From assembly GCA_965230895.1 (NCBI GenBank), contig OZ246394.1, positions 377,316-441,315 of the forward strand: a stretch of 64,000 bases of DNA, written 5' to 3'. Source of the stretch: an uncultured Gammaproteobacteria bacterium. Lineage in GTDB: Bacteria; Patescibacteriota; Microgenomatia; Levybacterales; UBA12049. Below, in pieces: positions 1 to 64,000 of the stretch. The translations under genes and the position numbers were made by a program. How positions within the stretch are numbered: position 1 is the first letter of the stretch; every line of letters begins with the position of its first letter. Under the pieces are notes generated by a model. That model ran no database searches, was not told the DNA's origin, and worked only from the letters and a program-made list of their open reading frames with translations.

Positions 1-135
1 ATGTATAAGTATGTCATGAAGAATGAAGACTATCTTAGAAACATCGGAGTTATTGGAACAGCAATTGAAGTTCCATCAGATGCTCTTTATTTTGAACGTC
101 TCATGGGTGTTACAGGTCGAGAACCGCATAAATAA
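1..135 (+). CDS. 3' end of a CDS truncated by the window start (last 44 codons); product unknown
   Basis: Frame +1 is open from position 1 to TAA at 133-135 (…NIGVIGTAIEVPSDALYFERLMGVTGREPHK*); no recognisable motif. Confidence 0.3.
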   Translation: MYKYVMKNEDYLRNIGVIGTAIEVPSDALYFERLMGVTGREPHK

Positions 136-141
136 AACTCC

Positions 142-171
142 TTGACAAATACTTGATGAGTCAAGTATACT
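142..171 (+). promoter_or_regulatory. Sigma70-like promoter (TTGACA-N18-TATACT) containing a perfect palindrome ACTTGAtgagTCAAGT (151-166); candidate autoregulatory operator of the downstream MarR gene
   Basis: TTGACA at 142-147, TATACT at 166-171, ATG at 180; the 6-bp inverted repeat ACTTGA/TCAAGT sits between -35 and -10. Confidence 0.5.
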
Positions 172-179
172 GCAAATAT

Positions 180-608
180 ATGAAAGATTTAAGTACATCC
201 CTAGCGTTTCTTTTGTCGATGGCAAAAGTACAGACTTTGCTGACTCGAAAATTTGATAGTAGTCTCGGTGGTATCAGTTATACAGAATTCATGATTCTTT
301 ATCAATTAAGTATTGCTCCAGATCAAAAGCTCAAGCGTATTGATCTAGCAAATAAAGTTGGTTTGACAGCTTCTGGTATTACTCGACTTCTTCTTCCAAT
401 GGAAAAGATAGGGTTGGTAGCAAAAGAAGTTAACGAACGAGACGCACGTGTAAGCTTTGTTCTTCTTGCTTCTGGTGGTAAAAAGAAGCTTGAAGAGGGC
501 CTGGAGCGAGCCGAACTTTTAGCTTCAGAACTTATCCCGGAATCAAAAGCAGAGAGTATTAAAGCGTTTAATCAATTACTTCAAGAAATGAAAGGCACAA
601 TTAACTAA
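180..608 (+). CDS. MarR-family transcriptional regulator (the ORF-track start at 153 is a TTG inside the promoter; ATG 180 preferred)
   Basis: Winged-helix MarR pattern …ISYTEFMILYQLSIAPDQKLKRIDLANKVGLTASGITRLLLPMEKIGLV…ERDARVSFVLLA; promoter and palindrome immediately upstream. Confidence 0.75.
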   Translation: MKDLSTSLAFLLSMAKVQTLLTRKFDSSLGGISYTEFMILYQLSIAPDQKLKRIDLANKVGLTASGITRLLLPMEKIGLVAKEVNERDARVSFVLLASGGKKKLEEGLERAELLASELIPESKAESIKAFNQLLQEMKGTIN

Positions 609-946
609 TCCTTATTGGGAGTATTTGCCAATTCAAGCATTTTTAATTCTTCACGAGCTTTCATGGTTTTTCCGTATTCAGCTGATATCTGATTGTTTCG
701 CTCAAGGATACTTGGTCCATCTAGTTGCAGATTTGGGTCGATGACTATTTCTTCGGTAGTTTTTTTTGTTTTATCAGCTTGAAAAAAAGCATACGTTGCA
801 GCTGCGACAAGTACTACTGAGAGTCCAAAGTAAAGAAAGTTTGCGCCATCATTTAATGTGTTGAGGAAAAGATAAAATAAGTAAATTCCACCACCTAAAG
901 CAATAACTCCACCCATTGATTTAAAGAATTTCTTTTTTCGCATCAC
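605..946 (-). CDS. Small membrane protein of unknown function (2 predicted TM helices)
   Basis: Hydrophobic segments GGVIALGGGIYLFYLFL and FGLSVVLVAAATYAFF; no known motif. Confidence 0.4.
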   Translation of the reverse strand: MMRKKKFFKSMGGVIALGGGIYLFYLFLNTLNDGANFLYFGLSVVLVAAATYAFFQADKTKKTTEEIVIDPNLQLDGPSILERNNQISAEYGKTMKAREELKMLELANTPNKD

Positions 947-990
947 GTTTAAGATTATAAAAAATGGGAGGAGATTGCAATGCCTTGACC

Positions 991-1818
991 TTACACTGTA
1001 GCTTTTGCGTCTTTATTCCGGATTTGATCTTTCAGTGCATTGAGGACATCATACTTTGCAACGATATCATCAAGAAGTTCTCGTTCTGTGGCTGCAAATA
1101 TATTATCGTTCTTTCTTTTTGCTCGTTCAATTTTTTCCATCCATCCATACCATTCAGAGTTTTTTAACGCCTTAAATTCCTGCTTTTGCATTTCTATATC
1201 ATTCATTATCGTCAGTAGTATTTCTTCAAGATTATCAATGGAGCTTTCCTCATATACTGCGTTTTCTTTATCAATCTTTTCCAATTGATCATAATCCCCT
1301 TCTTGATAGGCACGATTAATTTGTTTCATGATAGCATCGCGTTTCTTTTTCTCGTCTGGATCCTGCACAAGGTCAGGATGGAATCGTGCAATCAATTTTT
1401 TCCATAACTTTTTGAGATCGAATTTATTATCATCATTTTCGTGTTCTTCGCGTTTCTGCATAATTTGTTCATCTTCATTAATTCTTTTCTGTTCGCGCTC
1501 AAACTCTACTTGCTGTGCATAAAATGTTTGTGCTAGTTCTTCAGCTGCTTGATCAAATGTCATCCCTTCTTCCATGAGCTTAAGGATATTCTTGTATCGG
1601 ATGATTTCCAAATCTAAATGATTATCTTTGAGGAATAGACTGCCCACTTTAACCATATACTCTTGCTTTGCCATTTCAAGACTTATGCGCAGAGTTTCAG
1701 TCTTAATAACGAGCTGCTCTAGGACTGCCCGTCTCTTATTAATTGCTTCAAGTAACTTTTTTCTTTTTGCTGCCTCTTTCTTTTCTGAAGCGATAATTTC
1801 AATTGCAAGTTGCGTCAT
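991..1818 (-). CDS. J-domain (DnaJ-like) protein with an N-terminal coiled-coil and an acidic C-terminal region
   Basis: J-domain signature …LWKKLIARFHPDLVQDPDEKKKRDAIMKQINRAYQEGD (HPD motif); remainder Glu/Lys-rich and heptad-like. Confidence 0.6.
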   Translation of the reverse strand: MTQLAIEIIASEKKEAAKRKKLLEAINKRRAVLEQLVIKTETLRISLEMAKQEYMVKVGSLFLKDNHLDLEIIRYKNILKLMEEGMTFDQAAEELAQTFYAQQVEFEREQKRINEDEQIMQKREEHENDDNKFDLKKLWKKLIARFHPDLVQDPDEKKKRDAIMKQINRAYQEGDYDQLEKIDKENAVYEESSIDNLEEILLTIMNDIEMQKQEFKALKNSEWYGWMEKIERAKRKNDNIFAATERELLDDIVAKYDVLNALKDQIRNKDAKATV

Positions 1819-1865
1819 AGCGAATATGTATCATACCATACCCTGATGAGAAACATGTAAAAGGG

Positions 1866-2600
1866 CTATTGTGAAGAATATTTCAACAATTCAGAAACAG
1901 TCACGAAGGTATATCCTTTCTTTTTTAATGCAATAATGATTGGCCGAATAGCTTCTCTATCGTTTACACAAGATGCGCAAAAGGTATGAAGTAAAATTAT
2001 AGATCCTGGCCTCGTATTTTCGACAGTATAGTCTACAATAAATTTTGTTTTTTGCTCAGATGATAAATTTTGATCAATATATGTATCGGGTTCAACATCC
2101 CAAGTGACAGTTTTGATATTATGCTTAGTAAGATAATAAGGAAGTCCAAACAACTTTTTCCCATTTGGTGGACGAAAGGTTATTTCGCCTTGATACCCGG
2201 TTTCTCTAATGAGTCTATTTGTTTTTTGTATCTCTTCATCAATAAATCCTTGCGACTTTAAGTAGAATCGATCATGAGAAAATGAATGATTTCCAAGTTC
2301 CATCCCTGCATCTGCAATAGCTTTTGCTTCTTTTGGATGCTTCTCTGTTTCGGACCCAATCATGTAAAAAGTAGCTTTTACATCTTGCTGTTTTACTATC
2401 TTAAGGACTTCATTACTGTAATCGGTTGGTGCATCATCAAATGTGAGGGCAACGACTTTCTTGTCTGTCTCCACTCGTGAGGTAATTCCTCCAAAGAATT
2501 GAAACGTACGAGATTTACTTATCTCAAACAACGCATAAGCTGAGGTCAACAAAAGAAGAATACTTAGGCCAATTACGATTGCGTATTTTCTCCATCTCAT
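1866..2600 (-). CDS. Polysaccharide deacetylase (NodB-homology, CE4) with an N-terminal membrane anchor
   Basis: N-terminal TM (IVIGLSILLLLTSAYALF); NodB motifs VALTFDDAP…, …GNHSFSHDRF, …ILLH. Confidence 0.8.
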   Translation of the reverse strand: MRWRKYAIVIGLSILLLLTSAYALFEISKSRTFQFFGGITSRVETDKKVVALTFDDAPTDYSNEVLKIVKQQDVKATFYMIGSETEKHPKEAKAIADAGMELGNHSFSHDRFYLKSQGFIDEEIQKTNRLIRETGYQGEITFRPPNGKKLFGLPYYLTKHNIKTVTWDVEPDTYIDQNLSSEQKTKFIVDYTVENTRPGSIILLHTFCASCVNDREAIRPIIIALKKKGYTFVTVSELLKYSSQ

Positions 2601-3108
2601 ACCATTATTATAGTAGATGAATCATACTATTGACATACTATCGCTAGTCTGTGATGCTTAAAGTATGGAAAACGAAACGAATCAGCAGATGCAACCTCAA
2701 CAATCCACTGAAGAAAAGAAGGAAAGAGTTGATGAGCTCGATATCGTAGGTGGAGCTTTAGTAAAACTTGTTATGCAAGGATTTACTAAAATGAAGAACT
2801 TATTTTCTCCAAAATCTGCACAATAGCCTCGAATTGTAATAATTTTCACAATTTATACAATCATGATTTTGATTGATTTAGCAATCCAAACAAAGTTTTC
2901 AGCCTTGTATATTTTCTTGACATGGGTGTGAAAACATATGCTAATATATATTTATATTCAGTTTTTCATGCCTGAATGATTGAATATTTACCCTAAGAGC
3001 ATTGCTTGTCGTACCTGAACTTATCATTTTGAGTAACGAAAGTGATGCTCTTTTTTTTATGAAAATATCCATCTACAAATGCTTCAGTCTTTGCTATAAT
3101 TTTAATAC

Positions 3109-3771
3109 ATGAACAAAGCCTTTATTTTCGATATGGATGGTGTACTTGTTGCAAGTGAACATCTATGGCATCAATATCTTGAAGAAGTCTGGCCAAATTT
3201 GGTTGGTGAAGACGTCGCAAAGGTATTTCGTGTCCCCGTCGGTCAAACACCCCTTAGTATCCATGCTGAAGCAGTTAAACACGGATCTCAAGTCTCACAA
3301 GATGTATTTTTAAAAAAGTTCGATGAGATAGCCCAAAGAGTCTACAAAGAATCACTTTATACACACGGTGTAGAAGAGCTCGGCGAATATCTTCTTAAGA
3401 AGAATTATAAAATGGGTGTTGTTTCATCTTCTCCAAAGGCATGGATGGATATTGTATTGAAAGGACTTTCATTTGGAGACAAAATTGAAGCAGTAATTTC
3501 TATAAACGATAATTCAGAGCTTAAGCCAAAACCTCATCCGGGAAGTTATATTGAAGCGATTGATAAACTACAAGCTGCATCTGAAACGACAATTGTTCTT
3601 GAGGATTCAAACTCAGGTATTCAAGCTGCAAAAGCAGCAGGAGTTTATACAATTGGATTAACAACAAACCTGCTTCCTGAATATACACAGCATGGTGCAG
3701 ATATTTATGCGAATTCTACAGAAGATATTATGAGAATCGTTGAAGAATTTGATAGAAATATAACCGCTTAA
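3109..3771 (+). CDS. HAD-superfamily hydrolase (beta-phosphoglucomutase/phosphatase-like)
   Basis: HAD motif I FIFDMDGVLV at the N-terminus, motif II VVSSS, motif IV …EDSNSGIQAAKAAG. Confidence 0.75.
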   Translation: MNKAFIFDMDGVLVASEHLWHQYLEEVWPNLVGEDVAKVFRVPVGQTPLSIHAEAVKHGSQVSQDVFLKKFDEIAQRVYKESLYTHGVEELGEYLLKKNYKMGVVSSSPKAWMDIVLKGLSFGDKIEAVISINDNSELKPKPHPGSYIEAIDKLQAASETTIVLEDSNSGIQAAKAAGVYTIGLTTNLLPEYTQHGADIYANSTEDIMRIVEEFDRNITA

Positions 3772-4544
3772 TCGTTTAATTTCAAAGCTTCTGAAAGTTT
3801 ATACTCCCCTACCTGCGTTCTTAGAATATCCAAAGCAATAGCACCAGTTCCCAATTGTTCACCTAATTCATGTGCTAAACCTCGAATATACGTTCCACTT
3901 GAGCATGCAATTCGAAATTTTATTACTTGGAAACTCTCCTTGTCTGTCTGTCTTAAAAATTTCGTCCACGATTTGCGTATATCTTCTTGCCTGAAGTCTC
4001 CATTTACTAAGCTAATTTGCTTCAGAACTCTCTTCTCTAAGTCCTCCTTGGTTATCGTTGTATTTTTTACTATTTGGAAGTCAGTTATTGCAATGCTTCG
4101 CTCCGGGATTTGTATTTCTGATAACCTTCCTTCCTTCGCCCATTGAAATAAGGGCTTTCCATTGACGGTTTTTGATGAAAAAGGCGGATATTGTTGTTTC
4201 GTTTTATTCAGAGCTTCCATTACAAAAGAGTTTACAATAATGTTTACGTATTTAATATCTAAGTGAATTTGCTTTAGCTTCACAAGACCAAGCATGTCAT
4301 AGGTGTCAGTAGATACGCCAAGAAGCACTTCAAATTCATACACCTTTGACAAACCAATATATGTATTTTTATCCGCAATTGCTTCATCTACAACAAGAAG
4401 TAACACTCCATGAGCAAGCGGATCTAATCTGCCTGCATAGGTTATAGGAAGATTTTTATACTTATTGTTTTGCTTTTTAAGGAGCTTAATCGTTTCAAGA
4501 GGTGTAGCTCCAAGAGGTTTATAAATGTTTACGACTGTATGCAT
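3768..4544 (-). CDS. truB: tRNA pseudouridine(55) synthase TruB (start moved to ATG 4544, MHTVVNIYKP…; the ORF-track 5' extension to 4625 would overlap the upstream gene)
   Basis: TruB catalytic motif …ITYAGRLDPLAHGVLLLVVDEA (catalytic Asp); typical length once trimmed. Confidence 0.8.
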   Translation of the reverse strand: MHTVVNIYKPLGATPLETIKLLKKQNNKYKNLPITYAGRLDPLAHGVLLLVVDEAIADKNTYIGLSKVYEFEVLLGVSTDTYDMLGLVKLKQIHLDIKYVNIIVNSFVMEALNKTKQQYPPFSSKTVNGKPLFQWAKEGRLSEIQIPERSIAITDFQIVKNTTITKEDLEKRVLKQISLVNGDFRQEDIRKSWTKFLRQTDKESFQVIKFRIACSSGTYIRGLAHELGEQLGTGAIALDILRTQVGEYKLSEALKLND

Positions 4545-4545
4545 G

Positions 4546-5130
4546 TTAGTTATCCTCGATATAATACCGGATTTCGCCTTTTGATGGTTCAAGGAGGTTG
4601 TAGAGATATGTAATATCTTCATCACTGTGGCGTATACATCCAGAGCTACCAGGATCTTGATCTGTTAGTCTTTCAGGTACTCCTGCAACTCCATGTAATC
4701 CGAAATCACCTGGTCGTACCCAATCGCATTGGCCATTACACTCAAGATATGGTGATGGTCCATAGGGAGGAACGCTAGGAGCGGGTACATCAAGTGTTAT
4801 AAAATACGGTGCTGTTTCTGGATTGTTTGGCTCAGGCTGCTTTTTTGTGATAATCCAATATTCTCTGTTAAGCAATTGTGGCAGTGGTGTCGGGCGTTCA
4901 CCTGGCCTTCCCGTTTTTACCACAAACGTTTTCTTCATTTCACTTTGCTCTTTATTTCCAGGTACTCCTAAATACAATACTTCTCTTTGTGATTGGCGAT
5001 GCAGTACAAACCAATATGCTTTAGGTTGAGGTTGTTCTTGTTTGGCGAAGAATGTGGGGATGTGGGCAAGAAAAAGAAATATACTTACCACAATAAAAAG
5101 GAGGACAACGATTGAAAAGATGCGTTTCAT
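4546..5130 (-). CDS. L,D-transpeptidase (YkuD-fold) with an N-terminal membrane anchor
   Basis: TM RIFSIVVLLFIVVSIFLFLA; catalytic stretch …GDFGLHGVAGVPERLTDQDPGSSGCIRHSDEDITYLYNL (His…Ser-x-Gly-Cys-[IV]-Arg). Confidence 0.7.
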   Translation of the reverse strand: MKRIFSIVVLLFIVVSIFLFLAHIPTFFAKQEQPQPKAYWFVLHRQSQREVLYLGVPGNKEQSEMKKTFVVKTGRPGERPTPLPQLLNREYWIITKKQPEPNNPETAPYFITLDVPAPSVPPYGPSPYLECNGQCDWVRPGDFGLHGVAGVPERLTDQDPGSSGCIRHSDEDITYLYNLLEPSKGEIRYYIEDN

Positions 5131-5134
5131 GCGA

Positions 5135-6232
5135 CTACAGTGTTTCTAATGCCTTTTTTGCAGGTTCAAAGTTAGAATTATAGTAGACTGCCTGCTCAAA
5201 TTCACTTCGTGCAGCCTCTTTATTTCCTTCATTCAAATAGATCTCTCCCCGCAATTGATAGAGTTCGGAATATGCTTTATTACCATTATTTAAAATGCCT
5301 TCAGCAATTGTCAAAATTCTATCGTATTTTCCTTCTTGCATGTACGCATATAGTGGCTCATATACATACCAAAGGATTCTATCAGGCAATTGATCTTTAA
5401 TTTTGTCGTAAGACTCTACAGAATTTTTCGAATCACCTAGGTGATAGTACGCAGTAGATTTATTAAATTCGGCGTAAAAGTCATTTGAATCTTTTTCTAA
5501 ATCTTCGTTTGCACGTTTGAGAGCATTTTGATACGCTACTTTCTCATCCATATTTTCTCCAAGAATTGCACTGACTGTTGCTTCTTTTTCTTTTGGATAG
5601 ACAAGGATATAACTATAGTTAAATGGCTTCCACATTTCTTCGACCTGCTGGTATGAATATGTTAAACCCTGACCTTGATACGAATCATCTTGAGTAAAAG
5701 TTTGTGCTGCATCATCATATCCTTTAATAATTCGATAATGGCCGACATCCTCTCCTGGATTTAACCATGTACGAACCACGACCGGAATATCATTTGCAAT
5801 CAATTTCTTCAATGTTTCAATATCACCATTTGGTCGATAGATTGATTCAAAGCCATATGATTTTGCTGTTGTGACGAATTCTGTCGGGAAGACTGATTTA
5901 TCATCATCTCCACCATAAGGAAAATTGTATGGGCGCATTTTACTCGCTAATTCTTCTTGGGAGATATCGAGATTATATGAAGCAAAAACCATCGACATTG
6001 CCGCTGGACCGCAGTTGTTATATGATTGCGATACAAATTTTGTTGCAGGAAGATAATAGGACTCAGGAGGCTGAACAATATCAACTGGTTCAACGTCAAT
6101 CTGATCCTCATGCATAACTTGCTGAAGTGTTGTCAAAAGCACAGGCTTCGATTGTTGCTCGTGAGGTGTTGGCAGAACTCCTACTTGCATTGAAACAAGC
6201 GCGGAAAACATAAGTACAGGTACGATATTCAT
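5135..6232 (-). CDS. Secreted peptidase-C39-like (papain-fold) domain protein with C-terminal TPR repeats
   Basis: Signal peptide; …SQSYNNCGPAAMSMVFASYNL (C39-like catalytic Cys context); C-terminal TPR-like repeats (…AYYHLGDSKNSVESYDK…, …YQLRGEIYLNEGNKEAARSEFEQAVYYN). Confidence 0.55.
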   Translation of the reverse strand: MNIVPVLMFSALVSMQVGVLPTPHEQQSKPVLLTTLQQVMHEDQIDVEPVDIVQPPESYYLPATKFVSQSYNNCGPAAMSMVFASYNLDISQEELASKMRPYNFPYGGDDDKSVFPTEFVTTAKSYGFESIYRPNGDIETLKKLIANDIPVVVRTWLNPGEDVGHYRIIKGYDDAAQTFTQDDSYQGQGLTYSYQQVEEMWKPFNYSYILVYPKEKEATVSAILGENMDEKVAYQNALKRANEDLEKDSNDFYAEFNKSTAYYHLGDSKNSVESYDKIKDQLPDRILWYVYEPLYAYMQEGKYDRILTIAEGILNNGNKAYSELYQLRGEIYLNEGNKEAARSEFEQAVYYNSNFEPAKKALETL

Positions 6233-6273
6233 AGAGGCTCTATTGTAATACAGAAATGAAAAAAATACAAAAA

Positions 6274-7407
6274 CTATTTTTGCTTTAAAGGAAGTTCAAG
6301 AATAAAGCTTGCACCATTATTCAGTTTACTTTCTACAGTGATTCGACCGTTGTGTGCTTGAGCAATTTGATTTGTGATATACAAACCTACACCCAAACCT
6401 TGATAATCCTTCGACGAAACAGCTCGTTCAAATCTTTCAAATATCCTTTTCTGCTGATCATTTGATATACCAATTCCATGATCTTGTACGATTAATTTTG
6501 CTTTGTCGTGTGAATGAGTAACTTTTACAATGATTGGTTTATTGCCACCATATTTAATTGCATTTGAGATAAGGTTCGTTATAGCTTGTGTAATACGGAC
6601 TTTATCCCAAAGACCAATTACCGGTTTCTCAGCTAAGACTTCAATTGTATTATTTTCTTTACGTAACTTCTCGGAGAAATTCTCTGCAACATCTTTAGCT
6701 GTGGCACTCAAATCCATTTCCTCTGGTTCAAGATCCATTTTGCCAGTTGTTATTAATGATAAATTCAAAAGATCATTGACCATTTTTGATAAACGCTGGC
6801 TTTGTTGTTCAGTTCCCTCTAGCATCTTTAATAGATTGGCAACTGAGAAATTTGCGAGGGAAACATTACGGATATTGTGAATTGCTGATTGTACCTGTAA
6901 AAGCATCGAAGTAACTGGAGTTTTTAGTTCATGAGATGCAATTGCGAGGAATTGGTCACGTGCTTTAATTTCTTTTTGCGCAGTTTCATAATTCTTTTCT
7001 AGAGTTTCAATAAGATGCGTGTTTTGTCGAATTTTCTTTTGGTATTCAGTGATAACTTCCTGATTCTTTGCTTTATCTATAAGAGCACTTCCTATAATCC
7101 CAGCAATAAAAAGGAGCGTTAATTCAATCAATAAATCTATATCTGGGATAACGAGTGGACGAGCTAAAGGTAGAAAAATTATAACCACAATACTTGTAAT
7201 ACTGATAAGTGTTGTTATGATTCCTGCTGTAAAACCAGCAAACCAGGTAACAAAGAGAATCGTTGGAATGAATAAGAGCAAAGGAGAAATATTTGGGAAA
7301 AAGGTCAGGAGTAAAACAACAATCATTATTGTCGCTAAATTTATTCCAAGATAACTCAAGGTTATAATGAAAGCCGATGGAGGCGAAGTCTTAAGAAATC
7401 CTCTCAT
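6274..7407 (-). CDS. Sensor histidine kinase (4 N-terminal TM helices; HisKA + HATPase_c); no response-regulator gene adjacent
   Basis: H-box …LAIASHELKTPVTSM; N-box …LISNAIKYGG; G-boxes VQDHGIGIS and GLGVGLYI. Confidence 0.85.
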   Translation of the reverse strand: MRGFLKTSPPSAFIITLSYLGINLATIMIVVLLLTFFPNISPLLLFIPTILFVTWFAGFTAGIITTLISITSIVVIIFLPLARPLVIPDIDLLIELTLLFIAGIIGSALIDKAKNQEVITEYQKKIRQNTHLIETLEKNYETAQKEIKARDQFLAIASHELKTPVTSMLLQVQSAIHNIRNVSLANFSVANLLKMLEGTEQQSQRLSKMVNDLLNLSLITTGKMDLEPEEMDLSATAKDVAENFSEKLRKENNTIEVLAEKPVIGLWDKVRITQAITNLISNAIKYGGNKPIIVKVTHSHDKAKLIVQDHGIGISNDQQKRIFERFERAVSSKDYQGLGVGLYITNQIAQAHNGRITVESKLNNGASFILELPLKQK

Positions 7408-7430
7408 AAGTCGGGTTAATTATAAATGAT

Positions 7431-8333
7431 TCAGGCATTAAATGAAACCGCTTTGCCTCTTCTTTTGAGTTTTTTGAAAAAAGAAAAGAACTTACCTCGT
7501 CGAGTCTGATGATATTGCCATTCTTTAATTGCCTTTTTTATCTGCGGTATTGCTTCTTCTGTAACCCGTTCTCCTTCTTCAATTATCTTTTTGGTTTTCG
7601 CACTATCGAAAAAGAAGCTCCAACCGATAAAACCAGTTTTATATAAATCTCTTGGCGATATGATAACATCAGCATTCTTTACTGAATGTCTTGCAAGATT
7701 ATGTCTAAGAATATTGATCGAATGCACAGGTACTTTAGACAGTGCAGGCATTTCTTCAAGAAGCTTCTCGAGATAAAATGTATCAAGATTTATTGCAATA
7801 GTAACATCTGCACCCATTGAAGTTATCACGTCCACAGGTACAGGATTAGAAAGACCGCCATCGGCAAGAATTCTTCCTTTATAAAGGAGCGGTTGATAAA
7901 ATGCGGGCACGGAAGCACTTGCACGAACAGCTTTTACGAGGTTTCCTTCTCTTAAAATTAATGACTCAGCAGTGTTTATATCCGTAGCTACCGCCGCGAA
8001 TGGTATTTTTAATGTGTCGAATTTTGCGTCTTCAAGTATTTCAGCAAGAAATTTTTCAGTCTTAATCCCCTTAAACAAACCTCCTTTAACGGTAAAGTCA
8101 ATTAATGTAAATCCACTTCGTTTACTAAAATTGAGAATAGTATCTTCAAGTTTTTTGACATCACCATGTGAAGCATATAGAGAACCGATTATCGCGCCAA
8201 TGCTTGTGCCTGCAATGTAATCAATCGGTATAGTATGTTTATTGAGTACTTTCAATACGCCAATATGTGCAATTCCTTTTGCACCTCCGCTGCCTAAAGC
8301 AATGCCAATTTTAGGGAACTTATTTCCTGACAT
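7431..8333 (-). CDS. Patatin-like phospholipase
   Basis: Oxyanion/Gly-rich GIALGSGGAKGIAHIGVL; nucleophile elbow GTSIG; catalytic DGG (…RILADGGLSN). Confidence 0.8.
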   Translation of the reverse strand: MSGNKFPKIGIALGSGGAKGIAHIGVLKVLNKHTIPIDYIAGTSIGAIIGSLYASHGDVKKLEDTILNFSKRSGFTLIDFTVKGGLFKGIKTEKFLAEILEDAKFDTLKIPFAAVATDINTAESLILREGNLVKAVRASASVPAFYQPLLYKGRILADGGLSNPVPVDVITSMGADVTIAINLDTFYLEKLLEEMPALSKVPVHSINILRHNLARHSVKNADVIISPRDLYKTGFIGWSFFFDSAKTKKIIEEGERVTEEAIPQIKKAIKEWQYHQTRRGKFFSFFKKLKRRGKAVSFNA

Positions 8334-8425
8334 ATACTTATTATACTCTTAAAAAATATGTTTGTGCTTTGTATAAAGAAAAAGTCAAGTTTGACTATAG
8401 GATTATTAATAGGTATAATGAATCT

Positions 8426-9643
8426 ATGTTCAAGAAAAATCGTTCAACAAATTTTAGAAAAGGCCGAAATAGCGGTTCAAATCAACATGCACAAAATTCA
8501 TCTCCATCAAAGAGGTTCAGTACTGCTCGAAGAAAAAAGCAAATTAAAAAGCTTGATGAAACACTTTTCATAAAAACAGCGCTCGCTAAAGAAGAAAAAA
8601 CAGTAGTCTCAGATGCAAAATTTACTGATTTTGCCCTGGATGAGAAGCTTCAGAGAAATATCCAAGATAATGGATATGAAACTCCCACTCCTATTCAAGA
8701 ACAATCCATTCCTTTTATTCTTGAAGGTAGAGATGTTATCGGTATTGCGAATACAGGCACTGGAAAAACTGCCGCGTTTTTAATTCCTTTAGTAAATAAA
8801 GCGCACCTTGATCATAATCAGCGAATTATTATTGTTACTCCAACTCGTGAATTGGCGAAACAAATTGCAGATGAATTGCATAAATTTATCAAAGGCATGG
8901 ATCTTGGTGTTGTTTTGTGTATTGGTGGATCTGATATGGATCGACAGGTAAAAAAACTCAAGCACAATCCTCATTTTGTTATTGGAACACCGGGGAGATT
9001 GAAAGATCTTATCGACAGAAACAAAATTAATCTTGGATTATTCCGGAATATTGTCCTCGATGAAGTTGATAAGATGGTTGATATCGGATTTATCAATGAT
9101 ATCAATTACTTTATCTCGTTATTGCCTGAAAAGAGACATTCACTCTTCTTTTCTGCAACCATTACTGATAAAGTAAAAAGTATCCTTAATAACTTTGTAA
9201 CCGATCCCAAAACAATTTCAATTAAAAAGCAAGAAACTTCAGAGAACATCGATCAAGATGTGGTACGTGTTAAAAACGGCAATAAGATAGATATGCTTCA
9301 TGATTTACTCGTAACAGAAGGATTCGATAAAGTCCTTATTTTCGGGAGAACAAAATGGGGTATCGAAAAACTCATGAAATCTTTGCAAGAACGAGGATTC
9401 AAAACAGCAACAATTCATGGAAATAAGACACAAGGCCAAAGACAGCGAGCCCTTGACCAATTCAAGCAAGATCAGGTTCGTATCCTGCTTGCAACGGATG
9501 TAGCGTCAAGAGGTTTAGATATAGAAAATGTTACTCACGTTATTAATTATGATGCGCCTGAATCCTATGATGATTACATCCATAGAATAGGCCGTACAGG
9601 TCGTGCTGGCAAGAAAGGGACAGCGCTTACTTTTGTAGAATAA
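8426..9643 (+). CDS. DEAD-box ATP-dependent RNA helicase (start moved to ATG 8426, preceded by TATAAT at 8412-8417; the ORF track begins at 8369)
   Basis: Motifs Q (TPIQ), I ANTGTGKTAAF, Ia PTRELA, Ib TPGR, II DEVD, III SAT, VI HRIGRTGRAG. Confidence 0.85.
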   Translation: MFKKNRSTNFRKGRNSGSNQHAQNSSPSKRFSTARRKKQIKKLDETLFIKTALAKEEKTVVSDAKFTDFALDEKLQRNIQDNGYETPTPIQEQSIPFILEGRDVIGIANTGTGKTAAFLIPLVNKAHLDHNQRIIIVTPTRELAKQIADELHKFIKGMDLGVVLCIGGSDMDRQVKKLKHNPHFVIGTPGRLKDLIDRNKINLGLFRNIVLDEVDKMVDIGFINDINYFISLLPEKRHSLFFSATITDKVKSILNNFVTDPKTISIKKQETSENIDQDVVRVKNGNKIDMLHDLLVTEGFDKVLIFGRTKWGIEKLMKSLQERGFKTATIHGNKTQGQRQRALDQFKQDQVRILLATDVASRGLDIENVTHVINYDAPESYDDYIHRIGRTGRAGKKGTALTFVE

Positions 9644-9646
9644 TAT

Positions 9647-9919
9647 ATGAATACTCCAAATCGAATTATTAATCCGTGCACTCGATGCGGTAAAGAGAGA
9701 ATACTTTTTAAGAGCTGGGATGAAGAAATCCCTACTTTTGGAAATACGACAATGAAGGTTACAAGATCTCTTAATGTTTGCCCGGATCCAGAATGCCAAA
9801 AAATTGTTGCTGCAGGATTGGATGCTGAGAAAAAGAAACGTGACAAGATTAAGGCAGATAGAGAAGAAAAACTACGTGAACGAATGAAAGGCAAAAACGG
9901 AGTAAAAGAAGAGAAATAG
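9647..9919 (+). CDS. Small zinc-ribbon-like protein with a Lys/Glu-rich tail; unknown function
   Basis: CxxC (CTRCGK) … CPDPEC pair; C-terminal KKKRDKIKADREEKLRERMKGK. Confidence 0.4.
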   Translation: MNTPNRIINPCTRCGKERILFKSWDEEIPTFGNTTMKVTRSLNVCPDPECQKIVAAGLDAEKKKRDKIKADREEKLRERMKGKNGVKEEK

Positions 9920-9922
9920 TCT

Positions 9923-10969
9923 CTATTTTTTACCTGCTAATTTATAATAACTTTGTTTTGTTTTCCCAAATTTCTCCAATAATCCTTTTGTAACCAAGGA
10001 GGAAAGCAACGAATGAGCTTGTTGTCGTGTTACTTCAAAAGCTTTTTCAATATCTGCTGTCTTAATAGCCTTTTTATCAATAACAATTTGAAGCACTTCT
10101 TCTTCTCTTGGCGTTACCAGAACTCGCTTTTCGCCTTCTATAGTGTCCAAGTTTGTACGTTTTAAGTCGTCGATGCGGGCAATAGCTCCTTGCAGTGAAC
10201 TTGCAATTCCTTCTAGGAAATATTCGAGCCATTGCGTTTTATCACCTTTATCTGCACTGTGCAGACAGTCTGAATACAATGTTCTGTCGACGTCATAATA
10301 ATCATCAAGGATAAAGTATTTAGAGACTTCATAATGTTCCTGCAATAAATAATATGTCGTAAGAATTCGAGCAAGCCTTCCATTGCCATCAAAAAAAGGA
10401 TGAATGTACGCAAATTGGTGATGCATAATTCCGGCTTTGATGAGTGGAGGAAGTTCTCCCTCGTCTTTTAACCAGGTAAATAATTCCTCCAAAGCAACTT
10501 TGATTTCTTTTGCTGTATGAAAGGGTGGATTATGTTTGATTACAATTTCTTGCTTTGTCTGATGGCCAACGAAAACTCCCCCATCTCGGATATGACCAAT
10601 ATCTTTTTTTTCATCAATCCCATCAAGCAACATGCCTTGTAACATTTCAATTCGCTCTACCGTGATAGGTTTTCTGTCTCTGACATAAGAAGGTAATAAA
10701 GTTAAAATATTAAAATAGTTTGAAACTTCTTTTTCGGATTTTGTCGTAGGAATTTGGTCACCGAGGATAACATTAGTGACATCTTGCGGAGACAAAGGAT
10801 TTCCTTCAATACTAGTGGAATAATGCGTAGCAAGTATTTGGTTTTCTTGAGATAGGCGCAGAGATAATGAAGGAATCAGCTTTTCGCCTTGAATTTTTCC
10901 ATAAAGCCGTTCAATATTTCCTAAAATGTTAAGAATTCTGAAATTGAGGGTAAATTGTGGCTTAAACAT
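9923..10969 (-). CDS. Fic-family protein (AMPylation/adenylyltransferase-type) with a C-terminal winged-helix-like domain
   Basis: Canonical Fic motif HPFFDGNGRLARILTTY. Confidence 0.8.
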   Translation of the reverse strand: MFKPQFTLNFRILNILGNIERLYGKIQGEKLIPSLSLRLSQENQILATHYSTSIEGNPLSPQDVTNVILGDQIPTTKSEKEVSNYFNILTLLPSYVRDRKPITVERIEMLQGMLLDGIDEKKDIGHIRDGGVFVGHQTKQEIVIKHNPPFHTAKEIKVALEELFTWLKDEGELPPLIKAGIMHHQFAYIHPFFDGNGRLARILTTYYLLQEHYEVSKYFILDDYYDVDRTLYSDCLHSADKGDKTQWLEYFLEGIASSLQGAIARIDDLKRTNLDTIEGEKRVLVTPREEEVLQIVIDKKAIKTADIEKAFEVTRQQAHSLLSSLVTKGLLEKFGKTKQSYYKLAGKK

Positions 10970-11028
10970 AATTCTATTGTAAAAAATCCCTCATCATTTG
11001 TCAATATATATGTAAATATTATTGTAAA

Positions 11029-11580
11029 CTAGAATTTATCAGGATACAGTTCCTTTAAGGTTGGATTTTTTGTATCTTTTTCAGATAGTGTAGGCTCTCC
11101 TTCTACTTCCCATTTCACATTCAATGTAGGATCATTCCAAGCTAGGTTAGATTCTAGACCTGGTGCCCATTCTTGGTCGGTAAGGTACGTATAGTCAGCC
11201 TCATCACACAATACAAGATATGAATTGCCACAACCTGCAGGTACAAATACACTTTGCTTTGTTTCATCGCCAAGGATAAAAGATTCGTATTTTCCAAAGG
11301 TTGGAGATCCTTCTTTTAAGTCGACAATAACGGCCTGAATCTTGCCTCGAGTTGCGTAAATCAATTTGTTCCAAGGCGCTATATGAATGCCTCTCAGTGT
11401 ACCTTTACTTGATCGAGCATGATTTGCTTGAACAATCTTGAAAGGTTTTCCTGTCTCTTCTTCTAAATGTGGAACTCGGATTGATTCTCGGAAGAATCCT
11501 CTATCATCAGCAAACGTTGGACGGACAATTGTAAATACACCTTCTAAAGATGTTTTATTAATAAAATTTGTGGCGCTCAT
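11029..11580 (-). CDS. rmlC: dTDP-4-dehydrorhamnose 3,5-epimerase-like cupin (RmlC family)
   Basis: RmlC-like segments …FADDRGFFRE…, …QANHARSSKGTLRGIHIAP…, …SVFVPAGCGNSYLVL…; typical ~185 aa. Confidence 0.65.
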   Translation of the reverse strand: MSATNFINKTSLEGVFTIVRPTFADDRGFFRESIRVPHLEEETGKPFKIVQANHARSSKGTLRGIHIAPWNKLIYATRGKIQAVIVDLKEGSPTFGKYESFILGDETKQSVFVPAGCGNSYLVLCDEADYTYLTDQEWAPGLESNLAWNDPTLNVKWEVEGEPTLSEKDTKNPTLKELYPDKF

Positions 11581-11915
11581 AATCCTTTTGGTTTTGTCTT
11601 ACGACGTTCTATTTTACGCAATGTATACATGATTCGTTGGTCAAGATTAATATTTTTGATACGTGCGAAGCGTATGATTGCGACCAAAATATCTCCAAGT
11701 TCTTGTTCATAAGTTTCGTCTTGTTGAGCTGATACATTGGTAGGCTTGCGTCCATGTTTTGCCAGATATGCTCGAGCCATTTCTCCCAATTCTTCAACGA
11801 GACTGAGGATTAAAATAGAACCAAATTCAGGATTATTTTTCTGGTCCGCATCAATGGTTTCTAACTTTTTAAAATACTTACCAAAAGGTGAAATTCTTTT
11901 TTGAGCCATAAACAC
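11577..11915 (-). CDS. MazG-like nucleotide pyrophosphohydrolase domain protein (4-bp ATGA overlap with rmlC)
   Basis: MazG-type EExxE-like helix …SLVEELGEMARAYLAKHG… and …ELGDILVAIIRFARIKNINL. Confidence 0.55.
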   Translation of the reverse strand: MFMAQKRISPFGKYFKKLETIDADQKNNPEFGSILILSLVEELGEMARAYLAKHGRKPTNVSAQQDETYEQELGDILVAIIRFARIKNINLDQRIMYTLRKIERRKTKPKGL

Positions 11916-11983
11916 TTTTAACTCTACTCTTTATCGATTATGTTGTCAATTATGGTATTTCTGCAAAAAATGTCCTATACTTT

Positions 11984-12817
11984 ATGTTGTTCATGAAAAC
12001 CTCTGTGAGTTTATTCTTTAGCGATTTGCTTCCTCAGCGACGAAAATTATTTCATAAAGTAGTAAAAAATGATATTTTTGAGAACTTAACGGTGGATGAG
12101 GGTTTAGAAAAGCTAAAGAAGGCTGGATTAGATGGTATAGAAATTTGTTTGTCTCAATATTATGAAACGACAAATAAAGATGTTGATGAATTAAACGTGC
12201 TGCTTAAAAAGCATGATATGCCTGTGTTGAGCTTACATCAGACATTACGCTTCTTCTCAACTACAAGAATTCCAGAAATCACACGTCTTTTTGAGATTGC
12301 TGAAAAACTCCACGTACGATTAGTTGTACTGCATATGAACTCTGCACAAAAGCAGATCTTTGACCCGGCTTATATCAAAGCGTTACATGCACTTGAACAT
12401 AAATACAATATTAAAGTGACCTTCGAAAATATGGAGAAGCATATCGGTTCATTATTTTATAAGCATCGCTGGCAAGATGTTACATTTGCGGAACTGGTGT
12501 ATAAAACAGATTTTCATATCACTCTTGATACCGTCCATTTAGCTCATTCAGGTGGAGATATCGTGGCATTTTATAAAAAATATAAAGAGAGAATTATAAA
12601 TATTCATTTAAGTGATTATCGACATCACATTTTTAATAGTAGTTTGCGTCCAATGAGATATAAGCATATGCCGATTGGTGAAGGAGAGCTTCCTATCACA
12701 GAGTTTCTCAAAACTTTAAAGAAAGAAAATTATGATGGTTTAGTCACTATGGAAATCCATGGGAACTTAGAAGACATTTGCAACGGAGCTGCTGAAATTA
12801 ATAAAGCAAAAAGGTAA
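11984..12817 (+). CDS. Sugar-phosphate isomerase/epimerase (xylose-isomerase-like TIM barrel / AP-endonuclease-2 fold)
   Basis: …LKKAGLDGIEICL…, …LVVLHMN…, …HLSDY… pattern typical of this fold; family assignment tentative. Confidence 0.5.
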   Translation: MLFMKTSVSLFFSDLLPQRRKLFHKVVKNDIFENLTVDEGLEKLKKAGLDGIEICLSQYYETTNKDVDELNVLLKKHDMPVLSLHQTLRFFSTTRIPEITRLFEIAEKLHVRLVVLHMNSAQKQIFDPAYIKALHALEHKYNIKVTFENMEKHIGSLFYKHRWQDVTFAELVYKTDFHITLDTVHLAHSGGDIVAFYKKYKERIINIHLSDYRHHIFNSSLRPMRYKHMPIGEGELPITEFLKTLKKENYDGLVTMEIHGNLEDICNGAAEINKAKR

Positions 12818-12938
12818 TGAGTATACAATTCTACACTAAAAGCTGTATTTGATTGATATATTTTGCCACAGAATGATGCAACTATAGGGTTATTACTCAT
12901 TGCTATTTCATGCTGAAAATGCTATTATCATTCTAGGT

Positions 12939-12963
12939 AGACCGCTTTGAGGCGGTTTCTTTA
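12939..12963 (+). terminator. Hairpin plus T-rich tail (AGACCGC-tttgag-GCGGTTTCTTT) between the isomerase gene and typA; possible intrinsic terminator or attenuator
   Basis: Stem ACCGC/GCGGT with G·U-extended flanks, followed by TTTCTTT. Confidence 0.4.
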
Positions 12964-12970
12964 TGTAAAT

Positions 12971-14788
12971 ATGAATAAATTACGAAATATCGGTATTATC
13001 GCCCACGTAGACCACGGGAAAACAACCTTAGTCGATGCTCTGTTGCGCCAATCTCAAACAAAACTCAACAAAGAAGCTTCCGAAGGGACGCTTATTATGG
13101 ATAACAATGAACTTGAAAGAGAACGTGGTATCACTATCTTCTCAAAGAATGCTTCAGTTGTTTGGAAAGACACAAAGATTAATATCATTGATACTCCTGG
13201 CCACGCGGACTTTGGTGGCGAAGTTGAACGTGTGTTATCTATGGCTGATGGATGTTTGCTCCTTGTTGATGCAAAAGAAGGTCCAATGCCGCAAACACGA
13301 TTTGTTCTGAAGAAAGCGCTTGAAAAGAAAATTAAGATTATCGTGGTGGTAAATAAAATTGACAAACCAGATGCTCGAATCCATCACGTTTTGGATAAAA
13401 CTTTGGATCTCTTCCTTGAACTTGGAGCAGATGACAATACAGCTGACTTTCCTATCGTTTATGCTTCTGCAAAGGCAGGTAAGGCAGGACTTGAAGCAGA
13501 TTTGGATGCAATGACTGACATTACTCCTATCTTTGATGCAATCCTTGAGCACATCCCTGCTCCATCAGGTGATCCAGCAGCACCATTACAACTCCTTATG
13601 ACAACACTTGGTCGAGATGATTACAAAGGAAGAATTGCTATTGGAAGAGTTTACAACGGAACGATTAAAGCTGGACAAGAAGTCATGCATATTAATCGTA
13701 AAGGCGAAATGAAGAGAAACCGATTAACGTCACTTATGACTTTTGAAGGATTAGGTCGAGCTGATGCACAAGAGGTTTCAGCTGGAGATATTGTAGCCAT
13801 TTCAGGTATCCCTGATATCACGATTGGTGAAACAATTGCAGATCCAGCAAATCCAGTTGCAATGCCACTTCTCGCAATTGAAGAACCGACAGTTAAAATG
13901 GCATTTAGTGTCAATGATTCTCCTTTTGCAGGACAAGAAGGTGAATTTAAAACATCACGACAAATCCGAGAGCGATTGATGAAAGAACTCGAGACAGATA
14001 CTGCTCTTCGAGTTGAAGATACAGAAGATGGTAAATGGATGGTAAGTGGTCGTGGCGAACTTCATTTAGCCATCCTCATCGAACGTATGCGTCGTGAAGG
14101 ATACGAATTTGCAGTTGCGCGCCCACAAGTAATTGAAAAAGAGATCGATGGTAAAAAGGTAGCACCTTTTGAACGTGTATTCCTCGAAGCTCCGCAAGAT
14201 TATTCTGGTATTGTAATGCAAAAGATGGGTGCTCGAAAAGCGGTTCTTGAAGACATGACTACTGATGATAACGGAATTGTTTATTTTGAATTTGTTATGC
14301 CGACAAGTGCACTTTTCGGTTATCGAAGTGAATTTATTACAGATACTCGTGGACTTGGAATTATCAATACAAACTTTGATCGATATGATGTCGACAACGG
14401 TGAGCCAATCAAAAGAGAACGTGGTTCGCTTATTGCAAGTGAGAATGGTCAGTCTAATTTATATGGTTTGACTAATATTCAAGAGAGAGGCACACTTTTT
14501 ATCGGTCCGGGCGTTCAAGTGTACAAAGGCCAAGTTGTCGGAGAAAATGCACGTGTTGAAGATATGTCTGTTAATGTTACCAAAGCGAAAGCACTTTCAA
14601 ACATGCGTTCAAAGGGCGACGGCGGTATGGAACACTTTAATGTTCCAAAAGTTATGGATCTTGAAGAATCTTTGGAATTTGTAAATGATGATGAATTAGT
14701 TGAAGTTACCCCAAAAAGTGTACGAATCAGAAAGAAAATTCTTGATGAAGCCCTCGCTCGAAGAATGAAATCACAAGGCCTCCTCTAA
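12971..14788 (+). CDS. typA: Translational GTPase TypA/BipA (start at ATG 12971, MNKLRNIGII…)
   Basis: G1 AHVDHGKTTL, G3 DTPGHADF, G4 NKID; EF-G-like domains; ~600 aa. Confidence 0.9.
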   Translation: MNKLRNIGIIAHVDHGKTTLVDALLRQSQTKLNKEASEGTLIMDNNELERERGITIFSKNASVVWKDTKINIIDTPGHADFGGEVERVLSMADGCLLLVDAKEGPMPQTRFVLKKALEKKIKIIVVVNKIDKPDARIHHVLDKTLDLFLELGADDNTADFPIVYASAKAGKAGLEADLDAMTDITPIFDAILEHIPAPSGDPAAPLQLLMTTLGRDDYKGRIAIGRVYNGTIKAGQEVMHINRKGEMKRNRLTSLMTFEGLGRADAQEVSAGDIVAISGIPDITIGETIADPANPVAMPLLAIEEPTVKMAFSVNDSPFAGQEGEFKTSRQIRERLMKELETDTALRVEDTEDGKWMVSGRGELHLAILIERMRREGYEFAVARPQVIEKEIDGKKVAPFERVFLEAPQDYSGIVMQKMGARKAVLEDMTTDDNGIVYFEFVMPTSALFGYRSEFITDTRGLGIINTNFDRYDVDNGEPIKRERGSLIASENGQSNLYGLTNIQERGTLFIGPGVQVYKGQVVGENARVEDMSVNVTKAKALSNMRSKGDGGMEHFNVPKVMDLEESLEFVNDDELVEVTPKSVRIRKKILDEALARRMKSQGLL

Positions 14789-14789
14789 A

Positions 14790-15416
14790 TTATTTATCAG
14801 GGCACAAATCTCCAAGGGGACAATCTTTACAATCATGTGGTCGCGCTGTGCAGAAATGTCGTCCATGAAGAATTAATCGTGCGGGGAACTCAATCCATAA
14901 CTCTTTCGGGACAATCTTCATCAAATCCTGCTCAATTTTCACTGGATCTTTTTGTGATGTAAATCCGAGCTTGTTGGACATGCGGATCATATGAGTATCA
15001 ATGACAATACCTTCAGGCTTATGAAATGCTTGTCCGAGGACAACATTTGCGGTCTTTCGTGCAACACCAGGTAATGCATCAAGATCTTCCATATTGTCTG
15101 GTACTTCTCCTCCATGCTTCTCAACAATTTGTTGTGCTGCGGCTTTAATATTCTTAGCTTTATTTCCTGCAAAGTTAACGCCTTTAATCAAATTGTAAAT
15201 ATCTTCTACGTCTGCTTCTGCAAAGTCCTTTGGAGTTGGATATTTTTTAAAAAGTGCTGGAGTCAATGTATTAACAAGTTTATCTGTTGTTTGTGCAGCC
15301 ATCATTGTTGCAACAAGAATTTCCATTGGATTTTTGAAATCAAGTTCAATTTTTGGTTTTGGATAGATCTTTTCGAGACGTTTATTAACTTCTAAAACCT
15401 TTTCTTCAAGTGTCAT
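14790..15416 (-). CDS. nth: Endonuclease III (Nth; HhH-GPD DNA glycosylase with [4Fe-4S] cluster); start at MTLEEK…
   Basis: HhH …LDALPGVARKTANVVL…; catalytic K/D region; C-terminal CTARPHDCKDCPLGDLC cluster ligands. Confidence 0.85.
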   Translation of the reverse strand: MTLEEKVLEVNKRLEKIYPKPKIELDFKNPMEILVATMMAAQTTDKLVNTLTPALFKKYPTPKDFAEADVEDIYNLIKGVNFAGNKAKNIKAAAQQIVEKHGGEVPDNMEDLDALPGVARKTANVVLGQAFHKPEGIVIDTHMIRMSNKLGFTSQKDPVKIEQDLMKIVPKELWIEFPARLILHGRHFCTARPHDCKDCPLGDLCPDK

Positions 15417-15435
15417 AAACCGATTATAACAACAA

Positions 15436-16026
15436 ATGTTTTTCGTTGCCAGTTTGACTTTGAACAGAGTGGTGCTTATACTGTTCATCTTTCCTATGGT
15501 CGAACACGAACAACGAAGAATATCTCATAAAGAAACTGACACAAGCAATCCTTCCTCATTAATGGAAGCGATGAAAGCTAATGCTCAGAGTTCTATTTTC
15601 CCTGAAATTAGAGCTGTTTTAGAGCAGCGAGAAGAACAGGCAAAAGAAGCAAAGCCAAATGTCGATGTGCCGGGATTCGCACATGTTGACGATGCAGTCG
15701 CACGAATTCTCACATTCGAAGATCCAGAAGTAACAGAAGCTCGAATAACTTCGTCGCTCCTGCAATCTCCTTTACCGAGCGAAGCCGAGTCGAAAGATGG
15801 CATTGTTAATCAAGGTCCAATGGATGTCATGGATGATCGGGTACAGCAGCGTATTGATCATATCTTTGCTTTGGCCGGTGCGGCAAGACATCCTTATGCA
15901 TTAGAAGATAGTAATCAACTTATTGTAAATGTAACTTCAAAAACAAAACTTGCTCCAGATATTTTGCTTGTTGAAGAACGCTCAATTCGAAGTGTAGCAC
16001 TTCGTTTTGAAAGAGTTCCTAAATAG
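15436..16026 (+). CDS. Hypothetical protein (start uncertain)
   Basis: Open frame with coding-like composition; no recognisable motif. Confidence 0.3.
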   Translation: MFFVASLTLNRVVLILFIFPMVEHEQRRISHKETDTSNPSSLMEAMKANAQSSIFPEIRAVLEQREEQAKEAKPNVDVPGFAHVDDAVARILTFEDPEVTEARITSSLLQSPLPSEAESKDGIVNQGPMDVMDDRVQQRIDHIFALAGAARHPYALEDSNQLIVNVTSKTKLAPDILLVEERSIRSVALRFERVPK

Positions 16027-16073
16027 TTTTTCCCTCTTGCTTTTAACTCCTTATTTTTTGTATAGTAATTGTT

Positions 16074-16565
16074 ATGACAATTATTGACGAGCAAGACCAA
16101 CAAGTAGTTGATGCTGATGAGGTAGATACCACAACAGATACAGATAACGAAACTTTTTCCCAGGACGCAGCAGGTGCAGCAACAATGTTAAATCTTGAAG
16201 AATTAATCAAGAACCACATTGATTCAATTGATAAGCTCAAAGACGAACTTCGAACAGCTCGAGAAATGTTTGAGGATTCTTTCAATAATAATCCTACGTA
16301 CAAGGAACATGTCGATAAGGTAAAAGATGTCCAGAGAGCAAAGAACTCTGTACGACAACAGATCGCAAAACAACCATCAGTTGCATCTCTTGAACAAAAA
16401 GTAAAAGATATTCGCTTTGATATCAGTGAAAAGGGAAAAACACTTTCTGATCTCCTCCAAGATTATAAAGAACAAACAGGTGCAACATCAATCGAAACTC
16501 GAAATGGACAAGTGCTTGAGATCGTCAGTACATCAAAGCTTGTCCGAAGCAAGGGCTCTAAATAA
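16074..16565 (+). CDS. Hypothetical acidic coiled-coil protein
   Basis: Asp/Glu-rich N-terminus (…DEQDQQVVDADEVDTTTDTDNE…), heptad-like central region. Confidence 0.4.
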   Translation: MTIIDEQDQQVVDADEVDTTTDTDNETFSQDAAGAATMLNLEELIKNHIDSIDKLKDELRTAREMFEDSFNNNPTYKEHVDKVKDVQRAKNSVRQQIAKQPSVASLEQKVKDIRFDISEKGKTLSDLLQDYKEQTGATSIETRNGQVLEIVSTSKLVRSKGSK

Positions 16566-16619
16566 TAACTCTTCCTTCTTAAATCTTCATTCATTTTTTG
16601 TTATACTTTCGCTTGTAGC

Positions 16620-18095
16620 ATGAAATTCATCAATAAAGTACTTTTGACCCTCCCCTTTCTTTTTGTTTTTATCTTCTCAATATATAAACCGACAGATCCT
16701 GATTTCGGATGGCATTTAAAATATGGTGAGTATTTTTTTCAACACGGAATTATTCTTAGAGATAATATCTTTTCAACGATGATGCCTGGTTATCATTGGG
16801 CAAATACTTCCTGGTTAACTGATATTCTTACATATGGCGTCTATCAACGTGGAGGTTTCTTTGGAGTAAGTCTTCTTGGAGCATTTGTGGTTACCGCAAC
16901 GTTTTATTTCTTTTCAAAAGTTGCCAAGCTTACAACATGGGATCAGCTTTTTCTTTTTCCGTTGATACTTTATTTGGTTCAACCACTGAATGCAGTCTCT
17001 TTCAGAGGACAACAACTTTCAATGCTATTTATAGGAATTTTGTTTTACCTCCTTAGCTTTCATTCAAGTAGACCAAAATTGCTTTACCTCACGATACCGT
17101 TATTTCTTCTGTGGGCAAACTTTCATGGACAATTTATTTTAGGTTTAGGGTTATTTGCTCTATGGATAGTCCTTTTTATCGCTCAATCGATTATTTCTTC
17201 TCTAAGCGAGCAAAAAGTGACGGAGGGTAAAATAGGAAAAGTATTTATTATTAGTCTTCGACGAGCTCAGGCAATACTCATAATCTTTTTACTTAGCGTC
17301 TTAGCAACGCTTGTGAATCCTTTTGGTTGGGGAATTCATCTCGCTGCAATTTCACACATCGGAAGCCCACTGCTGCAATATATAGCAGAATACCTTCCAT
17401 TTGAAATGTTTTCTATTCCCTGGTGGAATCAAATCATTGCAGGATTATTATTATTTGTTTGCTTCATTGCTCTTTTCTTTGGAGACAAAGTGCGCCAAAA
17501 TTTACCGCTCCTTGGTTCTGGCTTGGCTCTCTTTATTCTTTCTTTTGGTGTTAGAAGATATGCATGGCCAGCTTACTATCTTATTCTTCCTTTACTCGTA
17601 CCGTTATCGACATATCTCAGACCCGATAATAAAAAGCTTACAAAGATATTGAGTGCTGTATTTCTTGTGGTCCTCATCGCTATCGCAGTCGTTTCTAAAT
17701 ACCCTTTTACGACATTTACTCAATACAATTGGACGCTGTATTGTAAAGAAACGAAATGTTCCACGTCGGCTGCAAAATATATAATTGATAATAAACTCAC
17801 CGACAATATTTATACATTATATGGTTGGGGCGGATGGCTTATTTGGGAGTATCCACAGATCAAACCATCTATCGACGGTCGAATGCATCTTTGGCACGAA
17901 AATGGTTATAGCGCATTTGAAGAGTATTACGCAGTTGAACAAAATAACAAAGATATTGATAAAACAAAATATAACACTGTGTTGATTTCTCCCGACAAAC
18001 CTGTCTATGAACGATTAATTAAATTAGAAAATGCGGGGAAATGGAAAATGGTTTACAACGATCCAAATGCTTCAGTCTTTGTCAGGACAGAATAA
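16620..18095 (+). CDS. Polytopic membrane protein (≥10 TM helices plus a C-terminal soluble domain); possible GT-C-type glycosyltransferase or DUF2079-like protein
   Basis: Many hydrophobic helices rich in Trp/Phe; family unassigned. Confidence 0.5.
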   Translation: MKFINKVLLTLPFLFVFIFSIYKPTDPDFGWHLKYGEYFFQHGIILRDNIFSTMMPGYHWANTSWLTDILTYGVYQRGGFFGVSLLGAFVVTATFYFFSKVAKLTTWDQLFLFPLILYLVQPLNAVSFRGQQLSMLFIGILFYLLSFHSSRPKLLYLTIPLFLLWANFHGQFILGLGLFALWIVLFIAQSIISSLSEQKVTEGKIGKVFIISLRRAQAILIIFLLSVLATLVNPFGWGIHLAAISHIGSPLLQYIAEYLPFEMFSIPWWNQIIAGLLLFVCFIALFFGDKVRQNLPLLGSGLALFILSFGVRRYAWPAYYLILPLLVPLSTYLRPDNKKLTKILSAVFLVVLIAIAVVSKYPFTTFTQYNWTLYCKETKCSTSAAKYIIDNKLTDNIYTLYGWGGWLIWEYPQIKPSIDGRMHLWHENGYSAFEEYYAVEQNNKDIDKTKYNTVLISPDKPVYERLIKLENAGKWKMVYNDPNASVFVRTE

Positions 18096-18214
18096 TCCTT
18101 TACTCAGGCTTAAAAATATGGTATTTTAAATATATGATAATCGTAAATAATTCAGTTTGTTGTTGCGCACCTCTCTCGTAGGGAGTTTTTGCGTTACACT
18201 TTTTGTTTTCGTGA

Positions 18215-18237
18215 CCTCCCTCTTGGGAGGTTTTTTT
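18215..18237 (+). terminator. Rho-independent terminator CCTCCC-tctt-GGGAGG-TTTTTTT (a weaker hairpin precedes it at 18172-18190)
   Basis: Perfect 6-bp GC stem, 4-nt loop, 7-T tail; downstream of the 16620-18095 gene. Confidence 0.6.
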
Positions 18238-18248
18238 GTGGTTTTATT

Positions 18249-18959
18249 ATGAGAGAATTTGAGATTAGACAAGCAATTATTACACCAGAGAAAACGGATC
18301 GTCCACAGTTTCTCTTTCTGGGTGCGCATACTGATGACGATGCAATGATGAAGCTCACTGCTGTGCTGGATGAGGAAGGCTTTGGTTTAACTATCGGCAC
18401 AATGACGAACAGTGCTAACTATGATGAAGATCTCATTGATACTCGCTGGGATGAAGCATTACGTTCAGGAAGGGTTGGCGGCATCACAGCAGTTCATAGA
18501 ATGGAAGCTGAGGATGGATCATTAAGAAATTATAAAGATTCAGGTATTTGGTTTGCGGGAAATTTAATTGACGATATCGAACCGGTCGCAATTATTACTC
18601 CTCATTCTCTGGATCCTCATTCCGATCATGAAGCCGCATTTCAGATTGGAAAAGCTGTTGCTGGAGATAGAACTCCTCACTACACTACAGATACTATTTA
18701 CGGTGTAGGAAAAGATGGATCGATATTGGTCCCAGATTTATATATCCCTCTTTCTTCGAGGAAAGCAGCTTTTGAGACCGCTATTTATGAAGCAAATACA
18801 AGTCAAATGGTTGACTCACAAGATGTACGAGAGGTTAAGAGAATGACTCGAAGAAGAGGTAGTGAAGTCGGAATTGATCATGCAGCTGTAATATTTGAAG
18901 CAAGAGTTAAAACAAATCCATTACGAGAAATCTTTCAGGGCACATTGGCCAAAAGATAA
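18249..18959 (+). CDS. PIG-L/LmbE-family N-acetylglucosaminyl deacetylase
   Basis: …LFLGAHTDDDAMM… (metal-binding HxDD) and …PHSLDPHSDHEAA… (HxDH) signatures. Confidence 0.7.
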   Translation: MREFEIRQAIITPEKTDRPQFLFLGAHTDDDAMMKLTAVLDEEGFGLTIGTMTNSANYDEDLIDTRWDEALRSGRVGGITAVHRMEAEDGSLRNYKDSGIWFAGNLIDDIEPVAIITPHSLDPHSDHEAAFQIGKAVAGDRTPHYTTDTIYGVGKDGSILVPDLYIPLSSRKAAFETAIYEANTSQMVDSQDVREVKRMTRRRGSEVGIDHAAVIFEARVKTNPLREIFQGTLAKR

Positions 18960-18961
18960 AT

Positions 18962-19486
18962 TTAGAAAACTTCTGGATGGAGAAATCTTCCAAGGGCGCA
19001 AAAAACAGCATCTTGATATGCATCAGTTCTTGTAATTGCATCGTTTGTCATAAGTCCGAAATGACCATTGGCATGTTTGGAATTACTTTTCTTGAAAACA
19101 ATATCGTTGGCATGTCCCATTTCTACTCCGCTTAAAATAATTTCCAGAAGTTTTGGTGGAACAACCATTTTAATGCTTGAGCCTTTCCCGACGATACCAT
19201 CGTTGCTTACGACCACTGCCCAGCCACTTGTGAACCACTCATTGCCAATTCTCTGCATTCCACCTTCAATACCGACACCATAATCTGCATCAAGTTTTTT
19301 AAGAGCTCTTTTAGCTCTATTTGTAGATCCACGAATACTTTGCTTGTCACTCATTGGTTGATCCGGGACCCCAGAAGGCACAGAAACACCTTCAACTTCC
19401 CACTTGGTATCAGGAAATACTTTTTCGAATGCTAATTTGACTGCATTAATTTTTGTAGGATTGAGGGAGCCGACTGCGACCTTCAT
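18962..19486 (-). CDS. Inosine/xanthosine triphosphatase-like protein (YjjX / DUF84 family); start at MKVAVGS…
   Basis: N-terminal MKVAVGSLNPTKINAVKLAF… and …GVPDQPMSDKQSIRGSTNRAKRA…, characteristic of YjjX-like non-canonical NTPases. Confidence 0.55.
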   Translation of the reverse strand: MKVAVGSLNPTKINAVKLAFEKVFPDTKWEVEGVSVPSGVPDQPMSDKQSIRGSTNRAKRALKKLDADYGVGIEGGMQRIGNEWFTSGWAVVVSNDGIVGKGSSIKMVVPPKLLEIILSGVEMGHANDIVFKKSNSKHANGHFGLMTNDAITRTDAYQDAVFCALGRFLHPEVF

Positions 19487-19490
19487 GAAG

Positions 19491-20141
19491 TTATTTAGCA
19501 AGAGCTGCGTCGATCTTTTCTTTAAATTCGTTGTATGGAAGACCACCTTCTTGTTTAACGCCGTTAATGTAGAAGGTCGGTGTAGAATTTACTCCAACGG
19601 CATATCCATCGTTCACATCTTTTTCGATCTTCTTTGCATATTTCTTTCCTTCGACATCAGCTTTGAACTTTGCTTCATCAAGCTTTAATTCTTTTGCATA
19701 TTGAGAAAACTGTTCCATTGGATTTGAGCTATTTTCCCATTCCTTTTGATTTGAAAATAAGAGATTATGCATTTCGAAGAACTTACCTTGAGCACCAGCT
19801 GCTTCAGCCGCTTCCGCTGCTGTTTGTGCGTTCTTATGCATTGGTAATGGGAAGTTTCGGAAAACAAATGTAACTTTTCCTTGGTATTCTCGAAGTATTT
19901 GAGCAACTACTGGATGAGCAGCACCACAAGCTGGACATTGGAAATCACCGAATTCAACGATAGTAACTTTTGCATTTTTTTCACCTTCGACATGACTATC
20001 TGAACGAATTAATGCTTCAGTATTTGCGATTGGAGCGGCATCTTCAGAAGGACTTTTACCACCAACAAGAACTGATGCGCCGATGACAATGGCGATTGTA
20101 GCGATACTAATTCCGATAAGTACTTTTGCTTCGTTAGACAT
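19491..20141 (-). CDS. DsbA-like thiol:disulfide oxidoreductase (thioredoxin fold) with an N-terminal membrane anchor
   Basis: TM VLIGISIATIAIVIGASVLV; active site FGDFQCPACGAAHP (CPAC). Confidence 0.75.
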   Translation of the reverse strand: MSNEAKVLIGISIATIAIVIGASVLVGGKSPSEDAAPIANTEALIRSDSHVEGEKNAKVTIVEFGDFQCPACGAAHPVVAQILREYQGKVTFVFRNFPLPMHKNAQTAAEAAEAAGAQGKFFEMHNLLFSNQKEWENSSNPMEQFSQYAKELKLDEAKFKADVEGKKYAKKIEKDVNDGYAVGVNSTPTFYINGVKQEGGLPYNEFKEKIDAALAK

Positions 20142-20217
20142 ATTCTTGTAAAATCTCCTTTATATTATCACAACTATTGCAATAAGTGCAAAGACCAACT
20201 TTCTTACAGTCAAGGCG

Positions 20218-20481
20218 CTATTTTACTTTTGTCAGCAACTTATAAATGTTATACATTCCTCCGACAAATCCAGCTATACCTCCGATGATAAGAAAAATAT
20301 ACCCAGTGTTAAAAACTTTATCGAGAAAGAACCCAATTCCCATTAAGATTAGTACCGGCGTGACAAGAAGAATTGCAGTACTTATGCCGACTAAGGTGAA
20401 ATAAACAACTTTTGATTTCTTTTGCGTTTTTTGTTCCATACCGTAAGTGTAATTAATTTCAATTAGGGAAACTAGTATCAA
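20218..20481 (-). CDS. Small 2-TM membrane protein (AtpZ/AtpI-like?)
   Basis: Two hydrophobic helices; 4-bp overlap with the upstream gene. Confidence 0.35.
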   Translation of the reverse strand: MILVSLIEINYTYGMEQKTQKKSKVVYFTLVGISTAILLVTPVLILMGIGFFLDKVFNTGYIFLIIGGIAGFVGGMYNIYKLLTKVK

Positions 20482-21758
20482 TACAGGACCCGAAATCGAA
20501 TGGTATGTGGAATTCGTTTAAGAACTGAAAGAACTTTTCTATCATATTTTTTATCGACATCAATAATTACATAACCAATTTCGGTATTCGTTTTTAGATA
20601 TTGTCCGAGGATATTAATCTTATGTTCTGATAAGACATTATTAATCTGTGCCAACATACCCGGAGTATTTTCATGGATATGTAATAGCCGATGCGAGTGT
20701 TTATATTGCGCTAATGAAAGGTTTGGAATATTTGTTGATTGTGACGTGCTGCCCGTATTGATGTACGCAATTATGTTTCGAGCGATACTTTTTTTATGAA
20801 AAACCGCAATCCCTTTCGCCTGCAACGTGCTATTTAAAACAGGTTTCGTGTCTTCGTAGAATCCTATTGCTAGTGCTTTATGTATCTTTGTTAAAAGGTT
20901 CTCACTTTTTTTGTCCGTCAATAAAATAGAAGCATTTTCGGAATCAGACGCTTTGAGAAATTGGTACCCTTCATTCTTTAGTAACTCCAAATCAGCTTTT
21001 GGAACAGTTGTATTTACTACGACTGTAATTCTATTCTTTGGATAAGAAAAAGATCTTGGTAATTTATTCACAAATAAAAACTCATCAAAATTTGGAACTA
21101 TGTAATCAGCATTTTTCACCACATTGTCGCGAATAATGTTTTCCGTGAATGCAATAAACTTTTTTGCGAAACCAAGCTTCTTCAATTCATAATCAGTATA
21201 GCCATCACCGATTATATAAAGATCATTCGCGAGTTTTAGTGAACGGACAACTTTTACTTTCCCTTGATCGCGACTCATGAGATTCTTTGTATCAATTCCT
21301 ATAACAGCTCCTTTGTCATTATATGTAAATGTATTTGCAAAAATATGTTTTGGAGGAATGCCAAAGGATTTTACAACTGGCTGGATAAGTTCATGGAATC
21401 CACCCGAAATAATATAGATTTGATTTTTATGTTCTTGAAAGAACGCTTTATTACGTTGTATTGATGGTGAAATATGTTTTTTAAGTATTTGAGCAGCTTG
21501 TTTAATGAGCTGTCTGTTTGTCTGAAGAAGCGCTACTCTTTCTCGTAAACTTTCTGCAAAAGAAATTTTTCCTTCCATTCCCTGCTGTGTAAGATATTTA
21601 ATTTGATTAACTATACTTTCCTTGTCAGAATGCTTTTCCAAAGATAATTCTGCTAAAACATCAAGTCCTTCACTTTGTATGAAGGTGCTATCAAAATCGA
21701 TAAGATATCGGGTAGGTTTTGTAGATTGCATAGCGATAGTATACTCTTCTTCGAACAA
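20478..21758 (-). CDS. HAD-family phosphatase (phosphoserine-phosphatase-like) fused to a C-terminal ACT-like regulatory domain
   Basis: Motif I YLIDFDSTFI (DxDxT); motif IV …YIIGDGYTDYE…; C-terminal βαββαβ-like …MLAQINNVLSEHKINILGQYL…IGYVIIDVD…. Confidence 0.55.
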   Translation of the reverse strand: MFEEEYTIAMQSTKPTRYLIDFDSTFIQSEGLDVLAELSLEKHSDKESIVNQIKYLTQQGMEGKISFAESLRERVALLQTNRQLIKQAAQILKKHISPSIQRNKAFFQEHKNQIYIISGGFHELIQPVVKSFGIPPKHIFANTFTYNDKGAVIGIDTKNLMSRDQGKVKVVRSLKLANDLYIIGDGYTDYELKKLGFAKKFIAFTENIIRDNVVKNADYIVPNFDEFLFVNKLPRSFSYPKNRITVVVNTTVPKADLELLKNEGYQFLKASDSENASILLTDKKSENLLTKIHKALAIGFYEDTKPVLNSTLQAKGIAVFHKKSIARNIIAYINTGSTSQSTNIPNLSLAQYKHSHRLLHIHENTPGMLAQINNVLSEHKINILGQYLKTNTEIGYVIIDVDKKYDRKVLSVLKRIPHTIRFRVLY

Positions 21759-21884
21759 AATTGTAGGAAAATTTTGAGCTCAATTGAGGCTATTTTTTGA
21801 TTCATTTTGTATATCTTTGATTAAGTTTAGTCCTTGACAGCGCTTTTCTGCTTTGATAATATCCAGTCAATTGCTGCCCGCTAA

Positions 21885-22550
21885 TTGAACAAAATTATGG
21901 CAGACTTTTCATCACAATCAACTTTCAACCAACCATCTTCGTTTTCGAATAATTCGAACTTCAACAACAGTAAGAAATCAAAAAAGTTTTTCAGTAGTAA
22001 GTATATGCCTTTTATCGTCGTTATCGCGGTAGTCGGACTTATTGGTATTTTTGCAGTGAACAATGCAATGCAGAGCAACGCATCAGCTCCATCAGTTCTT
22101 TCAGCAAACAAAAAAGTCGATATTGAAAAGCCAGTTGCACAACAAACATTAAACAGAAGTTTCAGTTTCCCTTTGCGTGATGCAGCAGGAAAAGAAGTCA
22201 GTCAATTAAAATATGAAATCCAAAATGCTGAGTTGCGAGATGAAATTGTTGTCAAAGGACAAAGAGCTACAGCGGTTCAAGGAAGAACGTTTCTTATTCT
22301 TAATTTAAAGATAACAAATAATTATGACAAATCAATCCAATTAAATTCAAAAGATTATGTTCGATTGATCGTTGGAAGTTCACCTGAGCAACTTGCAGCA
22401 GATATTCATAATGACCCAGTCGATGTTCAAGCTATCTCCACAAAATATACTCGTCTCGGATTCCCCATCAATGATGACGAGAAGTCATTAACTATCCAGG
22501 TTGGTGAAATAACTGGAAAGAAAGAACTTATCAAATTAGATCTTAAGTAA
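21885..22550 (+). CDS. Membrane-anchored DUF4352-like β-sandwich protein
   Basis: Asn/Ser-rich N-terminus, TM MPFIVVIAVVGLIGIFAV, then …GRTFLILNLKITNNYDKSIQLNSKDYVRLI… typical of DUF4352. Confidence 0.45.
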   Translation: MNKIMADFSSQSTFNQPSSFSNNSNFNNSKKSKKFFSSKYMPFIVVIAVVGLIGIFAVNNAMQSNASAPSVLSANKKVDIEKPVAQQTLNRSFSFPLRDAAGKEVSQLKYEIQNAELRDEIVVKGQRATAVQGRTFLILNLKITNNYDKSIQLNSKDYVRLIVGSSPEQLAADIHNDPVDVQAISTKYTRLGFPINDDEKSLTIQVGEITGKKELIKLDLK

Positions 22551-22600
22551 ATTCGTCACCGCGAGCAAAGCGTGGCGATCTTATAGAAGACGCCAAATAT

Positions 22601-22783
22601 ATGAGAGATTATTCATCCAAACAAGTAAGTACCCAACTCCTCGAAGAAATTGTTGACGCGTTAAAAAACATCCGCGGTTGGGGTAGTGTTGAGATTTTTG
22701 TCCAAGATCATAAAGTAGTTCAAATCGTTGAAAGAAATATTAAGAAGACAAATAATTTAGCGCAAAATTCAGTAAAGCAATAA
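22601..22783 (+). CDS. YezD-like small protein (DUF2292)
   Basis: 60 aa; …NIRGWGSVEIFVQDHKVVQIVERNIKK… resembles the YezD core. Confidence 0.4.
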   Translation: MRDYSSKQVSTQLLEEIVDALKNIRGWGSVEIFVQDHKVVQIVERNIKKTNNLAQNSVKQ

Positions 22784-23288
22784 CCTCTTCTATATTGATC
22801 TTAATTTGAGTTCAATTTCTCGCGTTCACAAAATATGCTCTATTTCATCAATTTAGCCTCAAAATTTTAGGGTATTGACAAGGTTAGGACGGGTAAGATA
22901 TAGTTAGATCTGTTACAGGGTTACACGGGTTACGTAAAGATTTAATCAGACGCTGACCGCACACGGAGGCATCTATTCGTTATTAGGCTTATTCGCTTAA
23001 TAAGGAATAGGTGTCTTTTTTTGTACGAAATTTTAGTGAATCTGGTTACGTAAAATAAGTAATCATTTATAAGGGTTTGTTACAAAATACCATGAGAAAG
23101 AACTATTCATTAGTAAATTTTGCTGTACGATCAAATGAATCATACCGTTTGGAAACAACGGAGATGCTTGTATCTAAGTAGTTAGGTGCAAACATTTCCG
23201 TTTTTTTGGTCTTAGGGCTCAATCAGGCGGATGAAGTGCTCCGAATAATATCGGAGATCATTTATCAGGAAAGGAGGTGACAATATAT

Positions 23289-24536
23289 ATGACATACACA
23301 AAACGTATTACAACAGCTATCGCAACGGGCGCAGTCTTAGTCAATGCTTTAGCACCTGTCGCATTCGCGCAGGAAATAACTGTTAGTGGAAATGGTGCAT
23401 TCTCAGATAGTGCAGTTAACGTTTCTAACAACAGTAGTACATCAGTTAACCAGTCAAATAATGCAAATGTTGTTAACAAAGTTTCATCAAACGCAAACTC
23501 AGGTGGTAACTCTTCAAAGTTCAACACAGGAGGTTCAACAAACATTACAACTGGTAAAGCCGTAACAGACACAACAGTAAGTAATTCACTTAACATGAAC
23601 AGTGCAAGTGTTTCTGACTGTGGTGCATGCACAGGTGGAGCTGATGTTAAAGTTCAAGGTAACGGAGCCTATTCTGACAATGGTGTCAGTCTTAACAATA
23701 ATAAATCCGTAAGTTTGAACCAAAACAATAATGCAAACGTCAAAAATTTCATTGAATCAAATGCAAATTCAGGAAAGAACGATTCAAAGTTCAATACTGG
23801 TGGCGATAACAGCATTAAAACTGGATTAGCAGGATCAGTCGTTAACGTTACAACAAAAGCAAATGCAAATGTTGCAACAATCGGCGGCGGTAATGGTAGT
23901 CTCGGTGGTTCAAGTGTTGTCATCGGAGGCCCTAGTGCAACTGATGGTAACGGAGCATTCAGTGATAATGGTGTAGCTTTGAATGGAAATTCAGCAGTTG
24001 TTCTTTCACAAGACAACTCAGCTAGTATCAAAAATATCGTTGATGCGAACTCCAACTCAGGTAAAAACGACTCAAAGTTCAATACTGCTGGCGACAACAG
24101 TATTGTAGCTGGAGATGCAGTAACTGATGTTGCAGTAGATAATGCTGCAAACTTCAATTTTGCATCAGTCGATTGTGACTGTGTACTTGGAGAAGATGTA
24201 GCGGTAACAATCGAAGGTAATGGTGCTAAATCTCTTAACGAGATTGGAGCTTCATTAAACCACGCATTGGTAAACGCTCAAGATAATAATGCTCATCTTT
24301 GGAATGAGGTAGACGGAAATGCTAAATCTGGTCACAACGACTCAGCATTTGGTACAGGTGGAGATAACGATGTTACTGCAGGTGGGTCTTACTCAACTAC
24401 AGCCGTTAACAACGCTGGAAACGCTAACTTCTTCAACAATGGAGCAAGTATGCATCTTCCAGGAAATTGGGAAATGAATGTAGATTTTGATCTATCAGAT
24501 CTATTATCAAGTCTCAATCACTGGTTAGTAGCGTAA
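23289..24536 (+). CDS. Secreted Asn-rich repeat protein A (4 × ~80-aa repeats; predicted β-solenoid-like); RBS AGGAGGTG 23273-23279, start ATG 23289
   Basis: Signal peptide …AIATGAVLVNALAPVAFAQE; repeat GNGA(F/Y)SDN-V-LN-N-SV-L-Q-NNANV-N-V-SNANSG-N-SKFNTGGDNSI-TG-AVTD four times. Confidence 0.7.
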   Translation: MTYTKRITTAIATGAVLVNALAPVAFAQEITVSGNGAFSDSAVNVSNNSSTSVNQSNNANVVNKVSSNANSGGNSSKFNTGGSTNITTGKAVTDTTVSNSLNMNSASVSDCGACTGGADVKVQGNGAYSDNGVSLNNNKSVSLNQNNNANVKNFIESNANSGKNDSKFNTGGDNSIKTGLAGSVVNVTTKANANVATIGGGNGSLGGSSVVIGGPSATDGNGAFSDNGVALNGNSAVVLSQDNSASIKNIVDANSNSGKNDSKFNTAGDNSIVAGDAVTDVAVDNAANFNFASVDCDCVLGEDVAVTIEGNGAKSLNEIGASLNHALVNAQDNNAHLWNEVDGNAKSGHNDSAFGTGGDNDVTAGGSYSTTAVNNAGNANFFNNGASMHLPGNWEMNVDFDLSDLLSSLNHWLVA

Positions 24537-24623
24537 TCTTTGATTGGTAGTGGTGTCTTACTGGCACTTCGGTAAGGCACCCTACCTCAGAGTTTAAAAG
24601 AATAAGAAAAAAAAGATACTAAT

Positions 24624-26873
24624 ATGAAACAAATACTTAAAAAAACACTAGCAATAACTATGATGGCAATCGTGATGTTCGTACAAACGACACCAGTAAT
24701 TGTCCATGCTGAAGATGCTGTAACACCAACAGCGGTTCCTTCACCAACGCAACAACCTGAGCCAACTCAACAGGCGACTCCAACAAGTACACCGCAAACA
24801 ACGGTTGCTCCATCACCTACTGCAAAACCATTGACACCAGAAGAGCAAAAAGCAAAAGAACGTGATGAGCGAGAAAAGCAAAGAAAAGCAGCTGAAGAAG
24901 CTTGGGTAGCAAATTATAATGCAAATAAAAATAAGACTCAAAATAGCCAGGGTTCAGGGACTGGATCAACTTCAAACGGAAATAATGGAAGTACTGCAAT
25001 TAACACAGGCAATGCTACCAATAATAGTGCAACTGTCACGAACGGAAATACAAATGCAGCGGCAAATGGTTCCGGTGCAGTGGTCGGAACAAGTCCGACT
25101 GGAGCAACAATCGCAAACACAAATAATGGTGCAGGTTCTTTAAACAATGGTTCATCAGCTGCTGTTTCAAACAATACTACAAACCAAAACAATAGTGCTT
25201 CAGTAATAAATGAAGCGACGCAATCAGCAACAACTGGGGACAATCAAGCGTCTTTCAATAATGGAGATACAAAAATAAAAACAGGTAATGCTAACGTTTC
25301 AGGAACAGCGATTACTGCAGTAAATACCAATGTCGATGGAGTCATGGTTTCGGAATTTAACTTCGCTGATGATCACAAAGGCGACTTCGTCCTCACCCAA
25401 GAAGCATTTAACCAGAATTGCACAATGGGATGTGGTGGCTACCCTGCAAACGTCGCAAATACTGGCAATGGTGCAGATTCGACAAACACTGCAAGTAATT
25501 CTTCACAAGCAAATAACAATTTGAATCAAACCAATAACGCAAATGTTGGAAATAACATGACACTCACAGCAAACACTGGAAATAATGATGCAAGCATGAA
25601 TACTGGTGGCAATTCCTCAATCGAAACAGGTGACGCAAATATCAACGCGAATGCACTCACCTTTGCCAACAATAATATTAGTGGCAACGTGAACTTCGGA
25701 GTCGTAAATATCTACGGAAACTTTGAAGGAGACATCATACTCCCTGAATTCTCAAGCGGACCAGTAAGCGGTACAACAGTAGCAAACACAAATAATGGCG
25801 CGGGTTCTGATAATACAGTCCTTTCCGATAGTAGTACAAACGGGAATACGTTCCAAGGAAATAATGTGACTATTAATAATGATTTGGTCTTGAATGGAAC
25901 AACTGGAAATAATAACGCGGACTACAATACAGGCGGAAATTCAAATATCACAACTGGAAACACAAATGTAGATGCAAATGTGCTCAATATTGCGAACACA
26001 AATATAACTGGCGGTAACTATTGGTTGGTATTCGTAAACCAAGCTGGTAATTGGATAGGAAAATTGATCGGTGCTCCAGATGGAAGTACTATGGCAGCGT
26101 CAACTGGAATGGAATTATCTTACGGACCAGACGGACAGGTAGTTGCGACCAATAATGGCGTTTCCAACACAGGAAATGGTGCTATGTCCAATAATGCTGC
26201 AAGCAATTCATCTCAGACAAGTAATAATACCAACCAAACGAACAATGGCGTGATTAACAATACTATGAATTTGAATGCAAATACAGGCGGAAACAGTACT
26301 AATTTCAATACGGGTGGAAACAATTCGATCCAAACTGGAGATGCAAATATCATCGCGACCATGGTCAACTTTGTAAACAATAACATTGTTGGCAATGGTA
26401 AATTAAATGTTGTCTTCGTTAACTTGTTCGAAGGTGCAAAATGGACTGGTGACTTTGTACTCCCTGGCCAACAACAGCGACCAAAGACAACACCTACACC
26501 AGTTCCGAACCAAGGCTCAATTGCAGCAAACAGTGATTCTAAAAATACACAATCTGGAAGTACCGTTTCAAATGAAAAGACTACAGATCAGACCAAAGTT
26601 GTTGTAGATCCGAAAACTGGTTCAACAGCAATCACGAAATCAACAACATTCTCAGGATCAAAAGTTTCAAGTAAGAGTATCGAAAATAATTCAGAAACAA
26701 AAGTAGCGGGCGCACAGGCTACAAATGAAAACTTGCTAGTAAAAGCTATGCAAGGAGACGAAGTAAGTAAGAAAAAACTATCACTTAACTTAGCATGGTT
26801 TTTAGTTGCTCTTCCAGTCTTTGGATTCCTGCTCTTCGGCAAGAAACTTATTGCCAAAAGGTTTGCAAAATAA
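24624..26873 (+). CDS. Secreted Asn-rich repeat protein B (paralog of A) with a Pro/Thr linker, 3 larger repeats and a C-terminal TM + Lys-rich tail
   Basis: Signal peptide; PT-rich linker; repeats …NTGGNSSIETGDANI…ILPEFS, …NTGGNSNITTGNTNV…, …NTGGNNSIQTGDANI…FVLPGQ; C-terminus …LAWFLVALPVFGFLLFGKKLIAKRFAK. Confidence 0.7.
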   Translation: MKQILKKTLAITMMAIVMFVQTTPVIVHAEDAVTPTAVPSPTQQPEPTQQATPTSTPQTTVAPSPTAKPLTPEEQKAKERDEREKQRKAAEEAWVANYNANKNKTQNSQGSGTGSTSNGNNGSTAINTGNATNNSATVTNGNTNAAANGSGAVVGTSPTGATIANTNNGAGSLNNGSSAAVSNNTTNQNNSASVINEATQSATTGDNQASFNNGDTKIKTGNANVSGTAITAVNTNVDGVMVSEFNFADDHKGDFVLTQEAFNQNCTMGCGGYPANVANTGNGADSTNTASNSSQANNNLNQTNNANVGNNMTLTANTGNNDASMNTGGNSSIETGDANINANALTFANNNISGNVNFGVVNIYGNFEGDIILPEFSSGPVSGTTVANTNNGAGSDNTVLSDSSTNGNTFQGNNVTINNDLVLNGTTGNNNADYNTGGNSNITTGNTNVDANVLNIANTNITGGNYWLVFVNQAGNWIGKLIGAPDGSTMAASTGMELSYGPDGQVVATNNGVSNTGNGAMSNNAASNSSQTSNNTNQTNNGVINNTMNLNANTGGNSTNFNTGGNNSIQTGDANIIATMVNFVNNNIVGNGKLNVVFVNLFEGAKWTGDFVLPGQQQRPKTTPTPVPNQGSIAANSDSKNTQSGSTVSNEKTTDQTKVVVDPKTGSTAITKSTTFSGSKVSSKSIENNSETKVAGAQATNENLLVKAMQGDEVSKKKLSLNLAWFLVALPVFGFLLFGKKLIAKRFAK

Positions 26874-26924
26874 TCTTTTCACTGCCTCTGTAAGTTGCTA
26901 CCAATTACTCATATATGAATCATC

Positions 26925-27746
26925 ATGATTAAAAAAATATATACACTAACATTCTTCATTTCTTCAACATTATTGTTGACTCTTTTTTTTGCGCCTCTTG
27001 CGAGTGCTCAAGAGAATGAAACAAAGCCTATTCAACCATTATTCGCAGGTACAATTGCTACGTTCGAGAAGATATCTCCTTCAAATACTCCAATACAAAC
27101 AGATCCCGTAACAGCACCAGTTCTTGCTATGAACGAAGTGGGTTCTTATCATATAACAACTCCAGCCATTCAGATAGAACCTACTAAGCCCGCTACAGTG
27201 CAAGTATCGACAGACAAGGCTACGCAAAGCGCAAATGTGAACGTTCTAGAAAAGAGTACAAATATAGATATTTCTACTGACCCAGCAATAGATAATGCAA
27301 CCTCTCTAAAAATTGAAACCACTGAAAGCACCAGTAATTTTATAAATACAAACGATACAAGTATTGTTGAATCGGCAACGAAGGATAATAAAAGCTTGAA
27401 CTATACTGAAGGGTTTACAAACACATCAAATCAAATTCATAATCTTGAATTTATAACAGCACCTGTTTATTATTCTTCCGATTGCGCTTGTAACCGCGAA
27501 GATAGTCCCCCATTTCCATATGACAATTCTTCTCCCCTCCATACGCAATCAGCACTATTGAACATAAGTGGTCCAACAATTGTGCCTGTTGTTGGAGACA
27601 TTGTTGCGGCTGTCTTATTCCCAACCGAACCAATCAATGTTAACTTCCTTGTTCTAGCGCTCTTTGGAAATATAATGATGCTTTTACTTCGCTCGTACTT
27701 AAGACTGCGATCCGGGCGATCTCCAGCATACAGATTACCCTTGTAA
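26925..27746 (+). CDS. Secreted hypothetical protein with a C-terminal hydrophobic segment + Arg-rich tail
   Basis: Signal peptide …LTLFFAPLASAQE; C-terminus …PTEPINVNFLVLALFGNIMMLLLRSYLRLRSGRSPAYRLPL. Confidence 0.5.
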   Translation: MIKKIYTLTFFISSTLLLTLFFAPLASAQENETKPIQPLFAGTIATFEKISPSNTPIQTDPVTAPVLAMNEVGSYHITTPAIQIEPTKPATVQVSTDKATQSANVNVLEKSTNIDISTDPAIDNATSLKIETTESTSNFINTNDTSIVESATKDNKSLNYTEGFTNTSNQIHNLEFITAPVYYSSDCACNREDSPPFPYDNSSPLHTQSALLNISGPTIVPVVGDIVAAVLFPTEPINVNFLVLALFGNIMMLLLRSYLRLRSGRSPAYRLPL

Positions 27747-27803
27747 CAAACCCTCTCCTTCAGACTTTACTATCCTTTCACAAACATTGTATAATCAATC
27801 TTT

Positions 27804-28805
27804 ATGCCTCTACCTGAACAAAGAACTTTTTCAAATATTCGAGAACGTTTTACTGATCCTTCTATAACAATTATATATAACGATAATGCTGGAATATCTA
27901 AGAAAAATCCTCTGAAAGCTGCATCATTTCGCCATAAGATTCGGTCTCTCCATCATTTATTAAACAGCCCTGAGGCTTTTGACCTTGATATTAATTTACA
28001 ACCCACAAAAAGTGCCAACCATGCTATTGATGAAGTAGGTAAAGCTATCGATCAAGGAAGAGGTGCAATCGCTGTGGTTGGAGGAGATGGAACAATTGCA
28101 CCAATAGCACATCGTTTAGCTGTCGAAACTGCTGATCGAAAACCAGATTTATTACTACTCGGCGGAGGCACGCAGAATATTTTTAGAAGAGAAGTTTCAA
28201 AAAGAAGCGACCCTATCCAAGTTGCTATAGATGTTCTCCAAAATGGTGAGCGAAAAGCCATAGATGTAGGAGTTCTTCAAAGCAATGATAAAGCATATCC
28301 ATTTGTCGCAAATGGTGGATTTGGACTCGACGCCCAAGTCATGGAATTTTGGGAGAGAGCCGGCAAAAAACATCGCGGGCAAATTTTCCCACTCTTTTGG
28401 AAGGAAAGAAATAATTTCCAACCTTTTTCTTTGCATATAGTCGATGAGCAAACGAACGTAGATGAAGTCTTCGACAACGTTATCGCTATGCCCATTATAA
28501 ATGCTGGAAAATATGGTGGCTTTTTCAAGTTAACAGAAAGTGATAAATCAGATGGCATTTTAGAAGGAGTTGTTCTCCCTGCCGATCTAAGAAAACCTCA
28601 AGAGTTTATGCATATGCTTCCGAAAGTTCTCTTTTCAGGAAACGAGATTAATGGAGCAAACTATGTAGAGTTAAGGCAAGCAACATTAAGAGAAACCCAA
28701 GGAGAAGAATTATTATTTCAACATGATGGAGAACCTGTACGAGCTGATTCTTCTGAAGTATCAGTAACAACGTTACATCAAAGTGTCACCATTTGGGCTG
28801 CATAA
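27804..28805 (+). CDS. Lipid kinase of the diacylglycerol-kinase catalytic-domain family (YegS/BmrU/DagK-like)
   Basis: …ITIIYNDNAG…, …AIAVVGGDGTIAPIAHRL… (GGDGT), …LLLLGGGTQNIF…. Confidence 0.7.
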   Translation: MPLPEQRTFSNIRERFTDPSITIIYNDNAGISKKNPLKAASFRHKIRSLHHLLNSPEAFDLDINLQPTKSANHAIDEVGKAIDQGRGAIAVVGGDGTIAPIAHRLAVETADRKPDLLLLGGGTQNIFRREVSKRSDPIQVAIDVLQNGERKAIDVGVLQSNDKAYPFVANGGFGLDAQVMEFWERAGKKHRGQIFPLFWKERNNFQPFSLHIVDEQTNVDEVFDNVIAMPIINAGKYGGFFKLTESDKSDGILEGVVLPADLRKPQEFMHMLPKVLFSGNEINGANYVELRQATLRETQGEELLFQHDGEPVRADSSEVSVTTLHQSVTIWAA

Positions 28806-30566
28806 TTAGTTTGAGGAAAGGAGTTGCTTAACCGATTTATATCCAGGGCGAGGAAGCATATCTGACCCATAGAGACCATCAATACCTGTTTTGATACTGC
28901 TATCATCGTCCTTCCAGAAATTATATCTGTCCGACAGGATCCATATTCTCCAAGCAACACAATTAGCTTCAGATAGACATGTTTGTAAGACAGAAGCATA
29001 TTGCTCAGCCTGCACCCTATCTCCGTCACCACTAAAAACATCTTGCTCAGATACTTGTGCTATATAGCCTAACTTCTGAAGCTGCTGCAAATGCTTCTTT
29101 AATATTTGCGGATCAACTTTATCTTCACTCTCGTAGATATGGGACTGAAAACCAACGCCCACTTGTTTGACGGGAATACCTCTTTCTTCAAGCTGTGGTT
29201 TAAGTCGGGTTAAAAGTGCAACCATTGCATCCCAACGTTCGCCATCATCCTCAAGTCCAAATTCATTGATAAAAAGTCTGGCATTTGGATTCGTATTATG
29301 CGCTGTATCCAAAGCTTCAATGATAAAGTCTTCGCCCATTGCCTGATACCACTTTGTATTTCTCATAAGTTGACCTTCTTCAAACTCATCATAATCTGCT
29401 AACGGTTCATTTATAACATCCCAGGAATTAATTTTATTTCCAAAGTGTCCGACTACTGTTTCAATATGATCATTCATAATGTTTTCGATCACATCTTTCT
29501 CATTTTGTGTGGCTGCTGGCAATTGGTTAAACCAGGCAGGGTTTGCTTCTCCAAACACAAGTGCATGCCCATGTACTTTCATATTATTTTGCTCAGCTAT
29601 TTGTACTAAAGCATCAGCTTTGGCAAAAGAATACACACCACGTTTTGGTTGGAGATTAATCATCTTCATATCATTTTCAGGAGTCATCCCTCCAAAATCG
29701 CTAAGCGCGGCTTTAGCATATTGCGGATCAGAAACAAGCGGACCCAATGCCATCGCACTGCCAATCGTAAAGTCCTGTCTTTTTTTATTTGCAAGTTGCT
29801 GCAAGCTTTCCGTTGAAGAGTGATCTACTTTTATAGTTGCTCCATCAGCAAGGACAAATGAATTATTCTTAAGTTCAAGGCTCTGGAGACCCCATGCTTT
29901 ATCTTGCGCATCAAGGCCAAACCATATTTTACCTAACTTAAAGATGCCCGGATCATTGATGGTTCCAACTTCTTGCTTATTCACGATAAAAGTAAAGATG
30001 TTAGATTTCTTCTGAATCGTCAATTGCATGGTTCCAGCAGGCGTATATTTAAATTCGCGGACAGCTGTAGGGTTTTGGTTCGTTCCATCCCAAACTTTTA
30101 CAACCAATGAGCTCTTCGTAACAGCAACTTGGATGCTTTCACGCTCAATACGGAATTCGTCCGCTATAATTGGAACATTTCCGTAGAGTTGGATTGTCCC
30201 TGAGGCACTATCCTGCAAGTCAATCTTGCTTATAACAGAAAAGTCACCTTTAAGGTTTTCGATATGTGTTCCTGCAAGATTAATGGGTAGATTTTTTTGT
30301 ACAACTTTACCCTCTTGGTCAACGATACTAGTGTCTAAAGGTTGCACTTCCAAGCCGTTCTCAGTTTTTTGAACACCTGGCATATACTTCCAGTTTGCAT
30401 TTAATAAATTGTCATCTTTTTCAATTGGTTGTTTTTGATAATTCACAGTTGGGCTTCCTTTCTTCTCAAATTGAGCTGTAATTATACCTGCTGCGAGTAA
30501 CAGCACTCCTCCTGCAAGCAATAAAATACGATATTTCGTGTTGTCGAGTTTTTGTTTGTTTTTCAT
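28806..30566 (-). CDS. Membrane-anchored clan GH-A glycoside hydrolase, GH10 (xylanase)-like, with an N-terminal β-sandwich region
   Basis: Signal-anchor YRILLLAGGVLLLAAGIITA; …VHGHALVFGE…, …WDVINEPL… (acid/base Glu), …FINEFGLE… (nucleophile region, slightly atypical). Confidence 0.65.
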   Translation of the reverse strand: MKNKQKLDNTKYRILLLAGGVLLLAAGIITAQFEKKGSPTVNYQKQPIEKDDNLLNANWKYMPGVQKTENGLEVQPLDTSIVDQEGKVVQKNLPINLAGTHIENLKGDFSVISKIDLQDSASGTIQLYGNVPIIADEFRIERESIQVAVTKSSLVVKVWDGTNQNPTAVREFKYTPAGTMQLTIQKKSNIFTFIVNKQEVGTINDPGIFKLGKIWFGLDAQDKAWGLQSLELKNNSFVLADGATIKVDHSSTESLQQLANKKRQDFTIGSAMALGPLVSDPQYAKAALSDFGGMTPENDMKMINLQPKRGVYSFAKADALVQIAEQNNMKVHGHALVFGEANPAWFNQLPAATQNEKDVIENIMNDHIETVVGHFGNKINSWDVINEPLADYDEFEEGQLMRNTKWYQAMGEDFIIEALDTAHNTNPNARLFINEFGLEDDGERWDAMVALLTRLKPQLEERGIPVKQVGVGFQSHIYESEDKVDPQILKKHLQQLQKLGYIAQVSEQDVFSGDGDRVQAEQYASVLQTCLSEANCVAWRIWILSDRYNFWKDDDSSIKTGIDGLYGSDMLPRPGYKSVKQLLSSN

Positions 30567-30687
30567 AATTTTGCTCTACTTTATTATTATCCTGTTATAA
30601 AATATAGTAAAGAGGACAGATACGGATAGCCGTAAAAGCAGGTATATAGTATACCATATTTAGCCTCGACAACCTAATTGGGAGGGT

Positions 30688-31308
30688 TTATTTCGTTTCA
30701 ATACTGACAAGTTCTGCTCGAACCATGTGTCTGTAAATATCATTTGGTCCATCACATGTGATCAAAGTCACTGATGGTTTTTCTGTGGGATAAAAAACAT
30801 CAACTTGTGTAGGTTTGATTGTTTTGATAGTGGTTACTTTATATGTGGCCTTGTAATTTTTTCCGTACAAGACGATTTCTTGTCCGACTTTAACATCTTT
30901 AATTGGGAGAAAAGCATTTGCCTGTGCGTGTCCAAAAAGACCGACATTACCATCTTTGGTATTTACCAAACTTGTACCTTCTGCATAGTTCGCTACTGCT
31001 GGTTGTACTTCCCACGTCCCGTTTTTAAGTGGTACTGAAACAACTTTCTTATCCAATTTAATACTCTCGATAACGATTCGTTCTGGTTTAAATGTTTTGT
31101 TCTTTACAGCGTCTTCAGTTGTTTCAGTACCACAATCAGTTGTGCAGGCATTGGTCTGTGTTTGCCACGACAAACCCTGCACCCATTCTGAAATGTTACT
31201 TCCATTGAAGAATTCATTCTTCAAAGAGCCTAACTGTATCAGTGAAGCTAGGACTGTGATTGTTAGTATCACAGCAAACGTATTCAGTTTCATGCGTAAA
31301 ACTTTCAT
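30688..31308 (-). CDS. Sortase (intact catalytic triad)
   Basis: N-terminal TM; His in …GNVGLFGHAQ…, Cys in …TLITCDG… (TLxTC), Arg in …YRHMVRAEL…. Confidence 0.8.
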   Translation of the reverse strand: MKVLRMKLNTFAVILTITVLASLIQLGSLKNEFFNGSNISEWVQGLSWQTQTNACTTDCGTETTEDAVKNKTFKPERIVIESIKLDKKVVSVPLKNGTWEVQPAVANYAEGTSLVNTKDGNVGLFGHAQANAFLPIKDVKVGQEIVLYGKNYKATYKVTTIKTIKPTQVDVFYPTEKPSVTLITCDGPNDIYRHMVRAELVSIETK

Positions 31309-31313
31309 AAACC

Positions 31314-31493
31314 TTATTTGTTGAACATGTAACGACTGATATGTCCTACCAACATAATAAGTAATAATGTATTTACAGCGACAAATCCAACCGCAATAAG
31401 TGGGTGCACTTTGTCAGCAAGCATAAGACCTGCGGCTGATGTAGCTGGTAATGTTGTTGCTGCTCCTACTAATCCTTTTCCATATTCGTTCAT
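31314..31493 (-). CDS. 59-aa mini-protein consisting of a short N-tail plus a complete LPXTG-like sorting signal (MNEYGKGLVGAATTLPATSAAG-TM-ISRYMFNK); not in the ORF track (<60 aa)
   Basis: Translated by hand from the minus strand; paralog of the 61-aa ORF at 42746-42931 with invariant YGKG, LPATSAAG and ISRY; sits between GT2 and sortase. Confidence 0.5.
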   Translation of the reverse strand: MNEYGKGLVGAATTLPATSAAGLMLADKVHPLIAVGFVAVNTLLLIMLVGHISRYMFNK

Positions 31494-31534
31494 AATCTAA
31501 TCACCTCCTTCTTGACTCGCCCTAAGGGCGGGTA

Positions 31535-32833
31535 TTACCTGGTTCCCCAGGCTGTTGAGTAACCAACTCTACGAAACGCAGAGTGGCCAAGCGAAATTAT
31601 ATAAGTAAGTGTCGAAAGGATAGATTTGGTCACGATATTGTAGAAATAAAATAAATATGAGCCAAACAATACCAGACTTAAGAAGTTGCTATAAATAAAT
31701 TCTGGTAATATAGAGAGTTTTATCAACCAATCGTTCGTATCACGATCAGCATACTCACGCATAACTATGATGTTATAAATTGTTGAAATAGCAAAACTAC
31801 CCCATGCCAGGAAAATAAGTACAGGAATTAAGCCTTGTGTTCGTGTATAGCTATCAGCAAACATAAACGACAGACCAACCAATACAAACAAACTTAAGAA
31901 AGAAGCATGGCCGACAAAATCTTGAAAGACTGAAGGAATATTTCTCCAATGCTGAGCAAGGACGTGCAAACCACCGCTTGTCCAACGTGCTCGTTGCTTC
32001 CAAAGTGCTTCTGCAGTTTCTGGTACCTCTGTCCATGCAATTGCTTTTTTAGCAATTTTTACTTCCCAACCTTGTATCTTCAATCGTGCTGTAATGTCAT
32101 AATCTTCAATCAAATGACCTGTACTAAATCCATTAATTGATTCAAGCACTTCCATTCGGAAAGCTGTAAGCATTCCTTGCATGACCAATGGCCCTTTCAA
32201 GAAGCCATTATCTGAGATTTTGGTGATATTAAAGCCATGATACTCGAGTCCTTGGAGACGAGTTACTATGTTTTTATTCTTATTTGTAATTCTGACTTGG
32301 GAGCAAACGGCTCCAATTTTATAACTTGAGAATAATGTGTTTACCATATTTGGTATCGTTTCTTTATTGATGACTACATCATCATCGAAGGTGAATACCG
32401 CATCAGGCTTAATAGCAAGTGATTGGAGATATTCAATTCCATAATTTAACGCACCAGCTTTTAAGGTGTTTTTCGGAGTTCGTAGAGAAACTATCTGAAG
32501 ATTGTTCGCTGCGAGCCAATTAATCTTACTGAGCACAGGTGCTGTATCAACGTTTAAAGGAGTACAATCATCGACTACTACTACAAGTACTTTTGAATGG
32601 TATTTTACGATTGATTCAACGAGTTGTACGGTCATTTCACTCGGACGGAAGGTCGGGATAATGACTGCTACGTTTTTTCTTGAGAAGACTGATCTTGTAT
32701 GTATACTTACTGGCTTTTTCGGCACAAAGAAATGGCCGACCTGTGCGACTGTTTCTATAAGGTTCTGGTTTAATTTAGTCTTACGATTCATACTATGAGT
32801 CGTATTATAACCTATAATAATGTGGATTGTCAA
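31535..32833 (-). CDS. Processive family-2 glycosyltransferase (IcaA/PgaC/NodC/cellulose-synthase-like), membrane-embedded
   Basis: …AVIIPTFRP…, DxD …FTFDDDVV…, QxxRW …WKQRARWTSGGL…; 4-5 C-terminal TM helices. Confidence 0.8.
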   Translation of the reverse strand: MTIHIIIGYNTTHSMNRKTKLNQNLIETVAQVGHFFVPKKPVSIHTRSVFSRKNVAVIIPTFRPSEMTVQLVESIVKYHSKVLVVVVDDCTPLNVDTAPVLSKINWLAANNLQIVSLRTPKNTLKAGALNYGIEYLQSLAIKPDAVFTFDDDVVINKETIPNMVNTLFSSYKIGAVCSQVRITNKNKNIVTRLQGLEYHGFNITKISDNGFLKGPLVMQGMLTAFRMEVLESINGFSTGHLIEDYDITARLKIQGWEVKIAKKAIAWTEVPETAEALWKQRARWTSGGLHVLAQHWRNIPSVFQDFVGHASFLSLFVLVGLSFMFADSYTRTQGLIPVLIFLAWGSFAISTIYNIIVMREYADRDTNDWLIKLSILPEFIYSNFLSLVLFGSYLFYFYNIVTKSILSTLTYIISLGHSAFRRVGYSTAWGTR

Positions 32834-32912
32834 GTACTATGGGGCTAAATTTTGGGTATAAAAAAAGCACGGGTATTTCTATACTCGTGCTACTTAAAAC
32901 GACTAATAAGCC

Positions 32913-35243
32913 TTATTTACTAAGACTTACTGAGTCGATGTACAAGTTAAATGTACTATTTGGTGTTGTGTAGTATTGCAATCTTACTTTATTAACATTT
33001 GCACTTGTTGGAACATATTGGAATGATTGTACTCCAGTTGTTGGACCCGTAACCATACCCTTCCATTGTCCTGAAAGCCAATTTCCTGCTGCATCGTATT
33101 CATCGATGTAGAATCCGAATTCACCTGTTCCTGTAAGAGCACTGATGAATTGTGACCATGTGTATGTTGTAGCAGGTGTTACTGTGATCATGTCACTGAA
33201 TGCATGCGCATAATTTGTGTTAGCTGCGATGTGCAAACTGTTCGCTCCAGCATTCCCCTTTGTTGTTGTATCAACTGAGAAGTCAGATGTATCTCGTGTC
33301 CAGTTAGCTGCGAATCCACTTGTTACTGTTTCGAATCCACCATTTACTACCAAGTTTGTTGCAGGTGTCCCTGTTGGCGCAACTGTTGGAGTTGCACTTG
33401 GTGTTCCTGTAGGAGTACTTGTTGGTGTAACACTAGGCGTACCTGATGGTGTTGCTGTTGGAGTTACACTTGCTGCTGTATTAGTTAATGCATAGTTATC
33501 AACTGTAGCTGTTCCTGTTGAATTAGCTGTAAGGTATGTTTGGACTCGGATTGAGTTAACCAACGTTGATGTTGCTTTGTAAGCTCGTGAGAATGTTGAT
33601 GTAACACCATTTGCTACTGCGCCCAACCATTGACCTGAAATCCAAGTACCTTGTGCATTGTATTCGTCGATGTAGAAGCCAAGTTCGCCTGATGTTAATC
33701 CACCTGTGTTTGCTACTGCACTAAAGTTATATGTAGCTGCTGTATCGATTCCAGAAACAGTTTGGAATAAGTGAGCTGCTGCTGTATTACCTTTTATAGA
33801 TGCTTCACCATTCGCTGCTGTAACGTTTACTGTGTTATCAGTTGTCCAAGGAGTCAAACCATCTGTGAATGATCCATTAACGATAACATTATTCGCTGCT
33901 GGAGTTGGAGTTACACTTGGTGTACCTGATGGTGTTGCTGTTGGTTCAGCACTCGGTGTAGGTGTAACACTTGGTGCACCATCAATGTTGTTCAAGTTAA
34001 CACTATCAATGTATGCTGTTCCTGTAGCTCCACCTGTAAGGTAGGTTTGGACTCGAACTGAGTTCACAAGGTTTGAAGTTGCATTGTAAAGCTTTGTGAA
34101 GAACCCAACTGTACCGTTTGTAACCATACCTAACCATTGTCCTGAGATCCAGTTACCGTTCGCATCATATTCATCGACATAGAATCCGAGTTCACCTGCA
34201 GTCAAACCTGTTGCATTATAGAATGCATCAAGGATGTAACTAGAGTTAAATGAAACATTTGTCAAACCTGAGAATAAGTGAGTAGCTGAAGCAGCACCTG
34301 TCATACTAACTGATTGTGTTGGTGAACCGTAGTTACCATGGTTAGCATTGTCAGCTTTTACTGCTGTTGCATTATCTGTGTTCCATCCATTTGCAAGTCC
34401 TGCTTCAAATCCTGAGTTTTGAAGTACATTTGCTCCAGGGATAGTGATACCTTGCTCTGTTGTAACAACTTGGATTTGTCCTGCGTTAACCTTTGTTTGA
34501 ACATAATTCGCCATTGTTGTAAGGTTTGCTGTTGTTACTGTGTATTCGTAATTAGGGTTCTTTGCAACTGCTGTGTCATGGAAGACAAGAATTAACCATT
34601 GCTTGTTTGCAATTGCTTGATCAACCCATGCTTGTACTTGTGCTGGTGTTGTCGCGTCATTAACATCTTGTACCATCAAGATAGCTCTATTATAAGGTGC
34701 ACTGTTTAATGCATCTCGATCTTGGAAAGCTCGATGTGATTTGTAGTATTTAAGGATTTCTGCAATTGTGTTGTTGTCATATGCTCCAAATGGTGAAGCA
34801 AAATTAGTAACGTTTAATCCATTTGCTTGGAATGCTGTATTTGAAGTTGTTAATTCAGCTTCATTTTGTGTAGCTGTAACTGTAGGCATTTCTACGTGAG
34901 TTCGTGTGTGACCACCAATTTCCCATCCATAAACATCTTGCAATTCTCGTACCTGTGCCCAAGTAATTCCTGGCTGATTATCATCCAAAGTAATTTGGCC
35001 ATCTGGAACTCCTGAAGTTAGGTAAAGAACACCATCGATTCCTCGTGCTTCAAGAATTGGAGCTGCAAGTGTTCGAGTAGATGCGAAACCATCATCAAAT
35101 GTGAAAGAAACTCGTGCCTTATTAAGTTCTGAGAGGTTAGTTATTTTAGCTGCTGATGCTACTGGAGCTTGTGACAAAACAAGAGCCGCCATCAATGCGA
35201 AAGCGGTCAAAGACTTTACTACTTTGTTTACTAAGTTGTTCAT
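32913..35243 (-). CDS. Large secreted surface protein: N-terminal NodB polysaccharide deacetylase + 3 carbohydrate-binding (CenC/CBM4_9-like) β-sandwich modules separated by Pro/Thr linkers
   Basis: Signal peptide; NodB motifs …VSFTFDDGFAS…, …GGHTRTHVEM…; 3 × …GELGFYVDEYDANGNWISGQWLGMVTNG… modules; linkers TPTPSAEPTATPSGTPSVTPTP. Confidence 0.8.
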   Translation of the reverse strand: MNNLVNKVVKSLTAFALMAALVLSQAPVASAAKITNLSELNKARVSFTFDDGFASTRTLAAPILEARGIDGVLYLTSGVPDGQITLDDNQPGITWAQVRELQDVYGWEIGGHTRTHVEMPTVTATQNEAELTTSNTAFQANGLNVTNFASPFGAYDNNTIAEILKYYKSHRAFQDRDALNSAPYNRAILMVQDVNDATTPAQVQAWVDQAIANKQWLILVFHDTAVAKNPNYEYTVTTANLTTMANYVQTKVNAGQIQVVTTEQGITIPGANVLQNSGFEAGLANGWNTDNATAVKADNANHGNYGSPTQSVSMTGAASATHLFSGLTNVSFNSSYILDAFYNATGLTAGELGFYVDEYDANGNWISGQWLGMVTNGTVGFFTKLYNATSNLVNSVRVQTYLTGGATGTAYIDSVNLNNIDGAPSVTPTPSAEPTATPSGTPSVTPTPAANNVIVNGSFTDGLTPWTTDNTVNVTAANGEASIKGNTAAAHLFQTVSGIDTAATYNFSAVANTGGLTSGELGFYIDEYNAQGTWISGQWLGAVANGVTSTFSRAYKATSTLVNSIRVQTYLTANSTGTATVDNYALTNTAASVTPTATPSGTPSVTPTSTPTGTPSATPTVAPTGTPATNLVVNGGFETVTSGFAANWTRDTSDFSVDTTTKGNAGANSLHIAANTNYAHAFSDMITVTPATTYTWSQFISALTGTGEFGFYIDEYDAAGNWLSGQWKGMVTGPTTGVQSFQYVPTSANVNKVRLQYYTTPNSTFNLYIDSVSLSK

Positions 35244-35386
35244 ATATAAAATTGGACAGTTTCATATTGAGCAGATTACATCTATTTATATAGATGAGAA
35301 TCGGATGATATCATAGATAGGCAAAGTATGTCAACAGGAGATTGCTAAGTTTCTGGTTGTTTTACTTATTCTATTCAGAATGTATG

Positions 35387-38023
35387 TTATTTGTATAGAG
35401 GGTTTTTTAAAAGATAGTCATTTATAATAATTTGTTCCTTTACTATTTTTTCAAAATCTACATCTGAATTTAACGCAAAATCAGCATTTTTGAAGTTTTG
35501 ATTAAAGAAAATTACTGCTTTAATCTTAGGATAGCTTGGTAATGTTACAAGAGCGTCTTTAAACCACTGTTCTTTATCTCCACCTTTACTTGTCGTGGAT
35601 GTTTCTGCAAGCATAATTGGTTTGTTCAATTTATCCAATTCTCCATAGGCTTTACCTATTGTTTGATCAAGAGTAAGCCATTTTGTTTTTGCATTTGAAC
35701 TTCCCCAATTAAATCCACTGAACCCTACCCAATCAACATACTCATCGCCTGGGTAATATGAAAGCATTGATGATGTACTTCCATGACTGTCTGTATTATT
35801 AGGAGCCCAGACCCAGACAACATTGGTTGCACCTTCTTCTTCAAAGATGTTATGAACATGTCTCCACATCGCGATATATGTTTTAGGGTCATTTTTGCTA
35901 CCCCACGGATACCAATCTCCATTCATCTCATGCGCAAATCGTAAGAAAACAGGCTGTTTAAAATCAGCTGCCTCTTTTGCAAATTTTCTTATGTACTCAT
36001 CATGGTCACCTTCAATGATTGATTGGGGAGAATAAATATTCTTCGCGGAAGGATCAGTACTAAATTTTTTAGATTCCCATGGTTCCCAAGTAATTATTGG
36101 AACAAGATTATTTTCAGAAAGTTTTTGTACATATACTTTGTCAAATGTATTGGTTGATGACCAATCCTGATAGTACATACTTAAAGATGTTTTTTCCTCA
36201 GGTATTGTAGTTAACTTAAAGTTGTTTGAATGAGCATTAAGAGAGGGGTGATAATATCCATAGTATACACCACTTGCCGGAACCAATAACTCTTTTTGAG
36301 GAGTTGGTGAAATTTGCTCGCTTAAGGTTTTCAAACTGGCAGATGTTTGAAATTCTGGGATAGTGGTGACATAATAACCAATTAATCCCATGACTACTAC
36401 TGCCGTTAAACCGCGTGTCAATAAAGAATAACCAAAGGTGTTACTCATGATTCGTGAAGTACTATTTTTGATTGCGAATACTATGTTTTCGAAAACTGAA
36501 AAGTCGTAATTTTCTCTAACGATAAGGTAAAATCCTAAACTCAATATAATGACATCAAAAGCAGCCCAAAAGAAATTAAGAAGAGCACCTACATTACCAA
36601 CGGCATGTTGATACCCGTACAATAACCCACATGCTAATAAAATAGCGACAATCCCTTGAAGTTTATAAACAGCGAAAGGATTTTCTTTCTCATATTTCTT
36701 AATAGTTACAATAAAGGAAAGTTCTTTTTTAAACACACTCGAAAGGAATGCGCTTACAAATATTGGAAACGAAGCAATATCTAGTACAAGACTTTTGATA
36801 GGATTTCGGAAAAGTGTAGCATAAAGGATACTGTTATACAGTAACAACGGACCATAAACAAATGCGAGATACTGCCATGTATTTGCATTTACAAGGGCAA
36901 GACCAAAGAATAAATATGGTAATGGAGCAAGCATTAGGATCAAATCACGAACACCGATCAAATAATATGATGCAGATAACAAATAATGAAACTTTTGTCT
37001 TATTGTTAAAGGACCAAATACTATTTGTTTTAGGTAATGAAATGAAACATCAAAACTTCCTTTTGCCCAACGTTGTTGTTGACTAAAGTATTGTTTCAAT
37101 GAAGAAGGAGCAATACCTTCAGCGAGGACTTCAGGAATAAATACACCTTTACTGCCTCTTAAATGAAGCTCCAACGAAGTTGCATAGTCTTCAGTAATAA
37201 ACTTAGTATCCATTCCACCAATGCTATCTAATGCGCTTCTTCGAATCGCAAAATTTGTACCGCATAAGAAAAGTGCATTATCATGTCCTTTAGAGTCACA
37301 TATGTGGTCAAAGAAGAAGATTTGATGCGCTGCAGAAGCTTTTGCAACCCATGTTTTTTCATTTTTGTATCTTTGTGGACTTTGCGCAAAATCAATTGAA
37401 GGATTATTAAATGGTTTAGCTATCTCAGTTAGGAAATGCTCTTTTACAGCAAAATCGGCATCAAGTACAATATCTAATGTATTAAAAGCATCTTGTGCTG
37501 GAATTTCTCGCAGACCATTATTGATATTACCTGCCTTAAATCCTCCACCTACAGAACGTGCAATATGGATTACATCCAGCTCTTCTGCTAAGGCTTGAAT
37601 GTCTCTCCAATTGTCTTTATTTGCAGCTTTACCGTCATTTAATACGATAACTTTAGGTTGTACATTTGGGTTAGTAGTACTAATGTAATAATCTCTAGCT
37701 TTCTTTGCTGCCAAAATAGTTTCTCTTATTACTTCTTCTGGCTCTCCGCAGACGCAAATAAACATATTCATTTCTACATTCTTATTCTCATTTACCGCAG
37801 TGTAACGTCTGTATTTTCGAGGCCAAAGAGAATAAAACATTCCATAGAGATGAAATATTGTATGGAGTTCAGCAATGAAAAGAATAATACTAAACACCAT
37901 CAAGGCTGGGGAGAAATTAATAAAAGTAATTCTATAGAAGAAATAGACAGTAAGAAGCATCGCTCCGCTCAGAAGAAGGGAACGCAATCCTATACTTTTT
38001 AAGAACGTCTTAAAATCATTCAT
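35387..38023 (-). CDS. Cellulose-synthase-like processive GT2 (BcsA-like) fused to a C-terminal clan GH-A (GH26-like) glycoside hydrolase domain
   Basis: GT2: …VLDADF…, …FITEDYATS… (TED), …QQQRWAKGS… (QxxRW), multiple TM; C-terminal: …LRFAHEMNGDWYPWG…, …YYPGDEYVDWVGFSGFN…, …IMLAETS…. Confidence 0.8.
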   Translation of the reverse strand: MNDFKTFLKSIGLRSLLLSGAMLLTVYFFYRITFINFSPALMVFSIILFIAELHTIFHLYGMFYSLWPRKYRRYTAVNENKNVEMNMFICVCGEPEEVIRETILAAKKARDYYISTTNPNVQPKVIVLNDGKAANKDNWRDIQALAEELDVIHIARSVGGGFKAGNINNGLREIPAQDAFNTLDIVLDADFAVKEHFLTEIAKPFNNPSIDFAQSPQRYKNEKTWVAKASAAHQIFFFDHICDSKGHDNALFLCGTNFAIRRSALDSIGGMDTKFITEDYATSLELHLRGSKGVFIPEVLAEGIAPSSLKQYFSQQQRWAKGSFDVSFHYLKQIVFGPLTIRQKFHYLLSASYYLIGVRDLILMLAPLPYLFFGLALVNANTWQYLAFVYGPLLLYNSILYATLFRNPIKSLVLDIASFPIFVSAFLSSVFKKELSFIVTIKKYEKENPFAVYKLQGIVAILLACGLLYGYQHAVGNVGALLNFFWAAFDVIILSLGFYLIVRENYDFSVFENIVFAIKNSTSRIMSNTFGYSLLTRGLTAVVVMGLIGYYVTTIPEFQTSASLKTLSEQISPTPQKELLVPASGVYYGYYHPSLNAHSNNFKLTTIPEEKTSLSMYYQDWSSTNTFDKVYVQKLSENNLVPIITWEPWESKKFSTDPSAKNIYSPQSIIEGDHDEYIRKFAKEAADFKQPVFLRFAHEMNGDWYPWGSKNDPKTYIAMWRHVHNIFEEEGATNVVWVWAPNNTDSHGSTSSMLSYYPGDEYVDWVGFSGFNWGSSNAKTKWLTLDQTIGKAYGELDKLNKPIMLAETSTTSKGGDKEQWFKDALVTLPSYPKIKAVIFFNQNFKNADFALNSDVDFEKIVKEQIIINDYLLKNPLYK

Positions 38024-38068
38024 GGACTATAGGATATCATAAATACGTCCAAAAGTCAAGCTATAGGT

Positions 38069-39151
38069 CTATAAAGAGGTTTTAAATGCGTTGAGGCTTG
38101 ATGAGGATGAATCTATTCTCCAATCGGCTTCTTTTATTAAATTAAACCAAATAACCTCATTTACCCTTGGAAAAGCGGTATGAATCGAATAGAACATATC
38201 ATTTACCCAAGCTTCTTTATTGCCCCCTTGTTCGGAAGAAGCAATCTCGGCAATTATTATGGGCTTATCATATTGAGCAGCAATATATTGATAGGTTGGC
38301 TGAAAGAGTGCACTAAAAGACCTCCAGCCCCCATAACTACGTGTTGTTCCGAAGTTAAAGCCATCAATACCTATAACATCAACTACATCGCTTCCTGGAT
38401 AATATCCATTTATTTCACTAGGATTTTCTGTTATATTCACGCACCACATCCATTGCACATTCGTAACTCCTTCTTGCTGGAAAACTGTATGTATATGACG
38501 GTAAGCTGCAATATATTCTTCAGGCCTCTTTCCCCACGGATACCAATCACCATTCATTTCATGCCCAAAGCGCAATGTGACAGGACTGCCGTATTGCTTT
38601 ATGGACTGGGCAAATTGTCTTATATATGTATCATGCGTTCCTTGGGAAATTTCTTTAAGGTAATCAACAGCTTGAGATGAGCCTTGTTCAGGGTTCCAGG
38701 GCTCCCAGGCCAGTTGTATTTTTTTCCTGCTTTGTTTACTGTATGTAAGTTGAGTAAGGTTAAAACCTTTATTATTTTGATTCCCAAATTGTTTAAAAAT
38801 AGAAAGTGTTGTTATATTTGTATCTAATTGTTTTTCTAAAGAAGTAACTGTATTTTGGTTATTTGCGTAGTCATCAACTACAACACCAAATAGTAGTGTA
38901 TTATTTTTCGGAACTACTGCTTGTATTGTGGGAGTCGGAGTCACAACTGTAATAGGTTTTGGTTTTGCAGTAGGAGTTGGTGTAATCTCTTGAAATCGAG
39001 TTGCTGTAGTTTTTTGACTGGCAGCAAAGGCTGGTTGTGTTGTTTTAGATTGTGATTTAAAAAAGAATGCAGTGAGCAAGGTACTACTTAAGACGATGAG
39101 AAGGAGCGTTATCATTGTTATATTTTTCTTAGAGAACTTAGTAAATTTCAT
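38069..39151 (-). CDS. Membrane-anchored clan GH-A (GH26-like) glycoside hydrolase, paralog of the C-terminal domain of the upstream fusion
   Basis: N-terminal TM; …LRFGHEMNGDWYPWG…, …YYPGSDVVDVIGIDGFN…, …IIIAEIAS…. Confidence 0.7.
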   Translation of the reverse strand: MKFTKFSKKNITMITLLLIVLSSTLLTAFFFKSQSKTTQPAFAASQKTTATRFQEITPTPTAKPKPITVVTPTPTIQAVVPKNNTLLFGVVVDDYANNQNTVTSLEKQLDTNITTLSIFKQFGNQNNKGFNLTQLTYSKQSRKKIQLAWEPWNPEQGSSQAVDYLKEISQGTHDTYIRQFAQSIKQYGSPVTLRFGHEMNGDWYPWGKRPEEYIAAYRHIHTVFQQEGVTNVQWMWCVNITENPSEINGYYPGSDVVDVIGIDGFNFGTTRSYGGWRSFSALFQPTYQYIAAQYDKPIIIAEIASSEQGGNKEAWVNDMFYSIHTAFPRVNEVIWFNLIKEADWRIDSSSSSLNAFKTSL

Positions 39152-39260
39152 GATCCAGTGTGAGCACGATCAGGATATATGAAATCACTTAATGTGTCAA
39201 GAAGATATTTGCTGTTTAGCCTGATTTAACAGGAGAATTGCGTAAGAAGATCGCGTAAGC

Positions 39261-42035
39261 TTAGTTAGCTGATAGACTAACAGAGTCGATATAGATAGGG
39301 AATGTACTGTTTGGTGTTTTGTAATACTGAAGTCGTACACTTTTAACTGTTGCACTCGTAGGAGTATACGAGAAAGTTTTTGTTCCTGTTGATGCTCCAT
39401 TAACCATACCTTTCCATTGTCCTGAGACCCAAGTACCTGCTGCATCATATTCATCGATATAGAATCCGAATTCACCTGTTCCTGCAAGCGCCATTATGTA
39501 TTGTGTCCATGTATATGTTTTTGTTGAATCAACTGAAACACTAGAACTGAATGCGTGAGCGTAAGCTGTATTTGCTGGAATGAACAGACTGTTCGCTCCA
39601 TTGTTTCCCTTTGATGTAGTATCAATTGTTGTAACATCTCCTGTGTCATGAGTCCAATTTGATGCAAATCCACCTGCAACTGTTTCAAAACTACCGTTTG
39701 GAATTAAGTTAGTTACTACAGGTGTTGTAGTTGGTGTAGGCGTAACAGTACTTGTTGGTGTCACAGTTGGTGTTGGTGAAACTGTACCTGTAGGTGCTGC
39801 TGTGTTTGTCATACTATAGTTGTCTACAAATGCTGTCCCGTTAGAGTTTGCAGCCATGTATGTTTGAATGCCAATTCTTGATACAAGTGCACTAGTAGCT
39901 TTATATGTTTTTTCAATGCTTGTTACTGCACCATTTACAACTGATCCCAACCATTGACCAGAAATCCATGTTCCATTTATGTCATATTCATCGATATAGA
40001 AGCCAAGCTCCCCTGATGTAACTGCTGTTGCATCAGCTGTAGCTTTAAGCAAGTATGTAGCTGTTGTATCAATAGCGTTTAGGTTGTAGAACAAGTGAGA
40101 TGCTGTTGTTGTTCCTGTAAATTTAACTGCATTTTGGCCACCATTTGCATCAGCGACAACGTTTGCAGGTTTATCAGTAGTCCAACCATTTGAGATCCCT
40201 TGATCAAATGAACCATTTGTAATTACGTTCGTTGCTGCAGGTGTCGGAGTTGCAACCGCTGGACCAGTTAAACTATAGTTGTCAACATATGCTGTTCCGT
40301 TAGAGTTTGCAGCCATGTATGTTTGAATACCAATTCTCGCAACGAGATTACTTGTAGCTTTATAAGCTTTTTGGAAAGTTGACGTTACACCGTTAGATAC
40401 ATTACCAAGCCACTGTCCTGATATCCAAGTACCTGCTGCATTGTATTCATCAATATAAAAACCAAGTTCTCCACTAGTAAGACCATTTGCGTTTACCGTT
40501 GAACTAAGAAGGTATGTAGCTGTTGTATCAATAGCGTTTAGGTTGTAGAACAAGTGAGATGCTGTTGTTGTTCCTGTAAATTTAACTGCATTTTGGCCAC
40601 CATTTGCATCAGCGACAACGTTTGCAGGTTTATCAGTAGTCCAACCATTTGAGATCCCTTGATCAAATGAACCATTTGTAATTACGTTCGTTGCTGCAGG
40701 TGTTGGCGTAGGTGTACCACTTACACTAGCTGTAGGAGTTGGAGTTACACTTGTTGTTGGCGCAGGTGTACCATCCAAGTTGTATACTTGAACACTATCA
40801 ACATATGCTGTACCTGTTGCACCCGCTGTAAGGTATGTCTGTACTCGGATAGTATTTACCAATTCAGAAGTTGCGTTATAAAGCTTTGTGAAGAATCCAA
40901 TTGTACCATTTGTAACCATACCCAACCATTGTCCTGAGGTCCAGTTACCATTTGCATCATATTCATCGACGTAGAATCCGAGTTCACCTGATGTTAAGCC
41001 AAGCGAATTAACGAAAGCGTCCAATACATAACTTGAATTGTATGATACTTGTACATTTCCTGAGAATAAATGTCCTTCAGTTGCAGTTCCAGTCAAGTTA
41101 ATAGATTGTACTGGTGAACCGTAATTACCATTATTTCCATTGTCAGCAGCTACACCAGCAGCATTATCTGTTGTCCAACCGTCAGCGAGACCATTTTCAA
41201 ATCCTGAGTTTTGCAAGATGTTCACTCCTGGGATTGTAATTCCCTGTTCAGTTGTAACGACTTGGATTTGTCCTGCATTAACCTTTGTTTGAACATAACT
41301 CGCCATTGTTGTAAGGTTTGCTGTTGTTACTGTATATTCATAATTTGGATTTTTCTTTGTTGCTGTGTCATGGAACACAAGGATCAACCATCGCTTTTCA
41401 GTGATTGCTTGATCAACCCATGCTTGGACTTGTGCTGATGTTGTCGCGTCATTAACGTCTTGTACCATTAATATATCTTTATGAAGTGGGTTACTATTTA
41501 ATGCATCTCGATCTGCAAAACCTCTGTGAGACTTATACAATTTCAAAATTTCAGTTAATGTCATGGTATCGTATGCACCAAACGGTGAAGCAAAGTTAGT
41601 AACGTTTAATCCATTTGCTTTAAATGCTGCGTTTGAATTTGCAAGTTCTGCTACGTTTTGTTCTCGTGTAATTGTAGGCATTTCAGCATGGTCTACTGTG
41701 TGACCACCGATTTCCCAACCATAAACGTTTTGGAGTTCTCGTACTTGGTCCCAAGTAATTCCTGGTTGGTTATCATCTAGCGTAGCTGTACCATCTGGAA
41801 CACCAGATGTGAGGTAGAGAACACCATCAATACCATGTGCTTCAAGAATTGGAGCTGCGAGTGTTCGAGTTGATGCAAATCCATCGTCAAATGTGAAGGA
41901 AACTCGTGCACGATCAAGATCTGAGATACTATTTAATCGAGCTGCTTGAGCAATTGGTGCTTGCGCCAAGAAGAGGACCGCACTCAAAACGATTGCGGTT
42001 AATGCTCGTACTATTTTATTAGTTAATGTATTCAT
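39261..42035 (-). CDS. Large secreted surface protein (paralog of 32913-35243): NodB deacetylase + 4 CBM-like modules; contains a 202-bp perfect intragenic direct repeat
   Basis: N-terminal ~200 aa nearly identical to the paralog (…RVSFTFDDGFASTRTLAAPILEA…); modules with …GELGFYIDEY…SGQWLG…; identical DNA at 40053-40254 and 40512-40713. Confidence 0.8.
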   Translation of the reverse strand: MNTLTNKIVRALTAIVLSAVLFLAQAPIAQAARLNSISDLDRARVSFTFDDGFASTRTLAAPILEAHGIDGVLYLTSGVPDGTATLDDNQPGITWDQVRELQNVYGWEIGGHTVDHAEMPTITREQNVAELANSNAAFKANGLNVTNFASPFGAYDTMTLTEILKLYKSHRGFADRDALNSNPLHKDILMVQDVNDATTSAQVQAWVDQAITEKRWLILVFHDTATKKNPNYEYTVTTANLTTMASYVQTKVNAGQIQVVTTEQGITIPGVNILQNSGFENGLADGWTTDNAAGVAADNGNNGNYGSPVQSINLTGTATEGHLFSGNVQVSYNSSYVLDAFVNSLGLTSGELGFYVDEYDANGNWTSGQWLGMVTNGTIGFFTKLYNATSELVNTIRVQTYLTAGATGTAYVDSVQVYNLDGTPAPTTSVTPTPTASVSGTPTPTPAATNVITNGSFDQGISNGWTTDKPANVVADANGGQNAVKFTGTTTASHLFYNLNAIDTTATYLLSSTVNANGLTSGELGFYIDEYNAAGTWISGQWLGNVSNGVTSTFQKAYKATSNLVARIGIQTYMAANSNGTAYVDNYSLTGPAVATPTPAATNVITNGSFDQGISNGWTTDKPANVVADANGGQNAVKFTGTTTASHLFYNLNAIDTTATYLLKATADATAVTSGELGFYIDEYDINGTWISGQWLGSVVNGAVTSIEKTYKATSALVSRIGIQTYMAANSNGTAFVDNYSMTNTAAPTGTVSPTPTVTPTSTVTPTPTTTPVVTNLIPNGSFETVAGGFASNWTHDTGDVTTIDTTSKGNNGANSLFIPANTAYAHAFSSSVSVDSTKTYTWTQYIMALAGTGEFGFYIDEYDAAGTWVSGQWKGMVNGASTGTKTFSYTPTSATVKSVRLQYYKTPNSTFPIYIDSVSLSAN

Positions 42036-42141
42036 ATATATTTATTAACAATTAAATGTTAAATTTATAAGACTCATAGTAACATATATAGAACCTTATG
42101 TCAATATATTAAATAACTTATAGTTATATATTGACTTGAAC

Positions 42142-42732
42142 TTATTTTTCGTTAGAAAGTTCTATCTTTACTAATGCAGCTTTTACAATATATTGCTTGT
42201 TCGAGAACGTTTCATCTGATGTAACAAGAGTCAAAATAGGTGTTTTTGTTGGTGCAAAAACATTTGTATCTGTTGTTTTTGCCAATCTTGAAGAAGTTAC
42301 TTTATATGTTGCTTTTTGACCGTTACCATAGACTACAATTTCAGTATTATTATTAAGTTGTTGGATTCGAGTAAATCCATCAAGTCTATCGTTTGCAAAA
42401 AGTCCAACGTTTCCTTCTTTATCATTGACCAAGCTTGTGCCTTCAGCAAAGTTGGCAACATGTGGAAGAAGCTCCCAAGTACCATCTCTTAATGGTACTG
42501 AAAATACTGGAAGGTCAATTTCTACAGAAGAGATAACGATTCGTTCAGGAGTGAAAGCTGATAATGTCTTAACAGGAGTAACTGTTGGTGTCTTTGATGC
42601 AAATGGCGTTGCTGTCAATTCTTGAGAATTAGCTACAGTAGATGACACACCAGTACCAAGCGCACCAAGTTGCGCGATACTAGCAAAAGCCGCCAAAACA
42701 AAAATAGTTGTATAAACACTTACTTTCTTCAT
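42142..42732 (-). CDS. Sortase-fold paralog with all three catalytic residues substituted (degenerate / pseudo-sortase)
   Basis: Aligns along its length with the sortase at 30688-31308, but GLFGHAQ→GLFANDR (His→Asn), TLITCDG→TLVTSDE (Cys→Ser), VRAEL→VKAAL (Arg→Lys). Confidence 0.7.
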   Translation of the reverse strand: MKKVSVYTTIFVLAAFASIAQLGALGTGVSSTVANSQELTATPFASKTPTVTPVKTLSAFTPERIVISSVEIDLPVFSVPLRDGTWELLPHVANFAEGTSLVNDKEGNVGLFANDRLDGFTRIQQLNNNTEIVVYGNGQKATYKVTSSRLAKTTDTNVFAPTKTPILTLVTSDETFSNKQYIVKAALVKIELSNEK

Positions 42733-42745
42733 ATCGTTAATTGAC

Positions 42746-42931
42746 TTATTTAGCTCTATTAACTAAATATCGACTGATTTGACCTGCTAAGATAACAAGC
42801 CATACGACATTAAGTACTATAAAACCTGCAAGTACAATCGGATTACTTAAGTCAGCAAAGAATGCTCCTGCTGCTGAAGTAGCCGGTAATACCGCTGCGC
42901 CTAATACTTGTCCTTTTCCGTAATCTGTCAT
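42746..42931 (-). CDS. 61-aa mini-protein, paralog of 31314-31493 (MTDYGKGQVLGAAVLPATSAAG-TM-ISRYLVNRAK)
   Basis: Same architecture and invariant LPATSAAG; same position between GT2 and sortase homolog. Confidence 0.5.
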   Translation of the reverse strand: MTDYGKGQVLGAAVLPATSAAGAFFADLSNPIVLAGFIVLNVVWLVILAGQISRYLVNRAK

Positions 42932-42946
42932 AGCTTTCTCCTTTCG

Positions 42947-44209
42947 TTAGTTTTTTGTACCCCACTTTGTTGAGAATCCTGCCTTATTGAAGGCTGCGAG
43001 TCCCCAGTTATATGGAGCATTGAATAATGATATTCTTGTTGCAATTGGCTTAAAGACTTTGTTGTATACGATAAATAAGTATGATCCGAGCAAGATAAGA
43101 CTTAACAAGTTACTGTAAATAAGTTCTGGAAGAACGGTTAACTTCATTAACCAATCTCTCTTATCACTATCTTCATATAAAGATAATGAAACGACATTAA
43201 AGATGAATGCTACAAGGAAGTTGAATAATGAAAGAGCGAATAATATAAGTACTGTTTCTGGATTACTTGTTTCAGTTCGTACAAAAAAGAATGACAACAC
43301 AATCAATCCAAAAAGACTGATGAACAACATATGTCCGATAAGATCTTGGTAAATAACATCAAATTTCTTCCAGAATTCACCCAACACATGGAGTCCACCA
43401 CTTACCCATCGAACACGCTGTTTCCAGAGTGCTTCGATTGATTCAGGAACTGTTGTCCATGCAATTGCTTTTTGAGCAATCTTTACATTCCAACCTTCAC
43501 TCTTCAATCGTGCTGTAATATCATAGTCTTCAATCAAGTGGCCTTTTGTAAAACCATTAATTTCTTTAACTGCTGCTGTTCGAAAAGCTGTTAACATGCC
43601 ATGCATTACAAGTGGTCCTTTTAAGAAACCATTGTCAGCAATCTTTGTGATATTAAAGTTATGGTATTCAAGTGCTTGCAATCGAGTTAAGAAGTTTTTG
43701 TTCTTATTAATAACTCGTACTTCAGAACAGACGGCACCGACTGTATCGTCAGAATACAATGTCGCAACCATTTGTGGAACTGTGTTCTTAGTAATGATCA
43801 CATCATCATCGAAAGTGAAGATAACATCTGGAACATGCTTGAGACTCAAGACATATTCAATACCATGATTTAAGGCCGCTGCTTTTAACTCATTTTTAGG
43901 AGTTCGCAAATAAGCCATATTATTGTGTTCGTTTGCAAGAGCTTTGATTTTGTTAAGTGTCTTAAGATTTTTTTCAGTTTCTGGAGTACAATCATCAATG
44001 ACAACAAGAATTGCTTCAGGATGCCAATCAAGAATAGACTTAATTAGGTTATAGGTCATATCAGTTGGAGTATGAGTTGGTACCAGAATTGCAGGAAGTT
44101 TACTCTGAATAAGCTTCTCACTCATCAAGATTATTTCCTTTTTAGGAGCGAAAAAGTTCACGGATTCTTCCGCGATTCGTTTGAATGTATTTGTATTTTT
44201 TCTCTTCAT
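42947..44209 (-). CDS. Processive family-2 glycosyltransferase, paralog of 31535-32833
   Basis: …AILVVIDDCTPE…, …FTFDDDVI…, QxxRW …WKQRVRWVSGGL…; C-terminal TM helices. Confidence 0.8.
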   Translation of the reverse strand: MKRKNTNTFKRIAEESVNFFAPKKEIILMSEKLIQSKLPAILVPTHTPTDMTYNLIKSILDWHPEAILVVIDDCTPETEKNLKTLNKIKALANEHNNMAYLRTPKNELKAAALNHGIEYVLSLKHVPDVIFTFDDDVIITKNTVPQMVATLYSDDTVGAVCSEVRVINKNKNFLTRLQALEYHNFNITKIADNGFLKGPLVMHGMLTAFRTAAVKEINGFTKGHLIEDYDITARLKSEGWNVKIAQKAIAWTTVPESIEALWKQRVRWVSGGLHVLGEFWKKFDVIYQDLIGHMLFISLFGLIVLSFFFVRTETSNPETVLILFALSLFNFLVAFIFNVVSLSLYEDSDKRDWLMKLTVLPELIYSNLLSLILLGSYLFIVYNKVFKPIATRISLFNAPYNWGLAAFNKAGFSTKWGTKN

Positions 44210-44266
44210 GAAGTGTGATTATATAGGACGTCTTATAAGATGTCAATAGGGTAATATTATGGGGTA

Positions 44267-45532
44267 TTAATTATTAATTTTAGGATCGTAGTTATCTACG
44301 ATTTCTAAGAAATCTGATGTCGCTTCAATATACTCACGATACTGATCAGTTGTTGTAAGTGGTCCATCGTTTAAAAGCGCTGGATCATTCCTTCGATCAA
44401 GAATATTTTCAAAAACTTCGACTGGACCACCTCGTGATTGGACAAATGGAGCAAAAGTAAGCCGTAAATCTCCTTTAGATGTAATATCAGTCAAAATCCG
44501 TACAGATGGTTGTCGCGTAATTTCTTTTGGATCATCAATCCCATAACGCTTCGTAAGTTCCTCTTGAGCACCTGGTTGTCCTGCAAGTCGTTTCGCAATC
44601 CAAGAATAACCTCGATGGATTCCTTCTTTCAAAGCAAGTATGCGTTGAAGGTTTTCTGGATCAGTCATATTATCAATATTTATTCCTTGCTCTCCTCCGA
44701 AAACAACAGTAAATCCATAAGGTGCAGTTTGGCGTTGCGCGATGGTAAACCCTTCTGTTGGCATACCTTTATGTTCGAGTACTGCTTTGGCTGTTCGGTC
44801 AAGGACGCCAATGACGCGATCCCCCAATTCTCTATCTTGCATTACCCGTTGCTCATCTTCCATATTTGGAACTTTTTCTTCTGTTGGTACGAAGTTATTC
44901 AAGTTGTGGATTGTTGCATGGAAATGTGGTAGGCCAATACTTTGACTTGTTGCAGGTGCAATTGCACTTGCTGAGTTTTCCATAATAATCGCTTTTTTAC
45001 GACTACCCTTTTGATTTTGTCCAGTGACATCTTTATGCATTTCCTGGAGGAGATACATCTGGGATGTTACATATCTGAATTTTGTTTCGTCTGAAAGTTC
45101 TGTCCAAAGAAGAGGAACTGGCATACCTGATTTATCAACTTCTGGTAAGCCATTATGAAGAACATCTTCAGTAGCTCCAACTCCAAGCACATCAATTTCT
45201 CCATACGCACTTGTAGGCTCTGATAAGGAGAATGTATCGCCCACTACTTCGTGAACATATGTGCCATTTTCTTTCAATCCAGGAGTTAGAAAAATATCTT
45301 TATAATAGTCAGCGTTATTCATATTTAGAATTCGCTGACGAAGCTCACCTGGATCATTTTTAAATGAAGTAGTTGCTTTGGAATCAGTAGCGTACACACT
45401 CGTTCTCATTCCTGTTGGCATGATTTTTTCGTGGGCTCCAGCTAACAAGCTAGACATGAGATTATCTACAGTTGCAATCCTTTGAGGACCTTCTGGATGA
45501 ATATGGCGAGTTCGAGCTTCTAGTACTGGCAT
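44267..45532 (-). CDS. Hypothetical 421-aa protein (possible HIT/GalT-like nucleotidyl-transfer motif HFHATIH; family unassigned)
   Basis: Long ORF with coding-like composition in the same-strand array; only a weak H-x-H-x-x-x-H motif recognised. Confidence 0.4.
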   Translation of the reverse strand: MPVLEARTRHIHPEGPQRIATVDNLMSSLLAGAHEKIMPTGMRTSVYATDSKATTSFKNDPGELRQRILNMNNADYYKDIFLTPGLKENGTYVHEVVGDTFSLSEPTSAYGEIDVLGVGATEDVLHNGLPEVDKSGMPVPLLWTELSDETKFRYVTSQMYLLQEMHKDVTGQNQKGSRKKAIIMENSASAIAPATSQSIGLPHFHATIHNLNNFVPTEEKVPNMEDEQRVMQDRELGDRVIGVLDRTAKAVLEHKGMPTEGFTIAQRQTAPYGFTVVFGGEQGINIDNMTDPENLQRILALKEGIHRGYSWIAKRLAGQPGAQEELTKRYGIDDPKEITRQPSVRILTDITSKGDLRLTFAPFVQSRGGPVEVFENILDRRNDPALLNDGPLTTTDQYREYIEATSDFLEIVDNYDPKINN

Positions 45533-45543
45533 AAAAAACCTCC

Positions 45544-46305
45544 CTAAACGTTTTTAACTTCTGAATAGAGCTCATTCGCACGTGCCACATCCGCCTGAGT
45601 GGAAACGCCAAAAAATTGTAATGCATCTTCAAGAAGGTGTGTACCAACCTTCTTATCTTCTTCCAACGCCATATTAATGACAGCTGGGAGATAGTATTCT
45701 TGTGTTACTTCTGAAGGGACAACGTTTGGAAGATTTGTTTGCAAGAATTCTCGATCAAAAACATAAAATCCTGTGTTTACTTCTTTAACATGTCGTTCTT
45801 TAACTGTTGCGTCTTTTTCTTCAACAATTTTTTCGAAATCACCATGTGCATCATAGACGATTCTTCCAAAACCAGTCGGATCTTGTTTTAGAACTGTAAC
45901 GATTGTAACTTTGTTGTGTTCTCTTTTGTGTTTTGACAAAACATCTTTAAAGGTTTTCGCTTCGTAGAACATACTGTCATCACCATTAACGACGAGGACA
46001 TTTTCTACATCAGGGTTAAGAACTGGGATTGCTGCTTCTACAGCTTTTGCTGTACCGTAAGCTTCTCCTTGGCGAGCAATTGTAGAATAAGGTTCAGCGA
46101 CAGGTGCAACAAGTTCTGCACCATGGTTTACAACTGTGACAATTTGACCGAACTTCAAAGAAGTAAGCATTCGTAATGGTTTAACAAGCATTGGTTCCCC
46201 ATCGATTTCATGGAGTACCTTCGGCAAGTCAGATTTCATTCTGCTACCACGTCCAGCTGCTAAAACAACTGCTGCGTCTCTTCCAAAGTTTTCTTTATTA
46301 GCCAT
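45544..46305 (-). CDS. Sugar-phosphate nucleotidyltransferase (NTP_transferase / MobA-like fold)
   Basis: N-terminal AAVVLAAGRGSRMKSDLPKVL… signature; …VVNGDD…. Confidence 0.7.
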   Translation of the reverse strand: MANKENFGRDAAVVLAAGRGSRMKSDLPKVLHEIDGEPMLVKPLRMLTSLKFGQIVTVVNHGAELVAPVAEPYSTIARQGEAYGTAKAVEAAIPVLNPDVENVLVVNGDDSMFYEAKTFKDVLSKHKREHNKVTIVTVLKQDPTGFGRIVYDAHGDFEKIVEEKDATVKERHVKEVNTGFYVFDREFLQTNLPNVVPSEVTQEYYLPAVINMALEEDKKVGTHLLEDALQFFGVSTQADVARANELYSEVKNV

Positions 46306-46467
46306 AAGGTGAGCAGTATAACATAGGCTTATAATAATTGCAATAGGTATATTTAAAACTCTTACAATAGATTCTTCATGGATGACTTTGATATGAAAAG
46401 TGACAGATCACAATCTTAGTCCCATAATAGAATTGACAAATAATTATTATGGGATATAATTCGTTTT

Positions 46468-47175
46468 ATGCCAGAGATTATACGAAATAGGCTACGCGCT
46501 CAAGAACTATTAAATACTGTCGCAGAAAATAGCGGTGTTCCCTCGTCATTAAAACGGAATGGAATAATACTTGGATCTGGAGATGAAAATATTGTTTTCC
46601 CGCATCCCAGTAGACAGGATAAAGTATATGCCGTTACATATTATATGGGATTAGACGCAGAAAAAGCGAAAGAATCCTTTTATGCTCATAAGATCTTAGC
46701 GACAATTTTTCCATACAATTTTCCGCCTCTGCACGCAGCTTATGGTAAAAAATTCAAGTCATTTAGTGATCCGACTTTCGCAACCGAACTCTCTGGAACC
46801 GTTCGTGGGAGACTTGATCTCGACGCAGGTACGCCTGTGAGTCATCCTTTTAGCGCGGTTCAAACGTTCTTTGATGATCTCGGCTTAAATAGTAATAGTG
46901 TGCTTGATCTTCATGGAAGCAATGTTTTAACTGCAGCAGATGGCGGAGAATATTATACTGATATTGTAAAGTCTCCAGCGTTTATTCGAACAATCCCTGA
47001 AGAGGTATTATCTGGTTGGATGTCGTCTCATAAAGTAACAGACAAGAAAACACACGAAGAACGTGAGTACAATCAAAATGAAATGAATACTGTTATGAAA
47101 TCGCTGCGAAGATTAAAAGAACTGAGTCCTATTAACAGAACATACACATTCGTCGACGACGGAGAAGAGACGTAA
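46468..47175 (+). CDS. Hypothetical protein
   Basis: Coding-like ORF; no recognisable motif. Confidence 0.35.
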   Translation: MPEIIRNRLRAQELLNTVAENSGVPSSLKRNGIILGSGDENIVFPHPSRQDKVYAVTYYMGLDAEKAKESFYAHKILATIFPYNFPPLHAAYGKKFKSFSDPTFATELSGTVRGRLDLDAGTPVSHPFSAVQTFFDDLGLNSNSVLDLHGSNVLTAADGGEYYTDIVKSPAFIRTIPEEVLSGWMSSHKVTDKKTHEEREYNQNEMNTVMKSLRRLKELSPINRTYTFVDDGEET

Positions 47176-47180
47176 AAAGA

Positions 47181-48218
47181 TTATTTTCGAAGAACTTCTT
47201 TGAATGCTTCAGCAAGTTTTGCTGGATCATGTCGAGCTGATTCAGCTCCATCTTTATTTACAATCTTCAAAGCATCATGAGTGATAATTTCTATGCCATC
47301 TTTTTCCGCATCTTTCAAAGTTTTATAATCCCACCCTAAGAAATGTGAATGCTCTGTTGCGTAGAGTTCAGCAGCTCGTTGATGTCTTTCTTCAAATTGC
47401 GCTCTTGTTACAGCTGGGACAATAAGGCCACTTGGTCTTCTCCCTGCGTATTCATCAAGTTTATCGGCAAAATCTGTTGGTCTGAATTCATGTGTTTCAT
47501 TTCGCGTACTTGTCATTGGTGTGACCATATAAATATCTGCATTACTTCCTGCCACTGCTTCTCTCATCCCTTCAGGTAAAAGAGGTGCAAGTACTGAACC
47601 GTAGAGACTTCCTGTTGAGAAAATAACTATTTCAGCCTCCTTAACAGCTTCTAAAGCTTCTGGGTAAGCTGGAACATCTGGAGCTAAATGCATTTCACTT
47701 ACCAGATCAGCAGACATACTTTGTTCATCTAATTTATGTTCTCCAAGAAATGTTCTACCATGTTCTGTCGTAAATTCAATATTACTTGGTACTGTTGATG
47801 CTGGTAAGACTCTTCCACGAAGATGAATGTTCATCTTTTGTAAAAAATCTTCAACTTTTGCATATGCATTCTCTGGAGTAAAATACTGTTCCATTATTTC
47901 TTGCCCGATCACATTATCACTTACGTCATGTCTACTATTAAATAGCTCTTTCATTGCTTCTCGTGCTTGAGGGTTTCCATTGGGAGTAGTCAACGACATG
48001 AGAACACGCATTGAATCACTGTGTGCAATTTCTTGTCCGCGTGCTGCATGTCTTCGTCTTCCTGTTGCTCCACCAGAATCAAATGGAGTTACAACAGCAT
48101 TTACATGATCCACTTCTCCTGTTAAGAAAAGAGATTCATGCGTTAAAGGAGATCCTGTGCCTCCACCGAATGTTACAATTTTTGGTTTTTCTGCGACTGA
48201 TAGCCTTTCGTTTGCCAT
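47181..48218 (-). CDS. CofD/YvcK-family protein (2-phospho-L-lactate transferase-like / UPF0052 'gluconeogenesis factor')
   Basis: N-terminal IVTFGGGTGSPLTHESL… and …PFDSGGATGRRR… typical of the CofD/YvcK family. Confidence 0.65.
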   Translation of the reverse strand: MANERLSVAEKPKIVTFGGGTGSPLTHESLFLTGEVDHVNAVVTPFDSGGATGRRRHAARGQEIAHSDSMRVLMSLTTPNGNPQAREAMKELFNSRHDVSDNVIGQEIMEQYFTPENAYAKVEDFLQKMNIHLRGRVLPASTVPSNIEFTTEHGRTFLGEHKLDEQSMSADLVSEMHLAPDVPAYPEALEAVKEAEIVIFSTGSLYGSVLAPLLPEGMREAVAGSNADIYMVTPMTSTRNETHEFRPTDFADKLDEYAGRRPSGLIVPAVTRAQFEERHQRAAELYATEHSHFLGWDYKTLKDAEKDGIEIITHDALKIVNKDGAESARHDPAKLAEAFKEVLRK

Positions 48219-48368
48219 AAGAAGAGGATTATAGCAATATTTTTACTATGAGTCAATATGTATGCATAATATTGCATTAATATAATATGTACTATTTATA
48301 TATGTATAAATATGAATTATATATCCTTTTATATTGACTTATGGGACTATATATAGTAAAATCCTCGA

Positions 48369-49718
48369 ATGGTTGAAAGAAGAGAGCGCAGAAGAGCGCC
48401 TGAAGTGAAAGAGAAGCCGTCACGGCATGTGCCGCAAGTTGCTATCATTGATTTTGATAGAACATTGGGTGATGTTGACGCGAGTATGAAGCGTTTTTAC
48501 AACGCTGCTGAATTTGTTGGAGTAAATGCCGCTCACGTCAAAAGTGCTCAAACAAAAACTGAAGCAGATGGTGGCACATTTGAACCGCTTAGTTTTGTGA
48601 AAGACCAACTCGATGAAGAAGGATACGCTGCATTTAAAAATCATTTTATCACTGCAGACGGCCCTTCAATCATGTATCCAGAATCACAACCCTTCCTCGA
48701 CATGCTTACTGAAAAAAATATGCCTTTCGTTGTACGGACATGGGGAGTTAGTGCCGAGTGGCAACATTTAAAGATCGCTGCTGCTGGATATACAGGTGCA
48801 TACGAAGTAATGGATAAAAAAGATAAGGGAGCAGAAATCGAATCATGGAGACAAGAAACCGCTGATGGCAATTCCATTATTGTTGTCCCAGACCATCCAA
48901 GTAGTCCCGAATTAATCACTGCAGATAGTGCTGTACTTATTGATGATAAAGCGTCTTCATTCAAATCTTTGAACAGAAAAGATACCGGTTTTTGGATCGT
49001 TCCAAAAGATGGCGAACTTCTCAAAAGCCAACAAGGCGATGTCCCAGCAAACGTTCAAAAAACTTCGTTGGATGAATTGACCGTTGTTGAAGGACACATT
49101 GTCAAAAAAGCATTACCAAATGAAGGTGAAGTATTTAATGCGCAAGAAATGAAAGATGGTCTTCCAGAAGGAATCTTTTTCTCAACAGAATTGACTGAAA
49201 AACACATTGAGCAACTTGTAGCTTTCTCTACAGACACAGAAGATGTAGGCGTACAAAATAACACTTCAGACAAAAAACGCTTTAAAGATCGTGAAGCAGT
49301 AAATAAATGGATTGAAAAAGGAAGATCTGTTGTTGTGTTAACAGATGATGAAGGCGACTTGCTTGGTATTAGTTGGTTGGGTGCAGAAGACATTAATCTT
49401 GATAATCGTGAGCTTTTGCCATCATTTGACCCTGCTGAAGCAGCTCGATATGGTGTGACATTTGCTATCCGAACATATGAAAAGGCACGAGGAAAAGGAT
49501 TGTCACGTAAATTAGCACAACAAGCTGAAAGACAATTTGAAACAACAGCTGAATATCAAAAGCTAGTCAAAGAAGGAAAGCAATTCCCATGGTTAGAGGT
49601 TTCAGCAGATAATATCCCTGCGGTGAAATCATACTCAAAGAATGGTTATGTTCAAATAACTGCACGCAACGAAGAAGGCAAGATCCTGATGGTTCAAAAA
49701 GAAGAGCCACAGAAATAA
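48369..49718 (+). CDS. Two-domain protein: N-terminal HAD-like domain (paralog of the next gene) + C-terminal GNAT-like acetyltransferase fold
   Basis: …VAIIDFDRTLGD… (DxDxT); N-terminal 230 aa align with 49763-50443 (…DGGTFEP…, …VLIDDKASSFKSL…); C-terminal …RGKGLSRKLAQQAE… GNAT-like. Confidence 0.5.
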   Translation: MVERRERRRAPEVKEKPSRHVPQVAIIDFDRTLGDVDASMKRFYNAAEFVGVNAAHVKSAQTKTEADGGTFEPLSFVKDQLDEEGYAAFKNHFITADGPSIMYPESQPFLDMLTEKNMPFVVRTWGVSAEWQHLKIAAAGYTGAYEVMDKKDKGAEIESWRQETADGNSIIVVPDHPSSPELITADSAVLIDDKASSFKSLNRKDTGFWIVPKDGELLKSQQGDVPANVQKTSLDELTVVEGHIVKKALPNEGEVFNAQEMKDGLPEGIFFSTELTEKHIEQLVAFSTDTEDVGVQNNTSDKKRFKDREAVNKWIEKGRSVVVLTDDEGDLLGISWLGAEDINLDNRELLPSFDPAEAARYGVTFAIRTYEKARGKGLSRKLAQQAERQFETTAEYQKLVKEGKQFPWLEVSADNIPAVKSYSKNGYVQITARNEEGKILMVQKEEPQK

Positions 49719-49762
49719 TCTAATTTATAGACACTCCTCCCCTTTCCTCGTATAATCTCTCT

Positions 49763-50443
49763 ATGACAAACAAACACATCCCTCAGGCTGTAGTTATTGA
49801 TTTCGATAGAACATTGAGTGATGTCCAAAAATCAGTTGAACATCTTTATGCTGTGACAAAAGAATTTGGAATTGATGCTGAAAAAATAGAATCCGCTCGA
49901 AGAGCACTCGAAGATGATGGCGGAACATTTGAGCCAATCACGTATCTTCAAAGCGTTCTAACAAAAGATCAAATGAAAGAGTTTTACGCCAAGTTTTTGG
50001 CAACAAGAATGGACTCATTTTTTGATGACGCACACCCTTTTCTTTCGTTATTAGAAGCAAACAACATCCCTTATTATGTCCTTACATATGGAGTCAGCTC
50101 CATATGGCAGGAATTAAAAGTCAAAGGAAGTGGATATGATGGGCCCATGAAAATTATGGACCACAGTGATAAAGGTGCAGAAATAGCGAAATGGAGAAAT
50201 TCTGAAAAGAAATATGCGCTTCCGCTATTTCAAAATATTCAGTGGACTGCAGATACCATTTGTCTGATTGATGACAAAGCATCAGCATTTAAAAGTTTAC
50301 CTGAAGATTGCACCGGATATCTTATCCAACGAAGCAAAACCCAACTCCCAAGCCAACAAGGAAAAGTAGGAAATCACATCCAAACCATCAAATCGCTAAG
50401 TGAGTTAACAATTCAAAATAAAATCCTCACGTTAAAAAGATAA
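49763..50443 (+). CDS. HAD-like domain protein, tandem paralog of the N-terminal half of 48369-49718
   Basis: …AVVIDFDRTLSD…, …DDGGTFEP…, …ICLIDDKASAFKSL…. Confidence 0.5.
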   Translation: MTNKHIPQAVVIDFDRTLSDVQKSVEHLYAVTKEFGIDAEKIESARRALEDDGGTFEPITYLQSVLTKDQMKEFYAKFLATRMDSFFDDAHPFLSLLEANNIPYYVLTYGVSSIWQELKVKGSGYDGPMKIMDHSDKGAEIAKWRNSEKKYALPLFQNIQWTADTICLIDDKASAFKSLPEDCTGYLIQRSKTQLPSQQGKVGNHIQTIKSLSELTIQNKILTLKR

Positions 50444-50614
50444 TCTAATTCATTCGGCAACCCAGCGCACAGCGTTAAGAAAATCATTGGAATGAAGCGT
50501 TAAAAAGGACGGCAAGCGAATGCGTGTCCTTTAGCGGAATGGAAGTGATTTTTAGCGAGCACTGCCTTGCCGAGAGTTTGCGCTACTTTGCGGTCAAAGT
50601 AGCATAAGAAAAAC

Positions 50615-53254
50615 TTACTTTTTCGTCTGTAAGTTTTTAGATGTCCAGAGGTTTGGTAAATCGTTATTGTAGAGTGCAGTTCCGAACCAAGCCCAATTCT
50701 GTGTATAATAATTCTTAGAATCTTCCCAATAACTTCCATCCTTATCTTCGTACAACTTGTTCAATACTTGCTTGTCATATACTTCTTTTGCAGCAGCTTT
50801 ATCAGTAACAACAAAGTTTGCCAAATTTGACGCATATGCACTTGCTGATTCATAGTCTTCCCATGGTTTTCCATCATGTGTATACGCTACACTGATTCGT
50901 TGATTGTTTTTCCATTCCTTGCGGATGAAATCATTCTTTGAGAGATATGCCTGCGCACGAGGTTCTTTGAACCATTGATAATCAAGAGCAATTCTCCAAG
51001 GAGTTCTAAATGCATCAAAGCCATATTCTGTTGAGTCCAAACCTTTTTCTGGAGATTTAATAATTCTTCCATTCGCATCAACTGCACACCAATTTGGAGC
51101 GAGCCCTGCAGATGATTCTTTATCCAGATCGCTATCAGTACATGCATTCAGCACTTCATACGATGTGTCTACGAGATCCATCCAATCATGTTTTGTATCA
51201 ATTTCTGCAAAGATTCGGTAACTACTTGGTGCAAGATATGATGGATTGATGATCGCTGCATTCTTTGCCTTAGCCCAGTTACCTGCGACGAGATATGGCT
51301 TACCTCTGACAACTTTCACTTCGTTGTCCCAAATTGCTTGCATAATCGTTCGACCATCGATAATATAGCCGGGATTGTTCCATCGCTTTCCAGCAAAAGC
51401 GAGTGCCAGAGCGATATCTTCATCTGCATCAGTTGCTGAACTTCGGTCAACCACACCCATGGTTCCATCGGCTTTCTTTCCCCACTTCCATGCAATAAGA
51501 TTGTTCTCTTGTTGCATGTTACGTTTGGTGAATCCCCATGCTTTATCAAAGGTTTGCTTATCGTTCATCCAGACTGCTCGAAGCATTGTGTATGATTGCG
51601 CTTCGGATGTTGTTAAGTTATTCGCTGGATCAACAGCATTTCCATCTTTCTTGATAAATGTACTTTTATATGTTTCCCATGTCGAGACAAGAATTCTTCG
51701 AGAGTTCTTTACAGCCCAGATCTGAACATACCAACCATCTCCTGCGAAACTCGTAATCGGATTGGACTGAGCCAAAGCACTTCCGGTCATTGGGATTTCA
51801 CCTGTACCCAAGTCACCACCGATAAGCGGTGTAAACAAGACATAATCAATATTATTGTAGTCATTCTTCAAAATCTTTTCTTTAATGTCTTTATCACCAT
51901 CAACTTTCCAATAATATTCTGCATTTGCGAAATTGTTGTTATTTCGATAGTTCAAATCGAGGTATGCATAATTATCAATTGCATAAAAAGCATTTGGATT
52001 TTGTCGACTCAAGATCCAATTGACCGCTTCGATCTGCGCATTTGTTTCATTTGAGGTATAGATATTAAATTTCCCTGAGCGGACATTGTTTGAATAATTG
52101 AAGACTAAGACACCCATATAAATGATAAATGCCATAATTGGGAAAATTGCATAAATCTGTAATGGCCAGAACCTCATCCGGGCAAAGAAGTGATAGATTC
52201 TATAAAGAACGTATGACGTGGTGAGTGCTACTAACGGAACCAAGGGAATGATATAGAATTCAAGCACCAATCCTCCACGAAGTAAGAAAGCCCAGTAAGA
52301 AACAGCAAGTCCAGCAATAATTCGTGCCGCAACACTTCGAATAGCCAAGAGGAGCGTGATAAGAGTACTGATTGCCCCAACAATCATGAATGATGGATCA
52401 TCATTTTTCCAGTTCCCTGTCATCTCCCAGAAACTCGAATCAGGATTAAGAATACTGACATTTCCCCGTCCCCCTTGGAATTGCAATGTTCCCAAAAGAC
52501 TTACGTGCTCATGTTGGCCACCCAGAAGCGTTCCTGCCGGAAAGAATTCACCTTTAAACATACTGAAGATGAAATAAAGCGAGATAACGACACCTGCGAC
52601 AGCAATCCATTTGATTGTACCGAATATTCTATTTATTTTATGCAATTGTGAATAAACCAGTGCGGCCATGAACGGCAGGAAGAAAATCGCACTTTCTTTA
52701 CTAAGGACAGAAATACCAAATGTCACCGCACTGGCGATAATCCAGCGAAGTCGTTGCTTACTAAAGAGTACAAAAGCAACTGACAAGAGCAGCCAAAATA
52801 CCATGATATTGTCCAGAAGTACACGTCGCTGGAAATAAATTGCCAAAGGTGAAAGTGAAAACATCAGCACAGCAAACGAACCAACCATCTTAGAATTTGT
52901 GATCTTCTTTCCTATGAAATACAGCAGCAATGCTGATCCAATGTGTAGCAAGAGCATGAGTACGCGGCCTGAGTTAATGGCAAACCCAAAAGTAAATAAG
53001 CCACCTGTAAGCTTTATCCATAGTGCAATAAGCATCCAGCCAACTGGAGCATGATCGTACCAATAGGTATACGGAGCTAATTTGCCATCATTGATGATCG
53101 CCCAGGCTTGTGCCATATATGTTCCCTCATCAGATTCATAATATGGATAACCAAGCATGTTATAACCATGAGCAATTGCCGCAATCGCCAGCAAACCAAA
53201 TACAAGAACGTATTCCATCTTATTACTGTTAAAAAATTCTTTAATCTTTTTCAT
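50615..53254 (-). CDS. GT-C-fold membrane glycosyltransferase (PMT/ArnT-like, polyprenyl-phosphate-sugar dependent) fused to a C-terminal GH8 (BcsZ-like endoglucanase) domain
   Basis: N-terminal ~12 TM with …YYESDEGTY… first-loop acidic motif; C-terminal GH8 signature …SSATDADEDIALALAFAGKRW…. Confidence 0.8.
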   Translation of the reverse strand: MKKIKEFFNSNKMEYVLVFGLLAIAAIAHGYNMLGYPYYESDEGTYMAQAWAIINDGKLAPYTYWYDHAPVGWMLIALWIKLTGGLFTFGFAINSGRVLMLLLHIGSALLLYFIGKKITNSKMVGSFAVLMFSLSPLAIYFQRRVLLDNIMVFWLLLSVAFVLFSKQRLRWIIASAVTFGISVLSKESAIFFLPFMAALVYSQLHKINRIFGTIKWIAVAGVVISLYFIFSMFKGEFFPAGTLLGGQHEHVSLLGTLQFQGGRGNVSILNPDSSFWEMTGNWKNDDPSFMIVGAISTLITLLLAIRSVAARIIAGLAVSYWAFLLRGGLVLEFYIIPLVPLVALTTSYVLYRIYHFFARMRFWPLQIYAIFPIMAFIIYMGVLVFNYSNNVRSGKFNIYTSNETNAQIEAVNWILSRQNPNAFYAIDNYAYLDLNYRNNNNFANAEYYWKVDGDKDIKEKILKNDYNNIDYVLFTPLIGGDLGTGEIPMTGSALAQSNPITSFAGDGWYVQIWAVKNSRRILVSTWETYKSTFIKKDGNAVDPANNLTTSEAQSYTMLRAVWMNDKQTFDKAWGFTKRNMQQENNLIAWKWGKKADGTMGVVDRSSATDADEDIALALAFAGKRWNNPGYIIDGRTIMQAIWDNEVKVVRGKPYLVAGNWAKAKNAAIINPSYLAPSSYRIFAEIDTKHDWMDLVDTSYEVLNACTDSDLDKESSAGLAPNWCAVDANGRIIKSPEKGLDSTEYGFDAFRTPWRIALDYQWFKEPRAQAYLSKNDFIRKEWKNNQRISVAYTHDGKPWEDYESASAYASNLANFVVTDKAAAKEVYDKQVLNKLYEDKDGSYWEDSKNYYTQNWAWFGTALYNNDLPNLWTSKNLQTKK

Positions 53255-53258
53255 ATTT

Positions 53259-55484
53259 TTATCTGTTCACCGTGAAATATCTTGCATTCACCTTTGCTGG
53301 TGAAGGCATCGGTTTTTCTGGTCGGTGCGCATTCAAATGCAATGTTTTTTCCCAACTGTCTTGACCCACAGCCAATCGATAAATCGCACGCATCGCGCTA
53401 AAGCCCAAAATAATCTGGAACGGATAGAATACATAGAGAACTTTTAAAGGAATCCAAAATGGATATTTCAGGTTATAACCCTTTGTAAATTCAAATAATC
53501 CGATATTGTATGCAACCAATTGCAGAATCAACAGAAGCAATGGCACAATCGTAATCATGGCAAAAAGTACTGGAAGATCCAGAACAAATGCCATAAATAT
53601 TGATACAGGCAACATCATGAAGAAGAATGCCTGCAACTGTGGAACGAGCAAAATATATGCAGCCAGGAATCGCTGTGATGCCTTTGGAAGATCAAGCCAT
53701 TCACCTTTCATAAAGATTTGGATAAACCCTTGATTCCATCGAGTTCGTTGCTTAATGAAACTTTCAAGACTATGTGGAGTTTCTTCCTGAGTGGTATGTC
53801 GTTCATCATACACAACACCAATTCTTGCTCCACGAATACTCATACGGATACCAATATCTGCATCTTCTGTAAGACAATTTTCATCCCATCCACCAATCTT
53901 ATTAAGCAGATTTCTCTTAAAGAAAACTGTATTTCCACCCAATGGGATAATTCCTTGTTTTGCGAAATAATGCAACGATGACTTAAACCAGAAGAAGTAT
54001 TCCAACACATTAAGCGCTGAGAACCATTTTGATCGGAAGTTCATCAATTGGACTCCTGACTGTAATACATCAAATCCTCGCAACACCATCTCTGTATTAA
54101 CCAGATTATAAATTCCTCGACTTGGTTGGTCTTCTGCGTCAAAGACTGTGACAATATCTTTTGTTGCATGTCTCAAACCGATATTCAAACTGTGTGGCTT
54201 GTTGATTGGCATATCACTAAAGATAAGTAATTTAACATTTGGTTTATTTAAACGGGCAATTGTTTGCTCTGCTTTTGCACGAGTCCTGTGATCATCAGAT
54301 CGAACAATAACGAGTAATTCTTTCAAATGCTCAGGATAATCAATCGCTGCAATTGCACGAATAGTATCACCAATAACACGCTCTTCATGTCGGACAGGAA
54401 GAAGCGCTGTGAAAGAATATTTGGGCTTAAGGTATTTCTCTGGCGGCTTTTCTTTTTGGATTCTATCGACATCTTCCCAACCATAAATCATGAGGTAAAG
54501 ACTAAAAATACTTTGCCAAATCATCAGGACAGACAGCGTGACAATCGCCATTGAAACCATAGTCTGTGTACTAATCATTCCTGCATCACGTGCTCCGAAT
54601 AATACAAGTGCGGCTAAATTCCCGAATGCAAATGCGGTAATTGCGATAAATCCAGCCACGAGAATCATACCGACATGCGCCAAAAACGGAAAACGAATAA
54701 GGAAAGAATTCGTCACAAATTCGATAATATCTTGTTTTCTGAGCTTAGAATTCCCGAAAACCCTATCGGTAAATTGTATAGGAACTTCCTTGATGCGCGC
54801 ATTACTTTTAATGGCTTTATGGAGCAAATCAATCTGGAATGCATAGCCTTTCGACATGAGCTTGTTAAGATTGATCCTCTTAAGAAGTGAGGTACGAATT
54901 GCTCTATAACCACTTGTACAATCTTTTACCTTGCCTAGGCCTGCTACATGACGCGCAAAGATGTTTCCCCATTGGCTATTAAGCTTACGAAGTAACGGCC
55001 AATTACCCGGGATTGAGCCTCCATCAACATACCGTGAACCTATGACGAAGTCACTTCCCTTTTGTATCTCATAAACAAAGAATGAAATCATGGCTGGATC
55101 ATGAGACAGATCAGCATCCATCTCGAACACTATGTCTGCATGAAGGTAGCGCATAGCATACCTAAAACCTCGTATATAAGCATTCCCGAGGCCTTGCTTT
55201 CTTCCTCTGAGTAGATAAATATTTGTATACTTTCTAGCCAGCTTTGTTACTATATTTGCTGTACCATCAGGTGACCCATCATCTACGACAAGGATTGAAA
55301 GTTTGGCATTGTGGAGATATCTGATTTGAGCTTGGATTTCGGTGATAAGCTGTTCAATATTATCCTTTTCGTTATATGTAGGTACGACAATAACCACGTG
55401 ATCTTTCTGCAGATCCGGGTTAATTGGCTGGGTTCTATAAAACCGCTGATATAAATTAGACTGTTTATTCCGTGCTCGAATCAT
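53259..55484 (-). CDS. Dual-GT2 fusion: N-terminal DPM1/ArnC-like polyprenyl-phosphate glycosyltransferase + TM segment + processive QxxRW GT2 synthase
   Basis: …VVIVVPTYNEKDNI…VVDDGSPDGT…EMDADLSHDP…; second domain …LLPVRHEE…VFDAEDQP…QRTRWNQGF…; TM blocks between and after. Confidence 0.8.
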   Translation of the reverse strand: MIRARNKQSNLYQRFYRTQPINPDLQKDHVVIVVPTYNEKDNIEQLITEIQAQIRYLHNAKLSILVVDDGSPDGTANIVTKLARKYTNIYLLRGRKQGLGNAYIRGFRYAMRYLHADIVFEMDADLSHDPAMISFFVYEIQKGSDFVIGSRYVDGGSIPGNWPLLRKLNSQWGNIFARHVAGLGKVKDCTSGYRAIRTSLLKRINLNKLMSKGYAFQIDLLHKAIKSNARIKEVPIQFTDRVFGNSKLRKQDIIEFVTNSFLIRFPFLAHVGMILVAGFIAITAFAFGNLAALVLFGARDAGMISTQTMVSMAIVTLSVLMIWQSIFSLYLMIYGWEDVDRIQKEKPPEKYLKPKYSFTALLPVRHEERVIGDTIRAIAAIDYPEHLKELLVIVRSDDHRTRAKAEQTIARLNKPNVKLLIFSDMPINKPHSLNIGLRHATKDIVTVFDAEDQPSRGIYNLVNTEMVLRGFDVLQSGVQLMNFRSKWFSALNVLEYFFWFKSSLHYFAKQGIIPLGGNTVFFKRNLLNKIGGWDENCLTEDADIGIRMSIRGARIGVVYDERHTTQEETPHSLESFIKQRTRWNQGFIQIFMKGEWLDLPKASQRFLAAYILLVPQLQAFFFMMLPVSIFMAFVLDLPVLFAMITIVPLLLLILQLVAYNIGLFEFTKGYNLKYPFWIPLKVLYVFYPFQIILGFSAMRAIYRLAVGQDSWEKTLHLNAHRPEKPMPSPAKVNARYFTVNR

Positions 55485-55797
55485 CGTACATTACGGGCAG
55501 TAAGTATGGGGCAGAATTGATGAGCTTAATTGTATAGTTTAATACTATAAGTCAACAAAGGTTGAGTATATTATAGATGTACGCATATGTCAAGCTAAGC
55601 TATCCTCAATGACAATCACTCTCTGTGAGAAAATGTAATTTATCTAATTGACACTCAAACGAATAATTGATATACATGAAGTCTGCCACGGTAATAAAAA
55701 CAACGCAAAAGGATTTACTGCCCCTTTTTACTATAAGTTTTAAAATAGGTTAAATCTACAGTACTATTTACTTTAGCTATATCTACTAAGTAGGTAC

Positions 55798-55826
55798 TTG
55801 ACATTTACTTAAATATCCTATAATAT
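55798..55826 (+). promoter_or_regulatory. Candidate sigma70 promoter TTGACA-N17-TAATAT for the giant GT gene in the 390-bp AT-rich divergent intergenic region
   Basis: TTGACA 55798-55803, TAATAT 55821-55826, ~50 nt upstream of ATG 55879. Confidence 0.4.
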
Positions 55827-55878
55827 ACTGATTAATTCAATATTATGGGATATATCCTGTACTAAAGAAGAACGAATT

Positions 55879-58800
55879 ATGCAAACGAATCAACAACTTA
55901 TAAGTGTCGTAGTACCAGTTTATAATGAAATTGGTATCATTATGCAATTCAATGAGCAATTGCTTTTGACGCTTAACAACTCCAATCAGCCTTACGAAGT
56001 TATCTACGTTGATGACAATTCTACAGATGGAACATTTGAATGGCTCCAAAGTATCGCAAACGATACTATTAAAGTAATCCGAAAAATAGGCACAAAAGGA
56101 AAAGCGTATTCTCTTATGCAAGGGTTTGAAGTTGCTCAAGGAGAAATTCTTGCAATGATTGATGGAGACTTGCAATACCCTCCAGCAAAGATTCCTGAGA
56201 TGACTCAAGCGTTACAAAATGCTGACATTGTAGTAGCAAATAGAAAAGACTATAAGGACTCAAAAATGAGAAAACTTTTAAGCCGAGGTTTTAGAAATGT
56301 TTTTGGAAAAATGCTCTTTGGTCTAAACACGGATATCCAATCAGGTCTTAAAGTCTTTAAAAAAGAAGTCTATGAGACAGTGAAGTTCCAACCAGTATCA
56401 CCTTGGACATTTGACTTAGAATTTCTGCATCGAGCAAAGCAAGCTGGTTATACATTAAAAAATACAGAGATTGTATTTGCGCCGCGACGAAATGGCCAAT
56501 CAAAGATGAATGTGGTCAAGCAGTCATATGAAATTGGAGCAAATGCGTTGAATATCAAAATGAAGCCAGTCACATACTTCCCAGTCGAACCGGAAAAAGG
56601 GACAATGCGTGGTGCTGGAGTGAAAGCAAAGAATAAAAAGTATGTGACACACACAACCCTTCCGTCTGCGCTTTCAGCGATTGAAACATTTACGTTCCCA
56701 CAAAAGGTATTCTTTATCGGAACGCCAATTCTTTTACTCTTAGCGTATATCTTAATTCCTTTACAAGCAGCGCGTGTAACTGTTGGTGTATTGAGTATTC
56801 TCTACTTCATTGATGCGATCTTCAATATCTATGTCGTTGGAAAAAGTTTGAGCAAGAAAAACGAAATTGATGTTTCAGAAGCAGAACTTGCAGAAATCAA
56901 TGAATCTGAATTACCAGTCTATACAATTCTTTGTCCTTTATATAGAGAAGCACACGTTGTACCACAGTTTTTGGAAGGTATTTCAAAGATTGATTGGCCA
57001 AAAGAAAAGCTTGATGTGATGTTTCTTCTTGAAGAAGACGATACAGAAACGATTGCGGAATTCGAAAAGATGAATTTACCATTCTATGCTCGAACTGTTA
57101 TCGTCCCTGATTCACAACCAAAGACAAAACCAAAAGCATGTAACTATGGTCTTTCATATGCAAAGGGTGAATACTTGGTTATTTTCGATGCGGAAGATGT
57201 ACCAGATCCATTACAGTTGAAGGTTGCATACCTTGGGTTTAAGAAAGCACCAAGCAATGTAAAATGTTTGCAAGCTAAGTTGAGTTATTACAACTCACGA
57301 TACAACTTGCTTACTCGATTCTTTACAGCTGAATATGCATTGTGGTTCGATGTTACATTGCCTGGTTTGCAATCTCTTAATTCTGCACTTCCACTCGGAG
57401 GTACAAGTAACCATTTCTTGACTGAAAACTTGCGAGAGCTTCAAGGTTGGGATCCATTTAACGTTACTGAAGATGCTGACTTGGGTGTCCGACTTTTTCA
57501 ACGAGGGTATCGTACAGCTATCATTAACAGTACAACATATGAAGAAGCTACGAGTGTCCGAAAAGTATGGTTGAAGCAACGATCACGATGGATCAAAGGA
57601 TATATGCAAACATACTTGGTTCACATGCGAAACCTTCCAGGATTCGTTAAGCAAGTAGGTTTGTGGCACAACTTCATCTTCCAACTTACAGTTGGTGGAA
57701 AGATCTTGTTCGTCCTTTTGAATCCGTTCATGTGGGTTATCACTGCACTTTATTTCTTAGCTAACCCTGTCTTTGGCCCAATCATGGAAGCGATCTATCG
57801 CCCACCTGTTTCATATATCGCGGTATTCTCATGGATCTTTGGTAACTTCATGTTCTTATATTGTTACATGATCGCGGTTGGTAAACGAAAAGACTGGGAT
57901 CTTGCAAAATATGTCCTTTTGATTCCTTTGTACTGGGTCATGATGAGTACAGCTGCCATGATCGCGCTTTACCAATTGATCTTAAAACCCCACTATTGGG
58001 AAAAGACGTTGCATGGATTCCATCTTGGTCGAAAAGATAGTAAAGCAACTGAATCAGCACCGATGCAGGCGCCAAGACCAGCAATTCAGCCAGCATATGT
58101 ACCGGTTGCTGAACCTACAGTAAAGCCTAGTGCGAAATCTGCGGCATCTTTCACAATGCCAAATATTTCATTACCAAGTATTACTTTGCCTAAATTTACA
58201 GGTTTCTATGCGAAATTCTTGCAAGTATTACCTATCCTCGTTCTCTTGAACCTTGATTTAGCTTTGGCTCATGCATTCTTGTCACCAGAAGAAGCACAAA
58301 CATATCTCGTGCTTTCACTTATTGGTAAAGCAGCTTTTGTCATAAGTCAATTCGGTTCAACATTCATTGCAGGAGTTCTTTCTCGAGGTAAATCTGCGAC
58401 AAACCATTTCTTTAATTTGATCTTCTTTACCTTCCTCTTTAACTGGATTGGTTATGTTGTCTTTGGACTTGAAGGCCAATACTTCATCCCGGCAATGTTT
58501 GGTAATAGCCTTGATGGAATCATTGCTTACATGCCATTCTATATGTTTGCATTGCTTTGTTTCGCAGTTGCAAACCGATTCAGTGCCTTCCATGCACAGA
58601 AAAAGAACTATGCTTTCATAGGTATTTCACTCGCAACAATCTTGGCATTCGTTCCATTCATCTTAGTAAACAATGAAACAATCTCTGATTACGTCCGAAC
58701 ATTTGCTTATCTTGGATCAATCAATTTGTTCTTCGTAGTTATCATGCATTTGAGTAATCCATACGTTCGAGTTATGGAAAACAACCTTGCAAGTTTCATC

Positions 58801-60015
58801 GCAGTCTTCGATAAATCAAAAACAAAAAAAGTCTGGAAAGACAATGGTATGAAGATCCTTATCTTCAATTGGAGAGATACAAAACATATTTATGCTGGCG
58901 GTGCTGAAGTATATATCAATGAACTTGCAAAACGATGGGTAAAAAACGGTAATAAAGTAACACTTTTTAGTGGAAATGATAATAGAAATCTTTTCTACGA
59001 GAACGTCAACGGTATTGAAGTCTACCGACGTGGTGGAACATACACAGTATATTTCTTTGCGGTAATGTATTACCTTCTTAAGTTCCGAGGTAAGTACGAC
59101 GTTATCATTGATTGCGAAAATGGTATTCCATTCTTTATGCCTCTCTTTGCAAAAGAACAGGTTATCTTGCTTGTCCATCACGTTCATCAAGAAATCTTCC
59201 GAAAGTTTCTTAAGTTCCCGATGAGTACTGTTGCAGAATTCCTTGAAGGCAAAGTAATGCCGTTTATTTATCAAAATAAAAACGTTGTTACAGTATCTGC
59301 ATCTTCACAAAGTGAAATCTTTAATCTTGGATTTACAAATTCAGGGAACATCGCAATTATTCCAAATGGTGTTGATGAAACACTCTATGTTGATTATCCA
59401 AAAACAGATCATCCTTCATATATTTATCTTGGCCGATTGAAGGAATATAAAAATATTGATGTAGCCATCAAAGCTTTTGCGAAAGTTTTGAAAATACATA
59501 AGAATGCGACATTATCAATTGTTGGAACTGGAGAAAGTTACTATGAATTGCGAGGATTAGTTGAGAGACTTGGTGTTTCAAATGCAGTTACATTCCATGG
59601 TCGTGTATCAGAGAAAGAAAAAGCACGACTCCTTTCCCAAAGCTGGGCAGCGATACAACCTTCACAAATGGAAGGTTGGGGTATCACAGTTATTGAAGCA
59701 AATGCTGCTGGGACACCAGTTATCGCATCTCGAGTAAATGGTTTGCAAGATTCAGTTATCGATAATCAAACAGGACTTCTCGTAGAAGCTGGTGACGTTG
59801 CATCATTTGCAATCGCGATGAGAAAGCTTGCTGATAATGACTTAGTTCGAGTATCACTTTCAAATGAAGCAAGAAAATGGGCTCAGAACTTCAATTGGGA
59901 TAAAAGTGCTGAAGATTTCTATACATTAATTGGTCGAAATTTTGCACAAGGAACTATCAGTCCAGCATATACAAATGTTGTATTGAATACTGCTGAGAAA
60001 GGATCTACAAACTAA
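55879..60015 (+). CDS. 1378-aa triple-glycosyltransferase fusion: DPM1-like GT2 + processive QxxRW GT2 + polytopic membrane region + C-terminal GT4 (group-1) glycosyltransferase
   Basis: …ISVVVPVYNE…VDDNSTDGT…IDGDLQYPP…; …LCPLYRE…IFDAEDVPDP…QRSRWIKGY…; ~10 TM helices; GT4 …KILIFNWRD…GGAEVY… and EX7E …EGWGITVIEANAAGTPVIA…. Confidence 0.85.
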   Translation: MQTNQQLISVVVPVYNEIGIIMQFNEQLLLTLNNSNQPYEVIYVDDNSTDGTFEWLQSIANDTIKVIRKIGTKGKAYSLMQGFEVAQGEILAMIDGDLQYPPAKIPEMTQALQNADIVVANRKDYKDSKMRKLLSRGFRNVFGKMLFGLNTDIQSGLKVFKKEVYETVKFQPVSPWTFDLEFLHRAKQAGYTLKNTEIVFAPRRNGQSKMNVVKQSYEIGANALNIKMKPVTYFPVEPEKGTMRGAGVKAKNKKYVTHTTLPSALSAIETFTFPQKVFFIGTPILLLLAYILIPLQAARVTVGVLSILYFIDAIFNIYVVGKSLSKKNEIDVSEAELAEINESELPVYTILCPLYREAHVVPQFLEGISKIDWPKEKLDVMFLLEEDDTETIAEFEKMNLPFYARTVIVPDSQPKTKPKACNYGLSYAKGEYLVIFDAEDVPDPLQLKVAYLGFKKAPSNVKCLQAKLSYYNSRYNLLTRFFTAEYALWFDVTLPGLQSLNSALPLGGTSNHFLTENLRELQGWDPFNVTEDADLGVRLFQRGYRTAIINSTTYEEATSVRKVWLKQRSRWIKGYMQTYLVHMRNLPGFVKQVGLWHNFIFQLTVGGKILFVLLNPFMWVITALYFLANPVFGPIMEAIYRPPVSYIAVFSWIFGNFMFLYCYMIAVGKRKDWDLAKYVLLIPLYWVMMSTAAMIALYQLILKPHYWEKTLHGFHLGRKDSKATESAPMQAPRPAIQPAYVPVAEPTVKPSAKSAASFTMPNISLPSITLPKFTGFYAKFLQVLPILVLLNLDLALAHAFLSPEEAQTYLVLSLIGKAAFVISQFGSTFIAGVLSRGKSATNHFFNLIFFTFLFNWIGYVVFGLEGQYFIPAMFGNSLDGIIAYMPFYMFALLCFAVANRFSAFHAQKKNYAFIGISLATILAFVPFILVNNETISDYVRTFAYLGSINLFFVVIMHLSNPYVRVMENNLASFIAVFDKSKTKKVWKDNGMKILIFNWRDTKHIYAGGAEVYINELAKRWVKNGNKVTLFSGNDNRNLFYENVNGIEVYRRGGTYTVYFFAVMYYLLKFRGKYDVIIDCENGIPFFMPLFAKEQVILLVHHVHQEIFRKFLKFPMSTVAEFLEGKVMPFIYQNKNVVTVSASSQSEIFNLGFTNSGNIAIIPNGVDETLYVDYPKTDHPSYIYLGRLKEYKNIDVAIKAFAKVLKIHKNATLSIVGTGESYYELRGLVERLGVSNAVTFHGRVSEKEKARLLSQSWAAIQPSQMEGWGITVIEANAAGTPVIASRVNGLQDSVIDNQTGLLVEAGDVASFAIAMRKLADNDLVRVSLSNEARKWAQNFNWDKSAEDFYTLIGRNFAQGTISPAYTNVVLNTAEKGSTN

Positions 60016-60914
60016 TGAAGCCAGTAACAGTATCAGTTGGAATTCCAGCATTTAATGAAGGCAAAAATATTCAACGCTTGCTTTTATCGGTTCTTGCACA
60101 AAAAGAAAATGGTATAGTTCTCAAAGAAGTATTCGTCATGTCAGACGGCAGTAGTGATGACACAGCAAAGAAAGTAAAAGCGCTGAAGGATAAACGAATC
60201 AAATTCTTTGACGATGGAAAGCGTTTGGGAAAATCCGCTCGGATGGATCAGCTCTTCCGAAAAGTTTCAGGCGATGTCCTCATGCTTATGGATGCAGATA
60301 TTGTGATTGATGATCGTTTACTATTTTCAAAAGTAGTTCGTCGAGGGAAGCTTGAGAAAGCAGGTATTGCTGGAGTAAATGTACAACCTTTGAAATCAGA
60401 AGTGTTCTTTGAAGAGATTATCAAAACTGGTGTACTCATCATGAAAGACATCGCAAAGAACTGGAATGCGGGAAGAAATTACTTATCATACAAAGGTGCA
60501 TTTTTAGCGCTTGATGGCAGTTTCGCACGATCAATTCATATCCCAGCAAGTATCGTAAACAATGACCCGTACCTTTATTTCGCAGCTGTTGAGAAAGGTT
60601 TTAAACCTTCATACATTACAAGTTGTGAAGTCTTTTATCGCTCCCCTATGACATTGCATGACCATATAAAACAATCTTCACGATTCCAAAGTTCACGTGA
60701 AGAGCTTTCAAAACATTTCAAGCTTGATTGGGACAAAGAATACACGATGCCAGTTGCAATCGTTATGAAAAGTATCTTAAAATCAATTGGTACCCGCCCT
60801 TTCCATTTTGCTCTTTATGGTGCCGTTAATGTCATTTCTAAGGTCAAAAGACAAACGAAACTTAAAAGTACGTGGAGCATTGCAAACTCTACAAAAGGGA
60901 AAATTAGTATATGA
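60015..60914 (+). CDS. Family-2 glycosyltransferase (start overlaps the upstream stop, TAATG)
   Basis: …VSVGIPAFNEGKNI…, …VMSDGSSDDT…, …MDADIV…. Confidence 0.7.
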   Translation: MKPVTVSVGIPAFNEGKNIQRLLLSVLAQKENGIVLKEVFVMSDGSSDDTAKKVKALKDKRIKFFDDGKRLGKSARMDQLFRKVSGDVLMLMDADIVIDDRLLFSKVVRRGKLEKAGIAGVNVQPLKSEVFFEEIIKTGVLIMKDIAKNWNAGRNYLSYKGAFLALDGSFARSIHIPASIVNNDPYLYFAAVEKGFKPSYITSCEVFYRSPMTLHDHIKQSSRFQSSREELSKHFKLDWDKEYTMPVAIVMKSILKSIGTRPFHFALYGAVNVISKVKRQTKLKSTWSIANSTKGKISI

Positions 60915-62002
60915 GCAGAGATAAATACGAAAGCCTTCCAATTCTCCACTTTGCAGAACAGATTAAAAAAAAGCATGTTAAAAAATCCCTCAAATGTATT
61001 ATTTTTGGTAACTTTGGTGCACTAAATTTAGGCGATGAAGCAATATTGGCAGGAGAAATCACGGAGTTACAAAAGATTCCTAATCTCAGTATTACTGTGA
61101 TTGGACGTTTCCCCAAAGAAGTTCATAAACTCCATAAGGTGCATGCTCTTTCAATGTACGATCTCTACAAAGTCCGTCGCGAAATTAGAAAGTCTGATTT
61201 CGTTATCGTCGGTGGAGGCGGATTAATCAATAAAGTTGAGCGTAGTATCAATGGCTTTCTTTTCCAACTCTATATGATTTTCACCTTTTTCTTTCTCCCA
61301 CGATTTTTCAAAAAGCGATTGTATGTGACTGGCATTGGAATCTACGATAATGCAAATCCTCTTATCGTGAATCTCGTGCTTCCATTCTTGAAAGGTGCAA
61401 CCCTTTTGACAGTTCGTGATGCTCATTCGCATGAATTCTTAAAACACAAAAATGTTCATGCAGGCTTGTACAAAGATAATAGTTTCCTCATGGAACAGTT
61501 AAACAAAGAAGATGTCCTCAAGCATGATCTTTTCAAAAAACATTATCGAAAAGATCGCATGAATATCGGAATCTCGCTTGTTAAACCTGATAGCAAAAAA
61601 GATGAAAAACGATTAATGGAAGAAGTGAAAAAGTTTATTGGCGAGTATCGAGAGAAAGCTGATTTTTGGCTTTATGCAACCGATGCCAACCCTTCATATG
61701 TAAATGATCTGATCATTGGCACAAATTTGATAAATGACGTCCAACGAGAATTTGGAAGTGGAGTTACGTTCCATACAGTCCCGACAAATCTCTCACCGAA
61801 AGTATATTTCTCGTCATTTAAGCTCATGAACTTTATGATCGCTATGCGATTTCATGCAGCTGTTTTTGCATACAGAAATAAAGTGGCTTTTGCAGGCATC
61901 CCATATGATAAGAAATGTACAAGCTTTATAACCTCAATTGGCAAGAAGCCAATCAACCTCAAAAGCCTCACTCATAGTGAGATTAGCAAAACCGTCTTAT
62001 AG
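60911..62002 (+). CDS. Polysaccharide pyruvyl transferase (CsaB/WcaK-like)
   Basis: …CIIFGNFGALNLGDEAILAGE… and …FVIVGGGGLIN… signatures of the PS_pyruv_trans family; 4-bp overlap with upstream gene. Confidence 0.7.
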   Translation: MSRDKYESLPILHFAEQIKKKHVKKSLKCIIFGNFGALNLGDEAILAGEITELQKIPNLSITVIGRFPKEVHKLHKVHALSMYDLYKVRREIRKSDFVIVGGGGLINKVERSINGFLFQLYMIFTFFFLPRFFKKRLYVTGIGIYDNANPLIVNLVLPFLKGATLLTVRDAHSHEFLKHKNVHAGLYKDNSFLMEQLNKEDVLKHDLFKKHYRKDRMNIGISLVKPDSKKDEKRLMEEVKKFIGEYREKADFWLYATDANPSYVNDLIIGTNLINDVQREFGSGVTFHTVPTNLSPKVYFSSFKLMNFMIAMRFHAAVFAYRNKVAFAGIPYDKKCTSFITSIGKKPINLKSLTHSEISKTVL

Positions 62003-62069
62003 TAGACTTTTGAGGCTAAATCCACTATAATGTCATCAATTCGTGTATTATTAATAAAGGAATATTTTT

Positions 62070-62885
62070 ATGAAGAAAACACTTTTTACAGCACTTACAA
62101 AAACCCGTCAAGCAGTTTATAAAACACTTGCCTCTTTTGATAAAAATGTTACCAAGCAAAGCAATCCAATCTTTGTCCTTTCCTACCACAGTATTGCAAA
62201 TGACAGTTGGCGCTTTAGTGTTTCAGAGAAAGCACTAAAAGAGCAAATCGAATATTTGCAAGAACATTTCACTATCGTCACACTCAAAGATTTACAAAAT
62301 CATATCTCTGGCAAAAAGATGATTACCAGACCATCAGTCGTTTTAACATTTGATGATGGATATAAAGATATTTTGCAATGGAAAGAGTATTTCGCAAAAC
62401 GAAATATCACTCCAGCATTGTTCATCCTTTCAAATACAAAAAATCCTAACTGGAAAGAGCTCGGAACAAAGAGAGAATTCCTTACTCCAAGTGATATAAA
62501 GTCACTTCTTAAATTAGACTGGGAAATTGGCAGTCACAGTGCTACACATGCTAACCTCGCAACACTAAACGATAAAGAATTACAAAAAGAAATTGTCGAT
62601 GCAAAAGCTGATTTAGAAAAATCCATTGGACAAAAGGTTAATTATTTTGCATATCCAAGAGGTAAATATGATGAAAATGTAGTACGCTATATAAAGGAAG
62701 CAAAGTACACGATGGCCCTAACCATGGACGATGGATTTATCCAGGAAGGCATGGACATGTTGAGAATACCAAGAGTTGGCATAGATAACACCCATACCTT
62801 TGAAGAATTTAAGGCAACGTTCTCGCCTTCAGTTGTACGCTTCCGAAAAATAATTAAAGAAAGTCCTGCCGGTAAATATCTATGA
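62070..62885 (+). CDS. Polysaccharide deacetylase (NodB-homology, CE4)
   Basis: …VVLTFDDGYKD…, …WEIGSHSATHANL…, …YFAYPRGKYD…. Confidence 0.8.
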   Translation: MKKTLFTALTKTRQAVYKTLASFDKNVTKQSNPIFVLSYHSIANDSWRFSVSEKALKEQIEYLQEHFTIVTLKDLQNHISGKKMITRPSVVLTFDDGYKDILQWKEYFAKRNITPALFILSNTKNPNWKELGTKREFLTPSDIKSLLKLDWEIGSHSATHANLATLNDKELQKEIVDAKADLEKSIGQKVNYFAYPRGKYDENVVRYIKEAKYTMALTMDDGFIQEGMDMLRIPRVGIDNTHTFEEFKATFSPSVVRFRKIIKESPAGKYL

Positions 62886-64000
62886 GTAACCTATTCAAGC
62901 AACATACCTTAAAAGTTGTTGGCCATATTTTATTGGCTATTTTCTGTGCGATAGTCCTTGCACTTTCTGTCCGTGGTATTGGAGGAAATCCAACAGCTCC
63001 GGAATTGAATCGTTTAATCTGGAAAGATAATGGACCGCTTGAACTTTCACCTGAACGAGGAAGGTTTGCGTTGATGTATGCTGTAGCAGAAGAAAAATCT
63101 TTTTCATTCTCCCCTGACTTAGCTCGGTTTGCTGCTCCTGACGTTGCCTACACTGCTGGGAAGTATGTTTCACTCTTTGCGCCAGCAGTTTCATATATTG
63201 CTGTGCCTGGATATCTTATCGGAAAAATGTTTGGGCTCTCGCAAGTTGGAGCTTTTGGTACGATTGCATTGTTCGCATTGATAAATATGTATCTTATCCG
63301 TGCAATTGCAATGAGAGTAGGTGCACATCCGGTTGCTGCAACTATTGGAGGGCTTACCTTTCTCTTTGCGACACCAGGCTTTGCATATGCAGTGACTTTG
63401 TATCAGCATCATATATCAACGTTTCTGATCTTGATGAGTTTGTATTTGCTGATACGCTTTACCAGTATCTGGTCGCTTATGGCTATTTGGCTCTTGTGCG
63501 CAGCCTCGATCCCTGTTGATTACCCAAATCTTTTTATGATGCTCCCAATCGGTGTTGCGGCACTTGGACAGGTCATCATGACCAAACGTGAGGAAGGAAA
63601 AATTAAAGTAAATATCCCTGTTCTTCGTGTTTTATCTGTCGCAGTCATGGCATTACCATTGGCTTTCTTCTTATGGTTCAATGCTATGTCCTATGGTAAT
63701 CCATTCACGCTTTCAGGAACGATTGAACGATCAATTGAAGTCAAAGCTGACGGATCACCTGTTCTTGAAAGTGAAAAAATTATTGAAGAATTGAAGAAGT
63801 CAGGTCAACCAATTCCACAAGGAGAGTTCAGTAAAAGTAATTTTCTCGCTTTCTTCCAGACAAGACAATTGATGAATGGTATGTATGAGCATTTCGTCAG
63901 TCAAGATCGAGGAATGCTGTACTTCACACCAATTATGCTCATTGGTTTCATCGGCATTATCTACGCTATCCGTAAAAGGATGCCACATGTTGGACTTTTT
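62882..64000 (+). CDS. Polytopic membrane protein, 5' part only (runs off the window end); possible GT-C-type glycosyltransferase/polymer-assembly protein
   Basis: ATG 62882 overlapping the upstream TGA; frame open to 64000 (not in the ORF track because no stop); ≥8 hydrophobic helices. Confidence 0.45.
   Translation, partial: MSNLFKQHTLKVVGHILLAIFCAIVLALSVRGIGGNPTAPELNRLIWKDNGPLELSPERGRFALMYAVAEEKSFSFSPDLARFAAPDVAYTAGKYVSLFAPAVSYIAVPGYLIGKMFGLSQVGAFGTIALFALINMYLIRAIAMRVGAHPVAATIGGLTFLFATPGFAYAVTLYQHHISTFLILMSLYLLIRFTSIWSLMAIWLLCAASIPVDYPNLFMMLPIGVAALGQVIMTKREEGKIKVNIPVLRVLSVAVMALPLAFFLWFNAMSYGNPFTLSGTIERSIEVKADGSPVLESEKIIEELKKSGQPIPQGEFSKSNFLAFFQTRQLMNGMYEHFVSQDRGMLYFTPIMLIGFIGIIYAIRKRMPHVGLF

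Follow-up and report, generated by a model that had tools for sequence, protein, structure and literature searches.

Anchored and secreted repeat proteins in described systems

In curli of Proteobacteria and Bacteroidota, a secreted major subunit (CsgA) is paired with a cell-associated paralogue that carries the same repeat, the nucleator CsgB. Asn, Gln, Gly, Ser, and Ala abound in these proteins, and a stacking of their imperfect repeats (strand-turn-strand, ~19-23 residues) as the rungs of a cross-beta solenoid has been proposed. Streptomyces chaplins comprise long, multi-domain, sortase-anchored members (ChpA-C) and short secreted members (ChpD-H), which reportedly co-assemble into a wall-tethered, amyloid-like surface layer. 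In the Fap system of Pseudomonas (FapC/FapB), one imperfect repeat of FapC makes one layer, Asn/Gln and Gly are conserved in the arcs, and core residues covary (PMC12392863).

Here, we analyze two tandem genes, A and B, in a 64-kb stretch of DNA (the window), together with genes C and D of related loci. How do their products compare with these systems? On the best reading, A, B, C, and D may be analogous to curli or chaplins while being unrelated to them in sequence. The curli arrangement of a secreted subunit with a cell-bound paralogue is mirrored by A and D versus B (transmembrane [TM] helix) and C (LPxTG), as an analogy and not a homology. The Asn-, Gln-, Gly-, Ser-, and Ala-rich composition is likewise shared, and Foldseek searches with both the A and B models placed CsgA (8c50) near the top of their weak matches. 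However, A and B lack a Pfam match to Curlin_rpt (PF07012; S-X5-Q-X-G-X-G-N-X-A-X3-Q) and a sequence match to CsgA in the PDB, their repeat spans ~90 aa, and the host is a monoderm member of the CPR. No CsgE/F/G-type secretion genes were found in the cluster, where the Pfam matches of the neighbors are DUF2292 and Sortase.

The repeat-per-layer organization, the Asn/Gln/Gly of the arcs, and the inter-repeat covariation of FapC are all proposed for the A repeat, and FapC is the best Foldseek match of A (9u4u, E 0.026). This match is nevertheless not significant (probability 0.15, TM 0.10-0.22), FapC layers are 52-62 residues long with three per monomer, Fap has an outer-membrane channel (FapF), and the PDB search revealed no sequence similarity to A or B. 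The division of chaplins into long anchored and short secreted members resembles that of C (LPxTG) and B versus A and D, but Pfam detects no chaplin domain (PF03777) in A or B. Moreover, chaplins are small and hydrophobic, whereas the A/B-type proteins are large, acidic, and hydrophilic and are encoded, with C and D, in a single operon of fixed order. The tripartite sorting signal of monoderm LPXTG proteins (LPXTG-type motif, hydrophobic segment, basic tail) is found only in C of related loci, with a sortase adjoining. Unlike LPXTG proteins, A lacks an anchor, and B keeps the TM segment and basic tail but shows NLAW where they have LPxTG.

A and B are tandem proteins with signal peptides and a common repeat

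The features of A are as follows.

23289..24536, + strand: protein A, 415 aa from ATG; signal peptide, four ~90-aa repeats, conserved C-terminal tail
23289..23369, + strand: signal peptide of A (MTYTKRITTAIATGAVLVNALAPVAFA/QE), from sequence features and the family alignment; cleavage site inferred
23373..23642, + strand: A repeat 1, with a CGAC junction at its end
23643..23930, + strand: A repeat 2, with a Gly-rich junction
23931..24200, + strand: A repeat 3, with a DCDC junction at its end
24201..24476, + strand: A repeat 4, the most divergent of the four
24477..24533, + strand: conserved A tail (ends LPGNWEMNVDFDLSDLLSSLNHWLVA), a predicted amphipathic helix with no TM segment

The original prediction of two tandem secreted repeat proteins was confirmed; both ORFs lie on the + strand. 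The start that it gave for A, the ATG at 23289, is backed by a Shine-Dalgarno sequence just 5' of it (23270-23279). The start chosen by the ORF tool, a GTG at 23277, was rejected; it sits within that Shine-Dalgarno sequence. A is predicted to be secreted without an anchor. It contains 17% N, 12% S, 12% A, and 12% G; the mature protein is ~39 kDa with few Cys residues, and the mature proteins are acidic (pI 4.3-4.5). Conservation of the signal peptide across the A family is unusually high. Each of the four repeats matches the repeat hidden Markov model (HMM; E 1e-25 to 1e-29), with pairwise identities of 36-51%, and exactly four are present in 120/120 A homologues. The junction Cys residues covary (C110-C287). 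Tails of the A family contain an FDL motif in 184/194 members and are hydrophobic in just 2.

The features of B are as follows.

24624..26873, + strand: protein B, 749 aa; signal peptide, P/T linker, charged helix, repeats, S/T/K linker, NLAW with TM helix and K/R tail
24711..24938, + strand: Pro/Thr-rich linker (aa 30-71; low pLDDT) and charged helix (aa 72-105; H72-105 in the model)
25119..25343, + strand: B repeat 1 (aa ~166-240), repeat HMM E 9.9e-9
25452..25688, + strand: B repeat 2 (aa ~277-355), repeat HMM E 2.5e-12, pLDDT 90-94
25785..26009, + strand: B repeat 3 (aa ~388-462), repeat HMM E 7.9e-11, pLDDT ~93
26166..26396, + strand: B repeat 4 (aa ~515-591), repeat HMM E 2.3e-11, pLDDT ~95
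26778..26870, + strand: C-terminal anchor of B, with a conserved NLAW motif, hydrophobic helix, and K/R tail

B had been credited with three copies of the repeat; it has four, which carry hydrophobic inserts, and a weak, incomplete fifth unit (aa ~97-155), the copy at aa ~166-240 having been overlooked. Four is also the number in 113/120 B homologues. As described, B has a Pro/Thr linker (aa ~30-71) and ends in a TM helix (aa 723-748) and a K/R tail. The B tail had been likened to a sorting signal devoid of LPxTG, and the family bears this out: 197/201 tails are hydrophobic with K/R residues and 177/201 contain NLAW, while an LPxTG-like motif occurs in 0/201.

The repeat is previously undescribed and found in Microgenomates

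Searches of Pfam (at E ≤ 1) and NCBIfam with A and B gave no match, and PDB sequence searches with single proteins or the repeat profile revealed no relative, in line with the earlier failure to assign the repeat to a named family. Thus, the ~85-90-residue all-beta repeat is previously undescribed. By sequence, A, B, C, and D are four paralogues built from it. Within the window, the repeat HMM detected the repeat in A and B only; across 1.84 billion proteins, the superfamily comprises 2,988 cluster representatives, and no known binding domain is fused to the repeat anywhere in it. Genomes of at least 184 species contain the A and B families, and every host with an informative name belongs to a Microgenomates lineage. 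Full-length A and B orthologues number in the hundreds at 40-70% identity, with invariant N/G/Q columns; the outward-facing positions of the repeat are variable by alignment and coevolution. No DNA-level tandem repeat was found at A/B, which indicates an ancient origin of the protein repeats and excludes an assembly artifact. The long antisense ORFs reported earlier (23258-23632, 23669-24157, and 24938-25243) do exist and lie inside strongly conserved sense genes.

Models and coevolution suggest a solenoid of wide rungs

AlphaFold models of A and B were ordered and all-beta, with core pLDDT values of 75-84 in A repeats and 90-95 in B repeats and a moderate confidence overall (mean pLDDT 61-65, pTM 0.51). 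DSSP assigned continuous strands of 28-33 residues at equivalent positions in each repeat. Foldseek searches with both models returned no significant structural match, 0.026 being the best E value; the weak matches were all parallel beta-solenoids, led by FapC and CsgA and including the adhesins SRRP, PfbA, and Ag43.

Direct coupling analysis (DCA) of the repeat unit revealed a one-faced antiparallel arch (beta-arch; i+j = 100-102), with no parallel offset within the repeat and no sub-period shorter than ~90 aa. Full-length DCA revealed same-column couplings between repeats, with a ±2 register signal that was stronger for adjacent repeats. Because same-column coupling was as strong for nonadjacent repeats (r1-r3, 0.98 versus r1-r2, 0.94), this signal may largely reflect shared constraints rather than contact. 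One coevolution ladder (GNGA versus FNTGG, i+j ~56) does not fit a simple solenoid model. Taken with the purely beta-solenoid character of the weak Foldseek matches, the models and coevolution suggest, but do not prove, that every repeat provides a single wide rung of a flattened cross-beta solenoid. The beta-solenoid proposed earlier is thus consistent with the weak matches, long strands, and coevolution; at this mean pLDDT it is a possible fold, and its rung would be the whole ~90-aa repeat and not a short coil. To our knowledge, such a rung would be wider than that of any solved solenoid.

Could A and B instead lack a specific fold, being Asn-rich proteins of biased composition that are mostly disordered, or an annotation artifact? 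Their extreme Asn/Ser/Thr/Gly content, the moderate global pLDDT, and the antisense ORFs, an ORF-like signal arising from composition alone, would agree with this idea. It is effectively refuted, and hardly credible, given the conservation and coevolution data: hundreds of orthologues with invariant columns, HMM matches down to 1e-29, a geometrically regular coevolution ladder, the high pLDDT of the B cores, and conserved synteny and regulatory signals. An ice-binding (antifreeze) beta-solenoid was also rejected on the basis of the lack of an IBP domain (DUF3494) by Pfam, Foldseek E values of >2 to IBPs, and outward positions that are variable, unlike a regular TxT/TxN ice-binding face on short coils.

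A and B form the core of a conserved gene cluster

The neighboring genes in the window are as follows.

21885..22550, + strand: up221/"up245," with an N-terminal TM segment and a weakly DUF4352-like ectodomain; first conserved gene of the cluster
22601..22783, + strand: DUF2292 (YezD-like) small protein (PF10055, E 6.5e-8); second conserved gene of the cluster
26925..27746, + strand: C', a degenerate orthologue of LPxTG protein C that retains the DCAC junction and ...YLRLRSGRSP tail
30688..31308, - strand: nearest sortase gene (PF04203, E 9.6e-19; TIGR01076 above cut-off)

A and B lie at the core of a cluster of six to seven genes that is conserved across Microgenomates, uncultured members of the CPR. 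Its order is up245 (TM protein), DUF2292, A, B, C, sortase, and often or sometimes D; the order from up245 to sortase is kept in roughly 60/80 species-level loci, and up245 lies upstream of A in nearly all. The up245 of the window has only weak Pfam matches and is 54-60% identical to its orthologues at two related loci (L001 and L002). N-terminal signal peptides are present in A, B, C, and D. D, with two repeats, is secreted and anchor-less and has no sorting signal. C, with three repeats or one, carries LPxTG in 46/68 sequences from related loci, plus variants, followed by a TM segment and RLRSGR; in relatives, the full tripartite signal comes with an adjacent sortase gene. Cluster membership had escaped the first reading of this DNA, as had the true LPxTG substrate, the third gene C, which is degenerate in the window. 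C' matches the last 91 aa of C from locus L003 (42% identity, E 5e-17), but it has lost the repeats (repeat HMM E = 2) and its motif has decayed to FPTEP.

Sortase is reported to be near-ubiquitous in Microgenomates (PMC6744442). The window sortase is not adjacent to the cluster, unlike that of most relatives (locus L004 is arranged likewise), and its link to A/B is putative. With a degenerate C', no D gene, and no adjacent sortase, assembly here would have to rely on B alone. The cluster sortase comes closest to class C and class D at sub-threshold scores (55-66 bits versus a cut-off of 160; 62-66 bits for class C) and, by these scores, fits no defined class.

A pilus polymerized by sortase, in which A would be the shaft pilin and B or C would be basal, is very improbable. 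Three to four structural genes beside a sortase resemble Gram-positive pilus islets, the nearest classes are C and D, and an "LP-GNW" stretch in the A tail resembles the "LPxTGNNW" of C. However, A and D have no hydrophobic segment and basic tail, so a membrane sortase cannot retain or process them canonically. B tails have no LPxTG, neither Pfam nor NCBIfam detects CnaB or Ig-like pilin domains, the sortase scores far below the cut-off, and the window retains A and B without an adjacent sortase or functional C. A and B as sortase-assembled pilins were therefore rejected on the basis of the missing sorting signals of A and D, the missing pilin domains, and the sortase score below the class C cut-off.

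Expression signals single out A and D

The signals around A are as follows.

22875..22904, + strand: best sigma-70-like promoter match (TTGACA-18-TATAGT), a consensus match only (11/12)
22965..23022, + strand: terminator-type hairpin followed by U7 in the leader (dG -33 kcal/mol, z -8.5)
23157..23206, + strand: second terminator-type leader hairpin followed by U7 (dG -26.3 kcal/mol, z -5.7)
23233..23256, + strand: conserved A-leader element, GAAGUG followed by a stem-loop, ~55 nt 5' of the ATG
23270..23279, + strand: strong Shine-Dalgarno sequence of A (AAAGGAGGTG)
24538..24592, + strand: stem-loop directly 3' of the A stop codon (dG -32 kcal/mol, z -6.4)

The candidate promoter lies in the long intergenic region between DUF2292 and A, and the "CCGTTTTT" feature of the second leader hairpin recurs at other loci. 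The A-leader element, which has no match in Rfam, is present in 26/29 loci with stems that differ in sequence yet remain complementary; 18/18 tested stem-loops fold better than shuffles (z -1.4 to -3.7). A Shine-Dalgarno sequence of at least 5 nt precedes 92% of A genes and 89% of D genes, compared with 8% of B genes, and strong ones precede 4-14% of the B, C, sortase, up245, and DUF2292 genes. A 3' stem-loop (dG ≤ -20), putatively a partial terminator or a 3' stabilizer of the mRNA, follows 99% of A, 80% of D, and 2% of B genes (2-10% of cluster genes other than A and D). Since both signals mark A and D alone, these would be the abundant subunits and B and C the low-copy anchors. By its gene hallmarks, which the first reading also missed, A is most likely a highly expressed major subunit.

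A proposed surface assembly and its alternatives

Most likely, A is the abundant subunit of a cell-surface fiber or layer and B is one of its anchors, in an assembly that we infer. We lean modestly toward the wider proposal that A, B, C, and D together form a Microgenomates-specific cell-surface structure of major subunit and anchors. Sec signal peptides would export all four proteins. At locus L002, DsbA/DsbB genes adjoin the cluster, which together with the conserved junction Cys residues fits an extracytoplasmic location. The C-terminal TM helix of B would retain it in the membrane, with flexible or helical segments as long spacers, and C would be attached covalently to peptidoglycan by the sortase of the adjacent gene in most lineages. 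The anchor-less A (four repeats) and D (two) would be produced in great excess and would associate, via the common repeat, with one another and with the anchored paralogues. Each repeat would supply one rung of a flattened, two-sheet cross-beta solenoid, with small and Asn residues facing inward and Gly/Asn motifs (GNGA, TGGN, FNTGG, and TGDA) shaping the arcs. After signal-peptide cleavage, A and D open straight into a repeat, the putative rung, with no N-terminal cap, so edge-to-edge stacking of rungs would build a fiber or layer on the cell. Such homotypic or heterotypic assembly might serve as envelope structure or in attachment to hosts or surfaces. Against this proposal stand the moderate overall confidence of the models, the nonsignificant structural matches, the equal coupling of nonadjacent repeats, the great width of a ~90-residue rung, the GNGA-FNTGG ladder, and the strictly fixed repeat numbers, as well as the degenerate C', lack of D, and nonadjacent sortase of the window.

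Might A, B, C, and D instead be monomers that act separately and do not polymerize, as adhesins or lectin-like binding proteins that are surface-bound or secreted? The repeat would then be a rigid stalk or a binding surface for attachment to host cells or polysaccharides. Several observations are in keeping with this: repeat number is strictly fixed in each family, which suits defined monomeric proteins; the divergent repeat 4 and conserved helical tail of A could form a cap; variable outward-facing positions are expected of evolving binding surfaces; and adhesins are among the weak Foldseek matches. CPR bacteria, moreover, are commonly inferred to live as episymbionts in need of attachment factors (PMC11623550). 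We consider this reading unlikely, as it leaves unexplained why one operon keeps four paralogues with three anchoring modes and why high-expression signatures are limited to the two anchor-less ones. The uncapped, rung-first N termini of A and D and the lack of any fused binding domain in the superfamily also argue against it.

A with D as a two-dimensional S-layer protein, tethered to membrane or wall by B and C, is somewhat less likely still. S-layer genes are known for a high-expression architecture, such as the strong Shine-Dalgarno sequence and 5' and 3' stem-loops of A, and S-layers have reportedly been seen on ultra-small groundwater cells. The acidic, Cys-poor mature A of ~39 kDa and its lineage-wide distribution would also fit, and the odd GNGA-FNTGG coupling could be a lateral lattice contact. 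The CPR envelope, moreover, is stated to be unresolved (PMC5220378). However, Pfam and NCBIfam detect no SLH, CWB2, or similar S-layer or anchoring domain, the signals that might point to a lattice are indirect (gene architecture and acidic pI), and covalent or TM anchors on paralogues would be unusual for S-layers. A cross-beta stack would more naturally yield a one-dimensional fiber.

Proteins A and B are built from one repeat

Both tandem open reading frames of the original prediction are real genes:

23289-24536, +, protein A, secreted repeat protein of 415 aa
24624-26873, +, protein B, membrane-anchored repeat protein of 749 aa

The start codon of A is the ATG at 23289, which lies nine bases downstream of a perfect Shine-Dalgarno (SD) sequence, AAAGGAGGTG (23270-23279). 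The GTG at 23277, listed by an ORF finder, falls within this SD. In the product, which is 17% Asn, a signal peptide precedes four ∼90-aa repeats, and a conserved tail of 30 aa follows them; the mature protein has a mass of 38.7 kDa and a pI of 4.3. Pairwise identity between the repeats is 36 to 51%, and each matches the repeat HMM with an E value of 1e-25 to 1e-29. In protein B, the signal peptide leads into a Pro/Thr linker, then a charged helix (aa 72-105) and a partial repeat unit; at the other end, a disordered S/T/K-rich linker is followed by a transmembrane (TM) helix with a K/R tail. Between these lie four full units (aa ∼166-240, 277-355, 388-462, and 515-591), which carry additional hydrophobic inserts. 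This is one more than the three originally counted, as the first, more divergent unit had been overlooked.

A recent DNA-level duplication or an assembly artefact behind the repeats was rejected because there is no tandem repeat at the DNA level. N-glycosylation sequons are not enriched in either protein (12 in A versus 13.6 ± 3.0 expected; 27 in B versus 27.1 ± 4.4). A repeat search of the 64-kb window returned no repeat proteins besides A and B, and no gene for the paralogue D described below. The three long antisense ORFs (23258-23632, 23669-24157, and 24938-25243, all −) are present, and the view that they are spurious is very likely right: they encode Leu/Pro/Phe/Val-rich products of 101 to 162 aa that mirror the Asn/Gly/Thr codon bias, and all three lie wholly within sense genes that are strongly conserved.

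The junction cysteines of A (positions 111, 114, 296, and 298) are conserved and covarying. In one related locus (L002, 5011-6159), genes for a DsbA-like protein and DsbB lie directly upstream of the cluster, which fits these cysteines.

A Microgenomates-wide gene cluster with four repeat paralogues

How far does this repeat extend? Full-length homologues of A (400 to 430 aa) number in the hundreds and those of B (705 to 815 aa) exceed 800, and an exhaustive profile search of 1.84 billion proteins gave 2,988 cluster representatives for the repeat superfamily. A scan with the B alignment, one genome per GTDB species, found relatives of B in at least 184 genomes. Wherever the host name was informative, it belonged to the Microgenomates (Levy-, Ames-, Chisholm-, Gottesman-, Roizman-, Woese-, and Daviesbacteria). 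Public records with this cluster (L004, L010, L011, and many others) are often titled "uncultured Gammaproteobacteria" and, in a few cases, Methylomirabilota or Saccharimonadales; these titles are unsupported by gene content or domain matches.

About 60 of the 80 fetched loci share the gene order up245, DUF2292, A, B, C, sortase, and often D, where C and D are further paralogues with the same repeat. Upstream of A in almost every locus, and at 21885-22783 (+) in the window, are up245, an N-terminal TM protein with a weakly DUF4352-like ectodomain, and the ∼60-aa YezD-like DUF2292 protein. Repeat counts are four in A, four in B, three (or one) in C, and two in D. The fourth paralogue, D, is ∼200 aa long and, where it is in the cluster, encoded on the opposite strand (L012, 13895-14509, −; L017, 13322-13924, −; ∼38 more loci). 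It consists of a signal peptide and two repeats with a CxC motif as the joint, and ends in "...GGSNxLNP" with no anchor; its gene combines a strong SD with a 3′ stem-loop. Protein A has the look of a D-like two-repeat unit duplicated in tandem.

The paralogues differ at their C termini. The C terminus of protein C is a canonical sorting signal: LPxTG (46 of 68 sequences) or an LSxT[SA] or LAxT[AS] variant (about a dozen others) precedes a hydrophobic segment with a tail of the RLRSGRSP type. Among 201 B-family tails, none has LPxTG, 197 have a hydrophobic segment with a basic tail, and 177 have a conserved "NLAW". The four paralogues are thus predicted to present one repeat with different anchors: none in A and D, a TM tail in B, and the wall, via sortase, in C. 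The lack of sorting signals in A, B, and D makes a sortase-polymerised pilus an unlikely product of such a cluster.

The repeat belongs to no known family

The original prediction had left the repeat unassigned, and so it stays after searches of sequence and structure databases. Pfam and NCBIfam gave no matches to A, B, C, or D; the PDB gave no sequence match to A, to B, or to a 35-sequence repeat profile; and Foldseek comparison of the A and B models with PDB and BFVD gave nothing at an E value of ≤0.001. We found no prior description of the family in the literature and no known domains fused to atypically long superfamily members. Family members are currently named "hypothetical protein" or carry misnomers. 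The JGI names of two B homologues (P0182 and P0237), "fibronectin-binding autotransporter adhesin" and "TonB," were rejected, as no domain match supports either. The repeat family merits its own Pfam or NCBIfam entry.

Models and residue couplings favor a wide-rung solenoid

AlphaFold models built with family alignments are all-beta for both A (mean pLDDT, 60.8; repeat cores, 75 to 84) and B (mean, 64.6; repeat cores, 90 to 95). Strand pairing was deduced from DSSP strings and direct coupling analysis. In each repeat, DSSP assigns one continuous strand of 28 to 33 residues at an equivalent position and then shorter strands, with breaks at the conserved TGGN, FNTGG, TGDA, and NxN motifs. The weak Foldseek matches of both models are parallel beta-solenoids only, FapC and CsgA first, followed by SRRP, pectate and alginate lyases, SufBD, Ag43, ice-binding proteins, and RTX proteins.

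A coupling analysis of 962 repeat units, which is independent of AlphaFold, revealed a clean antiparallel ladder (i + j = 100 to 102, from positions 23/76 to 46/54) confined to the conserved small/Asn (odd) face, with no long-range coupling on the variable face. Our first reading of this ladder, a very long hydrogen-bonded beta-hairpin, spoke against a solenoid. Because only the inward, conserved face couples, strands packed face to face in a beta-arch fit better than a hydrogen-bonded hairpin; the hairpin was also dropped on account of the continuous 28- to 33-residue strands and the solenoid-only fold matches. The same 962 units showed no constant-offset coupling within a repeat, so that in a solenoid the whole repeat would form one rung.

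In full-length A (about 290 sequences; Meff, 250), the dominant couplings link equivalent columns of separate repeats. Between repeats adjacent in sequence, the ±2 register signal is 0.10 to 0.19, about twice that between nonadjacent ones (0.05 to 0.09). A small arch at the GNGA loop (offset 13) and coupling between the Cys junctions (C110-C287) were also seen. Same-column coupling is as strong between repeats 1 and 3 as between repeats 1 and 2, and the signal is therefore probably nonstructural in part. A second ladder, between the GNGA loop and the FNTGG tip (i + j of ∼56), does not fit the model.

FapC has one imperfect repeat per cross-beta layer, arcs with conserved Asn/Gln, and inter-repeat covariation in the core (PMC12392863); the coupling and motif pattern of the A repeat matches this reported pattern. 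The beta-solenoid suggested at the outset is plausible in view of the ordered all-beta models, the solenoid-only matches, and the couplings, but it is unproven and the global model confidence is moderate. We judge a wide-rung solenoid to be the most likely fold, with the odds modestly on its side.

Expression signals distinguish A and D from the anchored paralogues

Initiation and 3′ end signals were compared among the cluster genes; stem-loops were counted for 74 A and 40 D genes in the fetched loci (L001-L082) plus the window.

Genes with an SD match of ≥5 nt, and with a stem-loop of ΔG ≤ −20 kcal/mol that lies ≤70 nt from the stop codon
A: SD, 92%; stem-loop, 99%
D: SD, 89%; stem-loop, 80%
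B: SD, 8%; stem-loop, 2%
C: SD, 8%; stem-loop, 10%
up245: SD, 4%; stem-loop, 3%
DUF2292: SD, 14%; stem-loop, 7%
Sortase: SD, 8%

The intergenic region upstream of A is long (median, ∼320 nt); in the window, the spacer between DUF2292 and A is ∼500 nt. The elements around A are as follows:

22875-22904, +, best promoter-like site in the spacer, by sequence match
∼22965-23022, +, hairpin ending in U7 (ΔG, −33 kcal/mol; z, −8.5)
∼23157-23206, +, hairpin ending in U7 (ΔG, −26 kcal/mol; z, −5.7)
23233-23256, +, 5′-leader RNA element, GAAGUG then a 6- to 10-bp stem-loop, about 55 nt before the ATG
24538-24592, +, 3′ stem-loop directly after the stop codon of A (ΔG, −32 kcal/mol; z, −6.4)

The GAAGUG leader element occurs in 26 of 29 Microgenomates loci, where the stems differ but remain complementary through compensating changes, and its folding beat dinucleotide shuffles in all 18 cases tested (z, −1.4 to −3.7). 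It is absent upstream of D, and the A leader matched no Rfam family. The element may stabilise the mRNA as a 5′ hairpin, or it may mark a processing site; the two spacer hairpins may form a small RNA or an attenuator-type leader, or may terminate the upstream operon. The sequence GGTTACGTAA, with the palindrome TTACGTAA, occurs twice in the A leader (22928-22937 and 23044-23053, +), 116 nt apart, with several additional copies of GTTAC nearby, and may be a regulator binding site.

An abundant, stable, largely monocistronic message with limited read-through into the anchor genes would be expected to carry a strong SD and stem-loops at both ends. This architecture, as read from sequence, points to A and D as major and the other paralogues as minor subunits.

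Candidate assembly of secreted subunits on anchored paralogues

What might these proteins build? In the best-supported reading of the sequences, abundant anchorless subunits (A, plus D where present) would assemble at the surface on anchored paralogues of low copy number, namely membrane-bound B and C, which sortase would fix to the wall, with the repeat common to subunits and anchors as the interaction surface. In A and D, a rung follows the signal peptide immediately, with no N-terminal cap, which makes rung-on-rung stacking plausible, and the assembly is possibly amyloid-like. Alternatives to assembly on anchored paralogues are that the proteins act as independent monomeric adhesins or that they form a true two-dimensional S-layer.

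Assembly of A and D on B and C would parallel the logic of curli (CsgA/CsgB) and Fap (FapC/FapB), but there is no sequence relationship to either, and the features that define curli and Fap were not found. In chaplins, the long forms are attached by sortase and the short ones are secreted. Theirs is the closest parallel in logic, although the cluster proteins have no chaplin domain and no sequence relationship to them.

A bolder proposal, which we consider improbable though worth stating, is that A (with D) forms the principal surface layer or sheath of Microgenomates (OP11), a wide-rung (∼90-residue) cross-beta tape templated on B and C. If true, its rungs would be wider than those of any solved solenoid, and it would be a functional-amyloid-like, independently evolved, monoderm, sortase-tethered counterpart of curli and an envelope structure defining a major CPR lineage.

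How the CPR cell envelope is built and formed has explicitly been called unclear (PMC5220378). Hardly any of these bacteria have been cultured. A and B are the core of a Microgenomates-wide, apparently highly expressed envelope system with no family name, a finding of more weight than was first recognised. Its range, lack of an annotated family, and high-expression signatures make the cluster a concrete, clonable candidate for the lineage's main proteinaceous surface structure. The wide-rung cross-beta model, if it holds, would broaden the range of architectures known for beta-solenoids and functional amyloids, add an independent case in which a secreted major subunit assembles on paralogues that are anchored, and offer a marker and antigen for imaging Microgenomates cells and host contacts.

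The window carries a reduced version of the cluster

Downstream of B, the window encodes C′ (26925-27746, +), which shares homology with a typical C only over the final ∼90 aa of the latter (42% identity; E value, 5e-17). C′ keeps the DCAC junction and a YLRLRSGRSP tail; FPTEP now stands at the LPxTG position, and recognisable repeats are lost (repeat HMM E value, 2). At this motif site, LPTNG is found in the corresponding gene (11284-11967) of L004, the closest relative, whose B is 79% identical. C′ is protein C, the LPxTG paralogue, in decayed form. The sortase that normally adjoins the cluster is absent from that place in the sublineage of the window and L004; the nearest sortases in the window are at 30688-31308 (−) and 42142-42732 (−). 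The downstream neighbours are as follows:

27804-28805, DAGK-family lipid kinase
28806-30566, −, membrane-anchored GH10 xylanase-like protein
30688-31308, −, sortase
31535-32833, −, GT2 glycosyltransferase

This stretch of envelope-related genes (27804-32833) is common to the window and L004.

Follow-up and report, generated by a model that had tools for sequence, protein, structure and literature searches.

Described systems that bear comparison with the locus analysed here are ica/pga-type modules, with IcaD or PgaD as small membrane subunit, and BcsA/BcsZ, in which a synthase is combined with a trimming hydrolase. In sortases the acyl-enzyme is typically resolved by aminolysis rather than by hydrolysis, and the peptidoglycan cross-bridge is the canonical acceptor. 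We know of no sortase substrate that lacks both a signal peptide and a passenger domain. Hydrolases of families GH10 and GH26 and modules resembling CBM16, CBM4 and CBM22 are classically tied to β-1,4-xylan, mannan and glucan and not to HexNAc polymers. A passage of PMC6744442, which does not deal with their substrates, describes sortases as widespread in the CPR and near-ubiquitous in Microgenomates.

Here we describe a probable surface-glycan locus in which a conserved cassette occurs twice, in diverged form. All evidence is computational. A reading made earlier from the letters of the DNA (the sequence-only reading) had proposed an island for polysaccharide synthesis, deacetylation and trimming with sortases that had not been described as a unit. 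Our analysis supports such an island, and neither Pfam, NCBIfam nor the literature open to search yielded an earlier account of the unit.

Island layout and the duplicated cassette

The window, i.e. the whole stretch of 64,000 nucleotides that was analysed, contains 13 genes between 28806 and 46305. As had been proposed, every open reading frame is present and lies on the minus strand (Table 1). The only plus-strand ORFs of more than 120 aa inside the block (38180-38680 and 44510-44932) run antisense within g7 and g2. Every proposed domain call was confirmed. Searches against Pfam and NCBIfam gave one NTP_transferase, two GT2 genes, two Sortase, two Polysacc_deac_1, two GH26 and one GH10, with one of the GH26 domains fused to a CelA/BcsA-like GT2. 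The host is uncultured and probably a monoderm-type bacterium of the Patescibacteria/CPR.

Table 1. Features of the island, with positions in the window.
Feature	Position	Strand	Description
g1 sugar-1-phosphate nucleotidyltransferase	45544..46305	-	253 aa; PF00483 63.8 bits
g2 orphan protein	44267..45532	-	421 aa; GalT/HIT-branch-III-like fold, invariant SQSIGxPHxHATxH motif
g3 GT2 synthase A	42947..44209	-	420 aa; Pfam Glyco_tranf_2_3 92 bits
g4 mini-peptide A	42746..42931	-	61 aa; 14-aa stub, LPATS, 12-aa spacer, TM helix, tail RYLVNRAK
g5 dead sortase-fold protein	42142..42732	-	196 aa; N-terminal TM anchor; PF04203 51 bits
g6 secreted CE4 (NodB) deacetylase	39261..42035	-	924 aa; four CBM-fold repeats; PF01522 55 bits
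g7 GH26 hydrolase, membrane-anchored or secreted	38069..39151	-	360 aa; RFGHEMNGDWYPWG motif; PF02156 53 bits
g8 BcsA/CelA-like processive GT2::GH26	35387..38023	-	878 aa; TED, QQQRW, ~7 TM helices
g9 secreted CE4 deacetylase	32913..35243	-	776 aa; three CBM-fold repeats; PF01522 52 bits
g10 GT2 synthase B	31535..32791	-	418 aa counted from Met15; Pfam 102 bits
g11 mini-peptide B	31314..31493	-	59 aa; MNEYGKGLVGAATT-LPATS-AAGLMLADKVHP-TM-HISRYMFNK
g12 active-type sortase	30688..31308	-	206 aa; N-terminal TM anchor; PF04203 67.8 bits
g13 membrane-anchored GH10 hydrolase	28806..30566	-	586 aa; PF00331 232.8 bits
Promoter-like site, g3	44218..44246	-	TTGACA-17-TATAAT, 12/12; ends 9 nt upstream of ATG
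Promoter-like site, g6	42076..42104	-	10/12, TG extension; -35 and -10 boxes conserved in L003
Promoter-like site, g7	39172..39200	-	10/12
Promoter-like site, g9	35305..35334	-	11/12, TG extension; conserved in L003
Promoter-like site, g10	32804..32833	-	TTGACA-18-TATAAT, 12/12; ends 13 nt upstream of Met15
Conserved 5' leader of g9	35244..35304	-	nearly invariant versus L003
Perfect 10-bp inverted repeat	42100..42135	.	GTCAATATAT-N16-ATATATTGAC; overlaps -35 box

The duplication with permuted gene order was borne out by the amino acid identities of the paralogues, which are 52% for the GT2s, 49% for the mini-peptides, 42% for the sortases and 63% for the deacetylases (g9 versus g6), at a DNA identity between the copies of ~75%. 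With 42-63% amino acid identity the duplication is evidently old. This divergence speaks against a misassembly of collapsed paralogues, as does L003, the closest relative, a second genome with the same duplicated layout. Independent contig support applies to 27497-39867, which is tiled by three Logan contigs at 100% identity; one of them (L019) crosses the end of g6, g7, g8 and the start of g9. For 39868-46305, which takes in the part of module A that precedes the g6 C-terminus, no covering independent contig was found.

The apparent ancestral unit is a five-gene cassette consisting of GT2, mini-peptide, sortase, CE4-CBM deacetylase and clan GH-A hydrolase, which other genomes carry only once. 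The hydrolase is a GH10 or GH26 in the window and a different GH-A enzyme in relatives, such that this slot varies among clan GH-A families between genomes while the remaining cassette is constant. The GH26 gene g7 and the synthase fusion g8 do not belong to the duplicated module; both are missing from L003. The GH26 part of g8 shares 33% amino acid identity with g7, and the two genes appear to form a separate, separately acquired β-glucan-type synthase/glucanase pair.

Conserved, closely packed synteny, in most cases in the order GT2, mini-peptide, sortase, CE4-CBM and GH, marks all recovered contexts: the window (twice), L003 (twice) and the loci L008, L009, L011, L014, L015, L016, L017, L021/22 and a JGI contig, with sortase identities down to 39%. 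The CE4-CBM gene directly follows the sortase in copy A of the window and of L003, in L008, L009, L014-L017, L021/22 and the JGI contig; in both copies B and in L011 it lies beyond the GT2 or is separated from the sortase by another gene. Consecutive genes from mini-peptide to sortase, CE4 and fifth gene overlap by 4, 4 and 11 nt in L008 and by 4 nt each in L009. None of the recovered contexts contains a sortase of the cassette clade without an adjoining mini-peptide; GT2-mini pairs without any sortase occur in L018 and L020. In L021/L022 a module-A-type cassette is headed by a g1 homologue (65% identical), and the L022 cassette ends with a GH10 gene, as does the island, whose g13 is found at the same position in L003 (77% identical).

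On the minus strand the promoter-like matches of 10-12/12 fall between genes, in the five gaps that precede g3, g6, g7, g9 and g10; overall, the number of promoter-like matches shows no excess (58 versus 60.5±7.1 in shuffles). The g10 ORF reaches upstream to a TTG at 32833, which is overlain by the perfect promoter-like site, and the gene call on contig L002 is 418 aa. Of two TTGACA boxes reported before, the one at 42099-42104 was correct and the other lies at 35329-35334 instead of 35319-35327. The g9 promoter plus leader is 91% identical to L003, compared to ~83.5% when the entire g9 region is taken together with the gene. By direct reading the leader contains a putative hairpin, CATCTAT-ATAA-ATAGATG; in L003 its 3' arm has A instead of T at one position, which mismatches one pair of the 7-bp stem. 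The perfect inverted repeat, also reported before, is real but not conserved as such: L003 shares only the inner ATAACT-N3-AGTTAT and not the outer arms.

Synthases, mini-peptides and sortases

Both cassette GT2s carry D/DxD/ED/QxxRW motifs and only ~3 TM helices. For g3 the processive-type motifs are DDC, FDDD, IEDYD and QRVRW; its C-terminal part has at least three TM helices and a conserved G[YF]SxxWGT[KR]. PgaC/IcaA is the best family match of both, though below threshold (121.6 bits for g3 and 119.7 bits for g10 at a cut-off of 422.3), and the NodC and CelA models also remain under their cut-offs. The nearest PDB sequences to g10 are chitin synthase (1.7e-5) and HAS1 (8e-5). Membership in the ica/pga family, to whose modules the sequence-only reading had likened the island, was rejected: the GT2s reach 120-122 bits versus 422 for PgaC/IcaA, and the CE4 enzymes ~20 versus 322 for PgaB. 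Upstream, g1 corresponds to the N-terminal (uridylyltransferase) half of GlmU only; the models align over the first ~240 positions, with 213 bits at a cut-off of 450. The g2 protein is probably a sugar-phosphate/nucleotide-sugar transferase or phosphorylase.

The mini-peptides are predicted to be bare cell-wall sorting signals, in which a 14-aa stub and LPAT[S/T/A] are followed by spacer, TM helix and basic tail. In their family (43 clusters at 50% identity) LPxT[STAGY] is located at residues ~15-19 in 55 of 60 peptides, always followed by 12 aa before the TM helix and the tail; the probability of a chance LPxT[GSA] in a 60-mer is ~0.004. The best-conserved columns are L15, P16, T18, R54, Y/F55 and N58, and the P1' residue is Ser, Thr or Ala, not Gly. 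Neither a signal peptide nor a passenger domain is present. LPXTG-anchor HMMs do not recognise the mini-peptide, and no other ORF with its C-terminal architecture was found in ~203 kb of non-redundant loci. Compared to L003, g4 is 97% identical with a dN/dS of 0.15; for g11 the dN/dS is 0.07.

The claim that one sortase is a pseudo-enzyme held. In g5 the alignment shows His→Asn (LFANDR), Cys→Ser (TLVTSDE) and Gln in place of the Arg at Cys+8; g12 retains His (LFGHAQ), Cys (TLITCDG) and Arg at Cys+8. With TIGR01076 g12 scores 40.1 at a cut-off of 39.35; it stays far under the cut-offs of the class A-F/GN sortase models, and its closest PDB entries are class A sortases (E~1e-7). The full triad is found in 61-62 of 65 family members. 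Dead sortases appear to have at least three origins, with different substitutions in three lineages, and they are under purifying selection (dN/dS 0.11 for the window copy versus L003). A natural in-frame fusion, P0125, joins a mini-peptide to a dead sortase domain; by its topology, motif and domain face the same side.

The state of the motif covaries with the state of the sortase. At all nine loci with a His/Cys/Arg-intact sortase LPxT is kept. At four loci whose sortase is dead or missing, the motif reads LPASG or LPAAS or is not there at all, and the two intact motifs that adjoin a dead sortase each have an active paralogue ~11 kb away. For this distribution (9/0 versus 2/4) Fisher's test gives p=0.011, for loci that are few and phylogenetically non-independent.

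These data bear on two alternatives. According to the first, the mini-peptide is an IcaD/PgaD-like accessory, as the sequence-only reading had it, its LPAT is structural, and the sortases, located here by chance, do housekeeping work on LPXTG proteins that are not linked to the locus. The PgaC/IcaA match, GT2s with so few TM helices that a small TM partner is plausible, the pairs in L018 and L020 and the persistence of dead-sortase cassettes favour it, and the conserved R[YF]xxN motif on the cytoplasmic side speaks for a function that has nothing to do with sortases. However, the mini-peptide matches neither the IcaD nor the PgaD model, and it has a single TM helix where those subunits have two. 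Its highly conserved LPxT disappears precisely at loci with a dead or missing sortase, and the fusion, the 4-nt mini/sortase overlaps in L008 and L009, the constant pairing of clade sortases with mini-peptides and the lack of any other sorting-signal ORF in the ~203 kb tie it to its own sortase. We therefore consider this alternative unlikely.

According to the second, the sortase fold, active or dead, is first of all a subunit that binds the stub and so gates or positions the synthase; where catalysis is kept, it would clip the stub for proteolytic activation or turnover, without transfer to wall or polymer. Such a role would agree with the repeated independent loss of catalytic residues under purifying selection and with the dead domain of the fusion. 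Dead-sortase cassettes also stand alone, in L021/22 (LPAAS) and in L017, whose contig is short (2.3 kb). The cassette can therefore do without transpeptidation, and the sortase fold may act mainly as a binding subunit. Nevertheless, catalysis is the norm given the frequency of the full triad, sortases prefer aminolysis, and a scissile Thr that 55/60 peptides keep, and that disappears only alongside a dead or missing sortase, suits cleavage better than mere binding. This second reading is thus improbable.

Deacetylases and hydrolases

The deacetylase g6 has a signal peptide, no sorting signal, and the metal and catalytic CE4 motifs TFDDG, HTVDH and LILVFHD by direct reading; its best NCBIfam match is HfsH. 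The proposed CBM repeats were confirmed by fold. At the sequence level there was only a weak CBM_4_9 match (E=0.06), while an AF2 model of the last g9 repeat (pLDDT 85) matched CBM16, CBM4 and CBM22 in Foldseek (E=9e-10, TM 0.74-0.76). In g8 no PilZ domain was detected, and the score with TIGR03030 is 183 bits at a cut-off of 699. In the PDB it matches Rhodobacter BcsA (E=1e-35) and, with its extracellular, Lic26A-like GH26 domain, the lichenase module of CelH from C. thermocellum (E=9e-43). The GH10 enzyme g13 has an uncharacterised N-terminal region of ~250 aa.

These enzymes could also be secreted to attack polysaccharides of foreign origin, for instance hemicellulose or the wall of a host cell, instead of the GT2 product, with GT2 and sortase nearby through a general neighbourhood of surface genes. 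According to PMC11623550, every cultivated member of the Patescibacteria/CPR is reportedly an obligate episymbiont. The strong GH10 match, the lichenase-like GH26 domain, the likeness of the CBM fold to β-1,4-glycan-binding modules and a best PDB sequence match of the CE4 domain annotated as xylanase-associated module (7ax7, E=4e-5) point the same way. Yet in most cassettes the CE4-CBM gene directly follows the sortase, even overlapping it in L008 and L009, one GH26 is fused to a synthase, in keeping with the pairing of synthase and trimming hydrolase in BcsA/BcsZ, and the hydrolase slot changes its GH-A family while the other genes stay. We regard a catabolic role as quite improbable.

Hardly credible is a glycan-independent fibre or cyclic peptide made by joining Thr18 to the Lys6 ε-amine, modelled on pilin YPKN chemistry: M-x-[DE]-Y-G-[KR]-G occurs in 34/60 and Lys6 in 30/60 peptides, but position 6 is Arg in 12 and another residue in the rest, the YGK element is missing from L016 and other members with active sortase and LPAT, and the invariant GT2 and CE4 linkage would be left unexplained.

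A proposed sortase-coupled surface polymer

The reading we favour, with somewhat more confidence than doubt, is a synthase-dependent system for a HexNAc-type surface polymer in which the mini-peptide is the dedicated ligand or substrate of the cassette sortase. It builds on the observed gene content, synteny, motif conservation, fusion, motif/sortase covariation and purifying selection on the dead sortase. From these we infer contact between mini-peptide and synthase, mini-peptide cleavage, the acceptor and the polymer chemistry. The GT2 product is most likely a HexNAc-containing polymer, given the GT2 motifs with ~3 TM helices, the PgaC/IcaA best match, the CE4 motifs, the CBM fold, g1 and g2.

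In this scheme the GlmU-N-like g1 and g2 with its GalT-like fold would supply the nucleotide sugar. The mini-peptide would sit beside the synthase with its N-terminus out and its C-terminus in; the TM helix and the conserved cytoplasmic R[YF]xxN[RK] suggest this partner role. The extracellular 14-aa stub ending in LPAT[S/T] would be presented to the cassette's own sortase. Outside the cell the polymer would be modified by the CBM-deacetylase and trimmed by the hydrolase. In dead-sortase cassettes (copy A) the sortase fold would only bind the stub.

In competent cassettes (copy B) the sortase would cut after Thr18, with ...AATTLPATSAAG... as putative g12 substrate, and pass the 18-residue stub to an amine acceptor. 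This may be the peptidoglycan cross-bridge or a GlcN amine exposed by the co-encoded deacetylase. The latter variant is weakened by findings on S. aureus SrtA, which accepts sugar amines only at -CH2-NH2 (6-aminohexoses) and no other sugar amino groups (PMC9060782). The cassette would thereby link polysaccharide synthesis to sortase chemistry, a coupling for which we found no earlier description, and with transfer of the stub to either acceptor the envelope would become covalently joined to the product or the machinery of the synthase.

Layout of the island and its relatives

All 13 minus-strand open reading frames that the sequence-only reading had placed between 46305 and 28806 are present at exactly these coordinates; we number them g1 to g13 in the order of transcription. 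The domain calls of that reading were each borne out by Pfam and NCBIfam or, for the carbohydrate-binding modules (CBM), by fold. g1 is a nucleotidyltransferase equal to the N-terminal (uridylyltransferase) half of GlmU, g3 and g10 are GT2 glycosyltransferases, g5 and g12 sortases, and g6 and g9 polysaccharide deacetylases (Polysacc_deac_1, family CE4). g7 belongs to GH26, g8 is a CelA/BcsA-like GT2 fused to a GH26 domain, and g13 is a GH10 enzyme (PF00331, 232.8 bits, above the cut-off and covering profile positions 5-309 of 311). g4 and g11, micro-proteins of about 60 aa with a single transmembrane (TM) helix that we call minis, were assigned to no family in Pfam or NCBIfam. g2 gave no family or match in Pfam, NCBIfam and PDB sequence searches; a lead to GalT came from the fold search only, with a weak model and at low confidence. 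Gene spacing suggests the units g1-g2, g3-g4-g5, g6, g7-g8, g9, g10-g11-g12 and g13.

Within the island a GT2, a mini, a sortase and a CE4-CBM gene occur twice, as copy A (g3-g6) and copy B (g9-g12). The paralogue pairs share 33-63% protein and about 75% DNA identity, so that the duplication must be old. A misassembly or collapse of two paralogous regions, which had been considered as a possible objection, is very unlikely given the old divergence (copies 42-63% identical at the protein level), three independent Logan contigs that match 27497-39867 at 100% identity, one of them spanning the end of g6, g7, g8 and the start of g9, and the same duplicated arrangement in a second genome (L003, a 1.32-Mb contig). 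For 39868-46305 no independent contig was found. In L003, the closest relative recovered, the order is GT2, mini, catalytically dead sortase, CE4-CBM, CE4-CBM, GT2, mini, sortase, GH10. g7 and g8 are absent there; judged from their domains they are a predicted β-glucan synthase/glucanase pair inserted between the cassette copies.

The synteny comparison proposed with the initial reading revealed, among the loci recovered, the same cassette outside these two genomes. More distant genomes (loci L008, L009, L014, L015 and L016 and a JGI contig, with sortase identities down to 39%) carry it once, in the order GT2, mini, sortase, CE4-CBM and a fifth gene of about 313-364 aa. The genes are tightly packed: in L009 mini/sortase, sortase/CE4 and CE4/fifth gene each overlap by 4 nt, and in L008 by 4, 4 and 11 nt, respectively. 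The fifth gene, 45-68% identical among the five loci, appears to encode a clan GH-A hydrolase of an unclassified family without a Pfam model, as judged from WDISNEAG and GAWEE motifs, an N-terminal anchor and weak GH2_C/GH5 matches. It has no homologue in the window; the equivalent slots are filled by other GH-A enzymes, namely the GH26 g7 after g6 and the GH10 g13 after g12. In the locus L021/22 the cassette begins with an NTP-transferase that shares 65% identity with g1, followed by a 401-aa protein and a hexokinase-like protein, and continues with a GT2 (56% to g3), a mini, a dead sortase, a CE4 and a GH10 enzyme. In view of this stand-alone counterpart, copy A of the window can be recognised as a variant of the cassette and is not debris. 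In L018 a g2-like protein with a PHxH motif follows a motif-less mini, and comparison with L021/22 suggests that the sugar-salvage front ends of the cassette vary. The sortase-rich gene content of the cassette carriers L007-L009 suggests a monoderm-type envelope. A member of the family bears the NCBI name 'Patescibacteria group bacterium', at odds with the Gammaproteobacteria label of these three, and one locus lies on a metagenome contig whose name, 'Hain-H51-01um', probably denotes a 0.1-µm fraction of Hainich groundwater.

About half of the 64-kb window serves to make or modify glycans. A membrane domain of PMT type (dolichyl-phosphate-mannose-protein mannosyltransferase-like) is fused to GH8 in an 879-aa protein, which lies beside a 741-aa double-GT2 protein; this pair directly adjoins the GT2-mini-sortase cassette in L014, the PMT-GH8 gene also adjoins the cassette in L021, and the system may thus have another conserved neighbour here. 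In a second glycan cluster a 1378-aa protein combines GT2, GT2 and GT4 domains; the other genes of the cluster encode a GT2, a polysaccharide pyruvyl transferase and a CE4 deacetylase of small size. Immediately next to the island lies a CofD/YvcK-family gene, and the JGI contig has an F420_ligase (CofE-like) gene shortly downstream of its cassette, such that genes of this kind may be a recurring neighbour. A 365-aa protein with a peptidase C39-like domain and TPR repeats is unrelated to the island.

Coordinates of promoter-like sites, sequence elements and genes in the window and in loci of relatives
Feature	Sequence	Coordinates	Strand	Remark
TTGACA-N17-TATAAT, perfect	window	44246-44218	minus	before g3
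TTGACA-N18-TATAAT, perfect	window	32833-32804	minus	before g10
Promoter-like site, 11/12	window	35334-35305	minus	before g9
Promoter-like sites, 10/12	window		minus	before g6 and g7
5' leader of g9	window	35244-35304	minus	L003 counterpart 6165-6226
G[YF]SxxWGT[KR], g3	window	about 42950-42985		extreme C-terminus of GT2
G[YF]SxxWGT[KR], g10	window	about 31538-31570		extreme C-terminus of GT2
PMT-GH8 fusion and double-GT2 protein	window	50615-55484	minus	879 and 741 aa
Second glycan cluster	window	55879-62885	plus	
CofD/YvcK-family gene	window	47181-48218	minus	
Peptidase C39-like domain with TPR repeats	window	5135-6232	minus	365 aa
Fifth gene	L008	5828-6787		
Fifth gene	L009	12599-13540		
Fifth gene	L014	10946-12007		
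Fifth gene	L015	9832-10851		
Fifth gene	L016	7146-8234		
Uncalled mini ORF	L014	~7790-7990		
Uncalled mini ORF	L015	~7800-7990		
g2-like protein (PHxH)	L018	1225-2301		follows motif-less mini
401-aa protein (ATPHRQ motif)	L021	1919-3124		between NTP-transferase and GT2
Hexokinase-like protein	L021	3308-4669		between NTP-transferase and GT2

Micro-proteins with a sorting signal and their sortases

The two minis of the island share one layout: a 14-aa stub, LPATS, AAG, a 12-aa spacer, 19-21 hydrophobic residues and R-Y-x-x-N-[KR]. A word-indexed search returned 13 relatives, all with LPATS. When 1.84 billion representatives were searched exhaustively with an HMM, 43 clusters emerged, nearly all of 55-86 aa; this search was far more productive than a metagenome pattern scan, which provided only one extra locus. 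LPxT[STAGY] is present in 55 of the 60 pooled minis (LPATS in 28, LPATT in 10, LPATA in 6); of the remaining five, three read LPAAS or LPASG and the motif is lost from the other two. Conservation is highest at L15, P16 and T18, which precede the helix, and at R54, Y/F55 and N58, which follow it. With a single hydrophobic segment (19-aa window, KD 2.4-3.0), a spacer of constant 12 aa and a K/R-rich tail, the minis have the layout of a cell-wall sorting signal, i.e. an LPxT pentapeptide, a hydrophobic helix and a positive C-terminal tail. In about 203 kb of non-redundant loci no other ORF has such a C-terminal architecture. A signal peptide or passenger domain is absent; only 14-16 residues precede the motif. 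According to the positive-inside rule the stub is predicted to lie outside, on the same side as the sortase domain; the cassette sortases have an N-terminal anchor that is preceded by Lys/Arg.

No model in Pfam or NCBIfam names the mini, and the LPXTG-anchor HMMs PF00746 and TIGR01167 did not match g4 or g11 at E<=10. The sole matches of the two, CEND1 (E=0.044) and CrcB (E=0.014), both for g11, were sub-threshold. That the mini is an IcaD/PgaD-like subunit, as first supposed, had to be abandoned: the IcaD/PgaD models of Pfam and NCBIfam gave no match at E<=10 and the mini has one TM helix instead of two. In L014 and L015 the mini ORFs are present but were not called by the gene finder, such that the family is under-counted in protein databases; in L015 a spurious ORF on the opposite strand was called in place of the mini.

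Both sortases of the island exceed the PF04203 cut-off of 26.6 bits (g12 67.8, g5 51.1 bits). The sequence-only reading had distinguished a sortase from a pseudo-sortase, and the residues in the family alignment agree with it: g12 carries the triad (LFGHAQ, TLITCDG and an Arg at Cys+8), which in g5 is replaced by Asn, Ser and Gln. His, Cys (within TLxTC) and the Arg at Cys+8 are kept in 61-62 of 65 family members. The conserved Arg is the one at Cys+8 (62 of 65; Gln in g5), the 'VRA' column being variable. The described sortase classes A-F and GN are not reached (16-36 bits against cut-offs of 140-166). Only the generic model TIGR01076 is passed, by g12 (40.1 bits against 39.35), and the nearest solved relatives of g12 are class A sortases (E~1e-7).

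Dead forms recur in the family. Besides g5 and the orthologous protein of L003, both with Asn, Ser and Gln, these are the fusion protein P0125 of locus L017 (Asp, Ala, Lys), the family protein P0059 (His→Tyr) and the sortase of L021 (no His, Cys→Tyr). As judged from the differing substitutions, the sortase was inactivated at least three times independently. g5 is not decaying but under purifying selection: its dN/dS against L003, 0.11, lies between the values of the GT2s (0.07) and of the active sortase (0.16).

Several observations connect the mini to the sortase. P0125 is an in-frame fusion of mini, basic loop, sortase TM helix and sortase domain, flanked by a GT2 and a CE4-CBM gene, and its topology places motif and sortase domain on one side of the membrane. 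No sortase of this clade without an adjacent mini occurred among the contexts recovered. All nine recovered loci with a His/Cys/Arg-intact sortase have LPxT, the dead-sortase loci L017 and L021/22 have LPASG and LPAAS, and L018 and L020, which have no sortase, carry no motif in the mini. In the window and in L003 the intact motif of copy A stands next to a dead sortase, with the active paralogue about 11 kb away. The resulting covariation of motif state with sortase state (Fisher one-sided p=0.011, from loci that are few and not independent) is indicative only. A candidate substrate peptide for g12 would be GAATTLPATSAAGL.

The mini also seems to have a role that does not depend on the sortase, as indicated by its conserved cytoplasmic motif and by GT2-mini pairs that lack a sortase gene. 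Most plausibly the mini would serve as partner of a synthase that has only about three TM helices. The GT2s g3 and g10 end in G[YF]SxxWGT[KR] at their extreme C-terminus, and so do all other GT2s of this clade (L014, L015, L017, L018 and L020). This motif is a candidate contact for the R[YF]xxN[RK] motif of the mini.

Polymer enzymes and upstream sequences

Both cassette synthases have the motifs of processive GT2s (DDC/FDDD/IEDYD/QRVRW in g3, DDC/FDDD/IEDYD/QRARW in g10) and at least 2-3 C-terminal TM segments each. Their best match is the PgaC/IcaA model TIGR03937 with 121.6 (g3) and 119.7 bits (g10), below its cut-off of 422.3, and the closest solved sequences in the PDB search were chitin synthase and hyaluronan synthase. 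The deacetylases g6 and g9 score 55 and 52 bits, respectively, in PF01522; against the PgaB equivalog they reach only 19.6-20.6 of the 321.9 required. They keep the CE4 metal-site and catalytic motifs TFDDG, H-T-V-D-H or H-T-R-T-H, and LILVFHD; the motif-3 Arg is not evident. Their best NCBIfam match is the deacetylase HfsH (67-76 bits, cut-off 400). The giant proteins contain repeats of 140-150 residues, four in g6 and three in g9, which by sequence resemble CBMs weakly (CBM_4_9, E=0.06). Their earlier designation as CBMs is supported by predicted structure: one repeat, modelled with AF2 at a pLDDT of 85, matched the CBM16 structure 2zew in Foldseek (E=9e-10, TM 0.74-0.76) and also CBM4, CBM22 and CBM70.

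The N-terminus of g8 resembles Rhodobacter BcsA (E=1e-35) and its C-terminal domain the Lic26A lichenase module of C. thermocellum CelH (E=9e-43); TIGR03030 gives 183.2 against 699.1 bits, a PilZ domain is absent and the GH26 domain takes the C-terminus. In GH26 (PF02156, cut-off 20.2) g7 scores 53.1 and g8 63.0 bits, with the acid/base Glu in GHEMNG/AHEMNG and the later nucleophile Glu in AEIA/AETS. The nucleotidyltransferase g1, the CE4 motifs, the HfsH match and the GT2 relatives fit a predicted HexNAc-containing polymer made from salvaged sugar. A β-1,4 backbone would be just as compatible with the GH10, GH26 and CBM16/4/22 affinities.

Upstream sequences were inspected for promoters and RNA elements. 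On the minus strand, the promoter-like sites with the best scores lie in five intergenic gaps, upstream of g3, g6, g7, g9 and g10. The total number of such matches shows no excess over shuffled sequence, and the sites are therefore leads only. The sites before g3 and g10 match the sigma-70 consensus perfectly, and their -10 boxes end only 9-13 nt before the start codon, which implies leaderless or near-leaderless mRNAs of GT2-mini-sortase operons. As the site before g10 overlaps the TTG that opens the ORF, the real start is taken to be Met15 (nt 32791), in agreement with a 418-aa gene call on contig L002.

TTGACA boxes had been noted before both giant genes; the one at 42099-42104 is correct, and the second lies at 35329-35334 rather than at 35319-35327. 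The perfect 10-bp inverted repeat at 42100-42135 is real, but of it only the inner ATAACT-N3-AGTTAT is kept in L003; with its outer arms not conserved there, it was rejected as a conserved operator. Its half-site has 13 matches in the window against 7.4±2.5 expected, an only marginal enrichment. An Rfam search of the whole window found no riboswitch or known RNA upstream of the exopolysaccharide genes. The 5' leader of g9 differs from its L003 counterpart at only 1-2 of about 60 nt and is thus near-invariant, whereas the g9 region as a whole is about 83.5% identical. It contains a hairpin with a 7-bp stem (CATCTAT-ATAA-ATAGATG), in which a T→A change in the 3' arm of L003 mismatches one pair. 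The leader has no Rfam match; by its conservation it could be a regulatory leader.

A putative sortase-linked polysaccharide system

We compared the cassette with known systems. With IcaADBC/PgaABCD, to which the module had initially been likened, it shares a GT2 of the processive type that has few TM helices and is directly followed by the gene of a tiny membrane protein, as well as an extracellular CE4 de-N-acetylase and polymer-associated hydrolase activity. Membership in this type is not supported, neither by the TIGR03937 score nor by an IcaD/PgaD partner. The equivalog cut-offs are missed by a wide margin by both GT2s and CE4s. The small protein, with its single TM helix, bears no similarity to IcaD/PgaD and carries a sortase motif; the cassette includes a sortase-fold gene as an integral and translationally coupled part, the deacetylases carry 3-4 CBMs, and IcaC, PgaA and a PilZ/c-di-GMP element are absent. 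The g7-g8 pair resembles BcsA/BcsZ and Lic26A in its BcsA-like synthase with TED and QxxRW and a glucanase encoded alongside; it differs from BcsA/BcsZ in that the hydrolase of g8 is a GH26 (Lic26A-like) and not a GH8 enzyme, is fused to the C-terminus of the synthase and comes without PilZ. HfsH of the Caulobacter holdfast deacetylates an adhesive GlcNAc-containing surface polymer. It is reported to be a small cytoplasmic enzyme without CBMs, whereas g6 and g9 are secreted and carry 3-4 of them.

Dedicated sortase-substrate pairs (SrtB-IsdC, class GN) share with the cassette a membrane-anchored C60 enzyme with His/Cys/Arg triad and an adjoining substrate gene with LPxT, hydrophobic helix and basic tail. 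In contrast to these, the substrate here has neither signal peptide nor passenger domain but a 14-aa stub only, with Ser, Thr or Ala at P1'; its sortase matches no class A-F/GN model, and dead paralogues are kept under purifying selection within a polysaccharide synthase operon. Exosortase/PEP-CTERM systems in exopolysaccharide loci also tie a sorting transpeptidase and a short C-terminal signal to exopolysaccharide biosynthesis. The exosortase fold, a polytopic membrane protein, is however unrelated and the signal of the island is of the LPxT type; both island GT2s match the XrtG-associated GT2 model TIGR03111 weakly and secondarily (49.7 and 40.8 bits), without reaching its cut-off of 363.95.

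These comparisons describe a synthase-dependent pathway like ica/pga with added sortase logic, built from known parts. We found no earlier description of the cassette in Pfam, NCBIfam and the searchable literature, which agrees with the initial impression that it had not been described as a unit. To our knowledge there is no example of a sortase-dependent tethering of exopolysaccharide.

In the mechanism that we favour the cassette would make and process a surface polymer. The micro-protein would be a synthase-associated subunit, whose extracellular LPAT stub would act as dedicated ligand of the cassette's sortase fold. A triad-intact sortase would cleave after the Thr and transfer the 18-residue stub to an amine. 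Tentatively, and as a reading that we consider rather unlikely though worth stating, the micro-protein, which consists of little more than its sorting signal, would be the acyl donor by which partly de-N-acetylated polymer becomes covalently coupled to the envelope; the stub would thereby be amide-linked to peptidoglycan or to the GlcN amines produced by the CE4 enzyme.

Peptidoglycan would be the canonical acceptor. A sortase substrate that carries glycopolymer to the wall has a precedent in GspA of Actinomyces oris (PMC6381275), where, as here, the substrate gene is adjacent to the gene of a glycan-attaching enzyme. The GspA-LcpA-SrtA system differs in that GspA is a Sec-exported protein of about 25 kDa, to which an LCP phosphotransferase transfers the glycan of a lipid-linked donor. 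The island has no LCP protein, an 18-residue stub and a GT2-made glycan, and attachment of this glycan to the stub is hypothetical. The second candidate, the GlcN amine supplied by the adjacent deacetylase, is attractive since the sortase is the sole extracellular ligase-type enzyme and the CE4 the sole amine-generating enzyme of the cassette. Against it counts that SrtA of S. aureus accepts sugar amines only as -CH2-NH2 (PMC9060782).

Coupling by the sortase has to be weighed against a regulatory or scaffolding role of the sortase fold, which is kept alive by the persistence of cassettes with dead sortases; their persistence implies that binding without catalysis would be functional as well. 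Priming of the polymer by the GT2 on the stub is topologically unlikely, given that the stub lies outside and the GT2 active site is cytoplasmic. A pilin-like peptide polymer with Lys6 as nucleophile is disfavoured, as the conservation of Lys6 and YGK does not extend to distant members with active sortases.

Sortases have been reported for more than half of the CPR genomes and as near-ubiquitous in Microgenomates (PMC6744442). The cassette offers a concrete candidate substrate and a genomic context for one clade of these enzymes, whose substrates that report does not discuss. If sortase-dependent coupling is true, it may explain at least part of the sortase repertoire reported to be widespread in CPR/Patescibacteria, and the dead sortases would be a binding-only variant of the same machine. 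The repeated and selected loss of catalysis illustrates how nature can turn a sortase fold into a subunit without catalytic function, and genes of about 60 aa that are overlooked by gene callers, as in L014 and L015, can be a key operon component. The stub of about 18 residues, the LPAT[S/T] signal and the compact sortase could moreover provide a new orthogonal pair for sortagging. For the organisms themselves our analysis suggests that exopolysaccharide systems of monoderms may be wired to transpeptidase chemistry, which would be a new route to retain and organise a surface polymer, relevant to the adhesive surface of ultrasmall episymbionts.

Follow-up and report, generated by a model that had tools for sequence, protein, structure and literature searches.

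A sorting-signal-sized membrane protein between a polysaccharide synthase and a sortase: a conserved gene arrangement of ultra-small bacteria and its possible role

In the current understanding, the work of sortases is to display full-size proteins or to polymerise them. The locus considered here, from a Levybacteria-like CPR bacterium, raises the question of what a sortase would do with a putative substrate that is reduced to the sorting signal itself. The placement of the host was drawn from TypA relatives and from the name of one sortase at NCBI. The window, that is, the whole stretch of 64,000 nucleotides that was analysed, contains two gene cassettes in which such a mini-protein is hard-wired between a processive polysaccharide synthase and an apparently dedicated sortase. 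We know of no covalent route to a Gram-positive-type wall for the PNAG, cellulose or Pel systems, and the arrangement was not described in the literature searched.

The two small open reading frames (ORFs) were confirmed as real coding genes. Mini-protein 1 (59 aa; 31314..31493, minus strand) has the translation MNEYGKGLVGAATTLPATSAAGLMLADKVHPLIAVGFVAVNTLLLIMLVGHISRYMFNK and comprises a 14-residue N-tail, LPATS at residues 15–19, the spacer AAGLMLADKVHP, a transmembrane (TM) span at about residues 30–56 and the tail SRYMFNK. Mini-protein 2 (61 aa; 42746..42931, minus strand; 99.7 bits with the family HMM) comprises the N-tail MTDYGKGQVLGAAV, LPATS, a spacer, a TM helix and the tail ISRYLVNRAK. 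A first-pass annotation of this DNA had placed both ORFs correctly. Its hand translation of 42746-42931 was exact, but that of 31314-31493 contained one error (LLLIML, not LLLLML); the YGKG, LPATSAAG and ISRY motifs that it had assigned to both copies are indeed common to them in the alignment. Both ORFs have strong Shine-Dalgarno sequences, AAGGAGGTGA for mini-protein 1 and GAAAGGAG for mini-protein 2, and both are under purifying selection relative to their orthologues at the related locus L004 (pN/pS 0.09 and 0.16, respectively). Short length, lack of database annotation and the fact that gene callers overlooked the ORFs at some loci could be taken to mean that they are chance open frames within intergenic spacers. 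This explanation is effectively refuted by the Shine-Dalgarno sites, the low pN/pS values, the fixed synteny and the existence of 42 homologous clusters across which length and motifs are kept, and it deserves next to no credence. In practice, these genes of about 60 aa are overlooked or mis-called by gene finders.

The mini-protein family is rare and confined to ultra-small (CPR) bacteria. An exhaustive search of 1.84e9 representative proteins yielded 42 clusters matching its profile, 41 of which are 55–86 aa long. The mini-proteins match no Pfam model, even at E<=10, and no NCBIfam model, and the models of IcaD/PgaD and of LPXTG anchors are included in this result; the homology to IcaD/PgaD for which the first-pass annotation had advised a profile check is thereby rejected. 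The best-conserved element of the family is LPxT. Conservation of its L, P and T reaches at least 90%, against a mean column identity of 34% in the family alignment, and LPx[T/A] lies at residue 14–19 in 41 of 43 aligned members, counted after over-long start calls had been trimmed. The motif takes the form LPxT[S/T/A/G], represented by LPATS/T/A/G and similar sequences. LPATS and LPATA are class A sortase substrates that have been validated both crystallographically and enzymatically (PMC9520033; PDB 7s4o). Conservation extends to the N-tail before the motif (DYG[KR]G.VLG.AT), which is retained even in members without the motif and whose Tyr and Thr are conserved, and to the SRYxxN motif on the predicted cytoplasmic side. 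The Lys of YGKG had been proposed as a pilin-like nucleophile for polymerisation. This idea fails, as LPxT is preceded by no Lys whatever in 24 of the 41 motif-bearing members.

In the mini-proteins, a spacer of about 12 residues separates LPxT from a single confidently predicted TM helix, after which comes a cationic tail. Only 14–17 residues precede the motif, and there is neither a Sec signal peptide at the N-terminus nor a passenger domain. In the AF2 model of mini-protein 1, the helix at residues 30–56 reaches a pLDDT of 83–91 and the tail one of 54–66. The best 19-residue Kyte-Doolittle window of the TM span has a mean of 2.43, and the last nine residues carry a net charge of +2.9, compared with about 0 for the N-tail. 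The family alignment, the AF2 model and the charge distribution thus agree with the layout first noted. We infer an N-out/C-in topology. P0049, a natural fusion of a mini-protein to a dead sortase from an independent lineage, is of help here: a strongly basic loop links its mini-protein TM helix and its sortase anchor, and therefore the C-terminus of the mini-protein part would be cytoplasmic and the part before the TM helix would share a side of the membrane with the sortase domain. A helical hairpin with a cytoplasmic N-terminus, in which LPxT would be buried in the membrane, is also conceivable, given the moderate hydrophobicity of the N-segment (best 19-residue Kyte-Doolittle mean 1.51; low pLDDT).

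In the direction of transcription, each mini-protein gene of the window lies 3' of a GT2 gene and 5' of a gene with a PF04203 sortase domain, as had been noted for both copies. A survey of relatives showed that this triplet holds across the family: the order GT2, mini-protein, sortase was found in all 13 informative motif-bearing loci, which come from soil, rhizosphere and groundwater, with a CE4 deacetylase gene adjacent. The GT2 gene is upstream at every locus where that flank is available. A metagenome scan based on the sortase alignment gave five loci and a scan of a genome collection gave three; the broad mini-protein alignment has no 7–10-column stretch that is sufficiently conserved for a metagenome scan, and L017, with its frameshifted or degraded cassette, was left out of the counts. 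These genes often overlap by 4 nt, and stop and start codons overlap between the mini-protein and sortase genes and between the sortase and CE4 genes at several loci. The next gene at the cassette loci is usually a fifth one with weak similarity to TIM-barrel glycosidases. When the window, together with about 182 kb from related loci, was scanned for sorting signals under relaxed criteria, no protein other than the mini-proteins came up; for this reason, mini-protein and sortase are read here as a putative dedicated pair.

Only two members of the family, P0028 and P0029, lack the motif. Both still follow an orthologous GT2 gene, and neither has a sortase gene downstream, on contigs of only 1.8–2.3 kb, so that a sortase gene elsewhere in those genomes is conceivable. 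The two cases probably represent one evolutionary event. Since they keep the GT2 but have lost both the motif and the adjacent sortase, the TM/SRYxxN part of the mini-protein appears to be tied to the synthase, and the LPxT tail to the sortase.

The synthase of cassette 1 is a processive GT2 of 418 aa (31535..32791, minus strand), and that of cassette 2 has 420 aa (42947..44209, minus strand) and matches the Pfam families Glyco_tranf_2_3, Glyco_trans_2_3 and Chitin_synth_2. They are 52% identical, and their alignment displays the motifs of processive GT2 enzymes (DDC/DDD, EDYD and KQRARW/KQRVRW) followed by hydrophobic segments. The cassette 2 enzyme, with DDD, EDYD and QRVRW, has a TM bundle in its C-terminal part, where the motif G[YF]S..WGT[RK] is also conserved. 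The nearest solved structures to the cassette 1 enzyme are remote, namely a chitin synthase (7wjn, E=1.7e-5) and a hyaluronan synthase (8smm). An earlier description of these synthases as IcaA/PgaC-like holds only as a weak resemblance, with a TIGR03937 score of 119.7 bits against a cut-off of 422.3. Both cassettes encode a secreted CE4 polysaccharide deacetylase. In cassette 1 it has 776 aa and is encoded 5' of the GT2 gene (32913..35243, minus strand), from which it is separated by a hairpin and T-run terminator ahead of the GT2 unit. In cassette 2 it has 924 aa (39261..42035, minus strand), with a signal peptide, Pro/Thr linkers and repeated NTTRR-F1/CBM-like domains. A GH26-like glycoside hydrolase (360 aa; 38069..39151, minus strand; PF02156, 4e-14) occupies the slot of the TIM-barrel-like fifth gene of other loci. 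Homology between it and the fifth gene of locus L001 is not supported, as no similarity was detected. Between the two cassettes lies a BcsA-like GT2 fused to a GH26 domain (878 aa; 35387..38023, minus strand). It is probably not a core part because it is absent at the same place in L004.

In both cassettes, GT2, mini-protein and sortase genes form a tricistronic unit behind a single promoter-like site. The site of cassette 2 (TTGACA-17-TATAAT, 12/12; 44218..44246, minus strand) has its -10 element only 8 nt from the ATG of the GT2 gene, and the mRNA would therefore be leaderless. The site of cassette 1 (TTGACA-18-TATAAT, 12/12; 32804..32833, minus strand) lies 12 nt before the ATG at 32791 and overlaps the TTG start proposed by the ORF list; the true start of this GT2 gene is thus most likely 32791. 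No comparable promoter-like match (at least 10/12) was found before the mini-protein or sortase genes. Rfam and tRNA scans of the window gave no matches.

The sortases of the two cassettes differ in their catalytic residues. The cassette 1 sortase (206 aa; 30688..31308, minus strand; PF04203, 9.6e-19) has an N-terminal anchor and the intact set His127, Cys185 (in TLITC) and Arg193. The cassette 2 protein (196 aa; 42142..42732, minus strand; PF04203, 1.4e-13) also has an N-terminal membrane anchor, but the alignments show Asn, Ser and Gln in place of the catalytic His, Cys and Arg. The observation that a sortase adjoins both copies is thus correct as to fold, but as to an intact triad only for cassette 1. 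The cassette 2 pseudoenzyme is nevertheless under purifying selection (pN/pS 0.18 against L004), and in L004, too, an intact LPATSAAG stands beside an Asn/Ser/Gln sortase. Both proteins clear the PF04203 cut-off of 26.6 bits (67.8 and 51.1 bits), and the cassette 1 sortase passes TIGR01076 marginally (40.1 bits against 39.35). No sortase class could be assigned with the NCBIfam models of classes A–F and GN, whose best class-specific scores are at most 36 bits against cut-offs of 135–166. The best PDB matches of the cassette 1 sortase are class A sortases, and the fold resembles SrtA 3rcc with a target-normalised TM-score of 0.81, measured on the related fusion P0049. Of the 63 members of the sortase clade, 60 keep both His127 and Cys185, and the conservation of Arg193 is at least 90%. 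In P0049, the mini-protein part carries LPASG, and the His, Cys and Arg of the sortase domain are replaced by Asp, Ala and Gln. In its AF2 model, the sortase barrel is well modelled and two TM helices are present, with the LPAS tail undocked in the sortase domain (tail pLDDT below 50). The keeping of a motif beside a dead sortase in two independent lineages argues that binding without turnover can suffice.

At a probability of roughly 0.5, our preferred reading of this arrangement is that the mini-protein spans the membrane once as a partner of the synthase, and that its short outside tail would be cut and transferred by the dedicated sortase. The family would be a fixed component of a conserved module for synthase-dependent exopolysaccharide production, made up of the processive GT2, the mini-protein, a dedicated membrane-anchored sortase, a secreted CE4 deacetylase and, in most cases, a glycoside hydrolase. 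The C-terminal two-thirds of the mini-protein (Pro, TM helix, SRYxxN and basic tail) may work with the synthase, in a role analogous to that of IcaD/PgaD or of the N-terminal TM helix that is missing in this GT2. The outside tail of about 17 residues, which ends in LPxT[S/T/A/G], would be the recognition site of the co-transcribed sortase. In cassette 1, the intact-triad sortase would most likely cut between Thr and Ser and pass the N-peptide MNEYGKGLVGAATTLPAT to a surface amine acceptor; the cell-wall cross-bridge and an amine on the de-N-acetylated polymer are candidate acceptors. The trimmed TM stub would remain with the synthase, the state or output of which would thereby be coupled to the wall. 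In cassette 2, the pseudoenzyme would at most bind the tail, or sortase 1 might process mini-protein 2 in trans. A candidate substrate peptide for the cassette 1 sortase is GAATTLPATSAAGL. As a point against the proposal, cleavage would part the tail from its anchor, and the benefit of a wall-linked 17-mer is not obvious.

Three options had been offered by the first-pass annotation. That of a minimal sortase substrate gains support from the co-variation of the motif with the adjacent sortase. That of a synthase partner with an acquired sortase motif is supported in that the TM/ISRY part stays with the GT2, but homology to IcaD/PgaD had to be given up. These two options are not mutually exclusive. 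For the remaining one, a docking or regulatory peptide, support is limited to cassette 2, with its dead but selected sortase, and to P0049. In its developed form, this last option would make the LPxT tail a non-catalytic pseudo-substrate handle that recruits or regulates the sortase-fold protein at the synthase complex. The sortase might be held at the polymer exit site, or it might sequester a channel-gating tail. We consider this possible but doubtful. It would account for the intact LPATSAAG next to a selected Asn/Ser/Gln sortase, here and in L004, for the LPASG of the independent fusion lineage with its Asp/Ala/Gln domain, and for an N-tail that is conserved even where the motif is gone. 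Against this, the retention of the catalytic residues in nearly the whole sortase clade is hard to explain if catalysis is irrelevant, the genome of the window has an active paralog able to act in trans, and AF2 modelling gave no confident docking of the tail. A role of the N-peptide as a covalent link between polymer and envelope seems improbable to us. The glycan could be assembled on the tail or joined to it, and the sortase would then anchor the glycopeptide to peptidoglycan, or the peptide could be transferred to GlcN amines made by the CE4 deacetylase. It is in keeping with such a role that GT2, mini-protein, sortase and CE4 genes always occur together, with stop codons that overlap start codons at several loci, that the translation signal of the mini-protein is much stronger than that of the leaderless GT2, as would suit a consumable substrate, and that the Tyr and Thr of the N-tail are conserved. 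Sortases also take non-peptide primary amines, amino-sugars included, in vitro, and GspA of Actinomyces is a glycan-carrying sortase substrate. However, a transferred N-peptide would be unanchored and could not by itself tether the polymer to the membrane, the reaction would be impossible for cassettes with a dead sortase, and we know of no requirement of synthase-type GT2s for protein primers. The wider view of the module as a device for sortase-dependent coupling of exopolysaccharide to the envelope, with the 17-residue N-peptide as its consumable covalent adaptor, is one to which we likewise give little weight.

The mini-protein could also be a pure subunit of the IcaD/PgaD type, with an LPxT-like sequence that is structural and unrelated to the neighbouring sortase. 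Its slot directly after the GT2 corresponds to the ica gene order (PMC7112194), and motif-less members persist beside the GT2. Yet the motif is an exact sortase consensus and the family's best-conserved element, its loss coincides exactly with the absence of the sortase, a sortase adjoins in 13/13 loci and there is no homology to IcaD/PgaD, which makes this explanation very unlikely. The same low standing is given to a stand-alone minimal substrate, merely co-located with the synthase, that would yield a wall-linked or released peptide of 17–18 residues, for instance a signal or a surface tag. In its favour, the sorting signal is complete, the sortase is dedicated and the N-peptide is conserved. 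Against it, the adjacency of GT2 and mini-protein survives the loss of sortase and motif, all three genes stand behind one promoter-like site in both cassettes, and a disposable anchor would have no need of the conserved SRYxxN.

If the preferred reading of a synthase partner with a processed tail is true, sortases would have a new job, be it the maturation or regulation of a synthase or a peptide-mediated coupling of polymer and wall. Should the N-peptide instead prove to be an adaptor, it would provide the first natural sortase reaction for the attachment or decoration of a polysaccharide rather than for protein display. The module, if its proposed function is correct, would also give access to the cell envelope of CPR/Patescibacteria, which is poorly understood (PMC5220378). 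Cultivated CPR bacteria have been described as having an attached, symbiotic lifestyle, for which the envelope matters (PMC11623550). Natural, selected pseudo-sortases beside an intact motif make a system for studying non-catalytic recognition of peptides by sortases, and a compact natural pair of an enzyme and its putative LPAT[S/T/A] substrate could serve ligation chemistry.

Compared with known systems, the pair resembles the classical LPXTG/sortase A pathway, with which it shares LPxT plus a small residue, a hydrophobic span, a cationic tail and an anchored Cys transpeptidase with His, Cys and Arg. Unlike classical substrates, the mini-protein has neither a Sec signal peptide nor a passenger, only 14–17 residues precede its motif, its P1' residue is Ser, Thr or Ala instead of Gly, and about 12 residues lie between the motif and the TM helix. 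The sortase, unlike classical sortase A, passes no class-specific model, and the pair lies within a polysaccharide-synthase operon of CPR bacteria. As in IcaAD(B) and PgaCD(B), a small membrane protein directly follows a processive GT2 and a CE4 enzyme belongs to the module. PgaD and IcaD, small non-homologous membrane proteins, are required for the full activity of their GT2 synthases (PMC7112194). They have two TM helices, whereas one confident helix is predicted in the mini-protein, and the sortase gene and sortase motif are additions of the module described here. The PEP-CTERM/exosortase (EpsH) system likewise ties a protein-sorting transpeptidase to exopolysaccharide loci and has targets with a motif, a TM helix and a basic tail (PMC1569441). 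The GT2s of the window match the XrtG-associated GT2 model TIGR03111 weakly (E=1e-10). The exosortase itself differs in its unrelated, polytopic fold, in its full-size secreted targets and in its hosts.

Dedicated pairs of one sortase and one substrate are known from SrtB and IsdC and from the proteobacterial class GN sortase, which has a single target; TIGR03784, the class GN model, is a weak match of the sortase described here. These systems share with the cassettes a sortase gene placed beside that of its single cognate substrate, but their substrates are large functional proteins, whereas the mini-protein is essentially a sorting signal alone. The Pf3 coat protein is an N-out single-span protein that inserts independently of a signal peptide, with a short, nearly uncharged N-tail outside and a basic C-tail inside. 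The mini-protein is unrelated to it in sequence and function, yet would have the same leaderless N-out layout, and the Pf3 coat protein thus shows that the topology proposed here is physically feasible.

In both cassettes of the window, which lie on the minus strand, the gene for a membrane protein of about 60 residues with a sortase sorting signal (mini 1, 31314-31493; mini 2, 42746-42931) is placed between the gene for a processive polysaccharide synthase, GT2 (31535-32791 and 42947-44209), and that for a protein of the PF04203 sortase fold (30688-31308 and 42142-42732). GT2, mini-protein and sortase form a tricistronic unit inside a synthase/deacetylase/hydrolase module. The two small ORFs, proposed in the first-pass annotation, are present on the minus strand; the hand translation of mini 2 is exact (61 residues), and that of mini 1 gives the 59-residue protein with one residue wrong (LLLIML, not LLLLML). 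Strong, correctly spaced Shine-Dalgarno sequences precede both genes (AAGGAGGTGA-N7-ATG and GAAAGGAGAAAGCT-ATG). Relative to the orthologues in L004, a closely related genome with both cassettes, pN/pS is 0.09 and 0.16 for the two mini genes, and the neighbouring enzymes, at 0.12 to 0.24, are under weaker constraint. Both ORFs are thus translated genes, chance frames being ruled out. The family is systematically under-annotated. In the related locus L018, the mini-protein at 5769-6001 was overlooked in public gene calls, and at 5783-5947 of L019 these give a spurious 54-residue ORF on the opposite strand instead.

The ribosome-binding sites of the mini-proteins are of textbook quality, in contrast to the GT2 genes, which start near -10 elements. 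A perfect promoter-like site (TTGACA/TATAAT) ends 8 nt from the GT2 ATG in cassette 2 (44246-44218, minus) and 12 nt from the ATG at 32791 in cassette 1 (32833-32804, minus), so that the GT2 messages would have no leader or almost none. The TTG at 32833 listed as the cassette 1 GT2 start is probably wrong, as it falls inside the promoter-like site. Downstream of its sortase, cassette 2 continues on the minus strand with a secreted CE4 polysaccharide deacetylase (39261-42035) and a GH26-like protein (38069-39151). These are followed by an insert encoding a BcsA-like GT2-GH26 fusion (35387-38023, minus), which is missing from the corresponding spot in L004, and by the CE4 of cassette 1 (32913-35243, minus) and a terminator. 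The paralogs share 52% (GT2), 48% (mini), 42% (sortase) and 63% (CE4) identity, implying that the duplication is old and that both copies were kept. The CE4 proteins carry three to five tandem domains of about 150 residues, weakly similar to NTTRR-F1/CBM_4_9 and spaced by Pro/Thr-rich linkers; the 924-residue paralog has one extra repeat, visible in the DNA too, where identical stretches recur at 40060 and 40519. The window as a whole is a dense glycan-biosynthesis island with genes at 35387-38023, 38069-39151, 50615-53254, 53259-55484 and 55879-60015, whose products are the BcsA-like GT2 fused to GH26, the stand-alone GH26-like protein, a fusion of a PMT-like membrane domain with GH8, a double GT2 and a 1378-residue GT2+GT2+GT4 multidomain protein. 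A gene at 5135-6232 (minus) joins a C39-like (PA2778-family) cysteine peptidase domain to TPR repeats weakly like the XrtA/PEP-CTERM system protein PrsT; no tie to the cassettes was seen.

A word-indexed search with the mini-protein retrieved 13 clusters, all of 57-63 residues, and a HMMER profile run exhaustively against 1.84 billion representatives retrieved 42 clusters at E≤1e-3, of 55-86 residues with the sole exception of one 293-residue protein. Neither mini-protein matches any Pfam or NCBIfam model, in Pfam even at E≤10, and the IcaD/PgaD or LPXTG family match sought in the first-pass annotation was accordingly absent for both peptides. Columns of the 43-member alignment are on average 34% identical, and conservation reaches at least 90% at the L, P and T of LPxT, at the SRY arginine and at an Asn after SRY. 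The motif reads LPATS in 14 members, LPATT in eight, LPATA in six, LPVTA in three, and LPATG and LPAAS in two each; six have single variants and two lack it. Its distance from the true N-terminus is about 14-19 residues in every case; the protein consists of a sorting signal and a conserved 14-residue head. Crystal structures and activity assays establish both LPATS and LPATA as genuine substrates of a class A sortase (PMC9520033); PDB entry 7s4o, from the LPATS/LPATA sortase work, is also among the structure-search matches. The suggestion that the Lys of YGKG acts as a pilin-like nucleophile is rejected because the tail is devoid of Lys in 24 of the 41 motif-bearing members.

For membrane topology, two arrangements come into question. 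From the family alignment, AlphaFold predicts a single helix with confidence (residues 30-56, pLDDT 83-91), whereas the first 29 residues score low (54-66). The best 19-residue Kyte-Doolittle window scores 1.51 in the N-terminal part and 2.43 in the TM segment, and the net charge is about 0 for the N-tail and +2.9 for the last nine residues. The single helix, the hydropathy and the charge contrast favour a predicted N-out/C-in orientation; the mini-protein may otherwise be a helical hairpin in which the motif is buried.

The gene order recurs in related genomes. A sortase of one specific clade directly follows the mini-protein in all 13 motif-bearing loci with downstream sequence on hand (both cassettes of the window and of L004; L001, L008, L014, L015 and L018-L021; one JGI contig), often with a 4-nt gene overlap. 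GT2 precedes the mini-protein in every locus in which that flank is present, the CE4 is adjacent, and a fifth gene of about 310-365 residues with weak GH2_C/GH5/DUF4434 TIM-barrel matches usually follows it. When 182 kb of non-redundant neighbourhood was scanned for sorting signals with relaxed criteria, no other candidate sortase substrate emerged. In two relatives, P0028 and P0029, LPxT was lost through a short replacement; they retain the TM helix, the DY.KG.LG start and HISRYL.N, and still come right after an orthologous GT2, whose score of 425-462 bits against the GT2 of the window is in the range of full-cassette loci. Neither a sortase nor a CE4 lies downstream, the next gene being an unrelated, cytoplasmic-looking protein in one and a convergent gene in the other. 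The association of motif and sortase (13/13 against 0/2) gives a Fisher p of ~0.01, with the two losses, on short contigs, probably being one evolutionary event. In our reading, the TM/SRYxxN half would be functionally tied to the synthase and the LPxT tail to the sortase. A degraded cassette lies at 3800-5343 of L017, where GT2 is split among frames and a frameshifted mini-protein (…VLPATTAGEIFF…) precedes a divergent sortase; either the locus has become pseudogenised or the contig is of poor quality.

The sortase of cassette 1 exceeds the PF04203 threshold, barely passes the general model TIGR01076 (40.1 bits, cut-off 39.35) and passes no class-specific NCBIfam sortase model; among solved structures, class A sortases match it best (E ~1e-7). 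In a 63-member clade alignment, His127, Cys185 (TLxTC) and Arg193 are nearly invariant. His and Cys are both kept in 60 members, and most sortases of the clade are, by these residues, catalytically competent. One further member has Tyr for His. The last two, the cassette 2 protein and its L004 orthologue (2542-3126), have Asn, Ser and Gln at the His, Cys and Arg positions. The claim that both mini-proteins lie just upstream of a sortase gene thus holds for adjacency, the second neighbour being devoid of catalytic residues. Although these were lost, its pN/pS of 0.18 against L004 indicates purifying selection, and cassette 2 thus maintains a pseudo-sortase beside an intact LPATSAAG. Many active clade sortases, including those of the window, L001 and L008, carry a Cys-x2-3-Cys pair (for example ACTTDCG, CANC or CVDC) in the stalk between membrane anchor and catalytic domain (residues about 50-60 of 30688-31308), which could be a disulfide or metal site; the dead paralog lacks it.

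The 293-residue exception, P0049 (L022, 379-1260), is a mini-protein with LPASG in frame with a sortase domain whose triad is replaced by Asp, Ala and Gln. It lies between a GT2 C-terminus and a CE4, and at its junction no stop codon closes the mini frame and no start codon opens a separate sortase. Only one contig, of 2.3 kb, is known to carry it, and a homopolymer frameshift close to the A-run of the junction could conceivably have produced the fusion as an artefact. The strongly basic loop that joins the mini TM helix to the sortase anchor (SRYVTNKKSNSAKRILNKKQK) puts the C-terminus of the mini part on the cytoplasmic side and the pre-TM segment on the side of the sortase domain. AlphaFold models the barrel well (Foldseek: S. 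agalactiae SrtA, target-normalised TM-score 0.81) and leaves the tail unplaced (pLDDT <50). P0049 is also a second, independent loss of catalysis with the motif retained; pseudo-sortase derivatives are recurrent in the cassette family.

At roughly even odds (about 0.5), an N-out mini-protein works with GT2 and its tail is cut and transferred by the dedicated sortase; we infer the steps as follows. The mini-protein would insert N-out/C-in without a leader, as is feasible for short uncharged tails such as that of the Pf3 coat protein. Its TM helix and cytoplasmic SRYxxN would associate with GT2, which in the window has no N-terminal TM helix, in a role analogous but not homologous to that of IcaD/PgaD, which their synthases need (PMC7112194). 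The sortase would recognise LPxT just outside the membrane, cut after Thr and hand the N-peptide to an amine acceptor, yielding a wall-linked peptide, a peptide-tagged polymer, or a synthase matured or licensed by tail removal. Since the sortase folds of cassette 2 and P0049 can only bind, part of the function may be recognition or scaffolding; a purely non-catalytic docking role is unlikely, given the conserved residues of the other clade sortases. That the peptide serves as an adaptor for the polysaccharide is less likely still; these two readings take up most of the remaining weight. The CE4 partner, the sole hint to the polymer, suggests an N-acetylated hexosamine polymer.

The host is a Levybacteria-like CPR bacterium. 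The window has a GC content of about 38%, and its TypA shares 90% identity with a protein named 'Candidatus Levyibacteriota bacterium' and 75-81% with proteins labelled 'Patescibacteria group' or 'Candidatus Levybacteria'. One clade sortase is annotated 'sortase [Patescibacteria group bacterium]', and the source of L001 is a groundwater metagenome assembly with contig names tagged '01um', read as a 0.1 µm size fraction; together with TypA, these point to a CPR host. The MAG records of L007, L008 and L009 (GCA_964507055.1, GCA_964364105.1 and others) are titled 'uncultured Gammaproteobacteria bacterium'. Such titles look like placeholder taxonomy, as the window, near the L004/L007 MAG GCA_964507055.1, has a Levyibacteriota-like TypA. 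The envelope of CPR bacteria is little understood; surface proteins bearing sortase motifs are reportedly common in it (PMC5220378).

The finding of a dedicated sortase with a minimal substrate inside a synthase-dependent exopolysaccharide module of CPR bacteria is real and non-trivial. Its interest for sortase and exopolysaccharide specialists is high, and it is experimentally tractable with peptides and recombinant domains; its significance is tempered by the uncultured hosts and by mechanistic steps that, beyond the genetics, we infer throughout. Searches of the literature and of family models found no description of the arrangement, in agreement with the first impression that it matches no described system. 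It works like a sortase/sorting-signal pair and like a GT2 with its small subunit, and misses defining features of both. Unlike classical sortase substrates, the mini-protein has neither signal peptide nor passenger domain; unlike IcaD/PgaD-type subunits, it has no homology to IcaD/PgaD and probably only one TM helix. The label 'IcaA/PgaC-like' for GT2 reflects a weak resemblance: a processive GT2 precedes each mini-protein, but it is no PgaC/IcaA equivalog (120 of 422 bits), and similarity to solved chitin and hyaluronan synthases is only remote. The PEP-CTERM/exosortase system also ties protein sorting to exopolysaccharide loci (PMC1569441); it shares this linkage with the cassettes in concept, through an unrelated enzyme.
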